Below are positions 1 to 64,000 of a stretch of DNA of 64,000 nucleotides, piece by piece. The DNA comes from a virus (taxonomy: Duplodnaviria > Caudoviricetes). Both the position numbers and the translations under genes were made by a program. The notes under the pieces were generated by a model. The model was not told the origin of the DNA. It was given only the letters and a program-made list of their open reading frames with translations, and made no database searches. Positions within the stretch are counted from its first letter, which is position 1; each line of letters starts with the position of its first letter. The stretch is taken from positions 6,205 to 70,204 of the IMG/VR virus record IMGVR_UViG_3300036982_000217; one strand, written 5' to 3'.

Positions 1-501
1 ACAGCTATTTCACAAGGTGGTTCTTCTGTTAGCAATTCTATACTTTTTGGTGTACTTTCTAATACTAACACATATGGTACAGGAAATCAGCCACCAGGCA
101 CTTTTGCTGGAGGTACAACAGTTTATATGTCTAGACCTTTAATAGCAGGTGCAATAGGTGGTGGACTTAGTACAGCAAATGCAACTAATGTAGGTGGATC
201 TATAAATTTAACTGGTCTTGCTACAGCTCAAGTAATAGCAACAGTTTCAGGAGGAACCCTAGTAGGTAGTAGTGGTAGTAATGGTTCATTAATAACTAAT
301 AGTCCTTCAGGATTATTTTTCTCAACAGCAGGTGGTGGCGGATCTTCTGGTAATTCTGTTGCTACATTAGGTGGTGGTGCAGGTGGTACTGGTGGGCCAG
401 GTGCTGGTGGTGGAGGAGGTGGTGCTTCTGCAAATGGTATTAACTCAGGTGCTGGAGGAAATGGTGGAAATGGATTTTGTATAATAATTACATATTTCTA
501 A
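1..501 (+). CDS. C-terminal part of a glycine-rich tail fibre/appendage protein (5' truncated)
   Basis: Frame 1 is open from base 1 (TAISQGGSSV...). Ends in GGGAGGTGGPGAGGGGGGAS...GGNGGNGFCIIITYF, a glycine-rich C-terminus typical of phage fibre proteins. Confidence 0.65.
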   Translation, partial: TAISQGGSSVSNSILFGVLSNTNTYGTGNQPPGTFAGGTTVYMSRPLIAGAIGGGLSTANATNVGGSINLTGLATAQVIATVSGGTLVGSSGSNGSLITNSPSGLFFSTAGGGGSSGNSVATLGGGAGGTGGPGAGGGGGGASANGINSGAGGNGGNGFCIIITYF

Positions 502-635
502 TGTTACGAGTAGCAATAATTGTAGACAATAAGGTAGAAAATATCATAACTATAGAAGAAGAAAATCTATACATGCTTTCAGAAGTTACTTATATTGTTT
601 CTGACACATTAGAAATCGGGGATATAATATCTTAA
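501..635 (+). CDS. small 44-aa protein, possible fibre chaperone
   Basis: ATG overlaps the upstream TAA (TAATG coupling). Reads MLRVAIIVDNKVENIITIEEENLYMLSEVTYIVSDTLEIGDIIS. Below the ORF-track cutoff. Confidence 0.6.
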   Translation: MLRVAIIVDNKVENIITIEEENLYMLSEVTYIVSDTLEIGDIIS

Positions 636-639
636 TTAA

Positions 640-672
640 TTTGTTATCTAAATAATTTTCATTATATTATAG
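640..672 (+). promoter_or_regulatory. putative Bacteroidota-type promoter TTTG-N19-TATATTATAG
   Basis: Same two boxes and spacing as at 22062. Resembles the Bacteroidota -33 TTTG / -7 TAnnTTTG consensus. Confidence 0.65.
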
Positions 673-695
673 ATATAATATATAATTATTTAGAA

Positions 696-1679
696 ATGGA
701 TATCTTAAATTTTATCAGTTGGATTAGAGGTCGCAGAGTAGTAAATTCTGTTGACCCTAATAAAACATTGCTACCTGTGGCTCTTCAAGATGAAAGAAGA
801 GATGATGAATATTTAACAGGTGCTATTTCTGTGGCAAATTTTACAACACAAGTTGCATCAACAATACCAGCTGGAGCTCAAGGACCAATAGGTCCTCAAG
901 GTGTACCAGGACCAGTAGGACCAGCAGGTCTTAATTGGCAAGGTGCATGGTCAAATACTGGTGTTTATGTAGTTAATGATGCAGTAGGTTTTGGTGGAGC
1001 ATCTTATTTTTGCATTAATCCAGTAGGACCATCCCCTTCAGATCCTGCTTCTGATCCATTAAACTGGGCATTACTAGCTTCTCAAGGTGCTACTGGTCCA
1101 CAAGGTCCTCAAGGAATCCAAGGTCCTGTTGGACCCGCTGGAAGTTCAAATCCTAATTTTAGTGTTGTACCATCAGGATTAGTTGTAGCATCTTCACCTT
1201 TTAATGTAGTTGTTTCTTTTTCAACTATTCCGGCAAATACATTTAATAATACAACAAAACCGATATTAACTATTAAAAGTGTTTTGCAAAAAGTTGCATC
1301 TTTAAACACTATGGTTGTTAGATTATATATTTCAAATAATGTTCCTTTTCAGGGTATTGATTATAATACAGTTGGGGCAACATTGCTTGCAGAGGGTGAT
1401 ACAGCAACAAATGGAGCTACTCAAAGAATTGTAAAAATTGAAAAAGATGTTTTCTTTTCTGGAGCTACAGCAGTATTTTTAGCATTAGGACTTCCTAGCG
1501 ATGGTTTTTCAGATTCAGCTATTGGTGCAAATTCATCTACATATAACTCAAATATATTTGATAATGGTTTATTAGTAGGATCAATTGATTGGACTCAAAA
1601 TGTTTATATAGTAGTTACTGTTCAATCTAGTGGAACAGATCAAATTGGTTCTAGATATTTATCAGTTGTAAGAATTTAA
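696..1679 (+). CDS. collagen-like repeat fibre/appendage protein
   Basis: Two G-X-Y tracts (GAQGPIGPQGVPGPVGPAG; GATGPQGPQGIQGPVGPAG) flank a WQGAWSNTGVYVVNDAVGFGGASYFCI module typical of phage collagen fibres. Confidence 0.75.
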   Translation: MDILNFISWIRGRRVVNSVDPNKTLLPVALQDERRDDEYLTGAISVANFTTQVASTIPAGAQGPIGPQGVPGPVGPAGLNWQGAWSNTGVYVVNDAVGFGGASYFCINPVGPSPSDPASDPLNWALLASQGATGPQGPQGIQGPVGPAGSSNPNFSVVPSGLVVASSPFNVVVSFSTIPANTFNNTTKPILTIKSVLQKVASLNTMVVRLYISNNVPFQGIDYNTVGATLLAEGDTATNGATQRIVKIEKDVFFSGATAVFLALGLPSDGFSDSAIGANSSTYNSNIFDNGLLVGSIDWTQNVYIVVTVQSSGTDQIGSRYLSVVRI

Positions 1680-1710
1680 TAATTAATAATAAAAGCAAAA
1701 ACAAAAAGTC

Positions 1711-2181
1711 ATGGATATTCTAAATTTTATTTCTTGGATTAAAGCAGGAAATTACAGAGAAACTCTTCCTACAGATGTTACTAACTTACTACCTATTGGA
1801 GCTAAAGATCCAAATAGAGATGATGCTTGGTTACCATTAGCAGTAAATGCTGCACCATTACAATCTTTATATGATAATGGTACTGTAACTCAGTTGACTT
1901 CAATTACAACAGCGGTTACTTTGAATGCATTTAATGGTGTAATCACTACTGTATCTTCTACATTAGCTGCAAATGCTAAAACATTTTTTACAGTAAATAA
2001 CTCTAATGTTACTGCTACTTCAAGAATTATTGTATCTGCAGAGTATGATGAAGCTGCAACAGGGATTGTTGTTTTAGGTGTATCAGATATTGCAACAGGA
2101 TCATTTAAAGTTGTATTGTCAAATGGTGGAAATGCTGCATTAAATAATGTAGTTAAAGTACACTTTATGGTTATTAATTAA
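1711..2181 (+). CDS. putative structural fibre protein, N-terminus paralogous to 696..1679
   Basis: Starts MDILNFISWI and contains RDD, like the previous gene. Thr/Val/Ala-rich beta-type C-terminus. Confidence 0.65.
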   Translation: MDILNFISWIKAGNYRETLPTDVTNLLPIGAKDPNRDDAWLPLAVNAAPLQSLYDNGTVTQLTSITTAVTLNAFNGVITTVSSTLAANAKTFFTVNNSNVTATSRIIVSAEYDEAATGIVVLGVSDIATGSFKVVLSNGGNAALNNVVKVHFMVIN

Positions 2182-2193
2182 TAAATACTAATT

Positions 2194-2532
2194 ATGTCAA
2201 TAGGAAATTTAAAAGACTACGGAAACAAAGGAAATAATTTTCCTTGGCAATTAAAAGTACTTGAAGGCCTACAAAAAATTTATGATTTTTTAGTAGGAAG
2301 TAGTGCAGTAGCAACAAGAACACCTGTAATTCTTTCTGATACTGGTGCTGGAGGTATATCAGTAACATATGGTTTTTCAATAGCCAATGTTGGAGCTGCT
2401 TCTGGAACAGTCAATGGTGTTACAATACCTGCAGGAACAACTGTAAATTTTGCTCCTGATAAGAATAACTCTCTAAGTGGTATTACTTATGATGCAACAG
2501 GTACTACATTTTTAATTACTTGGATTCAATAA
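2194..2532 (+). CDS. hypothetical phage protein, probably structural
   Basis: 112-aa ORF in a tightly packed operon with an A/T-rich leader. Confidence 0.6.
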   Translation: MSIGNLKDYGNKGNNFPWQLKVLEGLQKIYDFLVGSSAVATRTPVILSDTGAGGISVTYGFSIANVGAASGTVNGVTIPAGTTVNFAPDKNNSLSGITYDATGTTFLITWIQ

Positions 2533-2535
2533 GTT

Positions 2536-3786
2536 ATGAGTACCATAGTTTCCATAGCTGGAGGTTCAGGTTCTAATGATATTCTTACCCAATACCCAAT
2601 GCTCACAGATGCATTTGGTAGAGTTAGAACCGCACAACCATTAACATTATTTGATTCATCTCATAGATATAGAGATAATGGTTTATGGAATACTTCTACA
2701 ACAAGTGGAGGTACTGCAGTATTTAGCCCAAATGAAGGGTTAGTAAATCTAAATGTAACTGGTACAGCTGGATCTGAAGTACTAAGAGAAACCGCAAAAG
2801 TGTTTTCTTATCAACCAGGTAAGTCTTTGTTGGTTATGAATACATTTGTAATGGCTCCAGCTCAAACTAACCTAAGACAAAGGGTGGGTTATTTTGGAAC
2901 AGAAAATGGTATATATATTCAATTAAGAGATAACACTTTAAGTTTTGTAGAAAGAAGTTTAGTTACAGGTGTTGTAACTGAAACTGTTGTAGATCAAGCT
3001 TCTTGGAATGCTGATACAATGGATGGCAATGGACCATCTGGAATAACTTTAGATATTAGTAAAGCTCAGATTCTATTTATGGATATTGAGTGGTTAGGTG
3101 AAGGCACAGTAAGAATAGGGTTTATAATAGATGGAAACTTTATAGTTTGTCATAGATTTAATCATGCTAACTTAATTACTTCTACTTATATTACTACAGC
3201 TTCATTACCATTAAGATATGAGATACTTAATGTATCAACAGCAACAGCAACCACATTAAAGCAAGTTTGTTCTTCTGTAATATCAGAGGGAGGATATGAG
3301 TTAAGAGGAGCACAACAAGCTGTTGGTACACCTATACTTACTCCAAAAACTTTTGCTGTAGCAGGAACTTATTATCCTATGGTAGGTATTAGATTAAAGT
3401 CTACTGCATTAGATGCTATAGTTATAACTACAGCGGTATCTTTATTAGGATTAGGTAATGGTAAAAATTATGCATGGAGAATTGTGCAATCTGCTACAAC
3501 AACAGGAGGGTCTTGGGTTTCAGCAGGAGTAGATTCATCTGTAGAATATAACCTTACAGGGACATCTGTTACGGGTGGTAGAATATTAGCACAAGGATAT
3601 GTAAATTCATCTAATCAAGGTTCTCCAAGTATCAATATATTAAAAGAGGCAATATTTGCTAGTCAATTAGAAAGAAATACTTTTACAGGTGCACGTTTTG
3701 AATTAGTTATTGAAATGGCTATTGATGCTACAGGAGGAACTTTAGGAGCATATGTTTCATTAGACTGGGAAGAGGTAAGTAGATAA
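2536..3786 (+). CDS. phage protein of unknown function, probably virion-associated
   Basis: 416-aa beta-rich ORF. The DAFGRVRTAQPLTLFDS start is a motif I recognise from aquatic phage structural regions (recall, not searched). Confidence 0.6.
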   Translation: MSTIVSIAGGSGSNDILTQYPMLTDAFGRVRTAQPLTLFDSSHRYRDNGLWNTSTTSGGTAVFSPNEGLVNLNVTGTAGSEVLRETAKVFSYQPGKSLLVMNTFVMAPAQTNLRQRVGYFGTENGIYIQLRDNTLSFVERSLVTGVVTETVVDQASWNADTMDGNGPSGITLDISKAQILFMDIEWLGEGTVRIGFIIDGNFIVCHRFNHANLITSTYITTASLPLRYEILNVSTATATTLKQVCSSVISEGGYELRGAQQAVGTPILTPKTFAVAGTYYPMVGIRLKSTALDAIVITTAVSLLGLGNGKNYAWRIVQSATTTGGSWVSAGVDSSVEYNLTGTSVTGGRILAQGYVNSSNQGSPSINILKEAIFASQLERNTFTGARFELVIEMAIDATGGTLGAYVSLDWEEVSR

Positions 3787-3813
3787 GCTATAGATAAAAC
3801 ATATCAATTTACA

Positions 3814-4302
3814 ATGAGTACATTAATTCAAATATCTAACCCGCAAAATCCAATTGTTTTAACAATGGATGGTAATCCTGTTGCAGGTACAATTGCAGAA
3901 ACAGATTGTTCAATAATAAGCGTAGATCCGGGACAACTAAATTCTGGAGATATGTTTACTACTTTAGCTAAGCATCATATTATAGCTACAACTGGAACAA
4001 GTATCTATAGATTATACTATAATAATGTACCAACATTTGTAGGTGGCAGCTTAATAGCAACATCTAGTACTTTAACTCCCGGACTTAATTCAGGTTCTTT
4101 TTCTAGATTTTTTACAATTAGTGGTACTAATATTATTGGAGCTGATCCTATTGGTCAAGTTGAAACTGATTATAATCAAATAGCTGATGCTATTACATTT
4201 ATTGATTTAACTAATACAATGTACTTTATTTTTACAATTGAGAATTCAGATGTAAGTACTATTGCAGATGTTCCAAAATTTGTTACCCAAATATTTAAAT
4301 AG
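3814..4302 (+). CDS. hypothetical protein
   Basis: 162-aa ORF co-directional with its neighbours. Confidence 0.6.
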   Translation: MSTLIQISNPQNPIVLTMDGNPVAGTIAETDCSIISVDPGQLNSGDMFTTLAKHHIIATTGTSIYRLYYNNVPTFVGGSLIATSSTLTPGLNSGSFSRFFTISGTNIIGADPIGQVETDYNQIADAITFIDLTNTMYFIFTIENSDVSTIADVPKFVTQIFK

Positions 4303-4303
4303 T

Positions 4304-4591
4304 ATGAAAAACTTAATTATACTTTCTTTACTACTAGTATTTATCACTTCTTGTTCATTAGAAAGAAGACTTGAAAAATACTGTCCACTTTGTACTCAGA
4401 AAGATAGTATAGTTACTATAACACAAATTAGAGATACTACTATTAATATTCCGGGAGAAACTGTATATATAGAAAATACATTATTTGATACAACTGTACC
4501 TCAAACTTTAGATATTAGAGTACTTTGGGGTAGCAATAATCCAACAAATAAGATATATCTTGAATCATTTGTGCTGACAAAGATTTTTTAA
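4304..4591 (+). CDS. lipoprotein, spanin-like, possibly truncated or chimeric
   Basis: Start at 4304 gives MKNLIILSLLLVFITSC, a signal peptide with lipobox Cys. Lies directly before the holin-like genes. Confidence 0.55.
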   Translation: MKNLIILSLLLVFITSCSLERRLEKYCPLCTQKDSIVTITQIRDTTINIPGETVYIENTLFDTTVPQTLDIRVLWGSNNPTNKIYLESFVLTKIF

Positions 4592-4592
4592 A

Positions 4593-5141
4593 ATGAAAAC
4601 GGCATTATCAAAATTAGTAATATCAGCAGGCTACAGAGACATGGATCATTTTGTTACAAGTGCATTTCATCCTCAAATGGCTGGAACATGCACAGGAGTA
4701 AGTGCATTATTTGCAGGTATTGCTTATTATTTTAATGCTGTGTTTGGCATTGTTCTTCCAGTAGGAATAGGTATTATACTTCTTTTTGGACTTGAGTTCT
4801 ATACAGGACTTAAAGCTTCTAAATCAGAAGGTAAAAAATTTGACTCAGAACTATTTGGAAAAGGCTGGTTTAAGTTATTTGTTTACATGCTTATGATAGG
4901 AATATCAAATGCAATGGCAACTAATATAGAAATAAAACCTATATTTGGTTTTACTTTTAATGTGTATGAGTGGCTACACTATGCATTTTATAACTATGTA
5001 ATTATTAATTTAATCTGGTCAAACCTAGAAAATTTTAAAAGATTAGGATGGACAGAGTATTCTCCAATACTTAAACGTCTATCAAAATATATAAAAGATG
5101 AACCAATAAAACCAATAGATCATGAAGGAGAAAACAATTAA
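4593..5141 (+). CDS. putative holin
   Basis: Several hydrophobic helices, a WSNLENFKRLG motif resembling the SILEN motif of holin-4-type proteins, and a charged C-terminus. Confidence 0.65.
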   Translation: MKTALSKLVISAGYRDMDHFVTSAFHPQMAGTCTGVSALFAGIAYYFNAVFGIVLPVGIGIILLFGLEFYTGLKASKSEGKKFDSELFGKGWFKLFVYMLMIGISNAMATNIEIKPIFGFTFNVYEWLHYAFYNYVIINLIWSNLENFKRLGWTEYSPILKRLSKYIKDEPIKPIDHEGENN

Positions 5142-5340
5142 AGAAAGATGGAATGGTAAAACACCTAAGTTCTGGAAAAAAGTACAAAGGTGGGCCATTA
5201 TTACAGGAGCAGTTGCAGGAGCAATTATAGCTGCTCCAATTACTTTGCCAATTGGTGTAGTAACAGCTGCTAGTTATTTAGCTGCAGTTAGCGCAACAGT
5301 TGCAACAACCTCACAATTAACAATAGAAGATGGAAAATAA
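5122..5340 (+). CDS. small membrane protein, holin/antiholin-like
   Basis: Basic N-terminus (KTPKFWKKVQRW) followed by two Ala/Val-rich helices. Confidence 0.55.
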   Translation: MKEKTIKERWNGKTPKFWKKVQRWAIITGAVAGAIIAAPITLPIGVVTAASYLAAVSATVATTSQLTIEDGK

Positions 5341-5629
5341 AAAGAAAATAGAAGACTTTGAAGTAGAAGTAAAAACTAAGAAAGTCAAAGCTAAAGTAAA
5401 GAAAGAAGGTGAAAAAGTAGATGTTACTGTTGACACAGACAAAGTAGACGTTGAAGTACACAAAACATCTGAAGAAAAACACTTCAAGCTGGATGGTAGA
5501 AAGCTAGATGTAGAAGTAAAGAAAACTGCAGAAGGCACTCAAGTTAATGTAGAATCTGAGAACAACTTCCTTAGAAAAGTAGGAAAGTATATTGGAAATA
5601 TAATTGCCAAAAGATTCAAAAAGAAATAA
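5330..5629 (+). CDS. Lys/Glu/Val-rich hypothetical protein
   Basis: 99-aa ORF overlapping the previous gene, with internal KVDV-type repeats. Confidence 0.6.
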   Translation: MENKKKIEDFEVEVKTKKVKAKVKKEGEKVDVTVDTDKVDVEVHKTSEEKHFKLDGRKLDVEVKKTAEGTQVNVESENNFLRKVGKYIGNIIAKRFKKK

Positions 5630-5634
5630 TTGTA

Positions 5635-5793
5635 ATGAAGTATAGAAACAATTGGAAAAACACATTTAGGTATTGGCAAACACTAATGCTTAGATTAAGG
5701 TTTTTTGGCATTGATTTCTTTTCATTAGAAATTGATATCCCTAGAAACTTTTATCTTTTAACAGTTTTAAATCTTACAATTAAGAATAGATAG
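5635..5793 (+). CDS. small 52-aa hypothetical protein
   Basis: MKYRNNWKNTFRYWQTLMLRLRFFGIDFFSLEIDIPRNFYLLTVLNLTIKNR fills the gap before the terminator. Confidence 0.55.
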   Translation: MKYRNNWKNTFRYWQTLMLRLRFFGIDFFSLEIDIPRNFYLLTVLNLTIKNR

Positions 5794-5818
5794 TTATCTA
5801 CTTCTCTAGATATATAGA

Positions 5819-5850
5819 AATCCAGGTGTGTTATGTGCCTGGATTTTTTT
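5819..5850 (+). terminator. Rho-independent terminator
   Basis: AATCCAGG-loop-CCTGGATT stem followed by a T tract. Confidence 0.8.
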
Positions 5851-5853
5851 ATT

Positions 5854-5893
5854 TAAACTTCTATAATTTAAATTAAAAAAATATATATATTTG
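5854..5893 (+). promoter_or_regulatory. palindrome TAAACTTCTATAATTTA plus -7 box TATATTTG
   Basis: TATATTTG at 5886-5893 matches TAnnTTTG exactly. 17-bp imperfect palindrome at 5854-5870. Confidence 0.6.
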
Positions 5894-5918
5894 TCTAAAC
5901 CAATTAAATTAATGTCTT

Positions 5919-6221
5919 ATGGAAACAATTAACCAACAACCAGAAATGCAACTAACTCCTGAACAGTTAGAAGAGCAAAAAGAAAAAATGCTAGAGTTTT
6001 ATCAAACTTCTATGCCTTATTTAAGAGCACAATTAGATTATGAAGAACTGCTTTTAAAAATTGATGAAGCAAGATTTAAAAGATCTAGTATTCAATATCA
6101 ATATGCTATGATGATGGCTCCTCAACAAGAAGAAGCAGATGAAGAAAGAGGTTCAGATTTTGATATTGATAAAGAGTCTAGTACAGCAGATCAAGGAAAA
6201 AGAAAGCTTAAAAGAGGCTAG
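5919..6221 (+). CDS. hypothetical protein with helical N-terminus and acidic/basic tail
   Basis: First ORF after the promoter, 100 aa. Confidence 0.65.
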   Translation: METINQQPEMQLTPEQLEEQKEKMLEFYQTSMPYLRAQLDYEELLLKIDEARFKRSSIQYQYAMMMAPQQEEADEERGSDFDIDKESSTADQGKRKLKRG

Positions 6222-6223
6222 TC

Positions 6224-6601
6224 ATGGCTATAGTAAATCAAGTACAGAAGCGTGTAAGAATGCCTAAGTGGGATGTGGTTAAGTTTCAAATACTTACCCA
6301 CTGCTATGTTAATAGAATCAACTTAAGTGACTCTGACCTTAACTGCTTGACTTTACTAAGTTTTAATGAGCCAATAGAATTAACTCATTTTTGTTATGAT
6401 GCATCTTCAGAAGAAGAGCCTATTTTTAAGTCTCCACAGACTGTGAGAAACTGTATAAATAAAGCTGAGAAAACTAACTTAGTTGTTAAAGATGAAGAAA
6501 ACAAAAAATTAATTCGGATAAATCCAAGTTTAAAAATTCAGACAACAGGTACTATTTTATTAGACTATAAATTTTTAGGAGATGAATCCCAGAAAGCCTA
6601 A
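6224..6601 (+). CDS. hypothetical protein, possible winged-HTH DNA-binding protein
   Basis: SPQTVRNCINKAEKTNLVVK followed by a beta-hairpin resembles a wHTH recognition helix and wing (inference). Confidence 0.45.
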   Translation: MAIVNQVQKRVRMPKWDVVKFQILTHCYVNRINLSDSDLNCLTLLSFNEPIELTHFCYDASSEEEPIFKSPQTVRNCINKAEKTNLVVKDEENKKLIRINPSLKIQTTGTILLDYKFLGDESQKA

Positions 6602-6944
6602 AAGAATATATCAAGAAGTTGCAGAAGAATTAAATATTGATAAGGATTTAGTAGAAGACTTAGTAGAGTTTTATTACAAAAATGTCAGAAGCTTATTATC
6701 TAATTTAGAATATCCTAGAATAAACATAGAAGGTCTTGGTCATTTTGTTTCAAAACCAAAGATGGTATATGGATCAATAGAAAAGATATCAAGAATATTA
6801 AAAGAACATGACACATCTACATTTAAAGCTTATCATAATAAGAAAGCACTAGAAAATAAATTAGAACTACTACTGAAATTAAATCTTAAGATTCAAGATC
6901 AAACAGAAAAAAGAGAAACCTTTTTTAAAAACAAAAATAAATGA
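6582..6944 (+). CDS. HU/IHF-like DNA-binding protein
   Basis: IYQEVAEELNIDKDLVEDLVEFYYKNVRSLL...RINIEGLGHFVSK follows the HU/IHF helix-helix-beta pattern. Confidence 0.7.
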   Translation: MNPRKPKRIYQEVAEELNIDKDLVEDLVEFYYKNVRSLLSNLEYPRINIEGLGHFVSKPKMVYGSIEKISRILKEHDTSTFKAYHNKKALENKLELLLKLNLKIQDQTEKRETFFKNKNK

Positions 6945-7234
6945 AAAATGTACTTAATCTAATCTGGCAAAATAGATCACAGATATTTGAAGGTATTAAA
7001 AACTCTGTCATTAGAGATGAGACAGTGGAAGAAATATCTAGACTCAGATATGATATTTGTGATGAGTGTGAGCATAAAGGTAGAAAGTGTGCAGTAAAAG
7101 GAACAGCACCTTGCTGTAATGAGTGTGGATGTTCACTTAATTTTAAAACAAGATCATTATCATCTGAATGTCCACTTGGTAAATGGCAAGCAATTATTAC
7201 AGAAGAACAAGAAGAACAATTGGATAAGTTATGA
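6941..7234 (+). CDS. Cys-rich zinc-binding protein (DUF6171-like)
   Basis: CDEC...C...CCNECGCSLNFKTRSLSSECPLGKW. Confidence 0.65.
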   Translation: MKNVLNLIWQNRSQIFEGIKNSVIRDETVEEISRLRYDICDECEHKGRKCAVKGTAPCCNECGCSLNFKTRSLSSECPLGKWQAIITEEQEEQLDKL

Positions 7235-8064
7235 GTATAGTATTTAATGCAAAAGATCATAGCTATAAAAGCAATGATGGTTCAGAAATAAATTGGATTA
7301 GTGTTACCACACTAGTATCTCATTTTAAGAAACCTTTTGATGCAGAAAAGATTGCAAAAAAAGTTTCTAAAAATAAAAGATCTAAATGGTTTAATATAAA
7401 CCCAAAAGATATTATATCCATTTGGAATGCTGAATCAGAAAGAGCAGTAACTCTTGGTACATTTTATCATAACCAAAGAGAAGCTGACTTATGTTCTTTA
7501 GCATCAATAGAAAGAGAAGGAATAACTGTTCCAGTATTTAAACCAAATGATTTAACAAATGGAATTAAATTAGCACCATCTCAAAAATTAGAACCAGGCG
7601 TGTATCCAGAACATATGGTTTATCTTAAATCAGTTGGAATCTGTGGACAGTCTGATCTTGTAGAAGTAGTAAATGGATGTGTAAACATTATTGACTATAA
7701 AACCAACAAAGAGATCAAGACTGAATCTTACAAAGATTGGGAGGGAGTTTCTGAAAAGTTACTCCCACCTTTATCTAATTTAGATGATTGCAACTTTAAT
7801 CATTACTGTTTACAGTTAAGTATCTATATGTATATGATACTTAAACACAATCCTAAATTGCAACCCGGAAGAATGTTTATTCATCATATACTATTTGAAA
7901 CAGAAGGAGAAGATAGATATGGATATCCACTTACCAGATATGATGATAATGGAGACCCAATTGTAAAAGATGTAATTCAAATAGACATCCCATATTTAAA
8001 AGATGAAGTAACAGCTATTATGCATTATTTACATGATAATAGAAATAATATTAAAAAGAAATGA
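7231..8064 (+). CDS. PD-(D/E)XK (Cas4/RecB-like) nuclease
   Basis: ICGQSDLV...IIDYKT...YCLQLSIY carries motifs II, III and the QxxxY motif intact. Confidence 0.8.
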   Translation: MSIVFNAKDHSYKSNDGSEINWISVTTLVSHFKKPFDAEKIAKKVSKNKRSKWFNINPKDIISIWNAESERAVTLGTFYHNQREADLCSLASIEREGITVPVFKPNDLTNGIKLAPSQKLEPGVYPEHMVYLKSVGICGQSDLVEVVNGCVNIIDYKTNKEIKTESYKDWEGVSEKLLPPLSNLDDCNFNHYCLQLSIYMYMILKHNPKLQPGRMFIHHILFETEGEDRYGYPLTRYDDNGDPIVKDVIQIDIPYLKDEVTAIMHYLHDNRNNIKKK

Positions 8065-8576
8065 TTGTAAAACTATTTGATATACAGAACGGCAAAGTAA
8101 TTCCTACAGAACATTGCTATACACTAAAAGCACTTAAGATGGTAATGGATAATTATCCTGATGATTATATCAAGATATACCAATACTTGTTTTACATGAC
8201 CTGCCCTAATCCAGACTTGAACCCATTCTTTTATACACCAGAAGTAGATAAAGAATCTCTCATACTTGAACAGATAGATGCAGAGTTCTCTACAGAAGAT
8301 CAGGATATCTTTATAGCACTACAGTTCTGTCAGAGAATGTATGAAACACCTACATCTAGAGCATATAAAGGTATTGCATCTATGTTAGATAGATTAGCTA
8401 AATATATGGAGACTACACCTATCTCACACGGTAGAGATGGTAATATTAACTCTCTGGTAGCTGCAGCAAAAAACTTTGAACAGATTAGAGCATCATTTAA
8501 AGGTGCCTATAAAGATCTACAGGAAGAACAATCTAGTAGAGTAAGAGGTGGTATTGGAATGGCATATGATCAATAA
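8061..8576 (+). CDS. protein coupled to terL, candidate terminase small subunit
   Basis: Its stop overlaps the terL start and it has a helical C-terminus. Assignment is by position only. Confidence 0.45.
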   Translation: MIVKLFDIQNGKVIPTEHCYTLKALKMVMDNYPDDYIKIYQYLFYMTCPNPDLNPFFYTPEVDKESLILEQIDAEFSTEDQDIFIALQFCQRMYETPTSRAYKGIASMLDRLAKYMETTPISHGRDGNINSLVAAAKNFEQIRASFKGAYKDLQEEQSSRVRGGIGMAYDQ

Positions 8577-10777
8577 TGGAGATATTTGAAAACATACCAA
8601 CTTATGATAATGGCAACTGGACTATTACAGACTTTTCCTCAAGAGAAGAGTTTGCTACATTTTTAAGAGATATTTTTAAAGAACCTGGTAAATATAACTT
8701 TGATGAAACTAGCTTATTATTTAATTCTGAATCAAGAAAGTTCAGAGCAGATGGATATTACTGCGACTCTCCATTTAAATCCAAAGATTTTATCAATTAC
8801 TGGGATGACCAAAAGCTCAGATGCAGAAGAGGAGTTATCTACAAATCAGGAAAAAATACCTGGTATGTTACAAGAGATTATTACATGTGGCTCAACTTCT
8901 TACCAATATTTGATAAAGAACAACAAATTTTTGACTTTGCAAAAATACGTGATGCCCAGTATCACATGGCACTCTATGAACTTTTGGCAGAGCTCAATTA
9001 CAAGCATGTAGCTATTCTTAAAAAACGTCAGATAGCTTCTTCTTATTTTCACATGGCTAAGCTGTTAAACCAGATTTGGTTTGAAGCTGGGGTCACTTTG
9101 AAAATAGGAGCAAGTCTAAAAGACTATATAAATGAGAAAGGTTCATGGAAGTTCTTAGATGAGTATGCAGCTTTCTTAAATGAACATACTGCTTGGTATA
9201 GACCAATGACGCCACATAAAGTAATGATGTGGCAACAGAAGATTGAAGTTAGAAAAGGAGATAGAAAGAATGAAGTTGGTCTTAAAGGTACAATGCAAGG
9301 CATGTCATTTGAGAAAGATCCTACAAATGGTGTAGGTGGTCCAGTAAAATTCTTCTTCCATGAGGAAGCAGGTATTGCACCAAAGATGGATCAAACATAT
9401 GAGTATATGAGACCAGCAATGAGATCTGGTTTAATTACTACAGGTATGTTTATAGCAGCAGGATCAGTGGGAGATTTATCTCAGTGTAATCCACTTAAAG
9501 ATATGATACTTAATCCTACATCTAAAGATATATATGCAATAGAAAGTAATCTTATAGATAGTAAAGGAACAGAAGGTCTCTCAGGTTTGTTTATTCCTGA
9601 GCAGTGGTCTATGCCACCACATATAGATCAATATGGTAATTCACTTGTAGAAGATGCATTAGCAGCTTTAGAAGATCAATTTGAACAGTGGAAAAAAGAC
9701 TTATCTCCTGAAGATTATCAGTTAAGAATATCTCAGCACCCAAGAAATATTGAAGAAGCATTTGCACATAGATCAGTCTCAGTATTTCCTACACATCTTG
9801 TTGCTGCACAACAGAGAAGAATAGATGAGAAAGAATATGCATATGAATTCTTAGATATATTCTATGATGAGAATGGTAAACCCAAAGTAAAGGAAACTAG
9901 TAAGTTACCTATCATGCAATTTCCTGTACCTAAAAAATTAGAAGATAAAACAGGAACTCTTGTTGTATGGGAAAGACCAATTAAAGATCCAGATTTTGGT
10001 CAGTACTATGCATCTATTGACCCAGTGTCTGAGGGCAAAACAACAACATCAGACTCCTTATGTTCTATATATGTAATGAAAGCACCAATACAGGTGACTA
10101 AACACACTGGTATAGAAACAGAAACATATATAGAACAAGATAAAATAGTAGCTGCATGGTGTGGTAGATTTGATGATATTAATAAAACTCACCAAAAACT
10201 AGAGCTCATAATAGAGTGGTATAATGCATGGGCACTTATAGAAAGTAACGTGTCTTTGTTTATACAATATATGATATCTAAAAAGAAACAAAGATATCTA
10301 GTTCCAAAAAGCCAGATTATGTTTTTAAAAGATCTTGGTGCAAATACTAACGTATACCAGGAGTATGGCTGGAGAAATACCGGTAATTTATTTAAGGGTC
10401 ACTTATTAAGTTATGCTATTGAATACTGTAAAGAAGAACTAGATGTACAAACAAAACCAGATGGTACAATTGTAAAAACTAAATATGGTATAGAAAGAAT
10501 ACCAGATCCAATGTTATTAAAAGAGATGCAAGAATATGCAGATGGTGTTAACGTGGATAGATTGGTTTCATTTACAGCATTAGTTGCTTTCATGAGAATT
10601 CAATATTCTAATAGAGGATATACAAAAAGAACTATAACAGATGATGCTGCTAAAAACTTGCAAAAGTCCAAAAATTTGTTTAAATTAAATAGTAGTCCAT
10701 TTAGGCATATGGGTAATAACGGTAGATTAACAAATGGTTCAGTATTTAAAAAATCACCATTTAAAAATATAAAATAA
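8576..10777 (+). CDS. terL: terminase large subunit
   Basis: ILKKRQIASSY (Walker A variant), FFHEEAG (Walker B), and RNase H-fold acidic motifs YASIDP, LIESN, NVDRLVS. Confidence 0.92.
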   Translation: MEIFENIPTYDNGNWTITDFSSREEFATFLRDIFKEPGKYNFDETSLLFNSESRKFRADGYYCDSPFKSKDFINYWDDQKLRCRRGVIYKSGKNTWYVTRDYYMWLNFLPIFDKEQQIFDFAKIRDAQYHMALYELLAELNYKHVAILKKRQIASSYFHMAKLLNQIWFEAGVTLKIGASLKDYINEKGSWKFLDEYAAFLNEHTAWYRPMTPHKVMMWQQKIEVRKGDRKNEVGLKGTMQGMSFEKDPTNGVGGPVKFFFHEEAGIAPKMDQTYEYMRPAMRSGLITTGMFIAAGSVGDLSQCNPLKDMILNPTSKDIYAIESNLIDSKGTEGLSGLFIPEQWSMPPHIDQYGNSLVEDALAALEDQFEQWKKDLSPEDYQLRISQHPRNIEEAFAHRSVSVFPTHLVAAQQRRIDEKEYAYEFLDIFYDENGKPKVKETSKLPIMQFPVPKKLEDKTGTLVVWERPIKDPDFGQYYASIDPVSEGKTTTSDSLCSIYVMKAPIQVTKHTGIETETYIEQDKIVAAWCGRFDDINKTHQKLELIIEWYNAWALIESNVSLFIQYMISKKKQRYLVPKSQIMFLKDLGANTNVYQEYGWRNTGNLFKGHLLSYAIEYCKEELDVQTKPDGTIVKTKYGIERIPDPMLLKEMQEYADGVNVDRLVSFTALVAFMRIQYSNRGYTKRTITDDAAKNLQKSKNLFKLNSSPFRHMGNNGRLTNGSVFKKSPFKNIK

Positions 10778-10779
10778 CT

Positions 10780-13530
10780 ATGCAGGTATATAACGCATTA
10801 CAGTTAAAAAAGGGAGCTAAAACAGAACAGAACAGGATGGGTAGTATTACCCAGCCTCTACAGTTTTTATCTAAGAAAGATAAAGATGAAGAATGGGCAG
10901 CTTGGAACTTAGACTGGTTAGAATGGAATGGTCTTAAGCAAATCAGAAGAAATGCAAGAAGACTAATGAAAAACTATAAACTTGCAAAAGGGATTATTGA
11001 TAGAACAGATTATATAATTGAAGAGAATAATGAGTATAGAGATATAGTAGAAGTATTAACTAGAGAAGAAGCAACAGCTCTAGAATTAAAGTTCTACCCT
11101 ATTATTCCAAATGTAATTAATGTATTAGTTGCAGAGTTTGCAAAAAGATCAACCAAACTAACATACCGGGCAATAGATGAGTTCTCATATAATGAGATGC
11201 TAGAAGAAAAGAGACAGATGGTAGAAGAAACTCTTTTAGCAGATGCACAGTTAAAAATTGTTACTGCATTAATAGAGCAAGGGATAGATCCTCAAGCACC
11301 TGAAGTACAAGAACAAGTATCACCAGAAAATCTTAAGACATTACCAGAGATAGAATCTTTCTTTAAGAAAGACTATAGATCTATGATAGAGCAGTGGGCA
11401 TATCATCAGCATAAAGTAGATGTTGAAAGATTTAGAATGGATGAGCTAGAGGAAAGAGCCTTTAGAGACATGCTTATTACAGATAGAGAGTTCTGGCATT
11501 TTCACATGATGGAAGATGACTATGAGGTAGAACTCTGGAATCCAGTAGTTACATTCTATCACAAATCTCCAGATGCAAGATATATATCTCAAGGTAACTG
11601 GGTAGGTAAGATAGATATGTTCACTGTATCAGATGTAATAGACAAGTTTGGATACATTATGTCTGAAGAACAATTAAAGGCACTAGAAGCAATCTATCCT
11701 ATTAGATCTGGTGGTTATATAGTTGGTGGATATCAAAATGATGGTACATATTATGACGGTACAAAATCTCATGAATGGAATGTTAATATGCCTTCTCTTG
11801 CATATAGACAGTATACAACTGCAGTTGCAAACTCAATTACAGATGGTGGTGATATTATAAATCAAATACTTTCACAAGGTGAAGATTACTTTGATCAAGG
11901 TACTGCATATCTATTAAGAGTAACTACAGCATATTGGAAGTCACAAAGAAAAGTTGGTCACCTTACAAAGATTTCAGAAACTGGAGAAGTTACAAATGAA
12001 ATCATTACAGAAGACTATGAAGTAACAGATAAACCAATATATGATAATAGATTATTCAAAAACAAAACTAAAGATACTCTTGTACAAGGTGAGCATATAG
12101 ATTGGATTTGGATTAATGAAGTTTGGGGTGGTATTAAAATTGGTCCAAATATTCCTTCTTTCTGGGGTATGAATAATCCAGGAGGATTTTCTCCAATATA
12201 TATTGGTGTACAAAAAAATAAAATTGGAGCATTAAAGTTCCAATTTAAAGGAGATCAAAGTTTATATGGTTGTAAGTTACCTGTAGAAGGATCAGTATTC
12301 TCAGATAGAAATACTAAGTCTACTGCACTTATAGATCTAATGAAGCCATATCAGATTGGATATAATATTGTAAACAATCAGATTGCAGATATCTTAGTAG
12401 ATGAACTAGGTACTATTATTATGCTTGATCAGAATACTCTACCTAAACATTCTCTTGGAGAAGACTGGGGTAAAGGAAACTATGCTAAAGCATATGTTGC
12501 AATGAAGAACTTCCAGATGTTACCTTTGGATACATCTATTACAAATACAGAGAATGCATTAAACTTCCAGCATTTTCAAAAACTAGATCTTTCTCAGACA
12601 GAAAGATTAATGTCAAGAATTAGTTTAGCTAATCACTTTAAGCAACAAGCATATGAAGTAATAGGTGTTAACCCACAAAGAATGGGTCAACAATTATCTC
12701 AAACTACAGCTACAGGAGTAGAACAAGCTCTACAAGCATCATATGCACAAACAGAAGTATTCTTTATACAACACTGTGATTATCTAATGCCAAGAGTTCA
12801 TCAAATGAGAACTGACTTAGCACAATACTATAATTCTACAAAACCATCTGCAAGACTTACATATACAACTTCTGCAGATGAGAAAGTAAACTTTGAGGTA
12901 AATGGCACAGATCTCTTAATGAGAGATTTAAATATATATTGCTCCACAACTGCTAACCATAGATCTGTATTAGAGCAGTTAAAACAAATGGCTATTCAAA
13001 ATAATACTACTGGAGCAAGTATCTATGATCTTGGAAGAATAGTACAATCTGATTCTATTGCAGAACTTAATCATGTTCTTAAAGCTTCTGAAGATAAAAT
13101 ATCATCTCAGAAACAACAAGAACTACAGCAACAACAGCAAATGCAACAACAACAATTGGAGTCTATGCAACAGACTGAGAAGATGAAACTTGATGCACAA
13201 GCAGCTGAAAAAGAAAAAGATAGACAAAGAGATATCTTGGTTGCAGAAATTAAATCAGCAGGTTATGGATCTATGGCGGATGTTAATAAAAATCAATTAT
13301 CTGATTATACAGATGCCATGAAAGAGATAAGACAGTCAGAAGCTTATGAGCAACAGACTAATCTACAGATTGAAAAACAATCTAATGAAAACTTAAGACA
13401 GTCTCAGAAGATGGATATAGAGAGAGAAAAGATCATGGCACAGAAAGAAATAGCAGATAAACAGCTGCAAATAGCCAGAGAAAACAAAAATAAATACGAT
13501 AATAAAAACAAAAACAAAGAAAAAGAATAG
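10780..13530 (+). CDS. portal protein
   Basis: Follows terL. The LKFYPIIPNVINVLVAEF motif is of the crAss-like portal type. Q/E/K-rich coiled-coil C-terminal barrel. Confidence 0.85.
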   Translation: MQVYNALQLKKGAKTEQNRMGSITQPLQFLSKKDKDEEWAAWNLDWLEWNGLKQIRRNARRLMKNYKLAKGIIDRTDYIIEENNEYRDIVEVLTREEATALELKFYPIIPNVINVLVAEFAKRSTKLTYRAIDEFSYNEMLEEKRQMVEETLLADAQLKIVTALIEQGIDPQAPEVQEQVSPENLKTLPEIESFFKKDYRSMIEQWAYHQHKVDVERFRMDELEERAFRDMLITDREFWHFHMMEDDYEVELWNPVVTFYHKSPDARYISQGNWVGKIDMFTVSDVIDKFGYIMSEEQLKALEAIYPIRSGGYIVGGYQNDGTYYDGTKSHEWNVNMPSLAYRQYTTAVANSITDGGDIINQILSQGEDYFDQGTAYLLRVTTAYWKSQRKVGHLTKISETGEVTNEIITEDYEVTDKPIYDNRLFKNKTKDTLVQGEHIDWIWINEVWGGIKIGPNIPSFWGMNNPGGFSPIYIGVQKNKIGALKFQFKGDQSLYGCKLPVEGSVFSDRNTKSTALIDLMKPYQIGYNIVNNQIADILVDELGTIIMLDQNTLPKHSLGEDWGKGNYAKAYVAMKNFQMLPLDTSITNTENALNFQHFQKLDLSQTERLMSRISLANHFKQQAYEVIGVNPQRMGQQLSQTTATGVEQALQASYAQTEVFFIQHCDYLMPRVHQMRTDLAQYYNSTKPSARLTYTTSADEKVNFEVNGTDLLMRDLNIYCSTTANHRSVLEQLKQMAIQNNTTGASIYDLGRIVQSDSIAELNHVLKASEDKISSQKQQELQQQQQMQQQQLESMQQTEKMKLDAQAAEKEKDRQRDILVAEIKSAGYGSMADVNKNQLSDYTDAMKEIRQSEAYEQQTNLQIEKQSNENLRQSQKMDIEREKIMAQKEIADKQLQIARENKNKYDNKNKNKEKE

Positions 13531-13569
13531 CACTTAGCTATATAGTGCGAAAAATAAATTTTATTATCA

Positions 13570-13601
13570 TAAATTTTTGAAGTTTATTTCTTATATTAAA
13601 T
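13570..13601 (+). promoter_or_regulatory. palindrome TAAATTTTTGAAGTTTA plus TATATTAAAT box
   Basis: Intergenic, upstream of the scaffold/MCP operon. Same palindrome family as 5854, 42208 and 49336. Confidence 0.6.
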
Positions 13602-13621
13602 TATAAACAAAACCAACAAAT

Positions 13622-14869
13622 ATGGAAGAATTAGAAAACAAATCTGACAAAGGTCAGGTACAAGACTCTACAACAGTAGGCAGTGTAGATGTTAATATTG
13701 ATGAGATGTTTGGAATGCCGGGGGCAGAAAATGTAATGCTACCAGCAGAAGAAGAAGAAAAACCAAAGTCTGTATTTTCTAAAGAGACTACAGACACCTC
13801 GTTCCTTGACAAGCCTGTTTCTAAAGAAGAAGCAGCAAAGAAAGAAGAAGTTGAAGAAACTATTGCTGAGTTAGATAATCTAATTACTCAGGAAGAAGAT
13901 GCCGGCAATAAAGGAAGACCAAAGATTGACAAATCAGGTCTTGCAGATCTTGCAGTTAAAATGATTGAGGAAGGAACTCTAATTCCATTTGATGATGATA
14001 AACCACTAGAGGAATATACAACAAAGGATTTTAGAGAGTTATTTGAAGCAAATTTTCAAGAAAGAGAAAATGCAATCAGAGAAAATACTCCAAAAGAATT
14101 TTTTAATGCACTTCCTGAAGAGCTTCAAGTTGCAGCAAAGTATGTAGCAGATGGTGGACAAGATCTTAAAGGTCTCTTTAGAACTCTAGCTCAAGTAGAG
14201 GAGATGAGACAACTAGATCCAGATAATGAGTATGATCAAGAAGAAATTGCTAGACAATACTTATATGCTACCAATTTTGGATCTCCAGAAGAAATTGAAG
14301 AAGAAATCAATGACTGGAAAGACATGGATAGACTTAAACAAAAGGCTAACCAGTTTAAACCAAAGTTAGATAGAATGCAAGAAGAAATTGTTGCTAGACA
14401 ACTTGCAGAACAAGAATTAAAAAGGCAACAACAAGAAGAAGCGGCAAGAGTTTATACGGATAATGTATACAGCACTCTTGTTAATGGTGAGATAGGTGGA
14501 ATAAGATTAGATAAGAAAGTACAAAGTATGTTATACTCCGGATTAGTACAACCTAATTATCCATCTATATCTGGTAAACCTACAAACTTGTTGGGCCACT
14601 TATTAGAAAAATATCAGTTTGTAGAACCAAGACATGATTTAATTGCAGAAGCACTTTGGTTACTTGCAGATCCAAATGGATACAAGTCAAAGATAAAAGA
14701 ACAGGGTGGTAAGCAAGCTACAGAAAAAGTAGTAAGACAATTAAAAACTGAGCAATCAAGAAAAATTACTTCTTCTGTAAATGATGATAGAGAATATGAT
14801 ACAAAAACAAGAACAAGCAAACCAGCACAAAAAACACTCTCAAGAGGAGGATTCTTCAAGAGATTTTAA
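13622..14869 (+). CDS. acidic scaffold-like capsid assembly protein
   Basis: Between portal and MCP. Very acidic N-terminal half and a coiled-coil C-terminal half. Confidence 0.6.
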   Translation: MEELENKSDKGQVQDSTTVGSVDVNIDEMFGMPGAENVMLPAEEEEKPKSVFSKETTDTSFLDKPVSKEEAAKKEEVEETIAELDNLITQEEDAGNKGRPKIDKSGLADLAVKMIEEGTLIPFDDDKPLEEYTTKDFRELFEANFQERENAIRENTPKEFFNALPEELQVAAKYVADGGQDLKGLFRTLAQVEEMRQLDPDNEYDQEEIARQYLYATNFGSPEEIEEEINDWKDMDRLKQKANQFKPKLDRMQEEIVARQLAEQELKRQQQEEAARVYTDNVYSTLVNGEIGGIRLDKKVQSMLYSGLVQPNYPSISGKPTNLLGHLLEKYQFVEPRHDLIAEALWLLADPNGYKSKIKEQGGKQATEKVVRQLKTEQSRKITSSVNDDREYDTKTRTSKPAQKTLSRGGFFKRF

Positions 14870-14897
14870 TTAAGTAACAAATAAAACAAATATAAAA

Positions 14898-16517
14898 ATG
14901 GCAACTCCAATTTTAAACAATGGGATATTCCTGAGAGATACAGCCTACCAAGCTTCATCGCATGTAGACTCATATCACTTAGTGAATATGTTAAAAGATG
15001 CTGAACCTATGGATTTAGGTCCAGTAGACCTTTGGGCTATGGCTCAAAAAGTAGAAATGCCCCTTTACCAGCTTTCTAGCTTTGGTGGCAAAAATGTAAT
15101 TATGGTTGATAATGCTCGCGGAGAGTATAAGTGGCAGACTCCTGTCTCTACAGATCTTCCATATGTTATTGAAGATATTGAACCAACTAATACTTTCAAA
15201 GGTATTGATGGTACAACCTTCAAAATTAAATTAAGCCGTAGAGAGTTTGGTCACGGTGACATTGTTACTTATGACAAGTATAATGGTGTGGAATTGTACA
15301 TTACAGATGAAGATATTCTTCCTGTTGGTGATGCATTTATCTACACAGTTCAACTTGTAAACAATGACAACACTAGATTCTTAGATAATGCTTATTTAGC
15401 TAATGGAACAAGATTCTTTAGAAAAGGATCTGCAAGAGGTGAGTATGGTGAAAGATTCTCTGACATCATCACACAAGCTGGTTTCCGTGAATACTATAAC
15501 TTTGTTGGTGGTGCAGAAGCTCACGTACATTATTCTATCTCTTCTAGAGCAGACTTAATGATCAAAGGTGGTATGAATGCAGATGGTACAGTTCCTGTAA
15601 CTGAGATCTGGAGAACATTTGACAAAAATGTTACTGATCCTTCAATCACATCTTTAGAAGATATGGTTAAAGTTATGGGTAAAGATGCTGTTAAAAAAGC
15701 ATTTGATAATGGAGATTTGTCTAGAACTTTCTTGACAAACATGGAAGCAGCTCACCTTTCTAAAATTGCAACTGACATTGAGACTTACTTAATGTGGGGA
15801 CAAGGAGGTAAAGTTAAGCAAGATGGTCCAGATGATATCAGATTATCTGTTGGACTTTGGCAACAATTGAACAATGCGTTCAAAAGAGTATACAACAAAA
15901 ATAACTTTACTCTTGACTTATTCCGTGGAGAAATCTATAACTTCTTCAATGGTAAGGTTGAGTTCCAAGGACCAGATCCAAAAAGATCTCTTATTGTACA
16001 AACTGGTATGGGTGGTATGCGTATGGTTAATGAGGCCATTAAGCAAGAAGCTATCTCTTCAGGTTTGTTAATTCAGGCTGCTGATATTGGTGCTATCACT
16101 GGTAAAGGTATGGACTTGAACTTTGGATTTGCTTATACTTCATATGTAATTCCATTCTTGGCAAATGTTAAGTTTGTTCTTAACCCAGCATTTGACAATG
16201 TTCATACAAATGATATTGAAAACCCAATCATAGATGGTTTCCCATTATCTTCTTACAGCTTTATCATCTTTGATATCACTGATAACACTAATGATAACAT
16301 CTTTATGTTGAAACTTTCTTGGGATAACCAATTGAAGTGGTGGTACCAAAATGGTACTATGGACTACATGGGAAGAACTCAAGGATTCCAGTCTTCTGGA
16401 CAATTCAACGGGTACCGTGTGATGATGTCTCAAACAATGCCAGCTATCTGGGTAAAAGACCCTACAAAAGTCTTGAAAATTGTTATGAGAAACCCAATCA
16501 CTGGTGGCTCTCTATAA
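14898..16517 (+). CDS. major capsid protein
   Basis: 539 aa, after portal and scaffold, followed by a strong terminator. Sequence style matches crAss-like HK97-fold MCPs. Confidence 0.85.
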   Translation: MATPILNNGIFLRDTAYQASSHVDSYHLVNMLKDAEPMDLGPVDLWAMAQKVEMPLYQLSSFGGKNVIMVDNARGEYKWQTPVSTDLPYVIEDIEPTNTFKGIDGTTFKIKLSRREFGHGDIVTYDKYNGVELYITDEDILPVGDAFIYTVQLVNNDNTRFLDNAYLANGTRFFRKGSARGEYGERFSDIITQAGFREYYNFVGGAEAHVHYSISSRADLMIKGGMNADGTVPVTEIWRTFDKNVTDPSITSLEDMVKVMGKDAVKKAFDNGDLSRTFLTNMEAAHLSKIATDIETYLMWGQGGKVKQDGPDDIRLSVGLWQQLNNAFKRVYNKNNFTLDLFRGEIYNFFNGKVEFQGPDPKRSLIVQTGMGGMRMVNEAIKQEAISSGLLIQAADIGAITGKGMDLNFGFAYTSYVIPFLANVKFVLNPAFDNVHTNDIENPIIDGFPLSSYSFIIFDITDNTNDNIFMLKLSWDNQLKWWYQNGTMDYMGRTQGFQSSGQFNGYRVMMSQTMPAIWVKDPTKVLKIVMRNPITGGSL

Positions 16518-16531
16518 TAGATCAAAGTATG

Positions 16532-16560
16532 AGAGGGAGAGTAAAATCTCCCTCTTTTTA
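16532..16560 (+). terminator. Rho-independent terminator after MCP
   Basis: AGAGGGAGA-GTAAAA-TCTCCCTCT stem followed by a T tract. Confidence 0.85.
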
Positions 16561-16594
16561 CTTATTTTTAACTAACATTTAAAACCAACAAAAA

Positions 16595-17620
16595 ATGGAA
16601 AATTCAGAATTTACAATGGTGGAAATTAACAAAGCTGCCACCGCAAGAAAAACAGCTATTGCTATTAGACCATACTTTGACAGCAGAATGTCAAACATGG
16701 GATTAGAAACATATGGACAAGTATTGTTTGATGGTGTAAAACACCAAGAACAGTTAGCTTGTCTTGAAGTTAATGGTGTAACAAGATATATTACTGGACT
16801 AAATGAATTTGCTCCAGAAATTAAAGTTCTACCAAATGATGATAGAGCAGCAAAAATTAGAGAAATAAGAACAGCAGTTGCAGAACTAGAAAAAGATTTA
16901 GCAGCTAATGTTTTAGATATTGAGGATAAAGATTTTTGGAATAAAGTAAAACTACTTAAACCGGATAACAAAGACTTCTGGAATAAGATAGATATTAAAT
17001 GTGGTAATGAGCCAGTATTTTTAGATCCAAAAGATCCTTTTGATAGAATTAAAATTTATGCTATTGAAGCTGGTGCATTTTCAATTATTGCAAAGAGCTA
17101 TGAAGATGCAAGATCAAAAGCAAAACCACCAAAGTTTTATCTAGATAAAGAAGAAGAAACTGTAATGGTAAGAACTGAATACAAGAAAATGCGTAACAAA
17201 GCACTTTCTGAACTTCAGAAATTATTTGATAAAAATAGTACTAAACTGTTCTACATTGCAAAAGTTGTTGATATTAACAGTACACAGTACAGAAAATCAA
17301 CACCAAATGATATTATCTATGAGAACATGGATATGTATATTAATGGAGAGGGTGGTGAGACTAATAAAGAAAGAGCAGCTAAATCTTTCATTGATGCAGT
17401 AAATATGGATATGGAAACACTAAAAATTAAATCAATTGTTAGAGATTCCGTATTTTTTAAGTATATTATAAGTAAGGCAGATGGTCATATTTATCATGCT
17501 AAGTCTAATAGCTTACTTGGTAGAAATGTATCAGATGTTGTAGAGTACTTTAAGAACCCTTTAAATGAAGATATTCTTAAAGATGTTACAGCTTCTGTTG
17601 AAAAATTATGGAACTCTTAA
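16595..17620 (+). CDS. capsid-module protein of unknown role
   Basis: 341-aa ORF immediately after the MCP, a position usually occupied by a conserved head gene in crAss-like phages. Confidence 0.55.
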   Translation: MENSEFTMVEINKAATARKTAIAIRPYFDSRMSNMGLETYGQVLFDGVKHQEQLACLEVNGVTRYITGLNEFAPEIKVLPNDDRAAKIREIRTAVAELEKDLAANVLDIEDKDFWNKVKLLKPDNKDFWNKIDIKCGNEPVFLDPKDPFDRIKIYAIEAGAFSIIAKSYEDARSKAKPPKFYLDKEEETVMVRTEYKKMRNKALSELQKLFDKNSTKLFYIAKVVDINSTQYRKSTPNDIIYENMDMYINGEGGETNKERAAKSFIDAVNMDMETLKIKSIVRDSVFFKYIISKADGHIYHAKSNSLLGRNVSDVVEYFKNPLNEDILKDVTASVEKLWNS

Positions 17621-17632
17621 AAATTATATAAA

Positions 17633-17968
17633 ATGAATACTCCAAAGAAAAAATCTAAAAAAGGAACAGCAGCTATTAACTATGGTTATGAAGCTGGTAA
17701 ACTTGCTGGAGGTGCGGCAGGTACTACAGCTGGTAAAAAAATGAAAACTGGTGGAATGACTAATGCTAATAAAAGTGTATCTGCATTAAAAGTAGCTGGC
17801 TCTAAAGGTGTAATCTCTGGAGAGAATGCTAAAGTTTCTGCATCTAAAGTAGCTAAAGGACGTTCAGGTGGAACTTCTAAAGCTCCTAAAACTGCAGTTC
17901 CTAAAGCTATGTATGGTACTTCTATGAGACCAGGCATGATGAAAAAAGGTGGTGCTAAAAAGAAATAA
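17633..17968 (+). CDS. small basic Lys/Ala/Gly-rich protein
   Basis: Low complexity, with MKTGG and MMKKGG motifs. Confidence 0.65.
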   Translation: MNTPKKKSKKGTAAINYGYEAGKLAGGAAGTTAGKKMKTGGMTNANKSVSALKVAGSKGVISGENAKVSASKVAKGRSGGTSKAPKTAVPKAMYGTSMRPGMMKKGGAKKK

Positions 17969-17970
17969 TA

Positions 17971-18171
17971 ATGGCACTAAAGAAATCTACTACTAAAAGT
18001 CGCGTTAACCAGGCTGGTGTTTACACTAAGCCTGGCATGCGCAAATCTTTATTTGAAAGAATTAAAGCTGGTACTAAAGGTGGAGATCCAGGAGAATGGT
18101 CTGCAAGAAAAGCACAACTTTTAGCTAAAGAATATAAAGCAAAAGGTGGTGGCTATAAAACTAAAAAGTAA
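17971..18171 (+). CDS. small basic protein (DUF5872-like)
   Basis: YTKPGMRK...KGGDPGEWSARKAQLLAKEYKAKGGGY motif, recognised from memory. Confidence 0.65.
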   Translation: MALKKSTTKSRVNQAGVYTKPGMRKSLFERIKAGTKGGDPGEWSARKAQLLAKEYKAKGGGYKTKK

Positions 18172-18437
18172 TGGCTAAAGATCCTCAGCAAAGTTTAAGA
18201 GATTGGTCAGCACAAAAGTGGATGACTTCTGGAACTTATGCTAATAAGAAAAAAGGATCAGCTAAAGAGGTAAAGTCAAAAGGTAAGAAAAGATATTTAC
18301 CTGAAGCAGCATGGGGTTCTTTATCTGCAGGAGAAAAAGCTGCAACAAATAAAGCTAAAGCTAAAGGTAATAGTAAAGGAAAACAATTTGTTAAACAGCC
18401 CAAGGGTATAGCCCAAAAGGCATCAAGATTTAGATAG
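18171..18437 (+). CDS. small basic protein
   Basis: QQSLRDWSAQKW...RYLPEAAW...KQFVKQPK. Translationally coupled to the previous gene. Confidence 0.65.
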   Translation: MAKDPQQSLRDWSAQKWMTSGTYANKKKGSAKEVKSKGKKRYLPEAAWGSLSAGEKAATNKAKAKGNSKGKQFVKQPKGIAQKASRFR

Positions 18438-18439
18438 TT

Positions 18440-18685
18440 ATGGCAATTAAAAGAACAACAACTAAAAAATCCACACCAGCTAAGAAAGCAAATTCTTCAG
18501 TTGGTATTTCCATTTTTGGTGGTAACAAAGCAGAAATGAGAAAATGGGAAGTTGAATCTGCTATGTCTACATTACAAAGAGCGTCTGAGATTCAGAAGAA
18601 TGCTAAGTTAATGGCAGATGTAAAGAAGATGGCTGCTGAAAAAGCTAAAGAATTTAACAGCATAGCAGCTGGTAAAAAAATATAA
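18440..18685 (+). CDS. small basic protein
   Basis: 81 aa, with a KWEVESAMSTLQRASEI helix. Confidence 0.6.
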   Translation: MAIKRTTTKKSTPAKKANSSVGISIFGGNKAEMRKWEVESAMSTLQRASEIQKNAKLMADVKKMAAEKAKEFNSIAAGKKI

Positions 18686-18686
18686 A

Positions 18687-19115
18687 ATGGAAAAATTAAA
18701 CTTTGATCAGATGTTGCAAGCAGCATGTGATGCAATGAAAAAAGAATCTTTAATGGCGCAACTTTACCAAGCAATTACTGGTAAAGAAATGCTTGTTATG
18801 CAGGTTATCTTTAAGGGTGACATGAAGTATCCATCTTATATTGTTATGGTAGATGACAGAGGTAATACAATGGTTACTGGAATGCCTTCTCCATATCTTG
18901 ATGACTTAGTAATTGACATGCCACTAGAGATGACAGAAGCAGAAGCTGAGGCAGCTTTAGTTGCAGCAGGTTATGAAGATAACTGGAGTACTCTTACTTT
19001 AAGAGCTCCATTGTATTCAGTAGTATACCCACCACTATACATCTTTGCTGTAAAGCATAAAGGATTTATTGCTGTGGATTCTACTGATAGCACAAATGTA
19101 TTTCCAATTTCATAA
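18687..19115 (+). CDS. acidic Met-rich hypothetical protein
   Basis: 142 aa with net negative charge, unlike its neighbours. Confidence 0.6.
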   Translation: MEKLNFDQMLQAACDAMKKESLMAQLYQAITGKEMLVMQVIFKGDMKYPSYIVMVDDRGNTMVTGMPSPYLDDLVIDMPLEMTEAEAEAALVAAGYEDNWSTLTLRAPLYSVVYPPLYIFAVKHKGFIAVDSTDSTNVFPIS

Positions 19116-19117
19116 AA

Positions 19118-19384
19118 ATGAAAAAGACAGCTAAAGTAAAGGTTACAGCTGGTGGAGAAAAACATGTGGTCTATAAAAAGACTACAAAAAAAGGTGAAGG
19201 TAAGATTGGAAACATAATGGTTAATCATCCTACCAAAGATAAAGGGCAGTGGGATACTATTGATCTTACTAAAATAGGTAGAGCCAAAACAGTTGCGCAG
19301 GGTGTAGCTGCTACAAAGAAATGGCATAAAGATAACCCTGATTATAAGTATAAAGGCAAGAAAAAGAGTAATGGCAAAAAGTAG
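19118..19384 (+). CDS. small basic protein
   Basis: 88 aa, Lys-rich. Confidence 0.6.
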   Translation: MKKTAKVKVTAGGEKHVVYKKTTKKGEGKIGNIMVNHPTKDKGQWDTIDLTKIGRAKTVAQGVAATKKWHKDNPDYKYKGKKKSNGKK

Positions 19385-19772
19385 AGCACAACAAGCAGCA
19401 ATAGCTATCTCAATGAAGAAAGCTGGTAAGATACCACAAGGTTATCATAGAATGCCTGATGGTTCTATTATGAGAGACTCAGACCATAAAATGAAAAAAG
19501 GTGGTTCTACTCCTGCTTGGCAAAGATCAGAAGGTAAGAATCCAGAAGGTGGTCTTAATGCTAAAGGTGTGGCTAGTTATAGAGCAGCTAATCCAGGAAG
19601 TAAACTTCAGACAGCTGTAACTACTAAACCATCAAAACTAAAACCTGGAAGTAAGGATGCTAAAAGACGTAAAAGTTTTTGTGCTAGAATGTCTGGAATG
19701 CCAGGACCAATGAAAGATGAAAAAGGAAGACCAACTAGAAAAGCTCTTTCTTTAAGAAAGTGGAATTGTTAA
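19371..19772 (+). CDS. small basic protein (DUF6321-like)
   Basis: PAWQRSEGKNPEGGLNAKG...RRKSFCARMSGM...RKALSLRKWNC motif, recognised from memory. Confidence 0.65.
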   Translation: MAKSRAQQAAIAISMKKAGKIPQGYHRMPDGSIMRDSDHKMKKGGSTPAWQRSEGKNPEGGLNAKGVASYRAANPGSKLQTAVTTKPSKLKPGSKDAKRRKSFCARMSGMPGPMKDEKGRPTRKALSLRKWNC

Positions 19773-19788
19773 TTTATTATATATAATT

Positions 19789-20130
19789 ATGAAAACTATG
19801 AAGACTTGTAAAATGGGTTGCGGCAAAATGAAAGCTGGTGGCCCTGTTAAGAAAGTAAAGAAGATGGCTAAAGGTGGAGCTACAGACTATAACTATGGTA
19901 TTCCATTAAATGGCTTACCTATGCGCCCTACTAATGGTAACACAGATATTTCTAAAAATCAGATGGGAACTAATCCTACTATGAAGAAAGGTGGTACTAT
20001 GAAAAAAATGCAAAAAGGTGGTGTACTTAAACCTGTACCTTCTAGCAATACTGGTTTATCTAAGTTACCTACTGCTGTAAGAAATAAAATGGGTTATCAG
20101 AAAAAAGGTGGTTCTGTTAAAAAGAAGTAA
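19789..20130 (+). CDS. small basic protein with five xxKGG/AGG motifs
   Basis: MKAGG, MAKGG, MKKGG, MQKGG, QKKGG. Confidence 0.65.
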   Translation: MKTMKTCKMGCGKMKAGGPVKKVKKMAKGGATDYNYGIPLNGLPMRPTNGNTDISKNQMGTNPTMKKGGTMKKMQKGGVLKPVPSSNTGLSKLPTAVRNKMGYQKKGGSVKKK

Positions 20131-20175
20131 CCATGTGTAAGTGTAGAGAAAAAGGTAAAGTTAAAAAGTAAAGTC

Positions 20176-20703
20176 ATGGCAACTAAAAAGACTACCGCAA
20201 AGTTTGGATCTACTGTAAAAGTACAGAGAGGATATCCTGGTAAGATTAGATCTGCTAAAGATCAAGGTTATACTCCTATTGGTAAAAGAGAACCTGCAAG
20301 AACTAAGTTTGATGATGGAGGAGCTTTAAGTAGTAAAGCACCAAAAGAAGCAAAGATGAAATTTTACTCTCCAGATGGTAATTACAAAACAGTAGTTAAA
20401 AAGAATTATGGTGAGCCTGAAAGAGCTAAGGAAACAAGAACACTTAAAGGAGTTTTGAGAGGTGTTAATAAACCTACAATGAATGTAGAGCCTCAAGAAT
20501 CAAAACCTGAAGTATTTAGTGCTAAAAAAGGTGGTTGGATACAGGGAGCTATTAAAAAACCTGGGGCATTAAGAGCATCTCTTGGTGTTAAAAAAGGTGA
20601 AAAAATTCCTAAAGCTAAATTAGCAGCTGCTGCAAAAAAGGGTGGTAAACTTGGACAAAGAGCAAGACTTGCAATTACATTAAGTAAAATGCGTAAGAAA
20701 TAA
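20176..20703 (+). CDS. basic modular protein
   Basis: FDDGG and AKKGG motifs. C-terminal WIQGAIKKPGALRASLGVKKGEKIP module. Confidence 0.65.
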   Translation: MATKKTTAKFGSTVKVQRGYPGKIRSAKDQGYTPIGKREPARTKFDDGGALSSKAPKEAKMKFYSPDGNYKTVVKKNYGEPERAKETRTLKGVLRGVNKPTMNVEPQESKPEVFSAKKGGWIQGAIKKPGALRASLGVKKGEKIPKAKLAAAAKKGGKLGQRARLAITLSKMRKK

Positions 20704-20708
20704 TTATA

Positions 20709-21410
20709 ATGTTAAATAGTACTATAACTGTAAAGATTAAGCAGCGGCTCAATAAGCTTGACAGCCAAGACTACGACAACATAGAATGTTGGCAGGTGGT
20801 TGAGGCATTTAATAAAGCCCAAGTAGAATGGTCTAGAAGACAGTTGCATGGTATTAATATTGTTAAAGAGGGAGATGAGCAATCTACCCGGAGAAAGGAT
20901 GACTTACAAGTTCTTCTATATAAAACAGTTCTTAGTGGTATAACAGATAAAGGAGACTATTCTTTCTTAAGTATTCCGCAGGATTATTTACAATGGAAAA
21001 GAGTAGATGTATATGCTCAAAGAGATTGCTGTGATAAAAGAAGAATGGTAGTTTATTTAGCGGAAGAAGGTAATGTATCTGTACTTTTAAGAGATAAATT
21101 AAAACAACCAAGTTTTGAATGGGCAGAAACATTTGCTACACTTATAGATGATAGAATAAATGTCTACACTAATAATGACTTTAATATCTCTGAAGTAGAT
21201 CTTACATATTACAGACAACCTAGAAAGATACAGATACAAGGTTGTGTTGATCCATATACAGGAGTTCAATCTACTACAAATGTAGAGTGTGAATTTAAAG
21301 ATGATATAATAGAAGTAATAATAGATGAGGCAGTGAGCATTATAGCTGGAGATATTGAATCTGGAAACCAATTCTCTAGAGGTACAGAAACTGCTGAAAG
21401 AAACAATTAA
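20709..21410 (+). CDS. head-tail connector / ring protein
   Basis: RLNKLDSQDYDN...VVEAFNKAQ...LTYYRQP...IIDEAV pattern of crAss-like ring proteins. Confidence 0.65.
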   Translation: MLNSTITVKIKQRLNKLDSQDYDNIECWQVVEAFNKAQVEWSRRQLHGINIVKEGDEQSTRRKDDLQVLLYKTVLSGITDKGDYSFLSIPQDYLQWKRVDVYAQRDCCDKRRMVVYLAEEGNVSVLLRDKLKQPSFEWAETFATLIDDRINVYTNNDFNISEVDLTYYRQPRKIQIQGCVDPYTGVQSTTNVECEFKDDIIEVIIDEAVSIIAGDIESGNQFSRGTETAERNN

Positions 21411-21416
21411 TAAAAA

Positions 21417-22046
21417 ATGGAACAAAAGAGATTACTAAAAAGATTAGATACTAGTGTAGTAAAATTACCTGCAACTACAGGAATTCCTAGTATTGATAAA
21501 CCAAGCTCAGGTGCTTCAAAAGAAGTTCCAGATGTAGCTACAATGAACCCACTCATTACTGAGAATGCAGTTGATTATTTAAATTATAGAATTCAACAAG
21601 AAGAATATTCTTCAAGAATCTATATGTCAATGACAATGTGGTTAGATGAAAAAGGTTTTAAAGGTGCTGCTGCTTTATGGAGAAAGTATTCAGATGAAGA
21701 ACTTACTCATGCAGATATTGCACGCAAATACTTATTATCATTTGGTGTACAACCACTAACTCCAAGATTAGACCAACCTCAGCAAGATTACTCAGGTAGT
21801 CTTCCAGAGATTGTTAGATTATCTTATGAGCATGAGATTGAAGTATCAACTCAAATCAAAAAAATGGCAGACTTTGCAATGTCAAATAAAGATCATATTC
21901 TTTATGAGTTATGTTTAGGTTACTTAAAAGAACAAGTAGAAGAGCATGATAAAATGCAAACTTGGATGGATAAGCTTAAAACATTTGGTACAGATCCATT
22001 AGCTTTAAGATTACTTGATAATGATATGGCAGAAGTAGCTGGATAA
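21417..22046 (+). CDS. ftnA: non-haem ferritin (FtnA-like) with an N-terminal extension of about 45 aa
   Basis: QQEEYSSRIY, DEELTH, YEHE and KEQVEE align with the E. coli FtnA ferroxidase residues (E17, Y24, E50, H53, E94, Q127, E130). Confidence 0.9.
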   Translation: MEQKRLLKRLDTSVVKLPATTGIPSIDKPSSGASKEVPDVATMNPLITENAVDYLNYRIQQEEYSSRIYMSMTMWLDEKGFKGAAALWRKYSDEELTHADIARKYLLSFGVQPLTPRLDQPQQDYSGSLPEIVRLSYEHEIEVSTQIKKMADFAMSNKDHILYELCLGYLKEQVEEHDKMQTWMDKLKTFGTDPLALRLLDNDMAEVAG

Positions 22047-22061
22047 TTTTCTAACTACTTT

Positions 22062-22094
22062 TTTGCTATTATAAAATTTTTTACTATATTATAG
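22062..22094 (+). promoter_or_regulatory. putative promoter TTTG-N19-TATATTATAG
   Basis: Identical boxes and spacing to 640-672. Confidence 0.65.
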
Positions 22095-22125
22095 TATATT
22101 GTTTGTTTAATTAAATTATAAAAAA

Positions 22126-23793
22126 ATGGCTTATTTTAATCACGCGTTTAGAAAAACGTTTTTAGCAACAGGAGCTACTATTGGTCCTGTAGCTATTACT
22201 AACCCATCAGGTGGATCATTAGGTAATGCTAGTGCAACTGGTGGATTTTTATCAACTGCAAGTCGCCCAACTTATGCATTAAATCAGTTGGCTGCTGCAG
22301 CAACTACTTCATTTGGAAGTCTTGAGAATAACTATGTTGGTTGGTTTGATCCTAAAACTAATCTATCAGTTGTTCCTAGTACTGCTTCTGAGTGTTGTCC
22401 TCTTTATCTTGCTGGATCTACTATCTACTGTAAAGATAAAGTTAGCCCATTCATTGGTGGATACCAAGAGACTAACAAGTCTAAAGTAGTTAATCCTAGA
22501 TATGTATCTAGATTTTATGATGTAGAGCCTTGTACTCCTACTAACAATGTAGTACACGTTGGTTCTACTTATGCTAGTGCAGGTGGTGGTGTTTTGACTG
22601 GTACTGCTGTAGGTGGTACTGGTTATGATCCAGCTCCTTCAACTAGTATTGTAGTTGGAACAACTACAGTTACTGGTACAGGTACTGGTTTAACTTTAAT
22701 TATTAATATTAGTGGTGGTGGTGTACCAACTGTAGTTGGTATTGCTAGTCTTGGTAAAGGTTATGAAGTTGGTGATACAGTAAATATAGATAATGGTGAT
22801 ACTACTCTTCCAGTAACAACACCTTCAGTATATACTATTAATACTGTTACTCCTGCAATTGCTCCAGTTATCTCTGGTACTAACTGCTGTAAAGAGTTCT
22901 TATGTGGTGAGACTTATTATCTTCGTTTAGATGTTAAAGGATCTCCTGCTCTAAGATTCTTAGATCACAATGCATACTATACTGCATCTGCTTATACAGG
23001 ATGTTGTCCAGCAGGAGCTATTGCTCCAACTCCAGTAGATTCTACTGAAGTAATGATCCTTTGGGCTAATGATCTATTAAACTCTCCAATTGTATCTCCA
23101 TTCTTCCAAATTGCTATTCAGGATGAGGCAGGTGTTATCTGGTATGCTCCAGGAACAGATGCTACTTTCTTAGCTTCAGTTGGTGCTGATACTTGGAATA
23201 ACTATGTATCTCCAGGACATACTGCTGGTGCTTGTGCAGGTTTAATTCTTAATGGTGCTTATGTAGATACAAGATTTGGAGATTGTACTTTCCAAATTTC
23301 AGACTTCTATGAGAAACAACCAATTAATCTATATCCAAGTGAAGTAGATCTTAATGGTGATCCATGTCAGTTTGAAGGTCTTTGTGTAGTTAATGAGTGT
23401 CTTGGTAGCCAAGCTAATGGTCTTGGAGAAACAATTCTTAGAGATGTAATTCTTTCAGAATCTTACAGACAAAACTTCTTCTCTTCTGACTTCAGAATCC
23501 GGGAGATTACACAAGGTAACCAAATTGTAAATGCTGTTAACAGACAAGCACTTTACTATAATGTTTTCTTACAACACAGTGTTCCAAGATTTAACAATCC
23601 TACTGGTACATTTGATAATGATCAGTACTTACTACAAGTAGTATTTACTTCTGCTTTAAGTGGTGCTACATTTGTTACTGCTACTACTGATTGGTTAGAT
23701 AACTGTGGAGTTTGTGAGATTGAAACATTTGGTTGTGAGTCTACTTGCTCATCTATTGAGTTCCCAGCTCTTCCAGCTCAGTGCGGTATCTAA
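22126..23793 (+). CDS. putative abundant structural protein (auxiliary capsid/decoration or tail)
   Basis: Has its own promoter and terminator. Thr/Gly/Cys-rich, with an internal GGTGY...GKGYEVGDTV insertion. Confidence 0.55.
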   Translation: MAYFNHAFRKTFLATGATIGPVAITNPSGGSLGNASATGGFLSTASRPTYALNQLAAAATTSFGSLENNYVGWFDPKTNLSVVPSTASECCPLYLAGSTIYCKDKVSPFIGGYQETNKSKVVNPRYVSRFYDVEPCTPTNNVVHVGSTYASAGGGVLTGTAVGGTGYDPAPSTSIVVGTTTVTGTGTGLTLIINISGGGVPTVVGIASLGKGYEVGDTVNIDNGDTTLPVTTPSVYTINTVTPAIAPVISGTNCCKEFLCGETYYLRLDVKGSPALRFLDHNAYYTASAYTGCCPAGAIAPTPVDSTEVMILWANDLLNSPIVSPFFQIAIQDEAGVIWYAPGTDATFLASVGADTWNNYVSPGHTAGACAGLILNGAYVDTRFGDCTFQISDFYEKQPINLYPSEVDLNGDPCQFEGLCVVNECLGSQANGLGETILRDVILSESYRQNFFSSDFRIREITQGNQIVNAVNRQALYYNVFLQHSVPRFNNPTGTFDNDQYLLQVVFTSALSGATFVTATTDWLDNCGVCEIETFGCESTCSSIEFPALPAQCGI

Positions 23794-23818
23794 TAGTTAA
23801 AGGTTAATAAATAAATAT

Positions 23819-23853
23819 GGGGAGAGAGAGTTTATACTCCTCTCCCTTTTTAT
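23819..23853 (+). terminator. Rho-independent terminator
   Basis: GGGGAGAG(A)GAG-TTTATA-CTC-CTCTCCCC stem followed by a T tract. Confidence 0.85.
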
Positions 23854-23865
23854 TAAAATAAAGTT

Positions 23866-24426
23866 ATGGCAAATCATGTATTAAGTTTAGAGGTGCCTCA
23901 AGTAATGAATGAATGTGTTCTTAAATTACTTGACACAAGTATATACCAAACAGCAAATCCTGCAATACCTGTAGTATGTCCTACCTTGAATATTACTGTT
24001 CCAGGTTTTGGGTATTCTAATCAAATAGATGCTACAGATTTCTATACAACAGGATCTGCTACCATAACTGCTTGTGATTTACAATTACAAACTGTAGATT
24101 GCGGTACACAATATTATAATTTACCGGATGGTATATATATTATAAAATATAGTGTATCTCCAAATGAGACAGTATATGTAGAGTATAATCATTTAAGGGT
24201 GACTTATGCACTAAATAAATATTACAAAATACTTTGTGATGTTGATGTAGCAGCATGTGAGCCACCATTTAAAGTTCAACAGACGCTTGAAACACTTAGA
24301 TTAATATTTATGTATCTTCAAGCTGCAAAATCAAAAGTAGAGTTTTGTCATGAGCCACAGAAAGGAATGGCATTGTATAACTATGCTTTAAAGCTTTTAA
24401 ATAAATTGTCTTGTACAAATTGTTAA
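23866..24426 (+). CDS. tail-associated structural protein, candidate hub/ring
   Basis: Ig-like LPDGIYIIKYSV strand followed by a helical C-terminus. Assignment is by position. Confidence 0.5.
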   Translation: MANHVLSLEVPQVMNECVLKLLDTSIYQTANPAIPVVCPTLNITVPGFGYSNQIDATDFYTTGSATITACDLQLQTVDCGTQYYNLPDGIYIIKYSVSPNETVYVEYNHLRVTYALNKYYKILCDVDVAACEPPFKVQQTLETLRLIFMYLQAAKSKVEFCHEPQKGMALYNYALKLLNKLSCTNC

Positions 24427-24447
24427 ACTAACTAAAAACCAATAATT

Positions 24448-24606
24448 ATGGCAATGTGCCCAAACTGTAAAGCTAAGATGTCATGTGGATGCCAGAAAAG
24501 AACAGCATCAAATGGACAACAAGTATGTTCTAATTGTTTAGGAAAATATGAAGCACAGCTTAAGTTAAATAAGAAAAAAGATAATCTACAAAAATACACT
24601 AATTAA
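24448..24606 (+). CDS. small 52-aa Cys-rich (CxxC, CxC, CxxC) protein
   Basis: MAMCPNCKAKMSCGCQKRTASNGQQVCSNCLGKYEAQLKLNKKKDNLQKYTN. Its stop overlaps the next ATG. Confidence 0.7.
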   Translation: MAMCPNCKAKMSCGCQKRTASNGQQVCSNCLGKYEAQLKLNKKKDNLQKYTN

Positions 24607-26471
24607 TGTCTGCTCCTTATTATTATAGACTTGAATCATGTTGCACAGGGGAGGTATTGTACTTTCAAACACCTATTGCAACTAATGCACCAATATATGG
24701 TTTTGCTTTTCCACAGCAATTAGTCTATGATGTTGCAGGAATTCATGGAGATTATTATGGATTAATATCAGGACAATGTTATCTTGCTACACAAGTAGTA
24801 GGAGATGGTTCTGCATATCCAAATATGGGCTCTAATTGGATGACTCAAACTGGTCCTGGATATACAGATTGTAGAGTACTATTTGGAGAATGTGCAGAAT
24901 GTGATCCTTGTTATTTATTAGTTTCATGTGATGGTAGCATTCAACCATTTACTACTACTCAAGATTTATCAGCTTATGTCGGTCAATCAGTAGTACTTGT
25001 AGGAAGTGATTTGCCAGCAACATGTTTTCAGGTAGCACTCTTTCCTGGAGGAAATTTATTCTGTAATTCAACCACAGAAACTTTAACTTATATAGAAGAT
25101 TGTGAGTGTCCTTGTAATTGCTATAATGTAATAGCAAATTCTAAGAATTGCTTATATATAGACTGTGATGGTAATGTTCAGACTACGGGACCACTTACTG
25201 GTACATTAGAACAAATATCATGTTCTTCTACTTATCCTGCAATAATAAATAATGAATTTCCTAGTCCAATTAATATTGTAAATATAGGACCATGTGTAAA
25301 TGGTAATTGTCCAGATGAGTGTTATGAGTTAGTAGACTGTGATTCTATTCAAGACCCTATTGTTACTAACAAACTATCATTAGGATTATATGCAATACTT
25401 GGTCAAATAGTAAAGATTGAGAATTATCCTGATACATGTTGGATAGTTAATTCAACTGCAAATTGTGAGTGTGCAATAGATGTTGTTGTAGTTCAATCAT
25501 ATGAAGATTGCCCTACTTGTAAAAATCCAAGTAAATATAAACTTACAAATTGTGATGATCCAAATACAATAGTTTATACAAGTTCAGATTTAAGTCCTTT
25601 TGTAGGGCAAGTTATTCTAAGAGGAGATTGTCCAGGATGTTGGTATATAGAAGAGATACAAGATATACCCTCTGATACAATAGTTACAGTTACTGCAGCT
25701 TACACAGATTGTATTGCATGTGCAAGAGAGTATTATAAACTTTTTGACTGTACAGGATTTAAAGATCCAATTATTACATATTCAGATTTAAGTCAATATA
25801 TAGGATCTGTTGTAAAAATTAAGTATTGTCCTGAAACCTGTTGGACAGTACAACAAACAAATGATCCTACAGATGCAGGCATAGTAACTGTTGTAACAGA
25901 TTATACAAACTGTACAGAGTGTTTACTTACATATCCTTGCATTTGTACTACTGTAAGAAATGATAGTACTACATCTAAAACATATGGTTATTTTGATTGT
26001 AATTTAATAGTACAAACATTTACACTTGCTCCAGGAGTGCAGTCTGAAAAATTCTGTATGAGAGTTTGGGATGTTTATTATCCTGAAACAGACTATATAG
26101 AAACTTATGGTAATTGTACAGAAGATACACAACAAGATACTTGGTCTTGTCCACCAGTTATTTATCCAAGAAGAAGTGTACAACCAGGATATAATACACC
26201 AGCATGTACCATTGAAAAATATGAAAAGATAACATGTAAATCAGCAGAAGTATATTACAAACAAGTACTATACTTAAGATATGGTATATCAGACTGTTGT
26301 CCAGAAGATACAGATAAGTGGTTAATTAAAAAAGAGCTTGTAGATATGGATGCTTTAAAAGATCCTAACTATGCTTGTACAGTAATTAATCCTTGTTGCC
26401 CAAGTACTCCATCTTGTGGTTATGCGCCATGTAATTGTACACCTCCATCAACCACTTGTAATTCTCAATAA
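24606..26471 (+). CDS. cysteine-rich repeat protein, probable virion appendage
   Basis: About 53 Cys in 621 aa by hand count. Repeats of Y-x-L-x-x-C...DLS-x-(Y/F)-(V/I)-G...CW...Y-x-(D/N)-C-x-x-C. Confidence 0.65.
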   Translation: MSAPYYYRLESCCTGEVLYFQTPIATNAPIYGFAFPQQLVYDVAGIHGDYYGLISGQCYLATQVVGDGSAYPNMGSNWMTQTGPGYTDCRVLFGECAECDPCYLLVSCDGSIQPFTTTQDLSAYVGQSVVLVGSDLPATCFQVALFPGGNLFCNSTTETLTYIEDCECPCNCYNVIANSKNCLYIDCDGNVQTTGPLTGTLEQISCSSTYPAIINNEFPSPINIVNIGPCVNGNCPDECYELVDCDSIQDPIVTNKLSLGLYAILGQIVKIENYPDTCWIVNSTANCECAIDVVVVQSYEDCPTCKNPSKYKLTNCDDPNTIVYTSSDLSPFVGQVILRGDCPGCWYIEEIQDIPSDTIVTVTAAYTDCIACAREYYKLFDCTGFKDPIITYSDLSQYIGSVVKIKYCPETCWTVQQTNDPTDAGIVTVVTDYTNCTECLLTYPCICTTVRNDSTTSKTYGYFDCNLIVQTFTLAPGVQSEKFCMRVWDVYYPETDYIETYGNCTEDTQQDTWSCPPVIYPRRSVQPGYNTPACTIEKYEKITCKSAEVYYKQVLYLRYGISDCCPEDTDKWLIKKELVDMDALKDPNYACTVINPCCPSTPSCGYAPCNCTPPSTTCNSQ

Positions 26472-26488
26472 TAATTAGTATATTATAG
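26455..26488 (+). promoter_or_regulatory. putative promoter CTTG-N20-TATATTATAG
   Basis: Same -7-type decamer as at 663 and 22085. The upstream box lies inside the preceding CDS. Confidence 0.5.
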
Positions 26489-26490
26489 AT

Positions 26491-28170
26491 ATGAAACCTC
26501 TAAATCTAGATAATAGCCCTTGTAGTCCAATATCAAGTAACTGTGTGATATGGCAAGGTCCAGATATTCCTTGTATAAAATTATGTACTGGAGACACTGT
26601 ATCTAATGTAATTCATAGGCTTGCAACTGAGCTTTGTAATATATTAGATATACTAGATGTTAATGGATATGATTTATCTTGTTTTAATCTTTCAAGTTGT
26701 GCACCAAATAATTTTCAAGAATTAATTCAGTTTTTAATTGAAAAGATTTGTGCATTACAAACTACACAAACAACAGAAGCAGCAACTCCAGCAGGAACTG
26801 TAAGAGATACTACAGCTAATACTTTAGTGACTGTAGCTCCATGTTTTGTAGTTGGTTCTACTACTGTAATGTCTGTTGCAGAATATGCTCAGGCAATGGG
26901 TACTAAAATCTGTGACCTTATTACACAGATAGCCACAATTAATTTACAGATTAATGATCTAGACATTAGAGTAACTACATTAGAAACAACTCCTCCACCT
27001 GTATTTACATTACCATCATTTACAATAAACTGTCCTATTAACTCACTTATTTCTGGAAACTCATATGGAATAGATGTAGTACTAGAAGAGTTTATAAATG
27101 ATGTTTGGTGTGGCTTCTATGCTGCAACTGGATCAACTGCATCTTTACTAAGTGCAGTAACTGCTCAGTGTATTGCGGGTACAGATTTTACAAAAGTAAA
27201 TCCTGCTGCTACATATGCTGTACAATATCCCACTTGGATACAACCATCAAGTACAATTGCAGATGTTATTAATAATTTATGGATTGTATTATGTGATATA
27301 TACAATGGTACAACAGTAACAGTTACGGGAGCTACTACAAGCACAATAGCTACAACGGTAACTGGTGGGCCTGCATATGTAGTATCTTCTAAAATCCTTG
27401 ATACTGGATGGGTAGATCTAGATGGTTTTGGATATTATACAGGAACATACACAGAATCTCTAAGACCACAAGCAAGAAGAATAGGTAATGCTGTGCATTT
27501 TAGAGGTCTAATTACTATTCCAATAGATGATGGAACAGGAGCACCATTATTATGGCAATTAAGTTTTGCTCCAGATATTGATACTTATTATTTATCAACC
27601 AATGTAGCACCTGCTTCAGTTGGACCTGGATCTGTAGTTGCATCAACTTCTGGAACAATTACTTTTAATCAAGCTAATTCTGTTATTCCTACAAGTATAA
27701 TGGCAGTGGGTGAGCAGTTTGATAATAACTATTCTACAAACTTTTTAACAGCAACAAGACCAATAGAAATTGATAATGCACCTGTTACAAGTTCAGTACT
27801 ATCAGCATTATTTACAATATCAATATCTACTACAAAAACGCTATCCCTTATATTACCAAAAAATGCAGAACAAAATGCATTTTCTGGAACGGGAGCTTTT
27901 AGCACATCCCATCTAAACTATATAGTTTCTAATGTTAAATCAGGAAGCTTTGTAACAAACTTTGCTGGTCTTGGAACTAATATAGATAGTAATGGAGCTG
28001 CAGGTATTGTTGGATTAAATATGAATTTTAGTTCAACTCAAACATATCCATTCTCATGTGATGCAAATGATGAACAACAAGTTGGTGGATTTAGAATTAC
28101 ATTAGATGGCTTAGTAGCATATATTGATCCTTGTACTACAGATATACCAACACCAATTGTTTGTCCTTAA
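26491..28170 (+). CDS. putative tail fibre protein
   Basis: Cys-rich N-terminal module (CSPISSNCVIWQGPDIPCI), a short coiled coil, and a beta-rich C-terminus (DTGWVDL...RRIGNAVHFRG). Confidence 0.7.
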   Translation: MKPLNLDNSPCSPISSNCVIWQGPDIPCIKLCTGDTVSNVIHRLATELCNILDILDVNGYDLSCFNLSSCAPNNFQELIQFLIEKICALQTTQTTEAATPAGTVRDTTANTLVTVAPCFVVGSTTVMSVAEYAQAMGTKICDLITQIATINLQINDLDIRVTTLETTPPPVFTLPSFTINCPINSLISGNSYGIDVVLEEFINDVWCGFYAATGSTASLLSAVTAQCIAGTDFTKVNPAATYAVQYPTWIQPSSTIADVINNLWIVLCDIYNGTTVTVTGATTSTIATTVTGGPAYVVSSKILDTGWVDLDGFGYYTGTYTESLRPQARRIGNAVHFRGLITIPIDDGTGAPLLWQLSFAPDIDTYYLSTNVAPASVGPGSVVASTSGTITFNQANSVIPTSIMAVGEQFDNNYSTNFLTATRPIEIDNAPVTSSVLSALFTISISTTKTLSLILPKNAEQNAFSGTGAFSTSHLNYIVSNVKSGSFVTNFAGLGTNIDSNGAAGIVGLNMNFSSTQTYPFSCDANDEQQVGGFRITLDGLVAYIDPCTTDIPTPIVCP

Positions 28171-28181
28171 TAATTTAAACT

Positions 28182-29183
28182 ATGGCTCATAATACTTGTA
28201 CAAATTGTGGATGTAAAAAATGTGGATGTTCTGATACTGCACTAATATCTCCAGCACCATGTCCTACTCCAGCAGGATGTCCTGATCCAATTGCATGTTC
28301 TGAGGTATTTGATGCAGAATGTGTTGTATATAGTGGATTACCAATTGAATGTATACAACAAGTTGTTGTTGATACTAATACAAATTTAGCAGATGCTATT
28401 AATGCAATTATTAGTTTTTTCTGTGAGTATATTACTGGTCCAGACTTAGGATCTGTTGTAGAGGTATGTAATACAAATGAGTATTTAGATATAACTTCAG
28501 TTACTGATCCAATAACAGGAGTGACTACATATACAATTTGTTTTGATCCTACACAATTACCAGTTGTACAACTTGAATCAGGAACAGGAATTAATATTAC
28601 TTCATCTACAGTAGGTAATACAACTACATATACTGTAAACGCAACAGCAAAAGAATTTTTCTATGATGACAATGTAGAAACAATAAATATTAATACTGCT
28701 GCAACACCTGGAGTTTATAGTTTTCCAAATGTAAACTATTCAGCATTATCATATACTAATGCTGGACCTGCTGCAAAGAATTATAAAGTATGGGTTTCTT
28801 ATAATACAATCACATTACCTGCTACTGCAAATAGTTCTAATATTGCAAACTGGGTAGACGGAGCAATTATAAAAACTGTAGGGTTTATTGATACAGTAAT
28901 GTATCAAAGTTTAGGAACAACTTTATTATCTGGATCACTAATGGATGGACCAAATGCTACAGATACTGTAAATAGAAGTTCATCACCTCCTGATCGAGTT
29001 TTAACAACAGCAGGAACACCAGTAGAGTTTAGATTTTTAAATGGTCAAATTCCCTCTAATGTTTCTTTCTTTTATTATATTACATTAAACGCTGGTGAAA
29101 CAGTTAGTTTAAAATTTAAAACAAAAGATGCCACATCTGCAGCTTGGTTATTACAAGCACAAATGATGGTTGAACAAATATAA
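28182..29183 (+). CDS. putative tail fibre protein
   Basis: The N-terminal AECVVYSGLPIECI is paralogous to 26491. GTGINIT...TTYTVNA fibre-shaft motif. Confidence 0.65.
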   Translation: MAHNTCTNCGCKKCGCSDTALISPAPCPTPAGCPDPIACSEVFDAECVVYSGLPIECIQQVVVDTNTNLADAINAIISFFCEYITGPDLGSVVEVCNTNEYLDITSVTDPITGVTTYTICFDPTQLPVVQLESGTGINITSSTVGNTTTYTVNATAKEFFYDDNVETININTAATPGVYSFPNVNYSALSYTNAGPAAKNYKVWVSYNTITLPATANSSNIANWVDGAIIKTVGFIDTVMYQSLGTTLLSGSLMDGPNATDTVNRSSSPPDRVLTTAGTPVEFRFLNGQIPSNVSFFYYITLNAGETVSLKFKTKDATSAAWLLQAQMMVEQI

Positions 29184-29249
29184 AGTTGCAGTTTGTTGGT
29201 TTCTGTAACAACTGGTAGAACCTCTGCACTCGCAGGGGTTTTGCTTTTA
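29184..29249 (+). ncRNA. candidate 3'UTR small RNA: seed stem-loop plus terminator
   Basis: Stem GTTGCAG/CTGTAAC with loop TTTGTTGGTTT (29192-29202), the exact reverse complement of AAACCAACAAA at 13610 and 16582. Followed by a terminator hairpin. Confidence 0.5.
29219..29249 (+). terminator. Rho-independent terminator
   Basis: AACCTCTGC-ACTC-GCAGGGGTT stem (one G-U pair) followed by TTGCTTTT. Confidence 0.8.
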
Positions 29250-29257
29250 TTCCTATA

Positions 29258-29291
29258 TTTGTTAAAGTCATTTATTTTTAGTATATTAAAT
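29258..29291 (+). promoter_or_regulatory. putative promoter TTTG-N20-TATATTAAAT
   Basis: Same architecture as 640 and 22062. Upstream of the tail operon. Confidence 0.55.
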
Positions 29292-29299
29292 AGTATAGT

Positions 29300-29881
29300 A
29301 TGAAGGAATTTAAAAGTCCTGATTTAAAGGCACCAAGGTATAGACCTGAAGTACATACCGTTATGAACAAGAAGTTCTTTGAAAGTTTTAAAAAGAAGTA
29401 TCCCAAGTATAAACACATGGATGATAAAGACTTGAGAAAGATTATTAAGCATTTTAATAATACATTTTATCAAACAGTTATTGATACAAGGGATGGTGTT
29501 CAACTACCTGAACAAATAGGTTGGATATTTATTGGCACATGTCAAGCTCCAAAAAAACAAAATACAGATTTTGCAAAGTCAAAGAAGTATGGTGTATCTG
29601 TATCAAATAAGAATTGGGAGACAGATGGTAAACTAGCAAAGATATTTTTTACAAGTTATGCGTTAAAGCATAAAATGAAAAATAGAGAGTTTTGGGGATT
29701 TACAGCTTGTAGAGAATTTAAAAGATCAGTTGCCAAAATGTATCCTGAGAATTGGAATATATATGTTGTAGTTGAACCAACAGCAAGAATAAAACTTAAC
29801 CATACTAAGAATTTTTTAGTCAACTCTATGCAAAAGAAGCTTAGAGAAGACTTAAAACAATATAATGAATTTGAACTATGA
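29300..29881 (+). CDS. HU/IHF-fold protein of the tail module
   Basis: DLRKIIKHFNNTFYQTVIDTRDGVQLPEQIGWIFI resembles the IHF core. crAss-like phages carry an IHF-like gene next to the tail genes. Confidence 0.55.
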   Translation: MKEFKSPDLKAPRYRPEVHTVMNKKFFESFKKKYPKYKHMDDKDLRKIIKHFNNTFYQTVIDTRDGVQLPEQIGWIFIGTCQAPKKQNTDFAKSKKYGVSVSNKNWETDGKLAKIFFTSYALKHKMKNREFWGFTACREFKRSVAKMYPENWNIYVVVEPTARIKLNHTKNFLVNSMQKKLREDLKQYNEFEL

Positions 29882-30543
29882 CAACTATAGGTGAAGCAAT
29901 ATCACGGGTTAGAAATACTTTAAAAGCAGTTAAAGAAGATTCTTTTTTAACTGATAGAGTAATCTATAGCTCCCTAATTAAATATGGTCAGACTCTTTTA
30001 AAAAGAGAAGATAATCAATTTAAGCTAATGAAGATCAGCTCTATATTCCAAGTGTTACCATATGTAGAGCTCATAGATGTAGATAAAGTAGAAGCCGGAT
30101 GTCTTGGAGTTTATTCTGGATGTTATTTTAAAAGAACAAAAGATAAATTACCTACTATTCTAGAAGGTACATTTGGTCCAGTTATACGCACAGTATCTTC
30201 AATAGATGGTAGTATAGAAATGTTTAGAACAGATCCCGGTACATGGGTATCTATGACAAGGACTACTACATTTAAGTATAATACAAGAAAATATTTCTGG
30301 TATTTAAATGGCTATCTATATTCACCTAATATAGATTGGGAAGCAATTAGAATGGAAGCTATATTTCAAGGAGTAACAGATCCATGTGATCCTGCTCAAG
30401 AGTGTGAGATAGCACAAGATAAATTATTAACTATTCCAGAGTATTTGTTTTCTGAGGTAGAGCAATTTGTAATTAAAGAATTAACTATGACTATGCAGGT
30501 TCCAACAGATGGTCCTGATGATGGTCAAAATATACTTAGATAA
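29878..30543 (+). CDS. ring / tail tubular protein
   Basis: EAISRVRNTLKAVKEDSFLTDRVIY N-terminal helices of the crAss ring-protein type. Confidence 0.65.
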   Translation: MTTIGEAISRVRNTLKAVKEDSFLTDRVIYSSLIKYGQTLLKREDNQFKLMKISSIFQVLPYVELIDVDKVEAGCLGVYSGCYFKRTKDKLPTILEGTFGPVIRTVSSIDGSIEMFRTDPGTWVSMTRTTTFKYNTRKYFWYLNGYLYSPNIDWEAIRMEAIFQGVTDPCDPAQECEIAQDKLLTIPEYLFSEVEQFVIKELTMTMQVPTDGPDDGQNILR

Positions 30544-31589
30544 TGGATTTTAATTATACTCTTAGATATAGAACCTTTGATCAATTGTTAGAAGATGTAA
30601 CAGTTGATTTAAACACCTTTGCTCTAGAAAATATGATAGAGCCCCAGCAATTAATTAAGCTGGTTAAAAAATTAAATTATGATCTTGGTCTAAGAGTAAA
30701 TCAAACTAAAGAAGTTATTCTAGATGTATGTCATGGTAAGGTAAAACTACCAGATGATTTTTATGTATTTAACTTTGCATTGGTGTGTGGTAACTATGTT
30801 CAACAAGTTGGATATGGACCAATGTCTGCAGGAACCAATATACAAGAAGTAAGATATCAAGAAACTCCATCTACTACAGATGTGTGTGCACCACCAACAG
30901 TTAACTGCAGAACATGTAATTCTAATCCATGTAACAAAACTGCAGCATGTGATCTTAATTTCCCTATAGTAGATCCAATACCTACAGAATATGATCCAAA
31001 TAATCCCTATGGTGATACTTGTATTGCACCTAGAGTTTTTATGAACTGTAAAGGTGAAAAATGGGAACTAGTTCAAGTGATGAATAATTCCGGAGCTACT
31101 AGAGTTTACACAGATTTATTACCATTAAGAATGAAGGCTAGTCAAGAAATAGAATGTGACTGTCCAAATCTTTATTTTAATACTGCAAACCAAGGTTGGA
31201 TAAAAGGCGGCTTTCTATTTACAACATTTGAAACTGGTAAGGTATATTTAAATTATCAAGGTGAAATGGTAAATGATCAAGGATACTTAATGGTTCCAGA
31301 TCATGATCTAATAAATGAATATTATGAATATGCTTTAAAATCTAGAATACTTGAAAACCTATATCTTAATGGTGAGGATGTAGCACAAAGAATGCAGTTA
31401 ATTGAACAAAGATTAAGAGCAGCTAGAAATCAAGCATTAAGTGTTGTCAATACACCAAACTTTAAAGAACTTGAGAAGATGTGGTGGACAAATAGAAAAG
31501 CAATGTATGGTAAGTATTACTATATGTTTGAAAGTTATTCTCCTAATGCAGCATACTATAGAAACTTAACCGGCAATAGAATAATATAA
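30543..31589 (+). CDS. ring / tail tubular protein (P22 gp4-like class)
   Basis: KLPDDF...LFTTFETGKVYLNY...GYLMVPD pattern. Directly upstream of the muzzle. Confidence 0.7.
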   Translation: MDFNYTLRYRTFDQLLEDVTVDLNTFALENMIEPQQLIKLVKKLNYDLGLRVNQTKEVILDVCHGKVKLPDDFYVFNFALVCGNYVQQVGYGPMSAGTNIQEVRYQETPSTTDVCAPPTVNCRTCNSNPCNKTAACDLNFPIVDPIPTEYDPNNPYGDTCIAPRVFMNCKGEKWELVQVMNNSGATRVYTDLLPLRMKASQEIECDCPNLYFNTANQGWIKGGFLFTTFETGKVYLNYQGEMVNDQGYLMVPDHDLINEYYEYALKSRILENLYLNGEDVAQRMQLIEQRLRAARNQALSVVNTPNFKELEKMWWTNRKAMYGKYYYMFESYSPNAAYYRNLTGNRII

Positions 31590-34500
31590 TGGCTAATAAA
31601 GGTCTTCAAAATACTACTCAGAATATTACAAATAGTTTCTCCAAAGGTCTAAATAAAGATACTGACCCATCATTTGTAACATCTGGACTATGGACACATG
31701 CAAGAAACATGGTCAATAATACTGATGAGGGTAACCTAGGTACTTTATCTAATGAAGACTCAAACTATCTCTGCGGAACAAGTGGAGAGACTATGCAGGG
31801 TGATAAAGCTATCATTGGTATTATACATTTATATGCAGACAAGTGGATTATATTCACTGTAGCAACAGTAAATGGCAAACCATTAAATTCTGAGATTGGT
31901 TTATATGAAGAAGAATCTTGTTTATATAGACCAATTGTTTCTGCACCATGTTTAAATTTTAGTCCATACAATTTAATTACTGGAGCTTCTAGACAAAAAG
32001 GAGATTGTAAGTGGGAAGTCTATTGGGCTGATGGTAGAAATCCAGATAGATACTTAAACATTGGAGATCCAAGAACATGGCCAGATTCATCTTTTCAATG
32101 GGGTGGTTCTAACCAAGCTACAGCAGGTGCAAATTATAATACATATATTTCTTCTACAGGAACTATGCTTTGGCCAATTACTGCATGGGAACAAAAATGT
32201 CCACCTGAAGATTGTAAAATATGTACAGATTTAAACTTTTTAGATTGTGACAAAATAAGACTAGCATCATTAGTACAAACACCATGTGTTCAACTTTCAA
32301 TTGCACCTGGTACAGGTACATTAGAAAATGGAACTTACTTTGCTGTTATAGCATATTCTATTAAGGGTCAAAATGTAACTAATTATTTTTCTCCAAGTAA
32401 TCTTCAACCAATATATAATCCTAATGATATTTCACAAGGATCATTACTATTAACATTAGATTTAGATACTGAAAACTTTGAGCAATTTGAATTAGTAATA
32501 GTTAGATCAATTAATGAAAATGTTCAAGCAAAACAGATTGGTTATTATTCTACTTCTGAAACATCAATCTTATTAGATGATATACCACAGACATTAATAA
32601 CTGTACCAACATCAGCTATACCATTATTAAATCCGGTATATGAGAAATCAGATCAGATAGTTAATGTTGGACAGTACTTACTTAGAATTGCTCCTACATC
32701 TAAATTTGATTTTAATTATCAGCCACTTGCTAACTTAATAAATACTAAATGGGTATCAGTTGAATATCCTGAAGACTATTACATTAATGGTGGATCTAAA
32801 GTAGGGTATCTTAGAGATGAAGTATATGCTTTCTTTATTAGATGGGTATACAATACTGGAGATAAATCTGCATCTTATCATATTCCTGGAAGACCAGAAG
32901 AAAATTATCCAACACCAAATCCAGATAATGTTCCTGCAAATACAAAAGATGCTGATTCATATACAGATAAGAATAGTTTTGTAGATAACACATTATTATT
33001 TGAAACTGTAAATACAGCTTGGCAGACAGATACATACTTTCCTAACTATCCAGTATTACCTGATGGAGGAGTTGTATTAGCTAAAGGTAAAATGGGATAC
33101 TGGCAATCTACAGAAATATATCCAGATAACCAACCTAACATATGGAATTCAAGTTCACAGTGTTGGACAGCTACTAAAGATCCAAGATATGATCTTTGTG
33201 CCAAACCTATTAGACATCACAAGTTTCCAGATAATGCATTAACACCTGATACATATCACTTCAGAGTAGAAAATGCTAATGCTTCTGATGGTAAAAAGTT
33301 TATTAGAATAATGGGTGTAGAGTTTAATAATATAATCTACCCAAAAGATAATGACGGTAATGACATTCCTAATATAGTTGGATATGAAATACTAAGGGGT
33401 TCAAGAGAAGGTAATCTTAGTATAGTTGCTAAAGGGATGATTAATAACTTTAGGACTTATCCTATACAAGGTCAATCAAAAGGTAATAGAACGGGATTGT
33501 ATGCAAACTATCCATTTAACTGTTCATTACCATTAGATAATACTGCAAATATTGGAGATCATGATTATTACTATAATGATCCTTTTATTAAAACAACCAC
33601 TATAGATAAAGATGGAAATGAGACATTTGTAAATCAAGGTATACCAAAAAACCTTCTTACATTTACATCTCCAGATACTAGCTTTAGAAATCCTTTTATA
33701 AACCAAACTGAATTAAAAATTTATGGAAGTTTAGAAGGTAACTCAGTGCATTCTTTTGTAATACCAGATAAACATCCTGAAAATCAGTTGATGAGTAATG
33801 CTGCGGTTTATATTGCAATTATAGCTGGTCTTGGAAATGCTTTATTAAACTTATTGGGTAAGAAACAGATATCATCACCAGCTCTTCCAGATTTTCAAGT
33901 ACCATATCAAAAATATGATTATTGGAATATTGTAGGTGGTAATGGTAATAACTTATCACCACCAAATCCACCACCAGGTGATTTAGATCTTTTTACAGTA
34001 AATGCAGCTGCAAGTAATGCGTTTAACTTTTATACACAACTTAATAATTATTTTAGTAGTGCAGCGCAACAAATTTCTGGTGCAATAACCGGACCTGGTA
34101 ACCCAGCAACTTTAACACTTGAAGAAATTTTTGAAACAACAGCACAGTCATATGCAAATATTGGCCTCTATCCACCAACAACACTTATAACAGATTATAA
34201 TACATCAACTATTTTAAATAATTTAGGGCTTGGTGTTTTTGCAACAAGTGCAATAAATATTGGCGTACAGTTACCATATTATTTCTCAGAAGGATTTAAT
34301 ACAACACTAAGAGTTATACAAGCATTCTTACCATTTAGACAATATGCATTACAATCATTAGCACATGGATTCTATGCAAGATTTGTTGCGCCTAATACTA
34401 ATTTCTTAAAAAGATTTAAAATTGAAAACGGATTTTATCTTAGTGATAGAAATCAAGAGGTTCCAGATTATTTAAATGGATTTGGTAATTTTCAAAGATT

Positions 34501-37069
34501 TACAATAAATAATCTTTCTAGACCTAAGACAGTCTTTATTAGAACTTCTGCCCCAAATACAACATACACAGCACCTACCATTGCTCCAACAATAGGACCG
34601 CAGTTAGTTGGTACATATGTTGGATCAACACAGCAAATTGGTTTTCAAGAAGATAACTCATTAATTAATCTTGGTAAAGCAACTGATGTTCCAAGCTTTG
34701 ATATGAGTTTTAAAAATGAATCATTATTTAAACAATTCTTAGGAAATATAGCAAGTCATTATGTTGGATTAAAATATAATGTGCAAAATCAATATGGTAG
34801 AATTGATAGTATAAAACAAGTTGTTGCAACAACATGTGAACAAAGATTTGATCCTAATAATATAATAACTCCTACCAATCCTAATGGAGATGTTAATGAA
34901 GTTTTTACATCTGCAAATTGTAATGGCGTACAAGTAATACATAAAGTATTACTACCAACACAAATCATATTTGGGGGAGATACTTATATAAATAGATTTA
35001 CAGAAAAGAATACAATGTTATTCTTCTACAACTGGTTATATAATTTACCTAATGGAACTATCTGGAACTATGCATTATATAATAATATTCCTACTGCAAG
35101 ATATTGGATGAATACTGCACCATACAGTAAGGATGAAAATCCAATTGCTGCTGGTGGTAATATTGCAACAACAATTGCAGGTATAATATCTTTACTAACT
35201 CCTCAACCAACATTTGGTACTGGTCCAATGCCAAAAGGATATTATAATTTAGATAATGATAACTATGACAGACAAAATGATACGGAAGGAAACTATCCAG
35301 GATTTTTATCTGTTAAGGATTCATACATGTATTTAGCTAATTCTGGTGTAAGAGATTTCTTTGTAGAGAGTAATGTGCTTGTAGACTTTAGATCACAAGG
35401 AACTTTACAATCACAACAACCATACATGCCATATCAATATACAGATTTAAGACAGTTATTTGATATGAATCCAGAAGTAATTACTAAGGGTAACTTCTAT
35501 AACTATGATTATTCATTAAGTGTTACTAAGTTTTTTACACAGTATCTTTCTGCCGGATCAACACAAGGTGCAAATTATGATCCTCAAGTTGCAGAATTAT
35601 GTTTTACATATTATCCAAATAGATCATTATACTCATTGTATCAAGATGATCAATCCTATGATAATAACTGGTTAATCTATTTACCATTAAATTATGTGCA
35701 GTTTAATGATAGAATTACTACGGTAAAACCTGTTGGTATGACGGGTATGATATTTACATTTCCAACTACAGGACCTTTATTCTATCAAGGTATTGATACA
35801 TTACAAACCTTATCTGGTAAAAAAGTAACTATTGGAGATGGTGGTTTATTTAGTAATCCCCCACAGTCTGCAGTAAATGCTGATGCACCATTTGAATATG
35901 GTTCATCTCAAAATGCAAGATCAGTAATATACTCACCAGCTGGATTATATTATGCATCAATGAATCAAGGTAAACTTTTTGCATATGGTGATGGTATAAA
36001 AGAAATTTCACAAAATGGATTGAAGTGGTGGTTTTCTTTATTTTTACCATATAAGCTAACAGAAGATTTTCCAGATTATCCATATCAAGATAATCCAGTA
36101 GCTGGTATTGGTGTTCAAGCAGGTTATGATACAAGATCATCTATTTTATATTTTACTAAAAAAGATTATCAGTTAAGAAAAGATATAGGTAAAGTATCTT
36201 ATAATCCAGAAACAAATAAGTTTAATTATCTTGGAGTAAATTATCCATTAGGACATCCAAATGTTTTTGTTGATGCATCATGGACTATAAGTTATGATCC
36301 AAAACTACAAGTATTTATTAGCTATCATGATTGGCATCCAGATCTTATGTTCTCTTCTAAAGAAACTGTATTTACAATAAAAGGAAATACAATTTGGAAA
36401 CATAATAATGTGTGTGGTGATTTTTGTAATTTTTATGGTGAACAATATCCTTTTGAAATAGAGTATCCAATAAATACAGGATCTGCTCCAAGTATTGTAA
36501 GATCAATAGAATATACATTAGAGTGTTATAGATATTCACAATTTAACTGTGTAGATCAATTTCATGTTCTTGATGCAAACTTTAGTCAAGCAGTTATATC
36601 TAACACAGAACAAGTATCTGGATATTTAAATCTAAATATATTTCCAAAAAATAATATTACACTTTCATTGCAATATCCTAAACTAAATCAATCTAACTTA
36701 TCTTCATTTGATATATTATTCTCAAAAGAAGAAAATAAGTATAGGTTTAATCAGTACTGGGATATTACAAGAGACAGAGGAGAATTTCCAATTGGATCAG
36801 ATTATCCTCCAACAGGACCTCTTGTTCCTGGAACTACACAACTTCTTGGTAATTATTCTGAACAATTTATTTGGAATACAGAACCAAATGGTTATATTAA
36901 AACTTTGAATAACGCAAACTTAAATTATGCTAAGTTAGATACTCAAAGAAAAAAGTTTAGGCATTACTTAAATTATTTATTTTTATCTAAACTTGCTACA
37001 GAACAAGAAAGAGATATCAACTTTATATTAAAGGTTGTAAATAGTAAAAATGAAATGTCATTAAGATAA
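31589..37069 (+). CDS. tail stabilisation / muzzle protein (P22 gp10-like class)
   Basis: N-terminal KGLNKDTDP...HARN...GTLSNE and C-terminal WTISY...FISYHDWHPD beta-propeller patterns. 1826 aa. Confidence 0.8.
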   Translation: MANKGLQNTTQNITNSFSKGLNKDTDPSFVTSGLWTHARNMVNNTDEGNLGTLSNEDSNYLCGTSGETMQGDKAIIGIIHLYADKWIIFTVATVNGKPLNSEIGLYEEESCLYRPIVSAPCLNFSPYNLITGASRQKGDCKWEVYWADGRNPDRYLNIGDPRTWPDSSFQWGGSNQATAGANYNTYISSTGTMLWPITAWEQKCPPEDCKICTDLNFLDCDKIRLASLVQTPCVQLSIAPGTGTLENGTYFAVIAYSIKGQNVTNYFSPSNLQPIYNPNDISQGSLLLTLDLDTENFEQFELVIVRSINENVQAKQIGYYSTSETSILLDDIPQTLITVPTSAIPLLNPVYEKSDQIVNVGQYLLRIAPTSKFDFNYQPLANLINTKWVSVEYPEDYYINGGSKVGYLRDEVYAFFIRWVYNTGDKSASYHIPGRPEENYPTPNPDNVPANTKDADSYTDKNSFVDNTLLFETVNTAWQTDTYFPNYPVLPDGGVVLAKGKMGYWQSTEIYPDNQPNIWNSSSQCWTATKDPRYDLCAKPIRHHKFPDNALTPDTYHFRVENANASDGKKFIRIMGVEFNNIIYPKDNDGNDIPNIVGYEILRGSREGNLSIVAKGMINNFRTYPIQGQSKGNRTGLYANYPFNCSLPLDNTANIGDHDYYYNDPFIKTTTIDKDGNETFVNQGIPKNLLTFTSPDTSFRNPFINQTELKIYGSLEGNSVHSFVIPDKHPENQLMSNAAVYIAIIAGLGNALLNLLGKKQISSPALPDFQVPYQKYDYWNIVGGNGNNLSPPNPPPGDLDLFTVNAAASNAFNFYTQLNNYFSSAAQQISGAITGPGNPATLTLEEIFETTAQSYANIGLYPPTTLITDYNTSTILNNLGLGVFATSAINIGVQLPYYFSEGFNTTLRVIQAFLPFRQYALQSLAHGFYARFVAPNTNFLKRFKIENGFYLSDRNQEVPDYLNGFGNFQRFTINNLSRPKTVFIRTSAPNTTYTAPTIAPTIGPQLVGTYVGSTQQIGFQEDNSLINLGKATDVPSFDMSFKNESLFKQFLGNIASHYVGLKYNVQNQYGRIDSIKQVVATTCEQRFDPNNIITPTNPNGDVNEVFTSANCNGVQVIHKVLLPTQIIFGGDTYINRFTEKNTMLFFYNWLYNLPNGTIWNYALYNNIPTARYWMNTAPYSKDENPIAAGGNIATTIAGIISLLTPQPTFGTGPMPKGYYNLDNDNYDRQNDTEGNYPGFLSVKDSYMYLANSGVRDFFVESNVLVDFRSQGTLQSQQPYMPYQYTDLRQLFDMNPEVITKGNFYNYDYSLSVTKFFTQYLSAGSTQGANYDPQVAELCFTYYPNRSLYSLYQDDQSYDNNWLIYLPLNYVQFNDRITTVKPVGMTGMIFTFPTTGPLFYQGIDTLQTLSGKKVTIGDGGLFSNPPQSAVNADAPFEYGSSQNARSVIYSPAGLYYASMNQGKLFAYGDGIKEISQNGLKWWFSLFLPYKLTEDFPDYPYQDNPVAGIGVQAGYDTRSSILYFTKKDYQLRKDIGKVSYNPETNKFNYLGVNYPLGHPNVFVDASWTISYDPKLQVFISYHDWHPDLMFSSKETVFTIKGNTIWKHNNVCGDFCNFYGEQYPFEIEYPINTGSAPSIVRSIEYTLECYRYSQFNCVDQFHVLDANFSQAVISNTEQVSGYLNLNIFPKNNITLSLQYPKLNQSNLSSFDILFSKEENKYRFNQYWDITRDRGEFPIGSDYPPTGPLVPGTTQLLGNYSEQFIWNTEPNGYIKTLNNANLNYAKLDTQRKKFRHYLNYLFLSKLATEQERDINFILKVVNSKNEMSLR

Positions 37070-40000
37070 TGAAGAAGTCTTTTAAGAAATATGAAAAAGC
37101 TGGATTACCTGGTGGTCCAAATGAATTAAAAAGATTTACTCAAGGCTTTATAATGTCTGAGAGAGGACAATGGGATTACCCAGGTCTTCCTACAGCAGTA
37201 CCAACACCTACTGGAAGAATAACTATGAAAGGAGTAGAAGATGATCTAGTAGGTATAGATAATCTGGGTAACATGCAATACATGACTCCTGGTAATGAAT
37301 ATCAGTTTGAGGGAGATATGGTATATGAAATACCACAAGCTAAGAAAGGTGGCAGTAAAAAATATCCTAAAAAATATTCTAGGAGTTTAATGGCTAGGAA
37401 TGTATTATTTACAAAAAACCCGTTATTTAAAAAATCAAAATCTGTAAAGAATAAAATCTTTGATCCTAACTCTCCATACTTTGCAGTAGGAGGTGAGATA
37501 GTTTCATTTGATTTTGATGACACACTTAGCACAGAACCTGGTTTAGAAATGGCACAATCAATGCCAAATGAAAAGTATATTATATCTGCTAGAGCTGAAG
37601 TAACACCAGATATGATAGAGAGAGCAAGAGCTGCGGGAATATCTGAAGACAAAATATTTGCAACAGGATCAGATAAAGCTAAGATAGCTAAAATAAAAGA
37701 GCTTGGAATAAATAAGCATATTGACAATAAACAATCTGTTGTTAGTAAATTAGGGAATATAGGACAAATATTTCAAGAAGGTGGAGAATTACTAGAAGCA
37801 AGTTATGGACATTCTGTAGGTAATCTTATAAGAAAACAACCAGGTGGGGAAACTGATGCCATGAATGCAATGATGAAAGCAAGACTTGCATATGCAAATG
37901 AGTTTGGTAATCCTGCTGCACAAAGAATGATAGTTGCTCCAGATAATCCATATGATTTTGGAAATGGTATGACAGGTACACATTATATGGCAAGTATGGA
38001 TAACTATGCTGTACCACAAATTCAAGATGAAAATGGGCAATTAGTTCTTGGTGATTATGGCCCAGAATCTAATGAAGCAATAAGATTTGATAGACCAGAA
38101 GATGCAGAATACTTTGCAAAAAATTATAAAAATATATCTCCTGGGTTTATTGAACTAGAACTTGATGATGATCAAATAGAAGAGTACAAAAAAGGCGGAT
38201 ACATAGTAGAAGATATTTCTGTACCAAGTTTAACAAAAGCAAAAAATGGTAAACAAACAACAGGAATAGATCCGGCCTTCCAAGCAAAAGCACAACAAGT
38301 TGCTAATAATCTTGGAGTGTCATTAGATGATTTAATTGGTATTATGAATCATGAATCTGGATTAAATCCAGGAGCAGTTAATCCTTACACAAATGCAACA
38401 GGCTTAATTCAGTTTATGCCAAACACTGCAAGAAATATGGGCACTAGTGTAGAGGCTTTAAAAAACATGTCTGCCATTGATCAGTTAGATTATGTAGAAA
38501 GATTTTATAAACCAATAGCAGGTAAGGCAAAAGACATTGGTGATTTATACATGTTTACATTTCTCCCAGCTGCAATTGGTAAGCCAGATAATTTTGTAAT
38601 AGGTGCTAGTGGAAGTACCAATAAAATATTTGGAATAAATCAAAATGCTTTATACAAACAAAATAAAACTTTTGATGCAGATAAAAAAGGCTACTATACA
38701 GTAGGAGATGTTAAAAAAAGAATATCTAACTTTTCTGGTAGACCTCTTGCAGGATCTTTAGATCAATCAATACCTGGATTTGAATCAAGTATGACAAGAA
38801 CACCTGGTGAAAAAACAGTTGTAAAAACAACAATCATCAAAGACATGCAAAATGATGATTGGAAACCAGGAAAAGAAGAAGAACAAGTAGATCCAAGAAT
38901 TGAACAATTAAAAGCTTTTACTAAAATAATTGAGCCCAGTCTTCAGAACATAAATACTATTTATTCTGCAGCAATGCAACAAAAAAGATTTGGTGGTAAT
39001 ACAAGAATGTTTCAAGATGGGGGTATGTTAATAGATGCTTCTGATGAAGATATAAATAATTATACCAATAATGGGTACATTGTAGAAGAAGTAGATGATC
39101 TCTTAAATAAACCTGGATATGGTGCTGTTGGTGTTTCTGGTTCATCACCAGTTCCAGAATATAAACAGCCATCTGATGTTACATGGTATGGGTCACCAAG
39201 ACAAACGGTCTCTGCACCAGAAGAAGTTATTTATAGAAGTCCTGTGACAGGAAGAATACAGAGTGGACAATATGATCCAAATGCTAATCAAGAACAACTT
39301 GCTGATGCTGCAACAAATATTAGATATGCTGATGTTGTACAAGGAAGAGCTGAATCAACAACACCCACAGAAGAAATTAAACTATCTGATAAAGCTATTA
39401 AATCAGGAGACTATCTTAAAAGTTTAAAATCTGTAAAACCAATTAAAGGAATAGCAAGACCACAGGGAGAATTTTATACTAAAGAAGAGTATGAAAAATT
39501 TGATAAAGATAAATTAGCTAAGTCTGGATATTATCCTGTACAACTAAAAGATGGAAACTATGAGCTTCTTAAAAAAGAAGACATAGCAGATATGATTATA
39601 GAAAGAGGAATTACTCCACAGCAATTAAGTACAAATTATAAAATTGGAGATAGTAAATCTATTACCAAAGACTTTAAACCTGTATATGACTATGCTCAGC
39701 AATTGCAATCTAATAGAGTAGGTCCTATGATTGATAAATTAATTTATTCTGGAAAATCTGTAGACCAAGCAATAAAAGAATTAGTAGCAAAAGGTGAAGG
39801 TAATTATGAAGGCATAAAACAAAAATATGGTGAATATGCTAATATTATAAAGAAAGATGCTGATAAAATATATGCTGAAAGAATTGAAGTTAATAAGAAA
39901 AAAAAACAAACTGAAGAACAAAGATTAGAAGATGATATATTAATTCAAAAATATCTTAATCAAGATACAAAAGGTTTATCAGAGTCTCAAAGACAAATGT

Positions 40001-42210
40001 TTTTAAATCTTGCATTATCACAAAAAGAAACGATTGATAGATTAAATTCAGAAATTGACCAAGCACAAAGAGAATCTGCAGCAGGTTTTGGTAGTGGTAC
40101 AAGAGATGCTACAGCAACACAAGCATATCAATCAAGCAATCCATATTCAGAAGCAGCTGCAACAAGACAAAGAGCAGAACAAGAAAAAGCAAATACTGCA
40201 TATGCAGCAGATGTTGCAAAATATGTAATAACAGATCCAAAACTTACTGAAGAAGAAAGAAGAAATATTTTATCAGATCCTAATAAGTTTAATGAAGCAG
40301 CAAAAGCCTATAATGAGTTTCAAAATAAAGAATTAGAAAAACAGTTTGAAACTGATCAAATATTAGCTGGAAGATATAAACCTCAGTATCAATCTGGTGT
40401 AGCATCTATGATATATCCAGAATGGTTAGCTATGGGTCCTGGAGGCGGTGCTGCAGGAAAAGCTATTACATCTGGATTAGATTTTTTAGGAACAACTTTT
40501 GCTAAATCTATTCCTGGATTAGCAAGTATACCGGGAGCAACAATAGGTAATTTATTAGGAGCAGGATTTGCTGCAGATGCTTTAGTAAATAGACTTCCAC
40601 AGATTCCTGGACAGTTACAACGTGGAGAATATGCAGAAGCTGCAACTAATGCATTAACTGGTGCATTAGATGTTGGAACAGCAGGATTAATAAGCCCCCT
40701 ATATAAGGGAGTAAGAAGTACAGCATCTGAGCTTGGAAAATTTTTAGGTACAGAAGAAGGATTATTATCTAATGTATATAAGTTAAATCCTAAAGCTTTA
40801 AAAGAAAGTTCATTTCATTTTGGAAATTTAAAAAATATTCTACCTTCATCAAATCCAGAATTTATACAAAGAGGTCTTGCAACTGAAGATGCAGTAAATG
40901 ATTTATTAAATACTGGAATTGTAAGAAATAGATATTCTGCAGGATTACCTTCTAAAGGAAGATGGCGTGAAAAAGTGTATTGGGGTGAAGAGGGAGATCC
41001 AATGACATACAATCAGTTTATTATTATTGCAAAAAACAAAAAAGGATTATCAAATAGACCAGTTATTGCAGATGATATTGTAGACATACAAGTAAGGCAA
41101 TCAAATGGAACATATTCTTCTTTACCTGATTGGAAAAATAAAATAAATAAGCCCAACTGGTTAACAGGATATAAACCTATAAATACACCTGAACAACTAC
41201 CTAGTTCTAGTAATGCTCTTAATCAACAATCTAATGCATATAATTTTCGTATTCCTGAGTCAATAAAAAAATTATTTAGAATAAAATCAAAAGAACCAGT
41301 AAAGCCTGAAGACAAACTTCACGTGTATGAAGGTAATTCTTATGTGGAGGAATTACCTAAAAATTATATAACACAAAAAGACATAGATAATATATATTTT
41401 AAAGAAAAAAATCGGTTAGAATCAGATGAATATTTTAAAAGAAGATCTGCAGCGACAGGTGAGTCTCAAAGTGAAATTATGGCAGATGTAAAGAATATTT
41501 TAGATAAATGGAAAAATATAAAAATAAAATCTGGAAAAGTATCAAAAGGAGAAGCTGTTTATGATCCAGATGAAAATTTAATAACATTAAGTGATGATTT
41601 ATCAAGAGAAGATGCATTATCCTCGTTGGATCATGAAATTAAACATGCTATGTCTCAAACTGCAACAACAAATGATTATACAAATTATCCTGTAACTGAA
41701 ATTGGAAATTCATTAACAAATCTTATAATTCCTAGATTTAATAATTATTTACGTTTACCACAAGAACAACAAGTTAGAAATCTACGTTTGCTTGATTTTA
41801 TAAAAGATAAATATGGGATTCCATTTGGTCAAAATCTATCTATTGAAGATATAAATAGACTTGCTCAAGATATTAATACAAATAATAAGGGAATTTATGC
41901 TGATGAGTTTTCAAAAAAGTATATGGATGTTATAAATCAACTTAGCGGAATGAAGCAAGCTGATCAGAAATTTAGATTTGTACCTGAAAATATATTAAAA
42001 GGAAAAACTCCTTTAAAATTTGAAAGCCAAGGAAATTTGAGAAAAAATCTTGCAGGTATATTAAACAGAACATATGTTATTCCCGCTGCTGCTGTAGTAG
42101 GAGCAGGTGCATTACAACAAGAACAAGATGGTGGAATGATAATGGAACTTTCTGATAAAGAAATAGAAGAATACAAAAAAGGAGGCTGGATAGTAGAGGA
42201 CATTGATTAA
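37069..42210 (+). CDS. multidomain virion cargo protein: HAD phosphatase, lytic transglycosylase and zincin-like metallopeptidase
   Basis: DFDDT at 37510, HES at 38350 with GLIQFMP at 38401, and HEIKH at 41632. Confidence 0.8.
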   Translation: MKKSFKKYEKAGLPGGPNELKRFTQGFIMSERGQWDYPGLPTAVPTPTGRITMKGVEDDLVGIDNLGNMQYMTPGNEYQFEGDMVYEIPQAKKGGSKKYPKKYSRSLMARNVLFTKNPLFKKSKSVKNKIFDPNSPYFAVGGEIVSFDFDDTLSTEPGLEMAQSMPNEKYIISARAEVTPDMIERARAAGISEDKIFATGSDKAKIAKIKELGINKHIDNKQSVVSKLGNIGQIFQEGGELLEASYGHSVGNLIRKQPGGETDAMNAMMKARLAYANEFGNPAAQRMIVAPDNPYDFGNGMTGTHYMASMDNYAVPQIQDENGQLVLGDYGPESNEAIRFDRPEDAEYFAKNYKNISPGFIELELDDDQIEEYKKGGYIVEDISVPSLTKAKNGKQTTGIDPAFQAKAQQVANNLGVSLDDLIGIMNHESGLNPGAVNPYTNATGLIQFMPNTARNMGTSVEALKNMSAIDQLDYVERFYKPIAGKAKDIGDLYMFTFLPAAIGKPDNFVIGASGSTNKIFGINQNALYKQNKTFDADKKGYYTVGDVKKRISNFSGRPLAGSLDQSIPGFESSMTRTPGEKTVVKTTIIKDMQNDDWKPGKEEEQVDPRIEQLKAFTKIIEPSLQNINTIYSAAMQQKRFGGNTRMFQDGGMLIDASDEDINNYTNNGYIVEEVDDLLNKPGYGAVGVSGSSPVPEYKQPSDVTWYGSPRQTVSAPEEVIYRSPVTGRIQSGQYDPNANQEQLADAATNIRYADVVQGRAESTTPTEEIKLSDKAIKSGDYLKSLKSVKPIKGIARPQGEFYTKEEYEKFDKDKLAKSGYYPVQLKDGNYELLKKEDIADMIIERGITPQQLSTNYKIGDSKSITKDFKPVYDYAQQLQSNRVGPMIDKLIYSGKSVDQAIKELVAKGEGNYEGIKQKYGEYANIIKKDADKIYAERIEVNKKKKQTEEQRLEDDILIQKYLNQDTKGLSESQRQMFLNLALSQKETIDRLNSEIDQAQRESAAGFGSGTRDATATQAYQSSNPYSEAAATRQRAEQEKANTAYAADVAKYVITDPKLTEEERRNILSDPNKFNEAAKAYNEFQNKELEKQFETDQILAGRYKPQYQSGVASMIYPEWLAMGPGGGAAGKAITSGLDFLGTTFAKSIPGLASIPGATIGNLLGAGFAADALVNRLPQIPGQLQRGEYAEAATNALTGALDVGTAGLISPLYKGVRSTASELGKFLGTEEGLLSNVYKLNPKALKESSFHFGNLKNILPSSNPEFIQRGLATEDAVNDLLNTGIVRNRYSAGLPSKGRWREKVYWGEEGDPMTYNQFIIIAKNKKGLSNRPVIADDIVDIQVRQSNGTYSSLPDWKNKINKPNWLTGYKPINTPEQLPSSSNALNQQSNAYNFRIPESIKKLFRIKSKEPVKPEDKLHVYEGNSYVEELPKNYITQKDIDNIYFKEKNRLESDEYFKRRSAATGESQSEIMADVKNILDKWKNIKIKSGKVSKGEAVYDPDENLITLSDDLSREDALSSLDHEIKHAMSQTATTNDYTNYPVTEIGNSLTNLIIPRFNNYLRLPQEQQVRNLRLLDFIKDKYGIPFGQNLSIEDINRLAQDINTNNKGIYADEFSKKYMDVINQLSGMKQADQKFRFVPENILKGKTPLKFESQGNLRKNLAGILNRTYVIPAAAVVGAGALQQEQDGGMIMELSDKEIEEYKKGGWIVEDID

Positions 42211-42253
42211 ACTTAATAGATTTACTAATTAAATTTATTTTTAGTATATTTAG
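42208..42253 (+). promoter_or_regulatory. palindrome TAAACTTAATAGATTTA, N20, TATATTTAG box
   Basis: Same layout as 49336-49382. Confidence 0.6.
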
Positions 42254-42269
42254 TAATATATAGTGTATA

Positions 42270-45200
42270 ATGGCAAAAAGAAAAGTAATAGTTTATAAAG
42301 ATCCTTATGGTAAAGGAGGCTATATAAATAAAACCGCTAAATGGTTAAATAAAGCACAGATGGGTGCAGAGTCTGGAGTTAGTCCTGTAACTGCCGGGAT
42401 CATGCAGCAGATGCAAAGTATGCAACCACAACAACAGCAACAACAACAAGTTAATTTTGAAGATATCATAGTTAAAGATATTGTAGAAATGATTTCTAGA
42501 GGTGGTGGAAGTGAAGATGTTAAAGAAGCTGTGTATGCTAAATATGCACCATATGAAGAGAGCTATCCTGAACTTTCAAGAATACTACCAAATTTAAATC
42601 AACTTGTAGAGGGTGTATTTGCACACCTAGGTGAGGAAGCAAGAGAACAACAAAATGAAAGACTTGAAATAACAGAAGAAACAACTGTTGAAAATCCAGA
42701 GCAAGAAGAAGAGCCAGATGATAATTCTGCAAGTTATTATAATGAATTAGCAGAATCAGATAATGATGCTAACTACATGGATTATACTAATAATAATTCT
42801 AGGTCTAGTATAGTAAATGATATGGAGTTTAATGCTCTTGATGATGATGAAGATGTAGAAGAAACACAATCACAACAATATATACAACCACAACAAGAAG
42901 GAGTAGAAGCTGATTATGGAAGTGCTGATGATGTTAGAAATAACTGGGCATATAAACAAACAGGAGGAGCAGTTCCTAACAAAAGATCATTTGTAAATAA
43001 AATGGTTAGACAGCTTAAAAAAGCTCAGGATGGACAACAAACTCCTGCTTCTGGAACTGAAACAAAAGATGCTAACACAGCTAATGTAAAAGGTACTGAA
43101 AACAATCCTACTCAACCAGTATCTACAACAACTAATAATACTTTTGTTGGAGCTATAAGAAATCAAGCACAAGATAATTATTACAGACAACAAGCAGAAC
43201 AGATGTACAGAAATATGTACATGAATCAGAGACCTGGATTATTTGGTGGTGGTAGAATGGCAAGAGCAAATAGAAGAATGTTTGGTGTACCATTTACTCC
43301 TCCAGGAGTAACTTCTGCAAAATATAACTTTGGATTATTTGGTGGACTAAGAAATGCAGACATACAGTTTAATCCACTTATCTTAATGTCAATGTTTCCA
43401 TCAATGTCTTTTCCTGGGATGTATGGTGTTAATCAGTCAGGTAAGGTTGTAACTCCCGGAAGACTTGTTACTGAAACAATAGCACAAGAAGTAAATAATA
43501 AATCTACAGAAGAAGTAGCAAAAGCTACAGGATCAGAAGCTGCAGCAAAAGCAGCTGATAAATCAAATACTCCATCTGCTACTACAACCTCTGGAAAAAC
43601 TACTGGAACAACAAAGGGATTAGGTATTTCAACAAAAACAGCACCTTCTAATAAGTCACGTTGGCCACAATTAACTCCAAGTTCTATTACTCAATTTAAT
43701 AGTCCTGTCACACCAGTAATAACTCCAACACCAAAACCAGTTCCTAAAAGTACTGGTAAAGTTGATATGTCAGGAATAACAACTGTTACTCCAAAGGTAA
43801 CTCCTAAACCAGCACTTATACCACCTCCAAAATTCCCAGATAAGGGAGGTTTGGGTTTTTGGGATGAGATGAGAAAGTATGCTGATATGGGAGACTTTCA
43901 AGTTGGTGGTTTTGTAGATCCTAATAGACCTGACTTAACAAAATTTGTATATGGTAATGAAGTAGATAATATGTTTTTATCAGACATATTACAACCACCA
44001 GTAAATCAATCTGACTTAGATTATACAGACTCTAAAGATGTAACAGATCCATATTTTAGAGATGGTGGCTTATATAGGTTTGATGGAACTGGTAACAGTG
44101 AAGTAGATAAATCTAATACTTTTAAACCTATTACTACTAAAGAAGAGTATGATAAAGCAATAGCAGAAGAAAAAAAGAAAATAGAAGAAGCTACACAAAA
44201 GAAATACAATACACAAACTCAAACACAACAACAACAATATTATCCTGGTGGTTTTGGTTCTGCTGGACCTTGGCAACCAGTATGGGGATATCCTCAATTT
44301 GGCGGTAATCCATATGCAGGATCTTTTGGTGGAAGAGGAATGTTTCAAACTGCTGCTAATCTATACAGACCATTTACTAGAGGGGCTTCTACATTTTCAC
44401 CAGTAGGTGATCCATTGCAATATGCTGCAACAGCTGCAGCAATTACCAAAGCTGGAATGCTTCCTACCGGTACAAAATATAGTAAAGAAAGAAAACAAGA
44501 TGGTAATTGGTTTGAAAGAAACTTAGGTTTTAATAAAGATAGAATTACAACTATAGATTATGCTACTCCAGGACAAATAGCTGCAGGTTTGCCCGCACTA
44601 TCTGGTATAGCAGCAGGAACAACAGGTCAACAAGATAATAGAGGTTATAAATATAAAGGAATGGGTCTCACAGGTTTAAGACTTGGAGCTAATGATCTTA
44701 TCCAAAGAATAAAATATGGAAAGCCTTTAGAAGATGATAGACCATATACACAACAGTCAACTACTCCAGCATCAAATTTTAGAGTAGAAAGTCCATATAC
44801 ACCTGTCTCAAGTATGACAAGTACTCAAGGTGCAGATGTAGTTACTGGAACTCCTGGAACACCTGTAAATATAAATTCAAATAGTGCATTAAATACAACC
44901 CCAGGTACTGCACCTTCCAGGCCTACAGCAGGTACACCAAAAACTATTCAACAAATTAAAGATGATGCATATGAAAATAAAAAATTATCTTCAAATGATA
45001 TTACTAGTCTTGAAAAAGAATATGGTGATTTAGGTCCAGATTCAGATATTGTAGCAGAATCTTTTGAAAATTATGATGAATTTAAAAAATTTATGGATTC
45101 AGGTCCTACACAATCTCAACTTGATGATAAAATAAGGCAAGGTTATAAAGTTAGAAATAGAAGAATAGGAGAATTCTACGGAGAAGATGATAGAGGTTAT

Positions 45201-46811
45201 AAAATATATAAAGATGATTTAGATTATTTTGATAAAGAAACACAAGATGTAATAAATCAAACAAGAATGCAATTCAACCCAATGGGATTGGGTGCAAGTC
45301 CAAGAGAAGTACCTGCTATGCCATCAGTAGGTGTACCAACAACTCCTGCTGCAGTTCAAGCACAACAAACAGCTGCTGCAGCACAAAATATTACACCACA
45401 AAGAACTGCAAATATTTATGACAATCCTACTACAAGTAGAAAAGGAAATTTTACTGTAATTAATGCTGCGGGAGAACCTGTTAATATAGAGGATGCAGAC
45501 TACTATGATGAGGAAGAAATGGTTGCTCCACAACAAAATAATAGTGTAGACAATAATGTAGATGCTTATGAAACAGAAAGCTTTTCTCCTAATCCATATG
45601 ATAGGAGTATGCAGCCATTTAATCCAGATTATGAGCAACCTACAGAATATGAATTTGGTGTAAATCCAACTACAGGTTCAGGACCCAATGATATGTTTAC
45701 TTCAGAGGCAAATCCTTTATATGCTGAATACAATCCTGATGTAGATTTTAATGATGAAGAAGAAATATTTCAAACTAAACCTGCATCTAACAAACCTACA
45801 GCCAAACCTACAGCTAAATCTGCAGCCCCTGTTAAAAAGAAAGATAGTTGGAAATATGGTAACTATGGTAGTAAAATAGCTGAAAACTATAATAATCCTA
45901 AATATATAAATAAGTTAGCTAGTACTTTTAAGATGGAATGGAATATGAATATTCCACAAGAAATTGTAAAAAAAGGTGATGCAGAAATTGCAAGATGGTA
46001 TAAACAAAATAATTATTATAATAATATAGAAAGAGCAAACCAAGCAAGAAATAATGCTTTATGGAAAATTCAAAATAATCCGAATTTAACCACAAAAAAA
46101 AGAGAAGAAGCAGAATCTGGGCTTTGGTCATTATATTATACCACAGCTAAAAATATTGAAAATGAATTTAATAAAAAAGCAAGTTGGAAAACAACATCCA
46201 GAATATATGATGCCTCTGGTAAACCAGCATATCAAAAATATGGTGGGATTCCTAGAGCTGATCTTGGAATAAATTTTTCTCCAGTATCATATCCTGCAAA
46301 TAGTATAGTACAACCTGGTGGTATTGGTCAGGGTAAAATAGGTCCATGTACAGAAGCTGAAGTAAAAGATCCTAATAGTCCATGTTATGATCCAATGTAT
46401 GCTGGCCAAGGTCCGCGTGTAATGGAAGAACCACTAGATCAAGCTCAATTAAGATTAAAAGAAAATAGAACTGGTACTATTAACTATGATAATATTTCAA
46501 GAGGATTAATGGATGCTGGTGCTACTCTTGCTGATATAAAGGATTATAGAAATGAAAGATTGAATAGATATATTCCACAAATGACAGATCTAGCAAGAGG
46601 AGAAAGATCATTAGCTTATCAGGATTATAATCCTGGAGGATATGATCCTAGAACAGGTAGAGATGTTTACCAACAAGGCTTTGAAGGAGTAATAGGTAAA
46701 AAAGGTGGATCTATTAAGAATAAAAAAACCAAAGCACCAACTGGTGGTCACAAAATAGATATTAGTGACTTTCAAAATTTAATAAAACTAGCTGGTTTAA
46801 ATAAAAAATAA
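42270..46811 (+). CDS. large low-complexity virion cargo protein
   Basis: 1513 aa with Q-, D/E- and T/P-rich tracts separated by xxGG motifs. Confidence 0.6.
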   Translation: MAKRKVIVYKDPYGKGGYINKTAKWLNKAQMGAESGVSPVTAGIMQQMQSMQPQQQQQQQVNFEDIIVKDIVEMISRGGGSEDVKEAVYAKYAPYEESYPELSRILPNLNQLVEGVFAHLGEEAREQQNERLEITEETTVENPEQEEEPDDNSASYYNELAESDNDANYMDYTNNNSRSSIVNDMEFNALDDDEDVEETQSQQYIQPQQEGVEADYGSADDVRNNWAYKQTGGAVPNKRSFVNKMVRQLKKAQDGQQTPASGTETKDANTANVKGTENNPTQPVSTTTNNTFVGAIRNQAQDNYYRQQAEQMYRNMYMNQRPGLFGGGRMARANRRMFGVPFTPPGVTSAKYNFGLFGGLRNADIQFNPLILMSMFPSMSFPGMYGVNQSGKVVTPGRLVTETIAQEVNNKSTEEVAKATGSEAAAKAADKSNTPSATTTSGKTTGTTKGLGISTKTAPSNKSRWPQLTPSSITQFNSPVTPVITPTPKPVPKSTGKVDMSGITTVTPKVTPKPALIPPPKFPDKGGLGFWDEMRKYADMGDFQVGGFVDPNRPDLTKFVYGNEVDNMFLSDILQPPVNQSDLDYTDSKDVTDPYFRDGGLYRFDGTGNSEVDKSNTFKPITTKEEYDKAIAEEKKKIEEATQKKYNTQTQTQQQQYYPGGFGSAGPWQPVWGYPQFGGNPYAGSFGGRGMFQTAANLYRPFTRGASTFSPVGDPLQYAATAAAITKAGMLPTGTKYSKERKQDGNWFERNLGFNKDRITTIDYATPGQIAAGLPALSGIAAGTTGQQDNRGYKYKGMGLTGLRLGANDLIQRIKYGKPLEDDRPYTQQSTTPASNFRVESPYTPVSSMTSTQGADVVTGTPGTPVNINSNSALNTTPGTAPSRPTAGTPKTIQQIKDDAYENKKLSSNDITSLEKEYGDLGPDSDIVAESFENYDEFKKFMDSGPTQSQLDDKIRQGYKVRNRRIGEFYGEDDRGYKIYKDDLDYFDKETQDVINQTRMQFNPMGLGASPREVPAMPSVGVPTTPAAVQAQQTAAAAQNITPQRTANIYDNPTTSRKGNFTVINAAGEPVNIEDADYYDEEEMVAPQQNNSVDNNVDAYETESFSPNPYDRSMQPFNPDYEQPTEYEFGVNPTTGSGPNDMFTSEANPLYAEYNPDVDFNDEEEIFQTKPASNKPTAKPTAKSAAPVKKKDSWKYGNYGSKIAENYNNPKYINKLASTFKMEWNMNIPQEIVKKGDAEIARWYKQNNYYNNIERANQARNNALWKIQNNPNLTTKKREEAESGLWSLYYTTAKNIENEFNKKASWKTTSRIYDASGKPAYQKYGGIPRADLGINFSPVSYPANSIVQPGGIGQGKIGPCTEAEVKDPNSPCYDPMYAGQGPRVMEEPLDQAQLRLKENRTGTINYDNISRGLMDAGATLADIKDYRNERLNRYIPQMTDLARGERSLAYQDYNPGGYDPRTGRDVYQQGFEGVIGKKGGSIKNKKTKAPTGGHKIDISDFQNLIKLAGLNKK

Positions 46812-46812
46812 G

Positions 46813-49338
46813 ATGGATAAGAAATTAAAAAAACTTCCTAGAGCAAGAACTGGATATCAAATTCAAGGTTCTTTAGCTAATGATGTACCTGCTTTTGGTG
46901 GTGCAGATTATAATGCATACATTGGTAAACCAAGCTTAAGAGTTAGAAACTCTATGGGAGCTGTTCCTAGAGAAGAAGCTAATATAGAAGCAGAAGGTGG
47001 AGAAACATTAGTGGGAGATATAGATGGTTCTACATTTCCATCATTCTATAATATAAAAGGTCCAAGGCATTCTTCTGGCGGAGTACCAATGAATCTACCA
47101 GATGATACATTTATTTTTAGTGACACACAGTCAATGAAAATAACTGATCCTGAGATCTTAAAGATGTTTGGTAAAACACCAAAGAAGGGAGGATATACTC
47201 CAGCAGAGTTATCTAAAACTTATGACATAAACAAATACAGAAAACTTTTGCAAGATCCTGAGTCTAACAAGATGGAAAAGAAGACTGCAGAGATGATGAT
47301 TAAAAACTATGTCATGAAACTTGGTGCATTAGCACTTGCACAAGAATCTAAAAAAGGTTTTCCTCAAGGCATACCTGTTATTGCTAAACCATATATGGAA
47401 GCTAATGGAATTAAAGAAGAAGATTTAATGCCAGAAGGTGCAGGTCAAGAAGAACAAATGATGCCACAAGAAGAAATGGCACAAGAAGAAATGGCACAAG
47501 AGCAAATGCAAGAACAACCAATGCCACAGCAAATGCCATCTGGAGAACCAATAGCACAACCATCTATGGAAGAACAAATGATGAGTGCACAACAAATGTC
47601 TCCGGAAGAAATGCAAGAAGCACCAATGGCTATGTATGGTATGACAGTAGGTGGTTATGAAATGCCATTTGCACAATATGGAATTTCTCTTGGTGGAGGT
47701 AATCCTAATAACTATTTAGGTAGAAGAGAAAGAATGCTAGGAAGCGGTCCATTTATGGCTAGAGAAGGTATTATAATTGGCGGTACTAATATGCCATTAA
47801 TTATGCAAGATGGTGGAAGTACATATGAGTTAGATACATTTGAAGGAGGAGGACAAATTACTGAAGCAGATTTAACAAAAGATGACTTAGAAATAATTAA
47901 GAAAAAATGGAATGGTAAGAAACAAGCATATATTGACTTTATAAATACTAAAAAAGCAATAGAGGAAAATGCTGATTTTCAAAATGACTTGTTTACACAA
48001 TATCAAAAAGATATAGACAATCCAGAAAATTATACTAAAAGTCAAAGAGAAAAGTTTTTTAAATCATATTCTCCAGAATTAAAGAAACTAGACAAAACAT
48101 CTGTTATAAATCAATTATTAGCACAAGAAGAAAGAAATGCTAGGTTAGCTGCTTTTGGTTTAGATCCTACAAAGACAGAGCAAAATGCAGAAGGAGTTAC
48201 TGGAACTAATGCTGCCGCTAATAGATTAATTAAAGCAAATCCAGAAGGACTTAGGGATCTTAATTTCTCTACAGGTTATCAAGGACAAGCTGCATATATA
48301 TCTTACAGAAACTTATTAGGAACTGAAAAGTATAAACCATATGGTCAATTCCAAGTTGGTGTTGGAGATGAAACAATAGCTGGTAAGAAAGGTCAAGTAT
48401 CAGGAATAGATCAGTTTAATACAAATACTACACTAGGACAAAGACTTAATTTTGCTCCTCCTAAAAAAGTTAATAAATGTTTTTGTCCTGATCCTATTAC
48501 TGGTGTAGAAAAAGAAGTACCATTAAAAGATGGTAAGTGTGAATGTGAACAAAGTCCACAAATGCAATTTCCAGAAGTACAAGCTCCAGGAGGAACTTAC
48601 TGGCCAGAATGGACAACTCAAGATAAGTTAAATCTTGCAACTGCAATGAGAACAAGAACCGGTGTAGAATATCCTATGGCAATGACACCAAATATTCCTG
48701 AAGTTAGTTTACAAAAACAAGAGTGGCTTGCTCCTGTTCAAGCAGCACAAGCAGCAGCTGCTAAGAATTTAGATTTAATTGGAAGAACAGCAACTCCATC
48801 TACAGTAAAACAAGCTGCAGCAGCTTCACTAGAAGGTGATCTTATTGATGCAATACAACGCCCTATAGTTCAAACACAAGCTGGTAATACTGCTATAGAA
48901 AATCAAGAAAGATTAATGAACTTTCAATCTGCAATGAATGCAGATACTAATAGAGCAAATATACTTAATCAGTATATGGATAAAACTGGTGCTGCTGAAA
49001 ACTTCTATAGAGGTGAATTAAATGCAAAAGATGCATTAAAAACAGCAATGATGAATCAGGGTATTAAAAATGCTGCAGATATCTACAATATCCAAAGTGA
49101 ACAATATGCAATTGATCCTGTAACTGGAGTACAAATTTTTAAACAAGGTAAACCATTACAACCAGAAAAATCTGAAGATGCTTTAGAATATGCAATGCAA
49201 TTAAAAGCAAGTGGTCTTCCAGATGACATGCAAGAATTAGTATATAAAACTAGATATAGTAGATATGGAGGACCTGTATTACAAATGGGTGGAATGGTTT
49301 ATGGAGACACAGTTTACCCTTTTTATTACTATGAATAA
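46813..49338 (+). CDS. virion cargo protein
   Basis: N-terminal NIEAEGGET...GPRHSSGGV...FIFSD domain that I recognise from crAss-like virion proteins. Central E/Q/M-rich linker. Confidence 0.6.
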   Translation: MDKKLKKLPRARTGYQIQGSLANDVPAFGGADYNAYIGKPSLRVRNSMGAVPREEANIEAEGGETLVGDIDGSTFPSFYNIKGPRHSSGGVPMNLPDDTFIFSDTQSMKITDPEILKMFGKTPKKGGYTPAELSKTYDINKYRKLLQDPESNKMEKKTAEMMIKNYVMKLGALALAQESKKGFPQGIPVIAKPYMEANGIKEEDLMPEGAGQEEQMMPQEEMAQEEMAQEQMQEQPMPQQMPSGEPIAQPSMEEQMMSAQQMSPEEMQEAPMAMYGMTVGGYEMPFAQYGISLGGGNPNNYLGRRERMLGSGPFMAREGIIIGGTNMPLIMQDGGSTYELDTFEGGGQITEADLTKDDLEIIKKKWNGKKQAYIDFINTKKAIEENADFQNDLFTQYQKDIDNPENYTKSQREKFFKSYSPELKKLDKTSVINQLLAQEERNARLAAFGLDPTKTEQNAEGVTGTNAAANRLIKANPEGLRDLNFSTGYQGQAAYISYRNLLGTEKYKPYGQFQVGVGDETIAGKKGQVSGIDQFNTNTTLGQRLNFAPPKKVNKCFCPDPITGVEKEVPLKDGKCECEQSPQMQFPEVQAPGGTYWPEWTTQDKLNLATAMRTRTGVEYPMAMTPNIPEVSLQKQEWLAPVQAAQAAAAKNLDLIGRTATPSTVKQAAAASLEGDLIDAIQRPIVQTQAGNTAIENQERLMNFQSAMNADTNRANILNQYMDKTGAAENFYRGELNAKDALKTAMMNQGIKNAADIYNIQSEQYAIDPVTGVQIFKQGKPLQPEKSEDALEYAMQLKASGLPDDMQELVYKTRYSRYGGPVLQMGGMVYGDTVYPFYYYE

Positions 49339-49382
49339 ACTTTTAAGGTTTATTAAACTTAAAATATTTTAATATATTTATA
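49336..49382 (+). promoter_or_regulatory. palindrome TAAACTTTTAAGGTTTA, a second half-site, and a TATATTTAT box
   Basis: Upstream of the ejection-protein operon. TAAACTT is repeated at 49354. Confidence 0.6.
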
Positions 49383-49400
49383 CTATAGAAAGAAAAAACT

Positions 49401-52400
49401 ATGGCAACTTTTACATCAGCCACTTTTATACCACAACTTCAGCCTTATCAACCTGATCTTAATCTTTATTCTAATCTAATACAGAATAAACAGAATCAGT
49501 ATGATAGTAACTGGAAATCACTAAATAAAGTATATGGTCAATATTTTTATGCAGATCTTACAAGAGATGATAATATTGAGAAGAAAGATTATTTAGTAGA
49601 TCAAATTAACTTTAACGTTGGTAGGTTAGCAGGATTAGATCTTTCATTACAGCAGAATGTAAGTCAAGCAACACAAGTATTTAAGCCATTCTATGAAGAT
49701 AAAGGTTTAATGAAAGATATGGCTTGGACTAAGAACTTTAATATGCAAGTTCTTAAAGCACAAGGTTTCCAGGGCTCTGCTAATGAAAAAGATAGAGCTA
49801 TGTTCTGGAATACTGGTCTTAAAGAATTACAGTATAGAAGAGATGAGTTTAAAGATACTACTGCAGAAAAGGCACTTACTTTTCAAAATGTATTGTATAC
49901 ACCATATGTAAATGTTCAGGATAAAGCATTAGAACTTGCAAAAGAATTTGGAAACATTGAAACTGTTGAGATGAGTCCAGATGGTAGATGGGTCATTAAA
50001 AAAACCAATGGTCAAGTTTTAGAAGAACCTTTACAACACTTGTTTCAAGCAAACTTAGGTAATGACCCACAAGTACAGGCTATATATAGTACACAAGCAT
50101 ATGTAAATAGAAAGGACTATGGATACAGTAGGGCAGGTGAATTTAATGGGGATAAGAATGCTGCAGAAATGGATTATCTTGAAAAGAACTTTAAAACTCT
50201 TAAGAAATCAAGTGAAAAAAATTACAAACAATTAAGTGAATCTTCTGTAGCATATAATAATAAAATAAAGGATTTAGAGAAACAAATTAAAGATGGAAAT
50301 AAAGATCCTAAATTACAACAACAACTTGATGCTTATATAGAAAACAAATCTATTAATGATGAGGTATTATCTCAATCAAAAAAGCAACTAGATAAAATGA
50401 ATAGTGGGCAGTCAAGTACTGCTACTACATCTACGGGTTTTACAAATCCTTATGAAGATATAGAGACACTTAGATACATGGTAGATAATGGTGTTGCCGG
50501 CTCATTACTTGCTAGAGATTTAAATCAAGCAGCACACATATATGCATATAGAAATTCTAAAGTAGATATGGATGCAAATCCATATGCTGTTATGGCTGAT
50601 AAGCATAAGTATAATATGCAGGAAATTGGTCAAAGGCACATTTATAACATGGAGGAAAATCAACAGAAAGCTCAATATGATATGGAGCTTCTTAAGATTA
50701 AAGTTGGTGCTGAAAGAAAGATGATGGTTGACAAAGAAAATGTTAAAGCAGGTAGGGGAATGTTTGATGAAAGTGGTGAATATGTACCATTTGAAGATCA
50801 AGAAAATACATTTACAGAAACTGATTCAGATGGTACTGCAACAGATGAAACAAATCAGTATGATCGTGCAGTTAATATGTTTAGAAAACAGTCTGAGAAA
50901 AACTTTACGCCATATATAAATGATGTAACAACTACACTTGATCAACTTATAAAAGGCGGTCAAATGACTGATGCACAAGCTGGGCAAATACTCAGTACAC
51001 CAAATGCTCCAGTTTCATCTTTATCTGATTTCTTAAAGAAACACAAAGGTAACTTAGCTAGTTTTGCAAGTACTTCTGGTGCTGATGGATTAGAAAAAAT
51101 TCATTCTAACTTTAATACATTCTTAAATAACAATAGTAATTTGTTAGTTGTTAAAAACAACATGTCAAAATTACAAGAAAGTAATTTAAAGTTTACAGAT
51201 TATATAGGTTATGTAAAAGCTAATACTAAATGGAGACAAGACTATGCAACTGTAACTGAAAATGAACTTGCAAGATTAGGTATTGCAGATAAAGCCATTA
51301 CTCAATTATTATATAATGATAAAGGTGACTTAGTAGCACCAGAAACTTTTGCAGCAAATATAAAGAAAGCCGGTCTTAATCCTGAAGATCAAAGAACCTT
51401 TTTATCTAAATTAAATAATGTTTCAGAAAATGTTTTAATATATGGTAGTGGTGGTGCTGCAGCTGGAGCTGCCGGTGGATCTTTTTTTGGAGGAATAGGT
51501 GCTATTCCAGGTGCAATTGGATTAGGATTATCAGGAGTTGCTGCGGGTCTTGGTAAAGGTGTATATGAATCATTTATTTCTGGACCAAGTGCTGATGAGA
51601 ATTTAAGATCATTATATGATAATCTTGTATCAGCAGCTAATGAAAAAGTATGGACTAACTCTAAGATAATAAAAACAGCTCCAGTTGGATATGAACAAAC
51701 AACTGATCCTGGAACAGGATTAGCAACTCCAAGTGTAAGATCAATTAATGTAAATCCTTTTAGTAGTAAAGGTAGATATTATTGGGGCGGTGTTGTTAGT
51801 GACATAAATAAATTAGATTTTAAAACTACTGATGAAACAAGAATATCTATTAAAGGTAGGAGTGTAGATGCTTTTGATAAGTCAGCAGGAGGGGCACAAT
51901 ATAAACCTATAATAGATGAATTACAAAGGCAAATGGCTAGACCATCAAGTAAAACAGATTTATTTAAACTATCAACAGCCGTAATTGCTGCTGGTGATGC
52001 AAATAAGGCGGCAATAATTATTAGACCTTCTGCAAAGTTTTTAGAACAATTTAGAGCTACAAATGCAGATGGAGATAATAAAATTTTAGATAAAGAGGAA
52101 TATGATGATATTTTACAAAATGGTTTAAGCATTATTACAAATAGTAATAATCTTAAAAATCCTCTTTATGAAGAAAACTTTAAAGATCCATTAGCAATAA
52201 CTGTTGATAATAGTCCAAATCAAACTTATACTTATACTGATCCATTTGATACTAGATATCAATTTCAAATTCAAAAAAATATGTTGGGTACTGGAGATTA
52301 TAGTATAACTTCAAAATATCCTGTTTGGGATCCTACCATTGGAGACTTTAGAGATATGTCAACTACAGACAATACGCTTACTGCTGGAAATAATTTAAGT

Positions 52401-52484
52401 AATATGAGATTACAAACTTTACAACAAGGTTGGCCAACAATAAGACAAATGAACGAACAAAATATGCAGTATGGCCCAAGATAA
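49401..52484 (+). CDS. putative DNA ejection protein
   Basis: First of three giant coupled ORFs, as in crAss-like ejection loci. Gly/Ala hydrophobic segment at 51441-51560. Confidence 0.6.
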   Translation: MATFTSATFIPQLQPYQPDLNLYSNLIQNKQNQYDSNWKSLNKVYGQYFYADLTRDDNIEKKDYLVDQINFNVGRLAGLDLSLQQNVSQATQVFKPFYEDKGLMKDMAWTKNFNMQVLKAQGFQGSANEKDRAMFWNTGLKELQYRRDEFKDTTAEKALTFQNVLYTPYVNVQDKALELAKEFGNIETVEMSPDGRWVIKKTNGQVLEEPLQHLFQANLGNDPQVQAIYSTQAYVNRKDYGYSRAGEFNGDKNAAEMDYLEKNFKTLKKSSEKNYKQLSESSVAYNNKIKDLEKQIKDGNKDPKLQQQLDAYIENKSINDEVLSQSKKQLDKMNSGQSSTATTSTGFTNPYEDIETLRYMVDNGVAGSLLARDLNQAAHIYAYRNSKVDMDANPYAVMADKHKYNMQEIGQRHIYNMEENQQKAQYDMELLKIKVGAERKMMVDKENVKAGRGMFDESGEYVPFEDQENTFTETDSDGTATDETNQYDRAVNMFRKQSEKNFTPYINDVTTTLDQLIKGGQMTDAQAGQILSTPNAPVSSLSDFLKKHKGNLASFASTSGADGLEKIHSNFNTFLNNNSNLLVVKNNMSKLQESNLKFTDYIGYVKANTKWRQDYATVTENELARLGIADKAITQLLYNDKGDLVAPETFAANIKKAGLNPEDQRTFLSKLNNVSENVLIYGSGGAAAGAAGGSFFGGIGAIPGAIGLGLSGVAAGLGKGVYESFISGPSADENLRSLYDNLVSAANEKVWTNSKIIKTAPVGYEQTTDPGTGLATPSVRSINVNPFSSKGRYYWGGVVSDINKLDFKTTDETRISIKGRSVDAFDKSAGGAQYKPIIDELQRQMARPSSKTDLFKLSTAVIAAGDANKAAIIIRPSAKFLEQFRATNADGDNKILDKEEYDDILQNGLSIITNSNNLKNPLYEENFKDPLAITVDNSPNQTYTYTDPFDTRYQFQIQKNMLGTGDYSITSKYPVWDPTIGDFRDMSTTDNTLTAGNNLSNMRLQTLQQGWPTIRQMNEQNMQYGPR

Positions 52485-55400
52485 TACAAACTTTGACCCT
52501 CTTGCACCACTGGGTCCGTCTGTTGGCAAATTTAATATGGATGTTACTAATCCACTTAACTTAGATCCTTTTGGATTTAAAAAATTAGATATAGAACAAG
52601 TTAAGCTAGTTGATGTAATTCCTAACTATGGAGCACTAACAAGTCCCCAAAGAAATATTAGAGAAAATCTTGTAGGTAGTCCTCCCAATCGTCCTGGTCC
52701 AAAAAAAGATTCATCTTTTGAAAAATCTGCACAAGCTGCTGATTCTTACATGAGATCAATATTTCAAACTAATCAGGATAAAAATGAGTATTCAAGAATA
52801 TATGGTTATAATGCCGGAGAAGATGGTAATAACTATTATAAAAGATATGCTGCATATGGATCTAAAAAAATGGCTGAAGTAGGATTTTCACCGTTTAGAG
52901 ATAATGAAGCTTTATATAATTCAAGAACTACCAAATGGAATGACTTTACAAGAATGGTAAATCATTCATTATTACCAGGTGTTTGGTTAGGAATAAAATC
53001 TAATGTTGAAGGAACTTTTGATATGCTTCGTGGAGATTTTACTTCTATAAATTTAGATAATGCTGCAGAATATGAAAAGATTTCTAATATAGGTATGTCA
53101 ACTAAGGGAGGAGCATTTGGATTTGTAAATAATGCTCTTAGCTCTTTTGGATTATCAGCTGGTATTATCATTGAAACAATAGCTGAACAAGCAGCAACAA
53201 AAGCAATAGAAGCTGGATTAGTAGCTACTGGAGCTGGTATACCTGCAGCAGGTGCGCTTGAAGTTGCTGCGGATGTTTCTGCTGCAGCAAAGTTTGGTAG
53301 AGTAGGTAAATTATTTTCAAACTTAGATAGATCTTTTGGTGCAGCAGTAAAAACATTAGAATCAAGTCAAGCAGCAAGAAGTTTTTGGAAAGTGGCAAAT
53401 ACACCAGTTGGAAAGTTTATAAATCCATTGGGTAATACACTTGATGCAATGAATGATATTAGAAAGGCTCAATCCTTTGGTAATCTAACATCTCTTGCAA
53501 AAATTTCAAAAACTGCTGGTGGATTTTATAGAGACATGAAATTTATAAATGCAGCTGTTACTGAAGGTAAACTAGAAGGCGGTATGCAACAGAATAAAGT
53601 CTACTATGACTTATATAACTTGCATTATAAAGATAATGGAAAGGCTCCATCTGATAAACAGATGTATGATATGATGGTGCAATCTGAAAGAGCTGGTCAA
53701 GAAAATTTAGCTTGGAATACGGGCGTTATATATTTATCTAACAAACTTGTATTTCCAAATATTGCTGGTGGAAAAGGAACAGCAAGTTTATTACGTGCTA
53801 AAACTCAAGAAATAGTAAATCTTGAGAAAGGTAAAATACTATTTAAAACAGTAAAAGAAGAAGGTAAGAAAGTTTTAAAGGGTGAATTTACATATGTAAA
53901 AAATGGTATAAGAGGAACTTTAAAAGGACTTAGAGAACAAGGTTTTAAAGAATCTGTTAAAAGTTTATCAGCAAAATCTGTTGTTGTTTTAGGAAAGTAT
54001 TTTAAAGGAAATATTGCTGAGGGTCTACAAGAAAACTTTCAAGAAACAATATCAGAAGCATTAGGTAACTACTATGTAAATACATTTAACTCAGATGCAG
54101 TAAAAGCTCATTTGTATTCTAAAGGTGCTTTTGCAGATGCAAGTAGGAGTAAAGCATCATATTTTAAAGATGCATGGGCAAATCAAAATCCATTTACAAA
54201 ACAAGGATTTGAAACATTTGCTACTGGATTTATAATGGGTGCTTTTGCTTATCCAATTAATAACCTTCCAAGTTGGGCATCTACTGGTTATAACAAAATG
54301 TTTAGACCAGAAGAGTATGCAGATTATAAACTTAAAAGAAATACATTTGGTGAAGGTATAGCGCAAACACTTACTGACTTATATAATGATAATCCAGCAG
54401 AGTTTTTTAATTCTAAATTATTTAATCTTGGGAATCAAGAAATACTTACAAAGATTATTCAGGAAGGTGGAAGAAAAAATACACTAGATGCTAAAGACTT
54501 TGCTCTAGTATCACAAGTTACAACAGCATTAAGATCTGGGACACTTGATTTATTTAAAGAAAGAGTAGAATCATTTAGAGATTTAACACCAGAAGAATTT
54601 GAAGATGCTGTTGGAAATATTCCCAAAGGAGAAGGATTAAAATATCAATCAAGAATTGATGACATAGTTAAGAGGATGGATGAAATCAAAACTAACTATG
54701 AAAAAATAAATGATAAATATGTTAATCCAATAGATCTTTCACAGTATGAAAAAGGAACAGATGCATATAAAAAAGCACAACTATTTAGTCAGGCTTGGGA
54801 AGTAGCAAAAATGAATGCAGTTTTTATGGGATCCTCTTATCAGGATGCTGTAAAAAGAATGAAAGATATTAGCACTAAAATTAAATCATCTAAACCGTTA
54901 TCTAAAATGACTGACTCTGAGATTCAGTTATTATTAGAACCAAGTAGAATGTCTAATGAGCGTGATATTTTAAAAGAAGAAATAGAAGCTCAAAAAAATG
55001 TATTATCACCAGAAGAACTTAGAAAGAAACAAAATAAGTTAAAAGCACTTGAGGCATTATCAGAAGCATATAAAAACTATGATAAGTTTCAAAATAATCA
55101 AGTAACTGAAATTGTAGAAAAATTTAAAGAGTCAGGTGAGTTAGAAAAAATAGCTGAAGAAAATAATATGTCTATAGACGAAGCTGAAGCTGAGCTTAGA
55201 AAAGAAATAAATAGAACAAATAGAGTTGGTGAGAATACTAATGAGAATAGATTAGAGTTAGAATCTAATTTAGAAAAAGCATATAAAGATTATTTAAAAG
55301 CTATTGCAAGTTCTACCGGGGACATATATCTATCAGAAGAAGCTGATGAAGCTTTTGAAATGATATTAGATAGTTATAAGTTAGGTAAAGAAGCTTCTAT

Positions 55401-58400
55401 TCTTGCAAACTATGTAAACGTATTAAATAATCCACGGGATTTTATGAACCATGTTCAAAGAAATTATCAGTGGATGAATAATCTCTATAACAATAGAAGA
55501 GACTATTTCTCTAATATAGTTAATCAGCAACTTGATAACATAGAACTTAATGCATTACTAAATGAATTAGCAGATAGAAATGTATATATTAGTGAAGATG
55601 AGGCTGCAGAGTTTTTAAGAAGCTCAACTATACCCACAGAGTTCTATGATGACACAAGAAAAGTAGTTATTAAAGAAGGTCACCCAGAGTATGATCAGTA
55701 TGCTATATTTTTTGAAAGAGCTTCTGCTGTAAGAAAGTTAAATCCAAAGGGAAGATCTGCAGATAATACTGCTTTAAATTATACTCTAGCTAGACTTAAT
55801 GCAGAAAAAGAAGCTGCATTAAATGCTCTACCTAAAACAGAAGAACGTGTAGAAAAAGGTAACATTGATATACCAAAAGGCACTAAGGCAACAATAGATG
55901 ATATAGATAGAAAATTAAGTGTTGGACAGTATGTTAGTTTAAAATATAGATCTGGACTTAGAGTAAAAGAACTTATATTATATAAATCTAATGAAGGATT
56001 AAGATATAATAGTCCAGCGGGTGATATAGTTAATAAAGTTACTGTTACTCAAGGTTTTGAAGCAGCTAAAAAATATACATTAGAATTAGTTGCAGATCAA
56101 GCTGCTATAGATAAAATAAATGCAGAGTTTACTCAGAAAAAAATAGATGCAATTCAGGAACTTACTGCAAGAGCTCAGTCAGAAAAACTTACCCAAGCTT
56201 CTACATATATTCCATTTACAAAAAATACAAAGTTTGAGTTAATGGATGAAGCATTAAAAAAACAACTTGAGAATGCATTTAACCAATATGTAGAAGATAC
56301 AGAGGGTCTTGCTGATAAGTTAAGTGAAGTATCTGATGAAAAACTATTATCTGCATTAGATGACTTTATTCAAAATAATCCAAGAGCAGAAAAAGTTATT
56401 GAACAGTATAATGCTAAAATGAAAGAAAAGTTAGCTGCTCAACAATTAGATGAGGTAGAGCCACCTGTTATGCAAGTAAGAGGTAAGGATCAGGACTTTA
56501 AAGATCTTGACATAAAGGATATTAAAGCTAACATAAAGAAAATAGAAACAGATATTAAAAAACTACAAGGCAAAACAGATCTTACAGATCAAGAAAAAGA
56601 AAATCTTGCAATACTAGAATTCAATCTTGCACTTGCCAATAAGTTTTTAAATTACAAATTAAACTTTAAAGAATCTGCAAAGAGGTCAAAAGTAATTAAG
56701 GAGGTTTCTAAAGTAATTGATCAGCAAGGTGACATTACATTTGATGAAACAACAAATCAATATACTGTTAATGGTAACAAACTTGAGAAAGTTAATAAAG
56801 AAATTGAAAGGGTAATAAGTGAGAAGTATCAAGAAAAACAAAGAGATCAAATAGCTCAGATATATAATAATACATTAGCAAAGAATAATTCTGTTGATGG
56901 TTTTATATCAGAACTTAAGAAAGCAAATCTTCCAGGTTTTACAGAGGATACATATAATGAGTTATCTGAAAAACTTAAAGCACTAACAGGTGAAACTGCA
57001 CAAAGTTCTTTAGAACCAACTACAACTCCTGTTTCTGATATAGAAGCTAAAAAAGATGATATAGAAAGAAGAAGACAAGAAGAATTAAAAAATCCTATAA
57101 AGACAACTGAAGGAAGAAAAGAAACCGCTGCTTATTCAGGAGAAAAATATACAATCCAAGTTTTTATAGGGGCTTTTAAAACTAAATATAGCGTAGAGGT
57201 AGCTCAAAAAGATAACACAGTTGCTACGGGATATATATCTAAAGAAAGCCTTAGTAAAAACTCTTTTGATACTTACGAAGAAGCTTTAGAATATGCTAAT
57301 AAAATAGCTAAAAAAGATAAAGAAAACTTAAATAAAATCAACGCTAAATATGATGCAGAACTAGATGCTTTGGAAGGTAAACCCACAACTGCTCCTAAAG
57401 TAAAACCAGAAGATCTTAAAATTAATGTAACAGCAACCGCTAAGAAAGGTGGTATGGAGCTTGCTCAAGAACAGGATTCTACAATAGAAAAGATTGATGA
57501 AGGCAAGTTTATTAGATTAACAAAAGCTGATGCAAATGATATTAATGGTAAATATTATACTATTGATAATGGTGTGTTAAGAGTTAGGGTTAATGGAAGA
57601 GATTTTGCCGGAAGACCTGGAGGAGCAACACAATTAAGTGTAAAAGTTCCAGATACATTTAATGAACAAATCTTTGCAGATAAACTTAAGAATATAAGTC
57701 ATAAGGGAGAAGTAACAACTCCAGAAGCTATAGATCAAGTTGTTAATGATTTAAGAAATGCAATATCAGAATCTACTGGAAGAACTACAACTCAAGTAAG
57801 TACTGGTGATAATATAGCACAAATAGAAAATGAATTAAAAGAAGTAGAAAGACAAATAAATAATCAAACTACTCAACCAACTTCTGATAAAACATACCAA
57901 GATTTATTTAATGAAAAATGGCCAGATGCTAGTGGTTATTTAACAGCATCACCAACTAAATCTGAATTTAATAAAGAGGAAAGTAAGTTTATTGAAGGAA
58001 AACATATTTTTGAAATAAGACCTATTGGTAATAATGAGTTTGAATATAGAGTAGTTAACAATAGAGTATCTCAAAATAGAGCATCTACTAATTATGATAA
58101 GTTTATTCAACCTACAGCACAAGAATTAAATGGACCTGATGGTGCAGATACAATTGTTACAGTAAAACCAGGAATTTTAAGAAAAGAAGGTGATAAATTT
58201 ATTGTTGAAAAAGAAGTACAAGTATTTTATGCCAATTCAAGTACAATTAATAATAAAGTAGGAACTACAACTGCAGCACCTGTAAAAGTAGATATAACAG
58301 AACTTGAAGCAAGAAGAGCTGAACTTTTAGAAAAATTAAAAACGGCAAAGTTTGCTCCTCCTGCAGCTTCCACAAGTCAGGTTAGTACTGAAGCACCTAG

Positions 58401-61326
58401 AACAGGTTTTCGAACTTTTAATGTACCTATTTCTAAAAAAGAAGATATTGCAGATGTTGTAGCCGGAGCATTAGTACCAGCTTCAGAAATTTTCTGGGAT
58501 AAGAATATTCAAACTACTGGTTCTTGGTTAAACTCTGTACAGGGTGAGACAGTAGGAGGACAAGATTATATTGAAATAGCAATTGATAGTTTATCTGAAG
58601 AAAATAGAAAAATAGCTGATGAACTTAAAGAATCAGATACAGACTTTGGTGGTATTAAAGGAGTGCGTATAGTACTAGGTATAAATCTTACTCCTGAACA
58701 AGCTCAAAAAAAGTCTATAGAAATTGCAAATAAATTTAAACAACAAGATCTTTTATGGTATGAACCAACTACTCTTCAAGATAAGATTGATGGTTTAGAA
58801 AAACAAAAACAAAGAAGTAGTACACCTAAAACATATGATCAAGAAATACAAAGAGTAAAAGATACTTGGGGAACAGAACTTAAACAAGGTGAGTATTTTG
58901 ATGAAGCTACTAAAACTATTTGGGCTAGTAAGGAACTCTATGATAAGTCAAAGAGTTTAAAAACTGAACCAGTAACAAGAAGAAGAATATCACTTGATGA
59001 TGTTTTATCATTAGTAAATGAAAGAGCTTTTGAACAAAAAGCAGAAACTGAAACTTATATTACAGATCAGATTAAAAATTTCTTAGCAGATAAAGAAGTA
59101 AAAAATGACCCTACATTATTAAGTCAACAAGCTTTTGATAGTTTATTTGGTAGTAAATCTATATTAGCCGAACTAAAAGAGAAAGCTAATTTAGGTGATA
59201 TAGTTATTATTCCAGCCAAGCTTACAGTATTTGATATTCCAGCAGGTGTTGCAGGAGAAATTAATTTCTTACTAGTAGATAGAGAGGGTAACACAACTAT
59301 TGTTCTTGTAAAAATGGGTGATGTAAATAAGTGGGAAGAATATGATGATGAAACAAGTGATGTTTCTAAAAAAGAAAGTTATGGACTTGAGCTTGTAGCA
59401 GCTAAGAACATGTTATATAACATGACTGGTATTAATCCAAAAATTGTTTTATTACCATTACAGATATCAACTGATTCAGCTACAGGAAGAATAGAAACAA
59501 TTGAATCTGCTAGTCCAATATTAGTTCCTGGTAAGATTGTAGCTCCAGTAGATCCTAATCAAACAACTGCAGATGGAGAAACTCTTCAAATAAAAATCAA
59601 TGACATTATTCCAATGAGAACAGCAGCTGGAGAACCTGTTATTGAGGAAGTAGTAGATGAAGAACAAGCAACAATTGAACAAGAAGTAGAAGATATAGCA
59701 GCACAACAAAGAAGGTTAGCAAAAGAAAATAAAATTGCAATCCTAGATAAAATACAAACTCTAAGAAGTAGGCAACAAAAATTAGATACAGATTTAAAAA
59801 AGGTTAATGATATCCTTAACTATTTAGATACTATTGGTAATGCATCTATTGAGTTGACTGCAGATGAACTTACAGATATAATAAACTCTATTACCGCATT
59901 AGATCAAGTAACTGGTCAGTATCTTAAATCTAAATTTAGAAAAGGTCGCGGAAAAACATCTATTAAAAATCAGGATGTTAGAGATCAGTTTAGAAGAGAG
60001 TTTGTAGTAATTGCAGGTGTAGTAGGAAGATTAGAGGATCTTAGAAAAGAAAAAGAAATACTTACTGCACAGGTTAATGATCTTAATGATCAGATAGACT
60101 ATTATCAAAATATTTTAGATACAGAAGACTTAGCATTATTTAGTAGGTCTGATATTAAAATAAAAATAGCAGCAATAAAAAAGAAAATAAATTCTTTAAA
60201 TAGATCTATTAAGACAATTAATGATACAATACTTAGAACTAAAAAACTTTTAAAAGAGTATATTGATGGCATTAAAAAATTAGACTCTCAGGTAGGACAG
60301 CAATTACAATTAATACCGGATGCTAATTATAAACCACTTTCTAAAGAAGAAGTTGAAAGACTAGAAAAGGCAGTGGATAATTTAGAGAATGCAACATTAG
60401 AAGATTTTAATTCTATTGTAAAACAATTTAAGAATTTAAGATCAAGACTTTCGGCAACTATGGATGTTGCAGAATTAACTCCTAAAGTTAAAGAACTGGA
60501 AATAGAAAGAATTAATTCATTACAAGAAAGTTTAAAGAGCTATGGTAAAGAGGTTAGATACTTAAATGATATTCTTAATATGGTATCAGAAGAATCACTT
60601 ACAAATAAATTATCTGATAAGAATTCTAATGGACCAAAACCTACTAACACTAAAAATACGAGCTCTACAAATCAAAATAAACTTGATGAGACTGTAGATA
60701 AATCTAAAGGTGAAGTTATATCAGAGATCTCATTAGGAGAGATACTAAGTTTAGCAGAAAGACCTGTTAAGGAAAGTGTTATTAGTGAGAAAGCTGCTGA
60801 TATTATTGCAAGAATAAATAGCTCTACTGTAGATGAAATCAAAGAGATGTTAAAAGATGTTTCAGATCTAACAGCTTATGAAGTAAAAGTTATAAATGAT
60901 GCTGCAAAAAGCAGAATCAAATCCTTAACAGAAGAGTTTAAATCTGAGATAAAAGATCAGATGAATGACATACAAGAAACACAGTATGTAACTGTACAAC
61001 CAATAGATGATATTCCTGCTGGATCACTCATTACAATAACCAATATAGAAGGTGATAATATTACTTTTGAAGTTGCCAATTCTAATGAGAAAAAAAGTGT
61101 TAAATTTGATAATCTAAACGGTAAAATCATGACACAAGAAGAAGCAAAATCTAAAGCTGCTGTAGAGACAATTGAAATTACTCCAGAGGCTAAATCAAAA
61201 ATTATTGAGAGCATTACTGCTGCAGATAGCTTGACTAATGCAGACATTGATAATATCATTGATGAAGTAAAGGATAAAGACTTAGACACACTAGAAGAAG
61301 AATTATACAATAAAAAGATTTGTTAA
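52471..61326 (+). CDS. giant (2951 aa) putative ejection/cargo protein with a degenerate PD-(D/E)XK domain
   Basis: N-terminal Gly/Ala hydrophobic region, EGLQENFQE motif, long helical regions and a VAGEINFLLVD...IVLVKM domain. Confidence 0.65.
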   Translation: MAQDNTNFDPLAPLGPSVGKFNMDVTNPLNLDPFGFKKLDIEQVKLVDVIPNYGALTSPQRNIRENLVGSPPNRPGPKKDSSFEKSAQAADSYMRSIFQTNQDKNEYSRIYGYNAGEDGNNYYKRYAAYGSKKMAEVGFSPFRDNEALYNSRTTKWNDFTRMVNHSLLPGVWLGIKSNVEGTFDMLRGDFTSINLDNAAEYEKISNIGMSTKGGAFGFVNNALSSFGLSAGIIIETIAEQAATKAIEAGLVATGAGIPAAGALEVAADVSAAAKFGRVGKLFSNLDRSFGAAVKTLESSQAARSFWKVANTPVGKFINPLGNTLDAMNDIRKAQSFGNLTSLAKISKTAGGFYRDMKFINAAVTEGKLEGGMQQNKVYYDLYNLHYKDNGKAPSDKQMYDMMVQSERAGQENLAWNTGVIYLSNKLVFPNIAGGKGTASLLRAKTQEIVNLEKGKILFKTVKEEGKKVLKGEFTYVKNGIRGTLKGLREQGFKESVKSLSAKSVVVLGKYFKGNIAEGLQENFQETISEALGNYYVNTFNSDAVKAHLYSKGAFADASRSKASYFKDAWANQNPFTKQGFETFATGFIMGAFAYPINNLPSWASTGYNKMFRPEEYADYKLKRNTFGEGIAQTLTDLYNDNPAEFFNSKLFNLGNQEILTKIIQEGGRKNTLDAKDFALVSQVTTALRSGTLDLFKERVESFRDLTPEEFEDAVGNIPKGEGLKYQSRIDDIVKRMDEIKTNYEKINDKYVNPIDLSQYEKGTDAYKKAQLFSQAWEVAKMNAVFMGSSYQDAVKRMKDISTKIKSSKPLSKMTDSEIQLLLEPSRMSNERDILKEEIEAQKNVLSPEELRKKQNKLKALEALSEAYKNYDKFQNNQVTEIVEKFKESGELEKIAEENNMSIDEAEAELRKEINRTNRVGENTNENRLELESNLEKAYKDYLKAIASSTGDIYLSEEADEAFEMILDSYKLGKEASILANYVNVLNNPRDFMNHVQRNYQWMNNLYNNRRDYFSNIVNQQLDNIELNALLNELADRNVYISEDEAAEFLRSSTIPTEFYDDTRKVVIKEGHPEYDQYAIFFERASAVRKLNPKGRSADNTALNYTLARLNAEKEAALNALPKTEERVEKGNIDIPKGTKATIDDIDRKLSVGQYVSLKYRSGLRVKELILYKSNEGLRYNSPAGDIVNKVTVTQGFEAAKKYTLELVADQAAIDKINAEFTQKKIDAIQELTARAQSEKLTQASTYIPFTKNTKFELMDEALKKQLENAFNQYVEDTEGLADKLSEVSDEKLLSALDDFIQNNPRAEKVIEQYNAKMKEKLAAQQLDEVEPPVMQVRGKDQDFKDLDIKDIKANIKKIETDIKKLQGKTDLTDQEKENLAILEFNLALANKFLNYKLNFKESAKRSKVIKEVSKVIDQQGDITFDETTNQYTVNGNKLEKVNKEIERVISEKYQEKQRDQIAQIYNNTLAKNNSVDGFISELKKANLPGFTEDTYNELSEKLKALTGETAQSSLEPTTTPVSDIEAKKDDIERRRQEELKNPIKTTEGRKETAAYSGEKYTIQVFIGAFKTKYSVEVAQKDNTVATGYISKESLSKNSFDTYEEALEYANKIAKKDKENLNKINAKYDAELDALEGKPTTAPKVKPEDLKINVTATAKKGGMELAQEQDSTIEKIDEGKFIRLTKADANDINGKYYTIDNGVLRVRVNGRDFAGRPGGATQLSVKVPDTFNEQIFADKLKNISHKGEVTTPEAIDQVVNDLRNAISESTGRTTTQVSTGDNIAQIENELKEVERQINNQTTQPTSDKTYQDLFNEKWPDASGYLTASPTKSEFNKEESKFIEGKHIFEIRPIGNNEFEYRVVNNRVSQNRASTNYDKFIQPTAQELNGPDGADTIVTVKPGILRKEGDKFIVEKEVQVFYANSSTINNKVGTTTAAPVKVDITELEARRAELLEKLKTAKFAPPAASTSQVSTEAPRTGFRTFNVPISKKEDIADVVAGALVPASEIFWDKNIQTTGSWLNSVQGETVGGQDYIEIAIDSLSEENRKIADELKESDTDFGGIKGVRIVLGINLTPEQAQKKSIEIANKFKQQDLLWYEPTTLQDKIDGLEKQKQRSSTPKTYDQEIQRVKDTWGTELKQGEYFDEATKTIWASKELYDKSKSLKTEPVTRRRISLDDVLSLVNERAFEQKAETETYITDQIKNFLADKEVKNDPTLLSQQAFDSLFGSKSILAELKEKANLGDIVIIPAKLTVFDIPAGVAGEINFLLVDREGNTTIVLVKMGDVNKWEEYDDETSDVSKKESYGLELVAAKNMLYNMTGINPKIVLLPLQISTDSATGRIETIESASPILVPGKIVAPVDPNQTTADGETLQIKINDIIPMRTAAGEPVIEEVVDEEQATIEQEVEDIAAQQRRLAKENKIAILDKIQTLRSRQQKLDTDLKKVNDILNYLDTIGNASIELTADELTDIINSITALDQVTGQYLKSKFRKGRGKTSIKNQDVRDQFRREFVVIAGVVGRLEDLRKEKEILTAQVNDLNDQIDYYQNILDTEDLALFSRSDIKIKIAAIKKKINSLNRSIKTINDTILRTKKLLKEYIDGIKKLDSQVGQQLQLIPDANYKPLSKEEVERLEKAVDNLENATLEDFNSIVKQFKNLRSRLSATMDVAELTPKVKELEIERINSLQESLKSYGKEVRYLNDILNMVSEESLTNKLSDKNSNGPKPTNTKNTSSTNQNKLDETVDKSKGEVISEISLGEILSLAERPVKESVISEKAADIIARINSSTVDEIKEMLKDVSDLTAYEVKVINDAAKSRIKSLTEEFKSEIKDQMNDIQETQYVTVQPIDDIPAGSLITITNIEGDNITFEVANSNEKKSVKFDNLNGKIMTQEEAKSKAAVETIEITPEAKSKIIESITAADSLTNADIDNIIDEVKDKDLDTLEEELYNKKIC

Positions 61327-61327
61327 A

Positions 61328-64000
61328 ATGGCTATTACCTGTGCATTAGGATCAGAACATATTGAAGCTCTTACAAGAGTTATAAGTAAAGCAATGTTAA
61401 ACTCACAGACTAAAGGTGAGGCTTTTGACATTAATGATTTCATGAATAGATTATACAGTAACCTTAAAAATAGACAGGGTGTTGATAGTGCTACTCAATA
61501 TATGCAACAAGTACCATATATAATAAATCTAGTAGCAACTAGAAAAGACATAGAGCTTTCAAAGGATAATACTGGTAATGAGATAAATATACTACCATTA
61601 TCTAGAGCATTTAGAAATCAAGACAGCGGAATTCAATTGGTCTATGGATACTTTGAAAAAACATTATCTCCTAAACAATTAGCTTTAATTGCTGAAGATA
61701 ATGCTAATAAACCGGTAGATCAATATACTGAATCAAAACCAGTAGAAGAGTTAACTAGTCCAACAGACAAGAGATTAAAATCTAGAAATGTAAACTCTGG
61801 AACTGATGAGCAGTTCTTAGCTAAGGATCCAAAAACTAAAATTGAAGAATTTGAAGTAACAGATTCTGATAAAATAACTGCTATTAATACTGTATCAAGA
61901 TTGAGTATTAATACAGCTGATATAGACTTATTAGATAATGCAAGTATTGATGGAGTAAATTTAAAACTAAAAGTTATTCCTTTAGATAGACTGTCATCAA
62001 ATGATAGAACAAATTATTCAAATACAATAGTAGCAAGACAAAATGCAATAATCAGTCAAGGCAGTGAAAATAAAGCAACACCAGTTTCAGAACAATTTGC
62101 TTTAGTTCTATCTGATACATCTGGAGCCTTTGTTTATTTTACAAAGGATGGAAGAGTAACTACAAAAGATGAAGGTGGTAGATTAGTCTATCAGATGCTT
62201 AGAGATGTGAGGCTAGAGAATGGTAAGTATAGAGTTACTGATATCTATGGTATAGAAGACCAGATAATTTCTCCAGAAGATATTGTAAATGATGAGATTT
62301 CTTTACTGTACGGGTCTAAAGAAAATTTAGAAAATGCAAAAGGAATGTCTGTTGCAGAGTATATTAAAGAAGTTGAAAAACAACAACAAGAAGAGTTTAA
62401 AAAACTTTATGATTTCAGACAAGAATTAATACGCACTAAGAAAACAAAACTATTAAGTATTACTGGAGCAACACGCGGAGTATTCAGTTTTAAAATACTT
62501 AATAATATAATGATTAATAATTTATCAAGTTATTTTACTGAAGAACAAAGAAAAGCAATTATTGATAGTTTAAATGTAACCCCTAAGAAATTTGAAAATA
62601 TTCCTAGCGGTGGGTCATATGTAACAATTAATAATGAGATATATGAGGTAGATAGAGCAAACATTAATGAAGATACAGCAAGAAAGGTTGCTACCGTATT
62701 AACAAATCCTAATATATCAAATAAACAAAAGATTAACTTTTATCATCAATTTTTCACTGATCAAAAAGTTTCTGTTCCAACAAGCTTTCAAAGACATGAT
62801 TTAAATCTTGTAGATGGGGAACTTATTTTTTCATATGCACCATTTACATTAAATGAAGCAAAAGCAGACACAAGTAAAGCAACACAGAATAAAGAACCAA
62901 AAACAATAAATCTTAAATCTAGTACTGCTGAAAAAGATATCTATGATATTTTTATGAAGGGTGCTACTGGTAAGAATGGAGAACCTTTCAGCTCTAAAAT
63001 TGTGTACAGACCAAGATTAATTGGTGAAGAATATTTAGATTATCAAGATGGTGAATTTGTATTAAGAAGCTATTCAGATTTTTTACAAGAACAAAATGCA
63101 AGAATAAAAGTAAAAGATGGTAAGATAATTCCATTATATAATTCTAGCATTAACTTTACTCTTGATGATACTTTTGTAGATCAAGTAAATAAAGCAAAAG
63201 AAACTGTAGAAAAAGATGATAGATCTGAAATAAGAAAGTTTAAGGATAACTTAGTTGAGGTAATAAAAAACTCACCGGATCAAAAAGTATTAGCCACTGT
63301 AAAAGAATATACTACAGAAGGTGATCCCAAGACAGGAACATTTTCTACATATATTACTGTAGAAATAGAAGGTCAACAAGGAGAACACAAACTAATGAAG
63401 TCTCTAAATCAACCTGAGATAGGTGAAACATTAGAACTTATTATAGACCCTATTGAAATAGAAAATGGTTTTGGATATCCAAATAATATTTCTGCAATTA
63501 AAATAGAAGGGAGTACAATATTAAAATATGGAAATCTTCAAGAAACAGATTTTGGAATAGAAGACCCTAGACCAGCTGTTCCAATGCAAGAAGAGTATGT
63601 TGCAGAACAAGAAGAAATAGAAACATTAGATCAGGTTACAGAAGCACCAAAGACTGTTTCAGAAGAAGAGTCAGATATACAACAATCAGAAGCTTTAAAT
63701 CCTAAGAATGTTAGAAATCCATCAGATGATTCTGAAATATCTAATCTTTTTAATCAGTTTAAATTAGACAGAAAGACAACTTTACCTAGAGGTGTAACAG
63801 CTGAACAAATTAGTAATGCTATCACTTGGTATGATAATTCACCATTAAAGAAATATCTTGGTGAGTTACAGATGATTAGTATTGTAAACTCCGATGCTTA
63901 TGCTAGATTTATTGTAGCTGGATCAACATTACTTGCTGGACAATATACTGGAGCACTTGGTACAATACAAATTAATGAAGCCACAGGAGGTTATGTTGAT
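61328..64000 (+). CDS. N-terminal 891 aa of a giant virion protein (3' truncated), candidate RNA-polymerase-bearing ejection protein
   Basis: ATG at 61328 two bases after the previous stop. The frame is open in the stretches I translated (start and end), MAITCALGSEH...INEATGGYVD. It is absent from the ORF track, consistent with no stop before the window end. Confidence 0.65.
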   Translation, partial: MAITCALGSEHIEALTRVISKAMLNSQTKGEAFDINDFMNRLYSNLKNRQGVDSATQYMQQVPYIINLVATRKDIELSKDNTGNEINILPLSRAFRNQDSGIQLVYGYFEKTLSPKQLALIAEDNANKPVDQYTESKPVEELTSPTDKRLKSRNVNSGTDEQFLAKDPKTKIEEFEVTDSDKITAINTVSRLSINTADIDLLDNASIDGVNLKLKVIPLDRLSSNDRTNYSNTIVARQNAIISQGSENKATPVSEQFALVLSDTSGAFVYFTKDGRVTTKDEGGRLVYQMLRDVRLENGKYRVTDIYGIEDQIISPEDIVNDEISLLYGSKENLENAKGMSVAEYIKEVEKQQQEEFKKLYDFRQELIRTKKTKLLSITGATRGVFSFKILNNIMINNLSSYFTEEQRKAIIDSLNVTPKKFENIPSGGSYVTINNEIYEVDRANINEDTARKVATVLTNPNISNKQKINFYHQFFTDQKVSVPTSFQRHDLNLVDGELIFSYAPFTLNEAKADTSKATQNKEPKTINLKSSTAEKDIYDIFMKGATGKNGEPFSSKIVYRPRLIGEEYLDYQDGEFVLRSYSDFLQEQNARIKVKDGKIIPLYNSSINFTLDDTFVDQVNKAKETVEKDDRSEIRKFKDNLVEVIKNSPDQKVLATVKEYTTEGDPKTGTFSTYITVEIEGQQGEHKLMKSLNQPEIGETLELIIDPIEIENGFGYPNNISAIKIEGSTILKYGNLQETDFGIEDPRPAVPMQEEYVAEQEEIETLDQVTEAPKTVSEEESDIQQSEALNPKNVRNPSDDSEISNLFNQFKLDRKTTLPRGVTAEQISNAITWYDNSPLKKYLGELQMISIVNSDAYARFIVAGSTLLAGQYTGALGTIQINEATGGYVD

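Follow-up and report, generated by a model that had tools for sequence, protein, structure and literature searches.

Short-word avoidance and short single-strand targets in known systems

Avoided words in phage genomes are usually interpreted as the footprint of palindromic restriction enzymes: selection strips short words from lytic phages, and this avoidance is 'widespread but not universal', since other phages on the same hosts may not avoid (Rusinov et al. 2018, PMC6286503). The phage genome described here is alike in being that of a lytic phage purged of short words, and searches revealed no methylase gene in it. It differs in that the unit is a non-palindromic trinucleotide counted per strand, and in that the signal follows the phage lineage over different hosts; its footprint is of another kind and is cleaner. 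With vertebrate CpG decay (5-methylcytosine deamination) it shares the strong CpG deficit and the TG/CA excess; here, in contrast, the gain of CG is blocked while its loss is not accelerated, searches yielded no CG methylase, and the depletion depends on the flanks in the order T >> A ~ G > C. Under ZAP-type selection in vertebrate RNA viruses, too, A/U-flanked CpG is the most counter-selected. That system is furthermore alike in treating CpG as a selected liability and not as a mutational scar (PMC8410138); ZAP, however, acts on sense RNA in eukaryotes, whereas the signal here is symmetric in a bacterial virus coded on one strand, and hence lies at the DNA level.

The anti-phage ADP-ribosyltransferase DarT2 acts on single-stranded DNA at a motif of four bases (PMC11543638). 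It is similar in that a host defends itself by marking a very short single-strand motif, but that motif is T-rich and not CG, and phage motif avoidance is not reported for DarT2. Virus enzymes that attack host DNA and recognize some three bases of a single strand include the frequent-cutting nickases of chloroviruses (3-base sites: CCD for Nt.CviPII, RAG for Nt.CviQXI) and EndoII/EndoIV of T4; both chloroviruses and T4 protect their own DNA by methylation or hydroxymethylcytosine, and not by site purging. This is the kind of enzyme that an NCG signature implies, and no homologue was identified here. Searching the literature yielded no description of a defence whose specificity is 3-base, CG-centred and single-strand, of any other CG-directed bacterial defence, or of a CG or TCG purge in phages.

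A context-graded CG deficit in a lake phage

The window (i.e. the whole analysed stretch of 64 kb) is part of an uncultured, lytic, crAss-like freshwater (lake) phage: crAss_MUZ, CrAss_Ring_1 and CrAss_Ring_2 matches fall within it, and orthologues of its genes match Crass_capsid. Its terminase reaches about 24% identity (and no higher) to those of named Crassvirales, no near DNA match was found among deposited phages, and the window holds no tRNAs. The CG deficit was counted over the following features:

1 to 64000, unstranded: whole-window, context-graded CG depletion (238 CG, o/e 0.144)
1 to 6000, unstranded: first counted stretch, 24 CG (4 CCGG, 12 half-sites, 8 D-CG-H)
40001 to 46000, unstranded: second counted stretch, 23 CG (4 CCGG, 9 half-sites, 10 D-CG-H)

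By exact count, the 238 CG of the window stand against 1655 expected, and the depletion is graded by context: CCGG is near expectation (38 vs 42.8, o/e 0.89), half-sites (CCG-H or D-CGG) are at 0.23 (104 vs ~451) and D-CG-H at 0.083 (96 vs ~1161). The hand counts given for the two stretches in the original prediction equal the exact ones, and its remark that GC dinucleotides are common agrees with a GC o/e of 1.18 (CA 1.19; TG 1.20). The residual CG are spread evenly (3-14 per 2 kb, with no islands), which rules out CG islands or recent insertions as their source.

Each NCG on either strand behaves as an independent liability

The proposal that the pattern is strand-multiplicative is borne out by model fits on 1.02 Mb, in which a per-strand multiplicative model (deviance 33) outperformed an additive-rate one (deviance 128), so that log depletions add up over the two strands. 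The per-strand factor is set by the nucleotide immediately 5' of the CG (T ~0.1, A 0.3-0.5, G 0.45-0.55, C ~0.9), and multiplication over both strands leaves TCGA at 0.01 (i.e. about 100-fold depleted). The synonymous-site odds ratios are reverse-complement symmetric (TCGT = ACGA = 0.033; TCGG = CCGA = 0.118). Each 5'-NCG-3', on either strand, thus behaves as an independent liability with a weight of T >> A ~ G > C ~ 0, and the signature of single-strand, three-base recognition is present. The original prediction, by which something acts on CG only when the 5' neighbour is not C, therefore stands as regards the strand-wise dependence on the 5' base, but the dependence is graded and is not a matter of C versus not-C. 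No sequence specificity was found outside the immediate flanks of CG, and a cooperative dimer model (the product of half-site energies, computed by hand) fails for CCGA/TCGG.

A more conventional cause would be the summed avoidance of many palindromic Type II sites containing CG (TCGA, ACGT, GCGC and derived 6-mers), accumulated over time in diverse hosts. Type II site avoidance is the documented norm, TCGA, ACGT, GCGC and CGCG are all low, and a clear palindrome-type loss of CCGG occurs in relatives and in other Bacteroidota phages. We nevertheless hold this explanation to be improbable, since the frequencies of the palindromes do not fall below those predicted from their trinucleotides: in the Markov-corrected tetranucleotide check that had been proposed (maximal order, on genomes G000 and G002), TCGA was seen 4 times vs 3.5 expected and 14 vs 15.0 (o/e 1.15, 0.93), ACGT had an o/e of 1.05 and 1.02, and CCGG of 1.07 and 1.13, leaving no palindrome-level deficit beyond the 3-mer prediction for these three words. 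Moreover, the non-palindromic ACGA/TCGT (0.04) and CCGA/TCGG (0.05) are depleted as the strand-wise model predicts.

The depletion acts at the DNA level

The o/e of CG is 0.13, 0.16 and 0.27 by codon position and 0.20 in non-coding DNA. In a synonymous-codon shuffle that held proteins and codon usage constant, codon junctions were expected to contain 434 +/- 15 CG and contained 122, TCGA was absent vs 41.7 expected, and CCGG occurred 25 times vs 17.2 expected; the pattern also persists under matched synonymous-site controls. In agreement with the original prediction, codon usage alone is hence no explanation, and CCGG, which occupies all three reading frames (4, 14 and 25 occurrences in the 70-kb contig), is not depleted to the extent of other CG words. 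All window genes lie on one strand, and NCG and its reverse complement are nevertheless equally depleted, so that a sense-strand-specific deficit, as under ZAP-like sensing or the avoidance of an mRNA interferase, was not seen. Because the depletion extends over every codon position and into non-coding DNA, and is symmetric in spite of the one-strand gene layout, the effect acts at the DNA level. These data bear on one half of a broader explanation, in which the pattern would be copied from host composition (amelioration) or result from codon, tRNA or mRNA-level selection, and which we consider very improbable as a whole: codon selection is opposed by the shuffle and the synonymous controls, codon or mRNA selection by the depleted non-coding DNA, and an RNA-level cause is disfavoured by the reverse-complement symmetry (host composition is addressed below, with the host data).

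CG is kept out by purifying selection

Substitutions were compared in 17 independent pairs of close relatives, at synonymous NNY sites and in fourfold NCR boxes. At NNY sites, C/T differences amounted to 0.106 where the next base was not G and to 0.027 where it was; the estimate for T>C gain dropped from 0.085 to 0.017 before G overall (0.0016 after T), and that for C>T loss went from 0.21 to 0.35. In the NCR boxes, A>G gain was 0.0037 for TC, 0.0087 for AC, 0.018 for GC and 0.050 for CC (0.044-0.057 in control boxes), with a CG loss of 0.22-0.55 vs 0.31-0.44. CG-creating changes are thereby suppressed 5- to 53-fold (5 overall, 53 after T), and CG is lost at 1.0-1.6 times the normal rate. As new CG fail to fix while existing ones are lost near-normally, CG is kept out by purifying selection and not by mutation or 5-methylcytosine deamination, and its strength per site may be very low (2Ns ~1-2.5 per strand hit).

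The deficit of CG with its excess of TG and CA (1.19-1.20) is what would be expected from cytosine methylation and deamination, or from a context-biased deaminase, acting as a mutational hot spot as in vertebrates, and a methylase or deaminase was among the candidates put forward in the original prediction. The substitution data speak against it, for such a process would raise loss, and here it is gain that is altered. Furthermore, TTG>TCG and TCA>TCG, which are two different mutation types, are both suppressed in line with their product; the least diverged pairs already show the deficit (ratio 0.30; 38 differences vs ~150 expected); the additive-rate model fits worse; and no match to a C5-methylase (PF00145) was obtained in five relatives. 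We give mutational decay next to no weight.

The purge follows the phage lineage

The purge of TCG is common to more than 80 IMG/VR relatives, and its term is constant through the whole clade and a more distant group (L095); the conserved core of the pattern is thus the TCG/CGA purge. From lineage to lineage the G, A and C terms differ: GCG stands at 0.26 in lineage L046 and at 0.06 in its sister L048, and CCGG, whose reported sparing holds for the window, is at 0.27-0.48 in some relatives and at 0 in the L095 group, so that the sparing is lineage-specific.

Bacteroidota samples, together with phages that share the lysis genes or the host species, were taken as stand-ins for the host; across these, no bias common to host DNA and co-host phages was found. 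Seventeen low-GC Bacteroidota contigs have a CG o/e of 0.37-1.27 and show no TCG bias (TCG o/e 0.39-1.27), and some 20 unrelated, likely jumbo, contigs with the same endolysin (72-84% amino-acid identity) are at 0.55-1.03. The endolysin gene itself carries 4.3 CG in purged and 17.1 in non-purged genomes at equal GC. Among phages of Flavobacterium psychrophilum, 6H (1.07) and FPSV-S8 (1.90) contrast with Fpv20 (0.094), and among those of Cellulophaga baltica, phi10:1 and phi13:2 (0.85-0.88) with phi14:2 and phi17:2 (0.39-0.49). Since the Bacteroidota contigs and the unrelated phages sharing lysis gene or host are unpurged, the purge follows the crAss-like lineage, to which it is confined. A search of genome contigs with the phage ferritin matched only a 5.5-kb contig of a Tissierellales MAG and an Omnitrophota locus; a RecA search for Flavobacteriia genomes returned phage contigs only, and a DnaB search of plasmids matched no Flavobacteriia.

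In favor of host composition, a moderate shortage of CG is common among low-GC bacteria and phages, as in an Omnitrophota MAG (0.23) and in Cellulophaga phage phi17:2 (0.39), both of which are flat over contexts. The 17 Bacteroidota contigs, phage 6H (temperate, and taken to stand for its host) and the contrast within the endolysin gene all argue against it.

A strand-wise NCG target as the proposed object of avoidance

The lineage-wide purge suggests a protein whose recognition site is three bases long (N-C-G) and is read on each DNA strand separately. We infer a protein as the agent, the nature of its activity, and the host as its source, and we assign a probability of roughly 0.37 to the reading in which the phages avoid the sites of a host defence, evading it by purging the sites instead of modifying their DNA. 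During infection, phage DNA would meet a DNA-acting protein that reads C-G and the base 5' of it on a single strand; nicking, cleavage of single strands or modification of bases are conceivable activities of this protein, which would not be a palindrome-reading Type IIP enzyme, and genomes with fewer NCG sites would fare better. TCGA would amount to two strong hits (hence its depletion) and CCGG to none (hence its being undepleted). Host defence would be the simplest source, from which the lineage would escape by losing sites.

In support of host defence, the shifts of the G, A and C terms between sister lineages point to an external, variable agent, and genes for self-protection are absent: in G002, a relative whose genome is 96% complete, neither a methylase nor a deaminase nor a hypermodification gene is present, and its annotated genes include no integrase, as would be the case in a virulent phage without a protecting methylase. 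The suggestion that the phage's own base modification causes the pattern finds no counterpart in these gene contents. A precedent is given by the restriction-site avoidance found mainly, and not universally, in non-temperate phages (PMC6286503). Counted against host defence are the unpurged phages whose hosts are probably or certainly the same, and the uniformity of the TCG purge over a very large clade with presumably many hosts, unlike strain-variable restriction-modification. The literature, which yielded no described defence of this specificity, counts against it as well.

The lake phages in which selection maintains the footprint of this three-base, single-strand, CG-centred target form a very abundant group, and the footprint is absent from other phages that probably live on the same hosts. 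A host agent, if this is the case, would represent a new class of CG-directed bacterial immunity, loosely parallel to CpG sensing in animals, and an enzyme of the phage itself would represent a new way for a virus to distinguish its own DNA from that of its host. In either case the order T >> A ~ G > C, to which G or C is added in certain lineages, offers a precise specificity for hunts for a matching enzyme or for phylogenetic profiling of metagenomes.

Possible constraint or attack from within the phage

The signal could also arise without enzymatic attack, through an intrinsic constraint by which replication, packaging with small basic proteins, or crAss-type polymerases perform more poorly on CG. 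The tie of the signal to the lineage and the possibly very weak selection per site would accommodate such a constraint, but we regard it as unlikely: the strict dependence on a single 5' base and the strand additivity are more in keeping with sequence recognition by a protein than with a physical property, the spectrum differs between sisters, and the gut crAss phage cr1_1, with similar machinery, has a CG o/e of 0.69. A CG-bearing regulatory motif or promoter-like repeat was not seen in the early region of G002.

Somewhat doubtful, in our judgment, is the view that an undescribed enzyme reads 5'-NCG-3' per strand (T >> A ~ G > C) and that the lineage, an environmental crAss-like one, is built around it; in its boldest form this enzyme would be the phage's own nickase, shredding host DNA and perhaps residing inside a giant ejected protein, with self told from host solely by the purged motif and without DNA modification. 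A virion-borne or early nuclease or nickase of the phage that shreds host DNA at NCG, the phage being safe by lacking sites, is to be taken as similarly tentative. In three host settings it is the crAss-like lineage that carries the purge, and co-host phages keep a normal CG; the TCG term is constant in the clade and the L095 group, and the target is plentiful in the Bacteroidota DNA that was sampled. Furthermore, several giant ejected proteins (1513, 841, 1027, 2951 and >890 aa) have no assigned function, and searches of PDB and Pfam gave no informative matches for them; many ORFs are likewise without assignment. On the opposite side, about 40 TCG/CGA and about 200 other CG are still present per 64 kb, shifts in flank specificity between sister lineages would damage self, and no candidate gene emerged: a SegE-like GIY-YIG ORF is rejected as the agent, being found in G002 only, and the one conserved nuclease-family gene seen in the window is the following:

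7231 to 8061, plus strand: PD-(D/E)XK_1 (Cas4/RecB-like) nuclease gene (Pfam E 1.1e-05), adjoining the terminase genes

This gene is conserved, but its tree does not track the purge spectrum of GCG, and it was rejected as the agent. Its protein has 70% identity to that of G002 and 34% to gp25 of Fpv20.

Phage identity

The source virus record is 70,204 bp long (the window being its bases 6205-70204), and about 96% of the window is coding, with nearly all genes on the + strand. Genes for terminase, portal and major head protein are present, together with those encoding crAss-type muzzle, ring-1 and ring-2 proteins, and the Pfam family Crass_capsid was found on orthologous capsid genes. The terminase is only ~24% identical to those of named Crassvirales and Flavobacterium/Cellulophaga phages, and no DNA-level match to the window was found among deposited phages; portal relatives in IMG/VR number more than 446. 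One of them (G002; 114 kb, 96% complete) has genes for replication (DNA polymerase, primase, DnaB and SNF2 helicase), nucleotide metabolism and repair (UDG, ThyX and a MazG-like pyrophosphatase), nucleases (an exonuclease and a GIY-YIG homing-type nuclease), an HU-like protein, ClpS and lysins.

Strand-wise grading of CG depletion

The hand counts of CG classes behind the original prediction proved exact on recount, and the depletion extends over the whole window:

CG classes in the window (observed; expected; observed/expected, o/e)
All CG: 238; 1655; 0.144
CCGG: 38; 42.8; 0.89
Half-sites (CCG-H or D-CGG): 104; about 451; 0.23
D-CG-H (no C before CG on either strand): 96; about 1161; 0.083

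The dependence on the base 5' of CG that had been proposed is indeed per-strand and multiplicative, but it is graded across the 16 NCGN words and not a binary matter of C or not-C. A strand-wise model (one factor per strand, depending on which base precedes the C) fitted well, with factors of T 0.09, A 0.32, G 0.56 and C 0.91 in the 70-kb contig and T 0.10, A 0.52, G 0.44 and C 0.92 in 1.02 Mb of non-redundant relatives (deviance 33, vs 128 for a model adding the loss rates of both strands), and positions beyond the immediate flanks had little influence.

NCGN words (strand-symmetrised o/e; where given, synonymous odds ratio of C rather than T before G at pooled NNY sites, controls matched on both neighbours)
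TCGA: 0.01; 0.014
ACGA/TCGT: 0.04; 0.033 each
CCGA/TCGG: 0.05; 0.118 each
GCGA/TCGC: 0.06
ACGT: 0.12; 0.225
ACGC/GCGT: 0.20
GCGC: 0.23; 0.60
ACGG/CCGT: 0.23
CCGC/GCGG: 0.59
CCGG: 0.86; 1.15

Palindromes occur at the frequency predicted from their 3-mers (maximal-order Markov expectation): TCGA was found 4 times vs 3.5 expected in G000 (apparently the source record itself) and 14 vs 15.0 in G002, and the corresponding o/e is 1.05 for ACGT and 1.07 for CCGG. Non-palindromic words are depleted just as the strand-wise model predicts, which speaks against classical avoidance of Type IIP sites (single or summed). Log depletions sum over the two strands, and a cooperative half-site (dimer) model predicts too little loss of CCGA/TCGG. 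In both whole genomes CGCG is 3-5 times commoner than its trinucleotides predict, so that leftover CGs tend to adjoin one another; TGCA and AGCT are over-represented 1.7-2.3 times, and GGCC stands at 0.51 in G000 vs 0.13 in G002.

Codon usage does not account for the pattern, since CG is depleted at all codon positions (o/e 0.13 at 1-2, 0.16 at 2-3, 0.27 at 3-1) and in non-coding DNA (0.20), and the depletion survives both the matched synonymous controls and a synonymous-codon shuffle holding proteins and codon usage constant (junction CGs: 122 observed vs 434 +/- 15 predicted; TCGA: 0 vs 41.7; CCGG: 25 vs 17.2). Furthermore, the odds ratios are reverse-complement symmetric although transcription runs off a single strand, so the cause lies at the DNA level rather than in mRNA or translation; a translational explanation is thus contradicted directly.

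Selection against new NCG sites

Alignments of 17 independent relative pairs, diverging by 0.3-12%, were compared only at synonymous sites with conserved neighbours.

C/T differences at NNY, by following bases
Not G: 0.106
G (all): 0.027
GA: 0.008
GC: 0.023
GT: 0.024
GG: 0.065

If CpG were hypermutable, its loss should be 7- to 100-fold faster, with gain at the usual rate. The pairs show the reverse: in two-state estimates, T>C gain was 0.017 before G vs 0.085 before non-G (0.0016, or 53-fold lower, before G with a 5' T; 0.074, with no drop, in CC|GG), while C>T loss was 0.35 vs 0.21. Fourfold NCR boxes probe a different mutation with the same outcome (A>G gain: TC 0.0037, AC 0.0087, GC 0.018, CC 0.050; control boxes 0.044-0.057; loss unchanged), so suppression is set by the product TCG and not by mutation type. 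The ratio already stands at 0.30 among the pairs of lowest divergence (38 differences vs ~150 expected under the hot-spot model). New 5'-NCG-3' is under purifying selection, each strand counted separately, with strength T>>A~G>C~0, and this does not extend beyond a group of crAss-like lineages.

The purge follows the phage lineage

Every one of the 45 portal loci longer than 9 kb is depleted (CG o/e 0.10-0.35, TCG 0.01-0.13). No word with TCG/CGA in it exceeds 0.23, and the remaining words range widely (ACGT 0.05-0.52, GCGC 0-0.85, CCGC 0.07-0.82, CCGG 0.27-1.5); very low GCG has several origins among close relatives on the portal tree (e.g. locus L048, 0.06, vs L046, 0.26). A more distant lake group with another genome layout (L095/L096) has TCG at 0.01 and no CCGG at all. 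The TCG purge is therefore the conserved core of the pattern, and the sparing of CCGG, correctly seen in the window, is a local state and no general rule. The small-ORF, probably early region of G002 (84001-96000; locus L087) has CG o/e of 0.20-0.28 vs 0.10-0.20 elsewhere in that genome, with no shared CG-bearing motif seen there.

As a stand-in for the host, we used 33 anonymous Bacteroidota contigs drawn with a 16S probe; the 17 at 28-39% GC had CG o/e of 0.37-1.27 and TCG of 0.39-1.27, with no T bias, which in these samples speaks against host mimicry. Phages sharing one host species differ sharply, and a gut crAss phage has 0.69:

CG o/e of comparison phages
Fpv20 (terminase-related), F. 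psychrophilum: 0.094, flat across contexts
6H (temperate), F. psychrophilum: 1.07
FPSV-S8 (lytic), F. psychrophilum: 1.90
phi14:2, C. baltica: 0.49
phi17:2, C. baltica: 0.39
phi10:1, C. baltica: 0.88
phi13:2, C. baltica: 0.85

The most direct evidence on host or lineage comes from the G002 endolysin, of which 72-84% identical copies occur in ~20 contigs (probably jumbo phages; genome CG o/e 0.55-1.03) whose overlap with the crAss-like genomes is limited to the lysis cassette and a few accessory genes. With the same GC in both groups (0.366), the gene holds 17.1 CG and 9.2 TCG+CGA in these contigs vs 4.3 and 0.4 in crAss-like genomes, indicating that the purge follows the phage lineage and not the probable host. 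The shared genes (endolysin, its small neighbour and a few accessory genes, among them a ThyX in L247 and counterparts of G002 66730-67077 and 90929-91561) have 60-84% amino-acid identity between the crAss-like clade and these otherwise unrelated phages, a subset of L233-L305 (e.g. L234, L239, L238, L288; CheckV completeness 21-34% at 62-99 kb).

FPSV-S8 (L223, MW421582.1), at the opposite extreme to Fpv20 in the same host species, is strongly CpG-enriched (all NCG contexts 1.4-2.3) yet has zero CCGG. The three F. psychrophilum phages (0, 0, 0.37) and Cellulophaga phi17:2 and phi14:2 (0, 0) all have little or no CCGG (loci L082, L223, L224, L091 and L225 together), a pattern that resembles routine avoidance of an HpaII/MspI-type system of those hosts.

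Candidate agent and accessory genes

Mutational, translational, host-mimicry and classical-palindrome explanations were each contradicted by direct test. We infer that the selective agent is a DNA-acting protein with NCG specificity T>>A~G>C~0; a monomeric nickase, single-strand nuclease or base modifier would leave exactly such an additive, strand-wise footprint. We slightly favour (probability about 0.37) a host defence that the lineage evades by purging sites, given that avoidance is known in such phages, that other phages often use other counter-measures and that sister lineages differ in their flank spectrum. A purge bound to the phage lineage and a uniform TCG term make a phage-borne, host-directed nuclease a serious, if less probable, alternative; no supporting gene was found among the candidates examined. 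Methylase, deaminase and hypermodification genes were not found in 96%-complete G002, nor a C5-methylase in five relatives examined.

The tree of the PD-(D/E)XK nuclease (window 7231-8061 and orthologues) conflicts with the portal tree (for example, L057 falls with the G000 set and L065 with L040), indicating module exchange inside the clade. At window 49401-52484, residues about 477-525 briefly resemble designed pentatricopeptide-repeat proteins (E 1e-08), which probably reflects a helical repeat carrying little information. Within the structural operon, the ferritin gene (window 21417-22046) is matched by 465 proteins at E<=1e-10, down to ~59% identity, those listed lying on phage-sized contigs (at most 138 kb); judged from these sequences it is no recent acquisition, and in the L095 group it occupies a different position in the genome.

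Follow-up and report, generated by a model that had tools for sequence, protein, structure and literature searches.

A Gly-Gly motif at the module seams of small basic and cargo proteins in an aquatic crAss-like phage

The window (the whole stretch of DNA analysed, 64,000 nt) comes from the genome of an aquatic crAss-like phage, and the sequence record ends where the window ends. Its virion module is of the Crassvirales type: the muzzle protein matches PF25731 (E = 5.7e-23), Ring 2 and Ring 1 are recognised at E = 1.3e-22 and E = 4.8e-14, and Ring 3/4 gives a sub-threshold match (E = 8.5e-4). The HK97-fold MCP is 23–28% identical to crAss-like MCPs, and the ring, muzzle and MCP genes stand in the crAss order. 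The proteins of the window were divided into a cluster of small basic proteins, three cargo proteins (w37069, w42270 and w46813) and 52 others (Table 1), and were compared with those of five complete relatives, with a wider sample of 304 basic-cluster proteins, and with 150 further cargo-like proteins of at most 50% pairwise identity. A locus search with w42270 as the sole query retrieved two loci only.

Table 1. Genes and features of the basic cluster and cargo region, in window coordinates
Feature	Position	Strand	Remarks
Small basic protein, 111 aa	17633..17968	+	MKTGG 17741-17755, MKKGG 17939-17953
Three small basic proteins, 66, 88 and 81 aa	17971..18685	+	phrog_17747, phrog_14910; single-module, no strict motif
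Small basic protein, 88 aa	19118..19384	+	No motif; 14-nt overlap with next ORF
Small basic protein with DUF6321 domain (w19371)	19371..19772	+	MKKGG 19491-19505, directly before domain start
Small basic protein, 113 aa	19789..20130	+	MKAGG, MAKGG, MKKGG, MQKGG within 19828-20022
Small basic protein, 175 aa	20176..20703	+	FDDGG 20308-20322; AKKGG twice
Muzzle protein	31589..37069	+	PF25731; no motif; adjoins cargo genes on upstream side
Cargo protein 1 (w37069), 1713 aa, mosaic	37069..42210	+	Motif at aa 138, 235, 373, 648, 1702; EQDGG at 1685
Insert cassette, aa 143-234 of w37069	37495..37770	+	Between FAVGG and FQEGG; comparison with minimal relatives
Unit copy 1, aa 359-383 of w37069	38143..38217	+	hmmsearch, profile A3, E = 1e-10
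Unit copy 2, aa 642-675 of w37069	38992..39093	+	hmmsearch, E = 5.9e-10; FQDGG at its start
Zincin-like stretch, aa 1490-1528 of w37069	41536..41652	+	DUF6782, E = 2e-4
Unit copy 3, aa 1673-1712 of w37069, C-terminal end	42085..42204	+	hmmsearch, E = 5e-19
Cargo protein 2 (w42270), 1513 aa	42270..46811	+	YGKGG 42306-42320, FQVGG 43896-43910, FRDGG 44055-44069, YYPGG, YNPGG
Cargo protein 3 (w46813), 841 aa	46813..49338	+	MTVGG 47641, MQDGG 47803, FEGGG 47839, LQMGG 49279-49293

At the start of the basic cluster, the 111-aa protein carries its second motif copy 6 residues before the C-terminus, and the module behind MKTGG (GG-M-V/T-N-x-N-A/S-K) recurs together with the motif in 17 relatives. The three genes that follow show 72–76% DNA identity with genes of Methylophilales, Pelagibacter and Roseobacter phages. 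Further on, w19371 is a member of DUF6321 (PF19846, E = 1.6e-24, 86.8 bits vs a cut-off of 28.5, aa 55–131), and the motif-free ORF that overlaps it is fused to it in one relative (L019). The four strict or near-strict copies in the 113-aa protein are spaced 9–12 residues apart, with QKKGG close to its C-terminus, and the C-terminal module of the 175-aa protein has 77.6% DNA identity with gp44 of Pelagibacter phage HTVC027P. Placement near the N-terminus is rare, the motif lying within the first 12 residues in 15 of the 304 basic proteins.

The first cargo protein, w37069, shares with its relatives only aa 1–156, 254–394 and 1642–1713, and carries an SLT domain at aa 401–535, after unit copy 1. 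Minimal relatives lack the cassette at aa 143–234, and in these a strand-helix-strand unit (see below) lies directly behind the first GG. The initial annotation had placed a HAD domain between FAVGG (37480–37494) and FQEGG (37771–37785); both coordinates are exact and an insert does lie between two motif copies, but the HAD identity is not supported: the segment has no Pfam match and no PDB sequence match. An AF2 model of aa 1–720 from the single sequence (pLDDT 33.6) yielded no domain borders. The C-terminal tail of w42270 is a degenerate version of the unit that terminates its orthologues. In w46813, which has no Pfam match, the N-terminal part (aa 1–335) is conserved and gives an ESM Atlas lead to crAss001 C1 (0.88); MTVGG, MQDGG and FEGGG come after conservation stops, and LQMGG opens a conserved aromatic C-terminal tail.

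In its extended form the motif reads K-[MFY]-[KQ]-x-G-G-[SATE]-[VIT], where the residue at −3 is counted relative to the first Gly of the GG. Copies of the core [MFY][KQ]xGG were compared with the numbers expected from per-protein shuffles. In the window, the basic cluster and the three cargo proteins have 6 copies each, where the shuffles predict 0.23 and 0.41; the 52 other proteins together have 1, with 0.71 predicted. The corresponding figures for the five complete relatives are 27 (0.78), 32 (2.07) and, in the remaining proteins, 4 (7.24), this last set amounting to 165,034 residues, among them the giant RNAP-like proteins with their similar Lys/Gly content. The 150 further cargo-like proteins contain 686 copies, where 111 are expected. 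M, F or Y occupies −3 at 22 of the 63 GG pairs in basic and cargo proteins of the window vs 6 of the 83 in its remaining proteins (Fisher p = 3.4e-5), and a position profile around GG holds information, from −4 to +3, solely in these two classes. The shuffle counts and the profile thus bear out the proposal that the tag is specific to, and common to, small basic and cargo proteins. All the pentapeptides first listed were found at the genes named for them; the copies YGKGG, YYPGG, YNPGG and MTVGG had been missed. A hydrophobic residue at −3 holds for about two thirds of the list, the exceptions being AKKGG, KQPGG, EQDGG, KQTGG, QKYGG, GKKGG and SRYGG. The motif is absent from TerL, portal and muzzle of the window, as had been noted, though not entirely from the MCP, which has a single loose copy (MIKGG), while the occurrences of a supposed K/R-A-x-x-G variant match what composition predicts and are attributable to chance. 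No description of the motif, and nothing on DUF6321, was found in the literature searched; the motif appears to be new to it.

It is very improbable that the motif has no function at the protein level and is a by-product of Lys/Gly composition, of a DNA signal (either a recombination hot-spot or a GGAGG resembling a Shine-Dalgarno sequence) or of start codons retained inside gene fusions. The proteins are indeed rich in Lys and Gly, in the basic cluster −3 is most often Met, and modules have evidently been shuffled through recombination. Composition does not account for the counts, however: 6–32 copies are observed where 0.2–2 are expected, and the giant RNAP-like proteins, with the same Lys/Gly content, have none. 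The Gly pair of the motif is encoded by GGT-GGT or GGT-GGA rather than GGAGG, and the proportions match those found elsewhere. None of the 304 basic-cluster proteins begins with M-x-x-G-G, and a relic of start codons cannot explain why Phe or Tyr takes the place of Met in the cargo proteins. The by-product explanation is therefore largely refuted.

Instead, the motif marks the seams between modules in both classes of protein: it is class-specific, its position is conserved while the flanks are swapped, and its copy number follows the number of modules. Among the 304 basic proteins, motif density rises threefold, from 0.30 per 100 aa in proteins of 40–80 aa, 85% of which are without a copy, to about 1.0 per 100 aa above 180 aa. 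None of 17 stand-alone DUF6321 proteins has the motif, whereas 15 fused ones have it precisely at the junction. In the cargo proteins, a copy is found no more than 10 aa away from 17% of the homology-block ends, compared with 8.0 ± 0.3% for random positions, and in w37069 the inserted cassettes separate copies that adjoin in minimal relatives. The block ends, DUF6321 junctions and cassette bounds together confirm that the motif sits at domain and module borders, as the initial annotation had supposed, and recombination clearly shuffles the modules.

Many copies in the cargo proteins belong to a further new element, a strand-helix-strand unit of about 30 residues. In w37069, YKKGG forms the turn after the helix of unit copy 1, while copy 3 has EQDGG at its start and YKKGG inside. 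An AF2 model of copy 3, made from the unit alone with 19 sequences and of moderate confidence (pLDDT 78–85), predicts a strand (33–37), a helix (39–47), GG and a second strand (50–54), with the first GG at the start of a strand and the second between the helix and the final strand. About half of the 686 copies in the wider cargo sample are accounted for by the unit, 190 lying inside it and 189 at its start. It occurs in 2–4 copies per protein, is C-terminal, with no more than 6 residues behind it, in 126 of the 150, and in several representatives is flanked on either side by a copy of the motif. All cargo-1 and cargo-2 orthologues in the five relatives end with it, and it is found in at least 923 protein clusters. 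A cargo protein from Leptolyngbya phage Lbo-JY46 ends with the same tail, and the MCP of this phage is just 27.6% identical. The unit-bearing entries are all metagenomic "hypothetical proteins". A Foldseek search with the unit model returned nothing at E ≤ 0.001, and a PDB profile search gave chance matches only (proteasome alpha C-termini and calmodulin helices).

The nearest characterised counterpart is C1 (gp45) of crAss001, a packaged and ejected cargo protein of which segments 214–245, in the tail barrel, and 425–552, at the portal, have been resolved (Bayfield et al. 2023, PMC10172136). Its gene has the same genomic place, right behind the muzzle gene, and its sequence contains FDTGG at 17, FAEGG at 260, FAYGG at 559 and four sites of the A-[FY]-G-G type; when set against the published ranges, both resolved segments have aromatic-GG sites 2–15 residues away, and the stretch behind FAYGG is loosely similar to the start of the unit. 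On the other hand, crAss001 lacks a cluster of small basic proteins. Neither phmmer nor hhalign gave a significant match between the cargo proteins and crAss001 gp45 or gp46, and a search of G000 and four relatives with crAss_CARG1 (PF25725), the portal-bound domain of crAss001 C1, returned nothing at E ≤ 1.

How the joints work can be read in more than one way. We picture the internal crAss-like proteins that are packaged and ejected as strings of small interchangeable modules with the motif at the seams, and see an even chance that the joints are uncut and act as hinges and handles. The Gly-Gly would form a tight turn or a flexible hinge, anchored by the hydrophobic residue three before it and a beta-branched residue two after it, so that each module could fold, unfold and refold independently while being threaded through the tail. 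A simple helix cap does not explain all copies, since Pro or Gly stands upstream of the GG core in many of them. The terminal unit, too small to be stable alone, would be the handle; it may pair up with a second copy, or contribute a strand to a partner in the virion (portal, ring or the inside of the capsid), and in this way keep the cargo proteins together and in position.

It may be noted that the linkers of modular proteins are usually of low complexity, while here about seven positions are constrained, from marine phages to crAss001 gp45, a point against an uncut joint. Such a joint looks more like a recognised element.

The main rival to uncut joints, possible but in our view improbable, is that a maturation protease cleaves at the motif. 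Polyproteins would then be encoded by the cargo genes and by the longer genes of the basic cluster, and cut after or within the Gly-Gly by an unrecognised phage or host protease, with the units serving as removable targeting or spacer peptides and the basic proteins being trimmed to small DNA-condensing peptides. Adenovirus protease cleaves at (M/L/I)xGG-x, its substrates including the basic core proteins pVII and pre-mu, and the African swine fever virus protease pS273R cuts at GG-x sites. There too, a hydrophobic residue precedes Gly-Gly, the sites lie at the borders of functional units, and the substrates are small basic DNA-associated internal proteins and large precursors; in the phage, however, the M, F or Y at −3 is one position further from the GG. 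The internal proteins of T4 have an N-terminal capsid-targeting sequence, which the prohead protease gp21 removes at an L/I-x-E site, and phiKZ and SPN3US process their ejection proteins with a dedicated prohead protease gene. These are likewise packaged, ejected proteins with a short shared terminal peptide beside a short conserved site, but the T4 tag is N-terminal and its cleavage site is a different one. In favour of cleavage, the motif is both sequence-specific and joint-specific and stands at every seam. If the fused DUF6321 form were cut behind GG, its new N-terminus would be nearly identical to that of the stand-alone protein, so that this comparison fits a polyprotein equally well. 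A unit with the motif on both flanks would be an excisable peptide of about 30 residues, and the resolved segments of crAss001 gp45 are each bounded by aromatic-GG sites. Small residues predominate at +1, although Pro, which speaks for an uncut joint, is found there in 11 of 268 copies. Cleavage at the joints would make these the first polyproteins described in crAss-like phages; it would explain the gp45 pieces on both sides of the portal in crAss001, and the unit would be a removable targeting peptide.

The search for a protease argues against cleavage. At the sensitivity of Pfam, it took in the cargo, basic-cluster and other structural proteins of the window together with 51 additional ORFs from relative G001, with short ORFs as well as the fibre and giant genes left aside. 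Among these there was no C5, C39, C48, S49, S77, S78 or ClpP family. No clan CE cysteine protease (C5, C48, C57) was present, and no prohead protease (S77, S78, S49) in the stretch from terL to the tail genes or among the other ORFs scanned; a C63-type gene was likewise not found. The zincin near 41632, the first candidate, reaches only 21.2 bits against a DUF6782 cut-off of 27, and the cargo proteins of the five relatives retain the motif with no zincin match. A second candidate had been placed just past the window end, where the record stops. The only metallopeptidase-like gene (DUF2201_N + VWA) belongs to the replication arm, and relative G005 lacks it. Many copies, moreover, would lie within a predicted folded turn, and cuts at the copies 4–8 residues from C-termini, which still keep the +1 to +4 consensus, or at tandem copies 8–12 residues apart, would yield useless fragments. 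The crAss001 structural study (PMC10172136) mentions neither motif nor cleavage, the other crAss001 literature consulted is equally silent on cleavage, no report of a cleaved crassvirus cargo was found in the literature searched, and gp45 is not assigned in the crAss001 SDS-PAGE band list. The Pfam-based scan is compatible with a cryptic or host protease, so that polyproteins of injected enzymes and DNA-associated basic peptides, cut by a cryptic domain of a conserved virion protein or by a host enzyme, are a minor but real possibility. A double-glycine leader, an N-terminal sequence of 15–30 aa ending in GG and processed by a C39 peptidase-ABC exporter, differs in that the copies here are mainly internal or C-terminal.

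The second function first proposed, a capsid-loading signal, fits poorly. Each copy would be an address tag, a short linear motif to which the scaffold, the portal or the inside of the capsid binds when the procapsid is loaded, and we regard this as unlikely. The motif is confined to proteins expected within the virion, it is present in multiple copies, frequently near termini, and its core does not change between acidic and basic contexts, a hint at one shared binding pocket. Encapsulin cargo-loading peptides, which are short, terminal, contain Gly and hydrophobic residues and dock cargo inside an HK97-fold shell, offer a parallel: the unit is also a conserved short terminal peptide, but its sequence differs, the motif is mostly internal and shell binding is putative. 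The motif is missing from 85% of the shortest basic-cluster proteins, most of the single-module ones and all the stand-alone DUF6321 proteins, and so is not required for loading every protein; its density follows module number rather than being constant. The C-terminal L-S-R-G-G of the scaffold (w13622) is not kept in 80 relatives, whose conserved tail is N-x-F-K/R-R-F, and an unrelated podovirus, whose capsid is of another kind, also has basic modules with the motif. Overall, the specificity, the module borders and the link between the two classes stand from the initial annotation, while neither of its proposed functions is demonstrated.

The crAss-like phages rank among the most abundant viruses known, and the structure of crAss001 raised the question of how several megadaltons of cargo are loaded and then threaded out. 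A short, conserved, class-specific joint motif and a terminal unit provide a mutable entry point to it. The basic and cargo classes are linked because modules have been exchanged between both: a single pool of modules supplies both the giant cargo proteins and the small basic proteins beside the capsid gene, which ties together two gene sets so far annotated merely as hypothetical. The basic modules, for their part, belong to families of marine phages (DUF6321, DUF5872, phrog_17747, phrog_14910) for which we know of no function; the neighbours of w19371 have 72–78% DNA identity with genes of Pelagibacter, Methylophilales, Roseobacter and Synechococcus phages. The motif lies outside the models of these families and shows up where modules join, and the basic cluster of HTVC027P carries FKKGG, YKKGG and YKVGG.

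All genes in the window lie on the + strand and make up the virion module of a crAss-like phage (see table). The nearest cultured phage is Leptolyngbya phage Lbo-JY46, with an MCP identity of 27.6%. At least 600 relatives in IMG/VR have MCPs that are 89–99% identical; five complete relatives (G001 to G005, 115–123 kb each) were compared. The window takes up positions 6205-70204 of a record 70,204 bases long, and as the record stops there, it contains no sequence past the window end, where the initial annotation placed a predicted candidate protease.

Features of the virion module
Feature	Position	Strand	Basis
terL	8576	+	Pfam/PHROGs scans (all rows)
Portal	10780	+	
Scaffold-like acidic protein	13622-14869	+	
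MCP	14898	+	
Conserved protein, 341 aa	16595	+	
Nine small ORFs, one block	17633-20703	+	
Ring protein 3/4	20709	+	
Ferritin (PF00210, E = 4.6e-26)	21417-22046	+	
Fibre genes	after ferritin, before ring 2	+	
Ring 2	29878	+	
Ring 1	30543	+	
Muzzle protein	31589	+	
Cargo proteins, three	37069, 42270, 46813	+	
Fourth large protein	49401	+	
Giant RNAP-like proteins	after 49401	+	

Every Gly-Gly pentapeptide named in the initial annotation was found in the window proteins, and the motif observation is confirmed and extended. The pattern used, [MFY][KQ]xGG, was defined without the five relatives, and expected counts were obtained by shuffling each protein with its composition preserved. The basic cluster (small basic proteins near the MCP gene) has 6 copies in the window against 0.23 expected, and 27 against 0.78 in the five relatives. 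For the cargo proteins, which are large and expected to be packaged and ejected, the values are 6 against 0.41 and 32 against 2.07, whereas all other proteins show 1 against 0.71 and 4 against 7.24 (the latter over 165,034 residues). Enrichment in cargo and basic proteins relative to the others thus goes beyond composition. In G001, all 23 copies fall within eight proteins, each from the basic or cargo cluster, and the RNAP-like proteins of 2,377 to 3,508 residues, with equal Lys and Gly content, have none. Information around Gly-Gly in the two classes spans positions -4 to +3 (K at -4, M/F/Y at -3, K/Q at -2, S/A/T/E at +1, V/T/I at +2); the position profile of Gly-Gly in other proteins holds no flanking information. 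The glycine codons are ordinary (GGT-GGT or GGT-GGA), which places the signal at the protein level. Artefact explanations are essentially excluded. The supposed variant K/R-A-x-x-G occurs at chance-level frequency.

Three lines of evidence (length scaling, DUF6321 proteins and the ends of homology blocks) point to the motif as a joint element between modules. The basic cluster is highly variable across 45 relatives, with the same modules occurring separate or fused. Motif density rises with length, from 0.30 per 100 aa in basic proteins of 40-80 aa, 85% of which carry no copy, to about 1.0 per 100 aa in those above 180 aa. Stand-alone DUF6321 proteins (n=17) start M-A-K-S/T-P-A-W and have no motif; in the 15 fused forms, including the basic-cluster protein w19371, the junction reads [MY]-K-x-G-G-S-T-P-A-W. 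Among 169 cargo-type proteins, homology blocks tend to begin just upstream of a copy or to stop just downstream, and 17% of internal block ends fall no more than 10 residues from a copy, versus 8.0 ± 0.3% for random positions, bearing out the suggested correlation with domain borders. The basic and cargo classes are tied together by modules that they share.

All orthologues of cargo 1 (w37069) and cargo 2 (w42270) share a conserved C-terminal tail some 30 residues long. It runs from the motif through a short strand, an N-capped acidic helix (L-[TS]-x-x-E-I-x-x-Y) and a G-G or x-G to a last strand, [YW]-[IV]-[IV]-E-[DE]. From an alignment of 19 rows, AF2 predicts a strand, a helix, a turn at GG and a final strand (pLDDT 78-85), and PDB profile and fold searches returned no relative by sequence or fold. 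A profile of this strand-helix-strand unit, built from ten cargo tails and searched against 1.84 billion representatives, matched 923 proteins at E ≤ 1e-3, of which 164 reach E ≤ 1e-10; those looked up are all unnamed and metagenomic. The best 150 of the 923 carry 2-4 copies each, and in 126 of them a unit ends at most 6 residues from the C-terminus. These 150 contain 686 instances of the loose form [MFY]xxGG where 111 would be expected; 189 of the instances open a unit, 190 lie within one, 93 just after and 214 elsewhere. A cargo protein of Lbo-JY46, 674 aa long, ends in the same tail; the cargo-3 family has another, aromatic and ending P-F, that is also opened by a GG site.

Three units occur in w37069 (aa 359-383, 642-675 and 1673-1712), and they take in four of the eight motif instances first listed for this protein. 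Minimal relatives have a unit directly after a P-Y-F-x-x-G-G site, and w37069 carries two inserts between them, aa 143-234 and a second block. The claim that the motif brackets aa 143-234 is therefore supported; the HAD identity given to that segment found no backing in Pfam or PDB. The motif link between cargo and small basic proteins is new, as are the length-scaling test, the DUF6321 comparison and the unit, with its definition, fold prediction and spread.

The best reading, to which we give an even chance, is that the motif is an uncut joint, accompanied by a terminal handle. Gly-Gly would serve as hinge or turn between modules, and the terminal strand-helix-strand unit as the handle. The main alternative, a cleavage site, seems unlikely, although the joint is sequence-specific, in contrast to ordinary linkers, and a cut behind GG would recreate the N-terminus of stand-alone DUF6321 proteins. 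Some units also have sites on both sides. Read against the residue ranges in PMC10172136, the sequence of crAss001 gp45 shows aromatic-GG sites flanking both the segment seen in the tail barrel (214-245) and the portal segment (425-552). However, no enzyme was found in the proteins scanned: Pfam and PHROGs gave no prohead protease, C5, C39, C48, S49 or ClpP among the cargo, basic-cluster and other structural proteins of the window and 51 further G001 ORFs (short ORFs, fibre and giant genes being left out). The zincin-like stretch of w37069, put forward as maturation protease, scores below threshold and has no counterpart in relatives that retain the motif; four relatives carry a metallopeptidase-like/VWA gene in their replication arm, and this gene is missing from G005. 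Cleavage also sits poorly with the many copies predicted to form a folded turn, with a downstream consensus kept in copies 4-8 residues from C-termini, with tandem copies spaced 8-12 residues, and with a hydrophobic residue one position farther from GG than in (M/L/I)xGG sites. The literature searched neither reports nor excludes cleavage of crassvirus cargo. The G001 (L096) ORFs at 299-13800 include one for a ClpS-like N-end-rule adaptor (PF02617, E = 8.8e-15), which could matter if cargo joints were cut before an aromatic residue. Separately, for the N-terminal region conserved in cargo 3 (w46813 aa 1-330, window 46813-47800), the ESM Atlas gave a lead (0.88) to PF25725, the crAss001 C1 portal-bound domain family, that was unconfirmed by HMM and hhalign.

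A loading tag is a third and improbable reading of the motif. Most single-module basic proteins lack it, and small basic modules occur with it in the unrelated podovirus HTVC027P (7 copies versus 1.8 expected, 4 of them within a small basic cluster). Basic-cluster genes (window 17971-20703; loci L081, L082 and L083) share 72-78% DNA identity with genes of unrelated marine phages, namely Pelagibacter HTVC027P and HTVC119P, Methylophilales MEP401, Roseobacter CRP phages and Synechococcus ACG-2014f. Such identity suggests that modules for small basic proteins form a pool moving between phage lineages.

Within the basic cluster, a 14-nt overlap (19371-19384) links ORFs 19118-19384 and 19371-19772, whose counterparts in relative L019 form a single fused 257-aa protein. 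An acidic 142-aa protein (18687-19115) with no family match is shared with no more than one or two relatives (L007). Several basic-cluster proteins of relatives (L014 15186-15530, L030, L062), though not of the window, carry an EF-hand-like loop, F-P-D-L-N-K-D-G-K-I/V-T-K, and Cys-rich segments directly behind a motif copy. The ferritin gene (21417-22046), which has ring protein 3/4 on one side and the next tail gene on the other, encodes an N-terminal extension free of the GG motif; with an orthologue in one of 80 related loci, it is a variable accessory gene. The scaffold-like protein (13622-14869) has a C-terminal tail, N-x-[MLIF]-F-[KR]-R-F, strictly conserved in 80 relatives; this end of the protein probably binds the capsid or the portal.

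Follow-up and report, generated by a model that had tools for sequence, protein, structure and literature searches.

A deeply conserved RNA hairpin at the end of the structural operon of crAss-like phages and its candidate role as a base-pairing regulator of tagged start sites

The window analysed here is a 64-kb stretch of a 70.2-kb IMG/VR virus contig (32% GC), within which all gene calls lie on the + strand, as do 56 of the 65 calls on the whole contig. The ORF at 14898 encodes the major head protein (MCP) and the ORF at 31589 (1826 aa) matches the Crassvirus muzzle protein family PF25731; judged by these two proteins, the phage is therefore crAss-like, yet it appears to lie far from any cultured phage, since the best GenBank capsid match, to the Leptolyngbya phage Lbo-JY46, reaches only 27.6% identity. 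This closest cultured phage by capsid protein has a cyanobacterial host. Within IMG/VR, the phage group is represented by more than 600 capsid-gene matches. Concerning the host, a ferritin-based search returned only a 5.5-kb MAG contig and one Omnitrophota match. The former (JACIXZ010000027.1, from a Tissierellales MAG) carries a ferritin 59% identical to that of the phage (window 21417-22046), and this contig is probably a binned phage fragment and not a clue to the host.

A short hairpin lies directly 3′ of a fibre ORF, at the end of the head-tail operon and before an operon with the muzzle and giant proteins, and this position is syntenic among relatives (Table 1). Its stem arms read GTTGCAG and CTGTAAC, with one G·U among the 7 bp, and its loop corresponds to TTTGTTGGTTT at the DNA level. 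The intrinsic terminator that follows closes the structural operon, and the candidate RNA would take its 3′ end there. A preliminary description of this locus, made from the letters alone, had reported the hairpin, the loop and the terminator, and all of its coordinates and sequences for them were found to be exact. When folded, the hairpin and terminator region reached a dG of -28.3 kcal/mol (z -4.3), with 0 of 200 shuffles as stable, and the two elements were predicted to fold independently of each other. No conserved promoter was found upstream of the hairpin, and a free sRNA would therefore require processing. Note that right after the terminator (window 29254-29289), a block kept in about 75 relatives contains TATATTTG or TACATTTG, then TTTTTAGTATATTAA. 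The Bacteroidota -7 promoter consensus is TAnnTTTG, which we take the first of these motifs to fit. The second ends 2-3 nt before the ATG in some relatives and, because of this short distance, a leader element is a likelier identity for it than a -10 box.

Table 1. Positions of the hairpin, its neighbouring elements and the leader tags in the window
Feature	Position	Strand	Remarks
Weak candidate target, AAACCAAU	5897-5904	+	14 nt before the ORF at 5919
Leader tag AAACCAAUA	5109-5117	+	Before the 72-aa ORF at 5122; weaker candidate target; -10.8 kcal/mol
Leader tag AAACCAACAAA	13610-13620	+	1 nt before ATG 13622; acidic scaffold-like gene 13622-14869
Leader tag AAACCAACAAA	16582-16592	+	2 nt before ATG 16595; post-MCP gene 16595-17620
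Leader tag AAACCAAUA	24436-24444	+	Before the 52-aa Cys-rich ORF 24448-24606; one G·U on pairing; predicted duplex with the loop -9.6 kcal/mol
Fibre ORF	28182-29183	+	Directly 5′ of the hairpin
RNA hairpin	29185-29209	+	7-bp stem, 29185-29191 with 29203-29209; 11-nt loop UUUGUUGGUUU, 29192-29202
Intrinsic terminator	29214-29251	+	14-bp stem, 4-nt loop, then U-run; stem-loop 29214-29245

To describe the hairpin among relatives, the proteins encoded by the two genes that follow the element were searched against IMG/VR, which gathered about 160 loci, and in every one of these loci that covers the region, the hairpin was present upstream of the homologue of the 193-aa gene; more than 100 relatives keep both the hairpin and the terminator. 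The unbiased pair count comes from an alignment of loci found by protein homology (A1; 43 sequences), in which all 301 of 301 stem cells of the 43 distinct relatives pair, with up to four pair types per position; as an example, one stem position shows U-G, U-A, C-G and G-C. A second alignment (A2), made with MAFFT, puts the 3′ arm out of register between loops of 11 and 12 nt, and pairs were counted by a stem-anchored script, which demanded at least 6 pairs and leaves pair 7 and the pair types as its only free observations; by this count, 5 of the 7 stem positions are variable and show between three and six pair types each. The 94 distinct hairpin-plus-flank sequences hold 25 distinct 7-bp stems, all fully paired, and 8 loop variants, each containing UUGUUGGU. 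Even the most distant protein relatives (48% identity), with the stems GUGAUAG/CUGUCAC, GUGGUGG/CUACUAC and GUGGUAG/CUAUCAC, display the same loop. Alignment of the intergenic region across relatives, as the preliminary description had proposed, thus reveals covariation in the stem around a nearly invariant loop. The usual layout of an sRNA is a conserved single-stranded seed plus a terminator, and the sRNA-type layout suggested earlier for this locus is borne out by a conserved and accessible loop (predicted unpaired probability of 0.95) and by a terminator 3′ of the hairpin in 93 of the 94 distinct copies, the sequence of which differs between clades. On these comparisons, the hairpin is a genuine phage RNA motif that is deeply conserved, had not been described before and has its structure under selection. 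Of 50 distinct stems, 36 include G·U pairs, which on the other strand would read as C·A mismatches and therefore point to the + strand RNA as the functional form. The covariance model scores 91.3 bits on the window hairpin (E 4e-19) and detects a single hairpin copy per genome; a second match in one relative (G011, L391:4494-4571) was rejected, as it is a bidirectional terminator only, without the loop motif. We also observed that the fibre gene 5′ of the hairpin is often swapped for unrelated genes (loci L084-L152), similarity resuming exactly at the hairpin, and the element appears also to mark a mosaic (recombination) boundary.

Several known identities were considered for this element and set aside. 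A DGR target-site hairpin was rejected, because a blastn search of the 70-kb contig with 28600-29260 returned the query alone, with no repeat of the fibre 3′ end. An antiterminator (RAT or nut-like) seems unlikely, given that the TGCAG/CTGCA overlap with the terminator is absent in relatives with other terminator sequences. Coding by a minus-strand 51-aa ORF (29116-29271) was dismissed as well, because the loop length shifts by single bases between relatives and the G·U pairs of the stem exist on the + strand only. Among GenBank phages, a nucleotide search with the region of the element was without a match, Rfam 15 yielded nothing at the gathering threshold in the window and, close to the element, nothing but sub-threshold noise up to E 10, and a literature search on non-coding RNAs of crAss-like phages returned nothing relevant, the motif-string search giving only siRNA and primer noise. 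The exact hairpin pattern had 0 matches in 185,579 bacterial and archaeal genomes, which therefore provide neither a host copy nor a prophage hint.

A pattern scan of IMG/VR found the loop also in a second clade, with an MCP only 24-27% identical and with unrelated stems (e.g., AUCAUAG/CUGUGAU, ACCUUAG/CUAAGGU and UGUUUAG/CUAAACA); in the protein-based sample of this clade, even the two closing pairs are exchanged, from AG..CU to GU..AC. The covariance model gives 35 bits in the distant clade. A marginal model match (27.9 bits, E 0.003) was obtained in the cultured phage Lbo-JY46 (PP438436.1, ~91569-91647, minus strand; L402:33666-33744), where a 410-nt intergenic region holds an A-U stem of 5 bp with the loop UUUGUUGGUUG, followed by a strong terminator. 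This element is a possible homologue in a cultured cyanophage. One gene of the same phage (locus 7958) has a AAACCAAU leader.

The loop was said in the preliminary description to be the exact reverse complement of the leaders of the scaffold-like and post-MCP genes, and the coordinates confirm this; the core AAACCAA likewise lies, as described, before the ATGs at 24448, 5122 and 5919. Over both strands of the window, AAACCAACAAA has 4 matches against 0.13 expected, a number that 0 of 100 shuffles reach. A third + strand copy (7700-7710), absent from the earlier account, sits inside a 277-aa ORF (7231-8064), distant from start codons, and is probably due to chance. For AAACCAA, 6 of the 23 copies on the + strand fall within 30 nt upstream of an ORF start, and the motif is also found before one ORF lying upstream of the window. 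The view that the tag belongs to virion genes alone did not hold, since it also precedes small non-structural ORFs and, in a complete relative, minus-strand ORFs.

Leaders of three neighbouring genes were compared in 80 MCP loci (MCP 89-99% identical). AACCAA was present in 63 of 67 distinct leaders of the acidic scaffold-like gene preceding the MCP gene and in 58 of 59 leaders of the post-MCP gene (two copies in 40 of them), and in none of the 66 distinct MCP leaders, so that the proposed co-conservation of loop and leaders is observed on orthologous genes. The tag is still present in relatives at 77% MCP identity, it is kept before orthologues of the 52-aa Cys-rich ORF in two relatives (G001 and G004), and in a complete 115-kb relative it stands before several small ORFs, some of them on the minus strand; altogether, the same orthologous genes are tagged in three sampled lineages. 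In the main clade, the end of AACCAAC(AA) lies mostly 3-6 nt from the ATG, and the 9-mer AACCAACAA occurs 198 times in sense and 0 times in antisense in the 80 MCP loci. The distant clade has a shorter tag, AAA(A)CCAA, before the positionally equivalent pre- and post-MCP genes, 20-28 nt from the ATG. In one clade (that of G011; L390-L395 and L485-L491), a second common leader motif, AACTACAT(T), abuts the ATG of the pre-MCP, post-MCP and 338-aa genes.

Two further elements of these leaders were observed. Upstream of the scaffold-like leader (window 13570-13600; relatives L160-L239), AAGTTTA, a gap of 5-7 nt and TATATT are conserved across the MCP loci, an arrangement that looks like a phage-specific promoter. 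A strong terminator (16531-16556) follows the MCP gene, and this terminator between the MCP and post-MCP genes (window 16531-16560) is kept in nearly all relatives with differing stem sequences; it is probably an attenuator setting the ratio of the MCP to the downstream gene products.

The proximity of the tag to the promoter-like boxes at the scaffold-like gene could suggest that AAACCAACAAA acts at the DNA level, as the double-stranded site of a regulator that would serve in both orientations, where operons start and where the operon ends, and one such site in two orientations would give reverse complementarity automatically. We regard this as barely credible, because the covariation and G·U pairs of the stem demand a single-stranded + strand form, the spacing of the tag is fixed to the ATG and not to the promoter (the post-MCP copy coming directly after a terminator), and the 198:0 strand bias would have to be explained. 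The position of the tag at the first gene of an operon that ends in the hairpin, which is seen in both clades, would also agree with pairing in cis, in which the 3′-end loop of the long structural-operon mRNA would bind the tag in its own 5′ leader, that of the scaffold-like gene, closing the transcript and controlling its stability or translation. In Staphylococcus aureus, a 3′UTR motif of the icaR mRNA pairs with the ribosome-binding region in its own 5′UTR and blocks initiation. The phage motif resembles it as a 3′UTR motif complementary to a ribosome-binding region; icaR, however, regulates only itself, as a single gene and in cis, whereas several genes are tagged here, mostly on other transcripts. 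Pairing in cis is quite improbable, since the strong terminator after the MCP gene should make full-length transcripts of 15.6 kb a minority and tagged genes are also found inside the operon, in other operons and on the minus strand.

The main-clade tag lies at an SD-like distance from the ATG, and SD sequences are absent from the leaders of this phage, two observations in line with a positive guide, that is, an RNA that would dock on the ribosome or on an initiation factor and recruit AACCAAC-tagged mRNAs as a phage-supplied SD substitute. If so, the phage would own a private initiation channel for chosen genes in a host that ignores SD sequences. Such a guide is nevertheless highly improbable: the MCP gene, for which demand is highest, is untagged, the tag of the distant clade lies 20-28 nt from the ATG, and about 65 nt of RNA contain no evident ribosome-binding feature.

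The reading we prefer is direct pairing of the loop with the tagged start sites in trans. In the main clade, loop and tag each have an invariant core, and the two cores are exactly complementary over 9-11 nt. The predicted duplexes of the loop reach -12.2 kcal/mol with the scaffold-like leader and -12.4 kcal/mol with the post-MCP leader, and -5.6 kcal/mol with the MCP leader; the tags themselves are predicted to be unpaired with probabilities of 0.74-0.79 (0.79 for the scaffold-like tag). When duplexes were predicted among all start regions, the scaffold-like and post-MCP genes ranked 1st to 4th in four genomes, and 1st and 6th, respectively, in a further one (G012). The real loop has more strong targets than permuted loops in five main-clade genomes (G000, G001, G003, G004 and G012; P 0.02-0.13), but permuted loops at times equal its target number, both motifs being of low complexity (U/G versus A/C). 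Once relatives are counted, the observed arrangement of hairpin, loop and tag lies far beyond chance.

Two kinds of loop variant served to look for loop-leader covariation; none emerged, both partners being nearly invariant. For the variant with a 5′ G, GUUGUUGGUUU (L112/G008), the matching leader C is not consistent among such genomes. The G-to-A variant, UUUAUUGGUUUU, which is found in four second-clade loci outside the 94 distinct copies (L422, L423, L481 and L483), keeps the AACCAAC leader and loses one pair, the pre- and post-MCP leaders of these genomes being the same as in genomes with the canonical loop. The preliminary description had expected a loop both conserved and co-varying with the leader motif; the conservation stood, and neither loop variant came with a compensating change in the leader.

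These observations bear on the main rival of the pairing model, in which a phage or host protein, the ribosome or a conserved host mRNA would bind the hairpin in a sequence-specific manner, with possible roles in 3′-end protection, processing, termination control or host takeover, and the match to the leaders is a compositional coincidence. It draws on the missing loop-leader covariation, on the permuted U/G loops that also find A-rich leaders and on the distant clade, in which complementarity to the leaders extends over only 7-9 nt of the 12 fixed loop bases. Pairing with the leaders can therefore not explain all 12 fixed bases, and the loop must, on this comparison, answer to a further constraint besides these leaders, for example a protein, ribosome or host target. 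Against coincidence, the invariant loop core exactly complements an invariant leader core over 9-11 nt in the main clade, the tag stands on the same orthologous genes in three sampled lineages, and the chance of such a match would be ~1% or less, on a rough estimate by reasoning. We weigh the two readings unequally: a purely protein- or host-directed hairpin is unlikely, although a serious contender, and a base-pairing regulator of tagged start sites has, in our judgement, about an even chance of being correct.

Under the pairing model, the 3′ untranslated end of the structural operon would encode a conserved regulatory RNA module made of a 7-bp hairpin, which displays the fixed loop UUUGUUGGUUU(U), and of an intrinsic terminator. 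This module might work as a stable 3′-end fragment of ~65 nt or while still joined to the fibre mRNA. Targets of the loop would be the scaffold-like gene, the post-MCP gene, the 52-aa Cys-rich ORF and a handful of further small ORFs, all of which it would reach by base-pairing with the tag AAACCAAC(AA) located 3-6 nt ahead of their start codons. Such pairing would cover the ribosome landing site and most likely lower translation after transcription has reached the operon end, activation being the alternative; the head-assembly proteins among the targets would thereby come under a feedback that acts late. The accumulation of the RNA, its pairing in the cell and the sign of its effect are what we infer from the arrangement described above.

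Base-pairing sRNAs derived from 3′UTRs are familiar in enterobacteria, with CpxQ, SroC and MicL as examples. Like these, the phage element lies directly after a stop codon, shares the terminator of its parent mRNA, has no conserved promoter of its own and possesses a conserved seed that is predicted to be single-stranded; the features of the class that are present comprise a 3′ end at a terminator, an accessible seed and seed complementarity on orthologous start regions. In phages, the processed 3′UTR RNAs ncRNA1 and ncRNA2 of Pseudomonas phage PAK_P3 accumulate late in lytic infection and have no known targets or function (PMC10914365), whereas here the predicted targets belong to the phage itself. 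In the SD-less Bacteroides thetaiotaomicron, GibS acts as a repressor by pairing with start regions of mRNAs, and it shares with the phage hairpin a conserved single-stranded seed complementary to translation initiation regions (PMC7366714). The two have no sequence relation: GibS is intergenic and host-encoded with a long unstructured 5′ seed, whereas the candidate seed here is a hairpin loop in a phage 3′UTR. SD-independent initiation is established in Bacteroidia (PMC6847099, PMC7797042); a Bacteroidota host for the phage, the premise of the preliminary description, is an assumption. The host of the phage probably has no Hfq-type chaperones.

Similar in design are the cuckoo RNAs of Alphaproteobacteria (CcsR/RSs0680, alpha-r14), in which 2-4 adjacent hairpins carry CCUCCUCCC loops (PMC4615179). 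As in these RNAs, the loop motif of the phage element is invariant while the stems are free, and the loop complements ribosome-binding regions of mRNAs (PMC4615179). Membership in this family was nonetheless rejected, since the phage has a single hairpin with the loop UUUGUUGGUUU as opposed to 2-4 adjacent CCUCCUCCC hairpins.

Whatever its mechanism, the element is a new and clean RNA motif whose covariation is strong, and the possible homologue in a cultured phage makes it testable. If the pairing is real, widespread environmental crAss-like phages would time or dose their head-assembly proteins by means of a tiny RNA that is carried at the 3′ terminus of the structural operon and directed by a private tag at start sites. 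This would represent RNA-based self-regulation of morphogenesis in a lytic phage and would offer a rare handle on the translation control of mRNAs that lack SD sequences.
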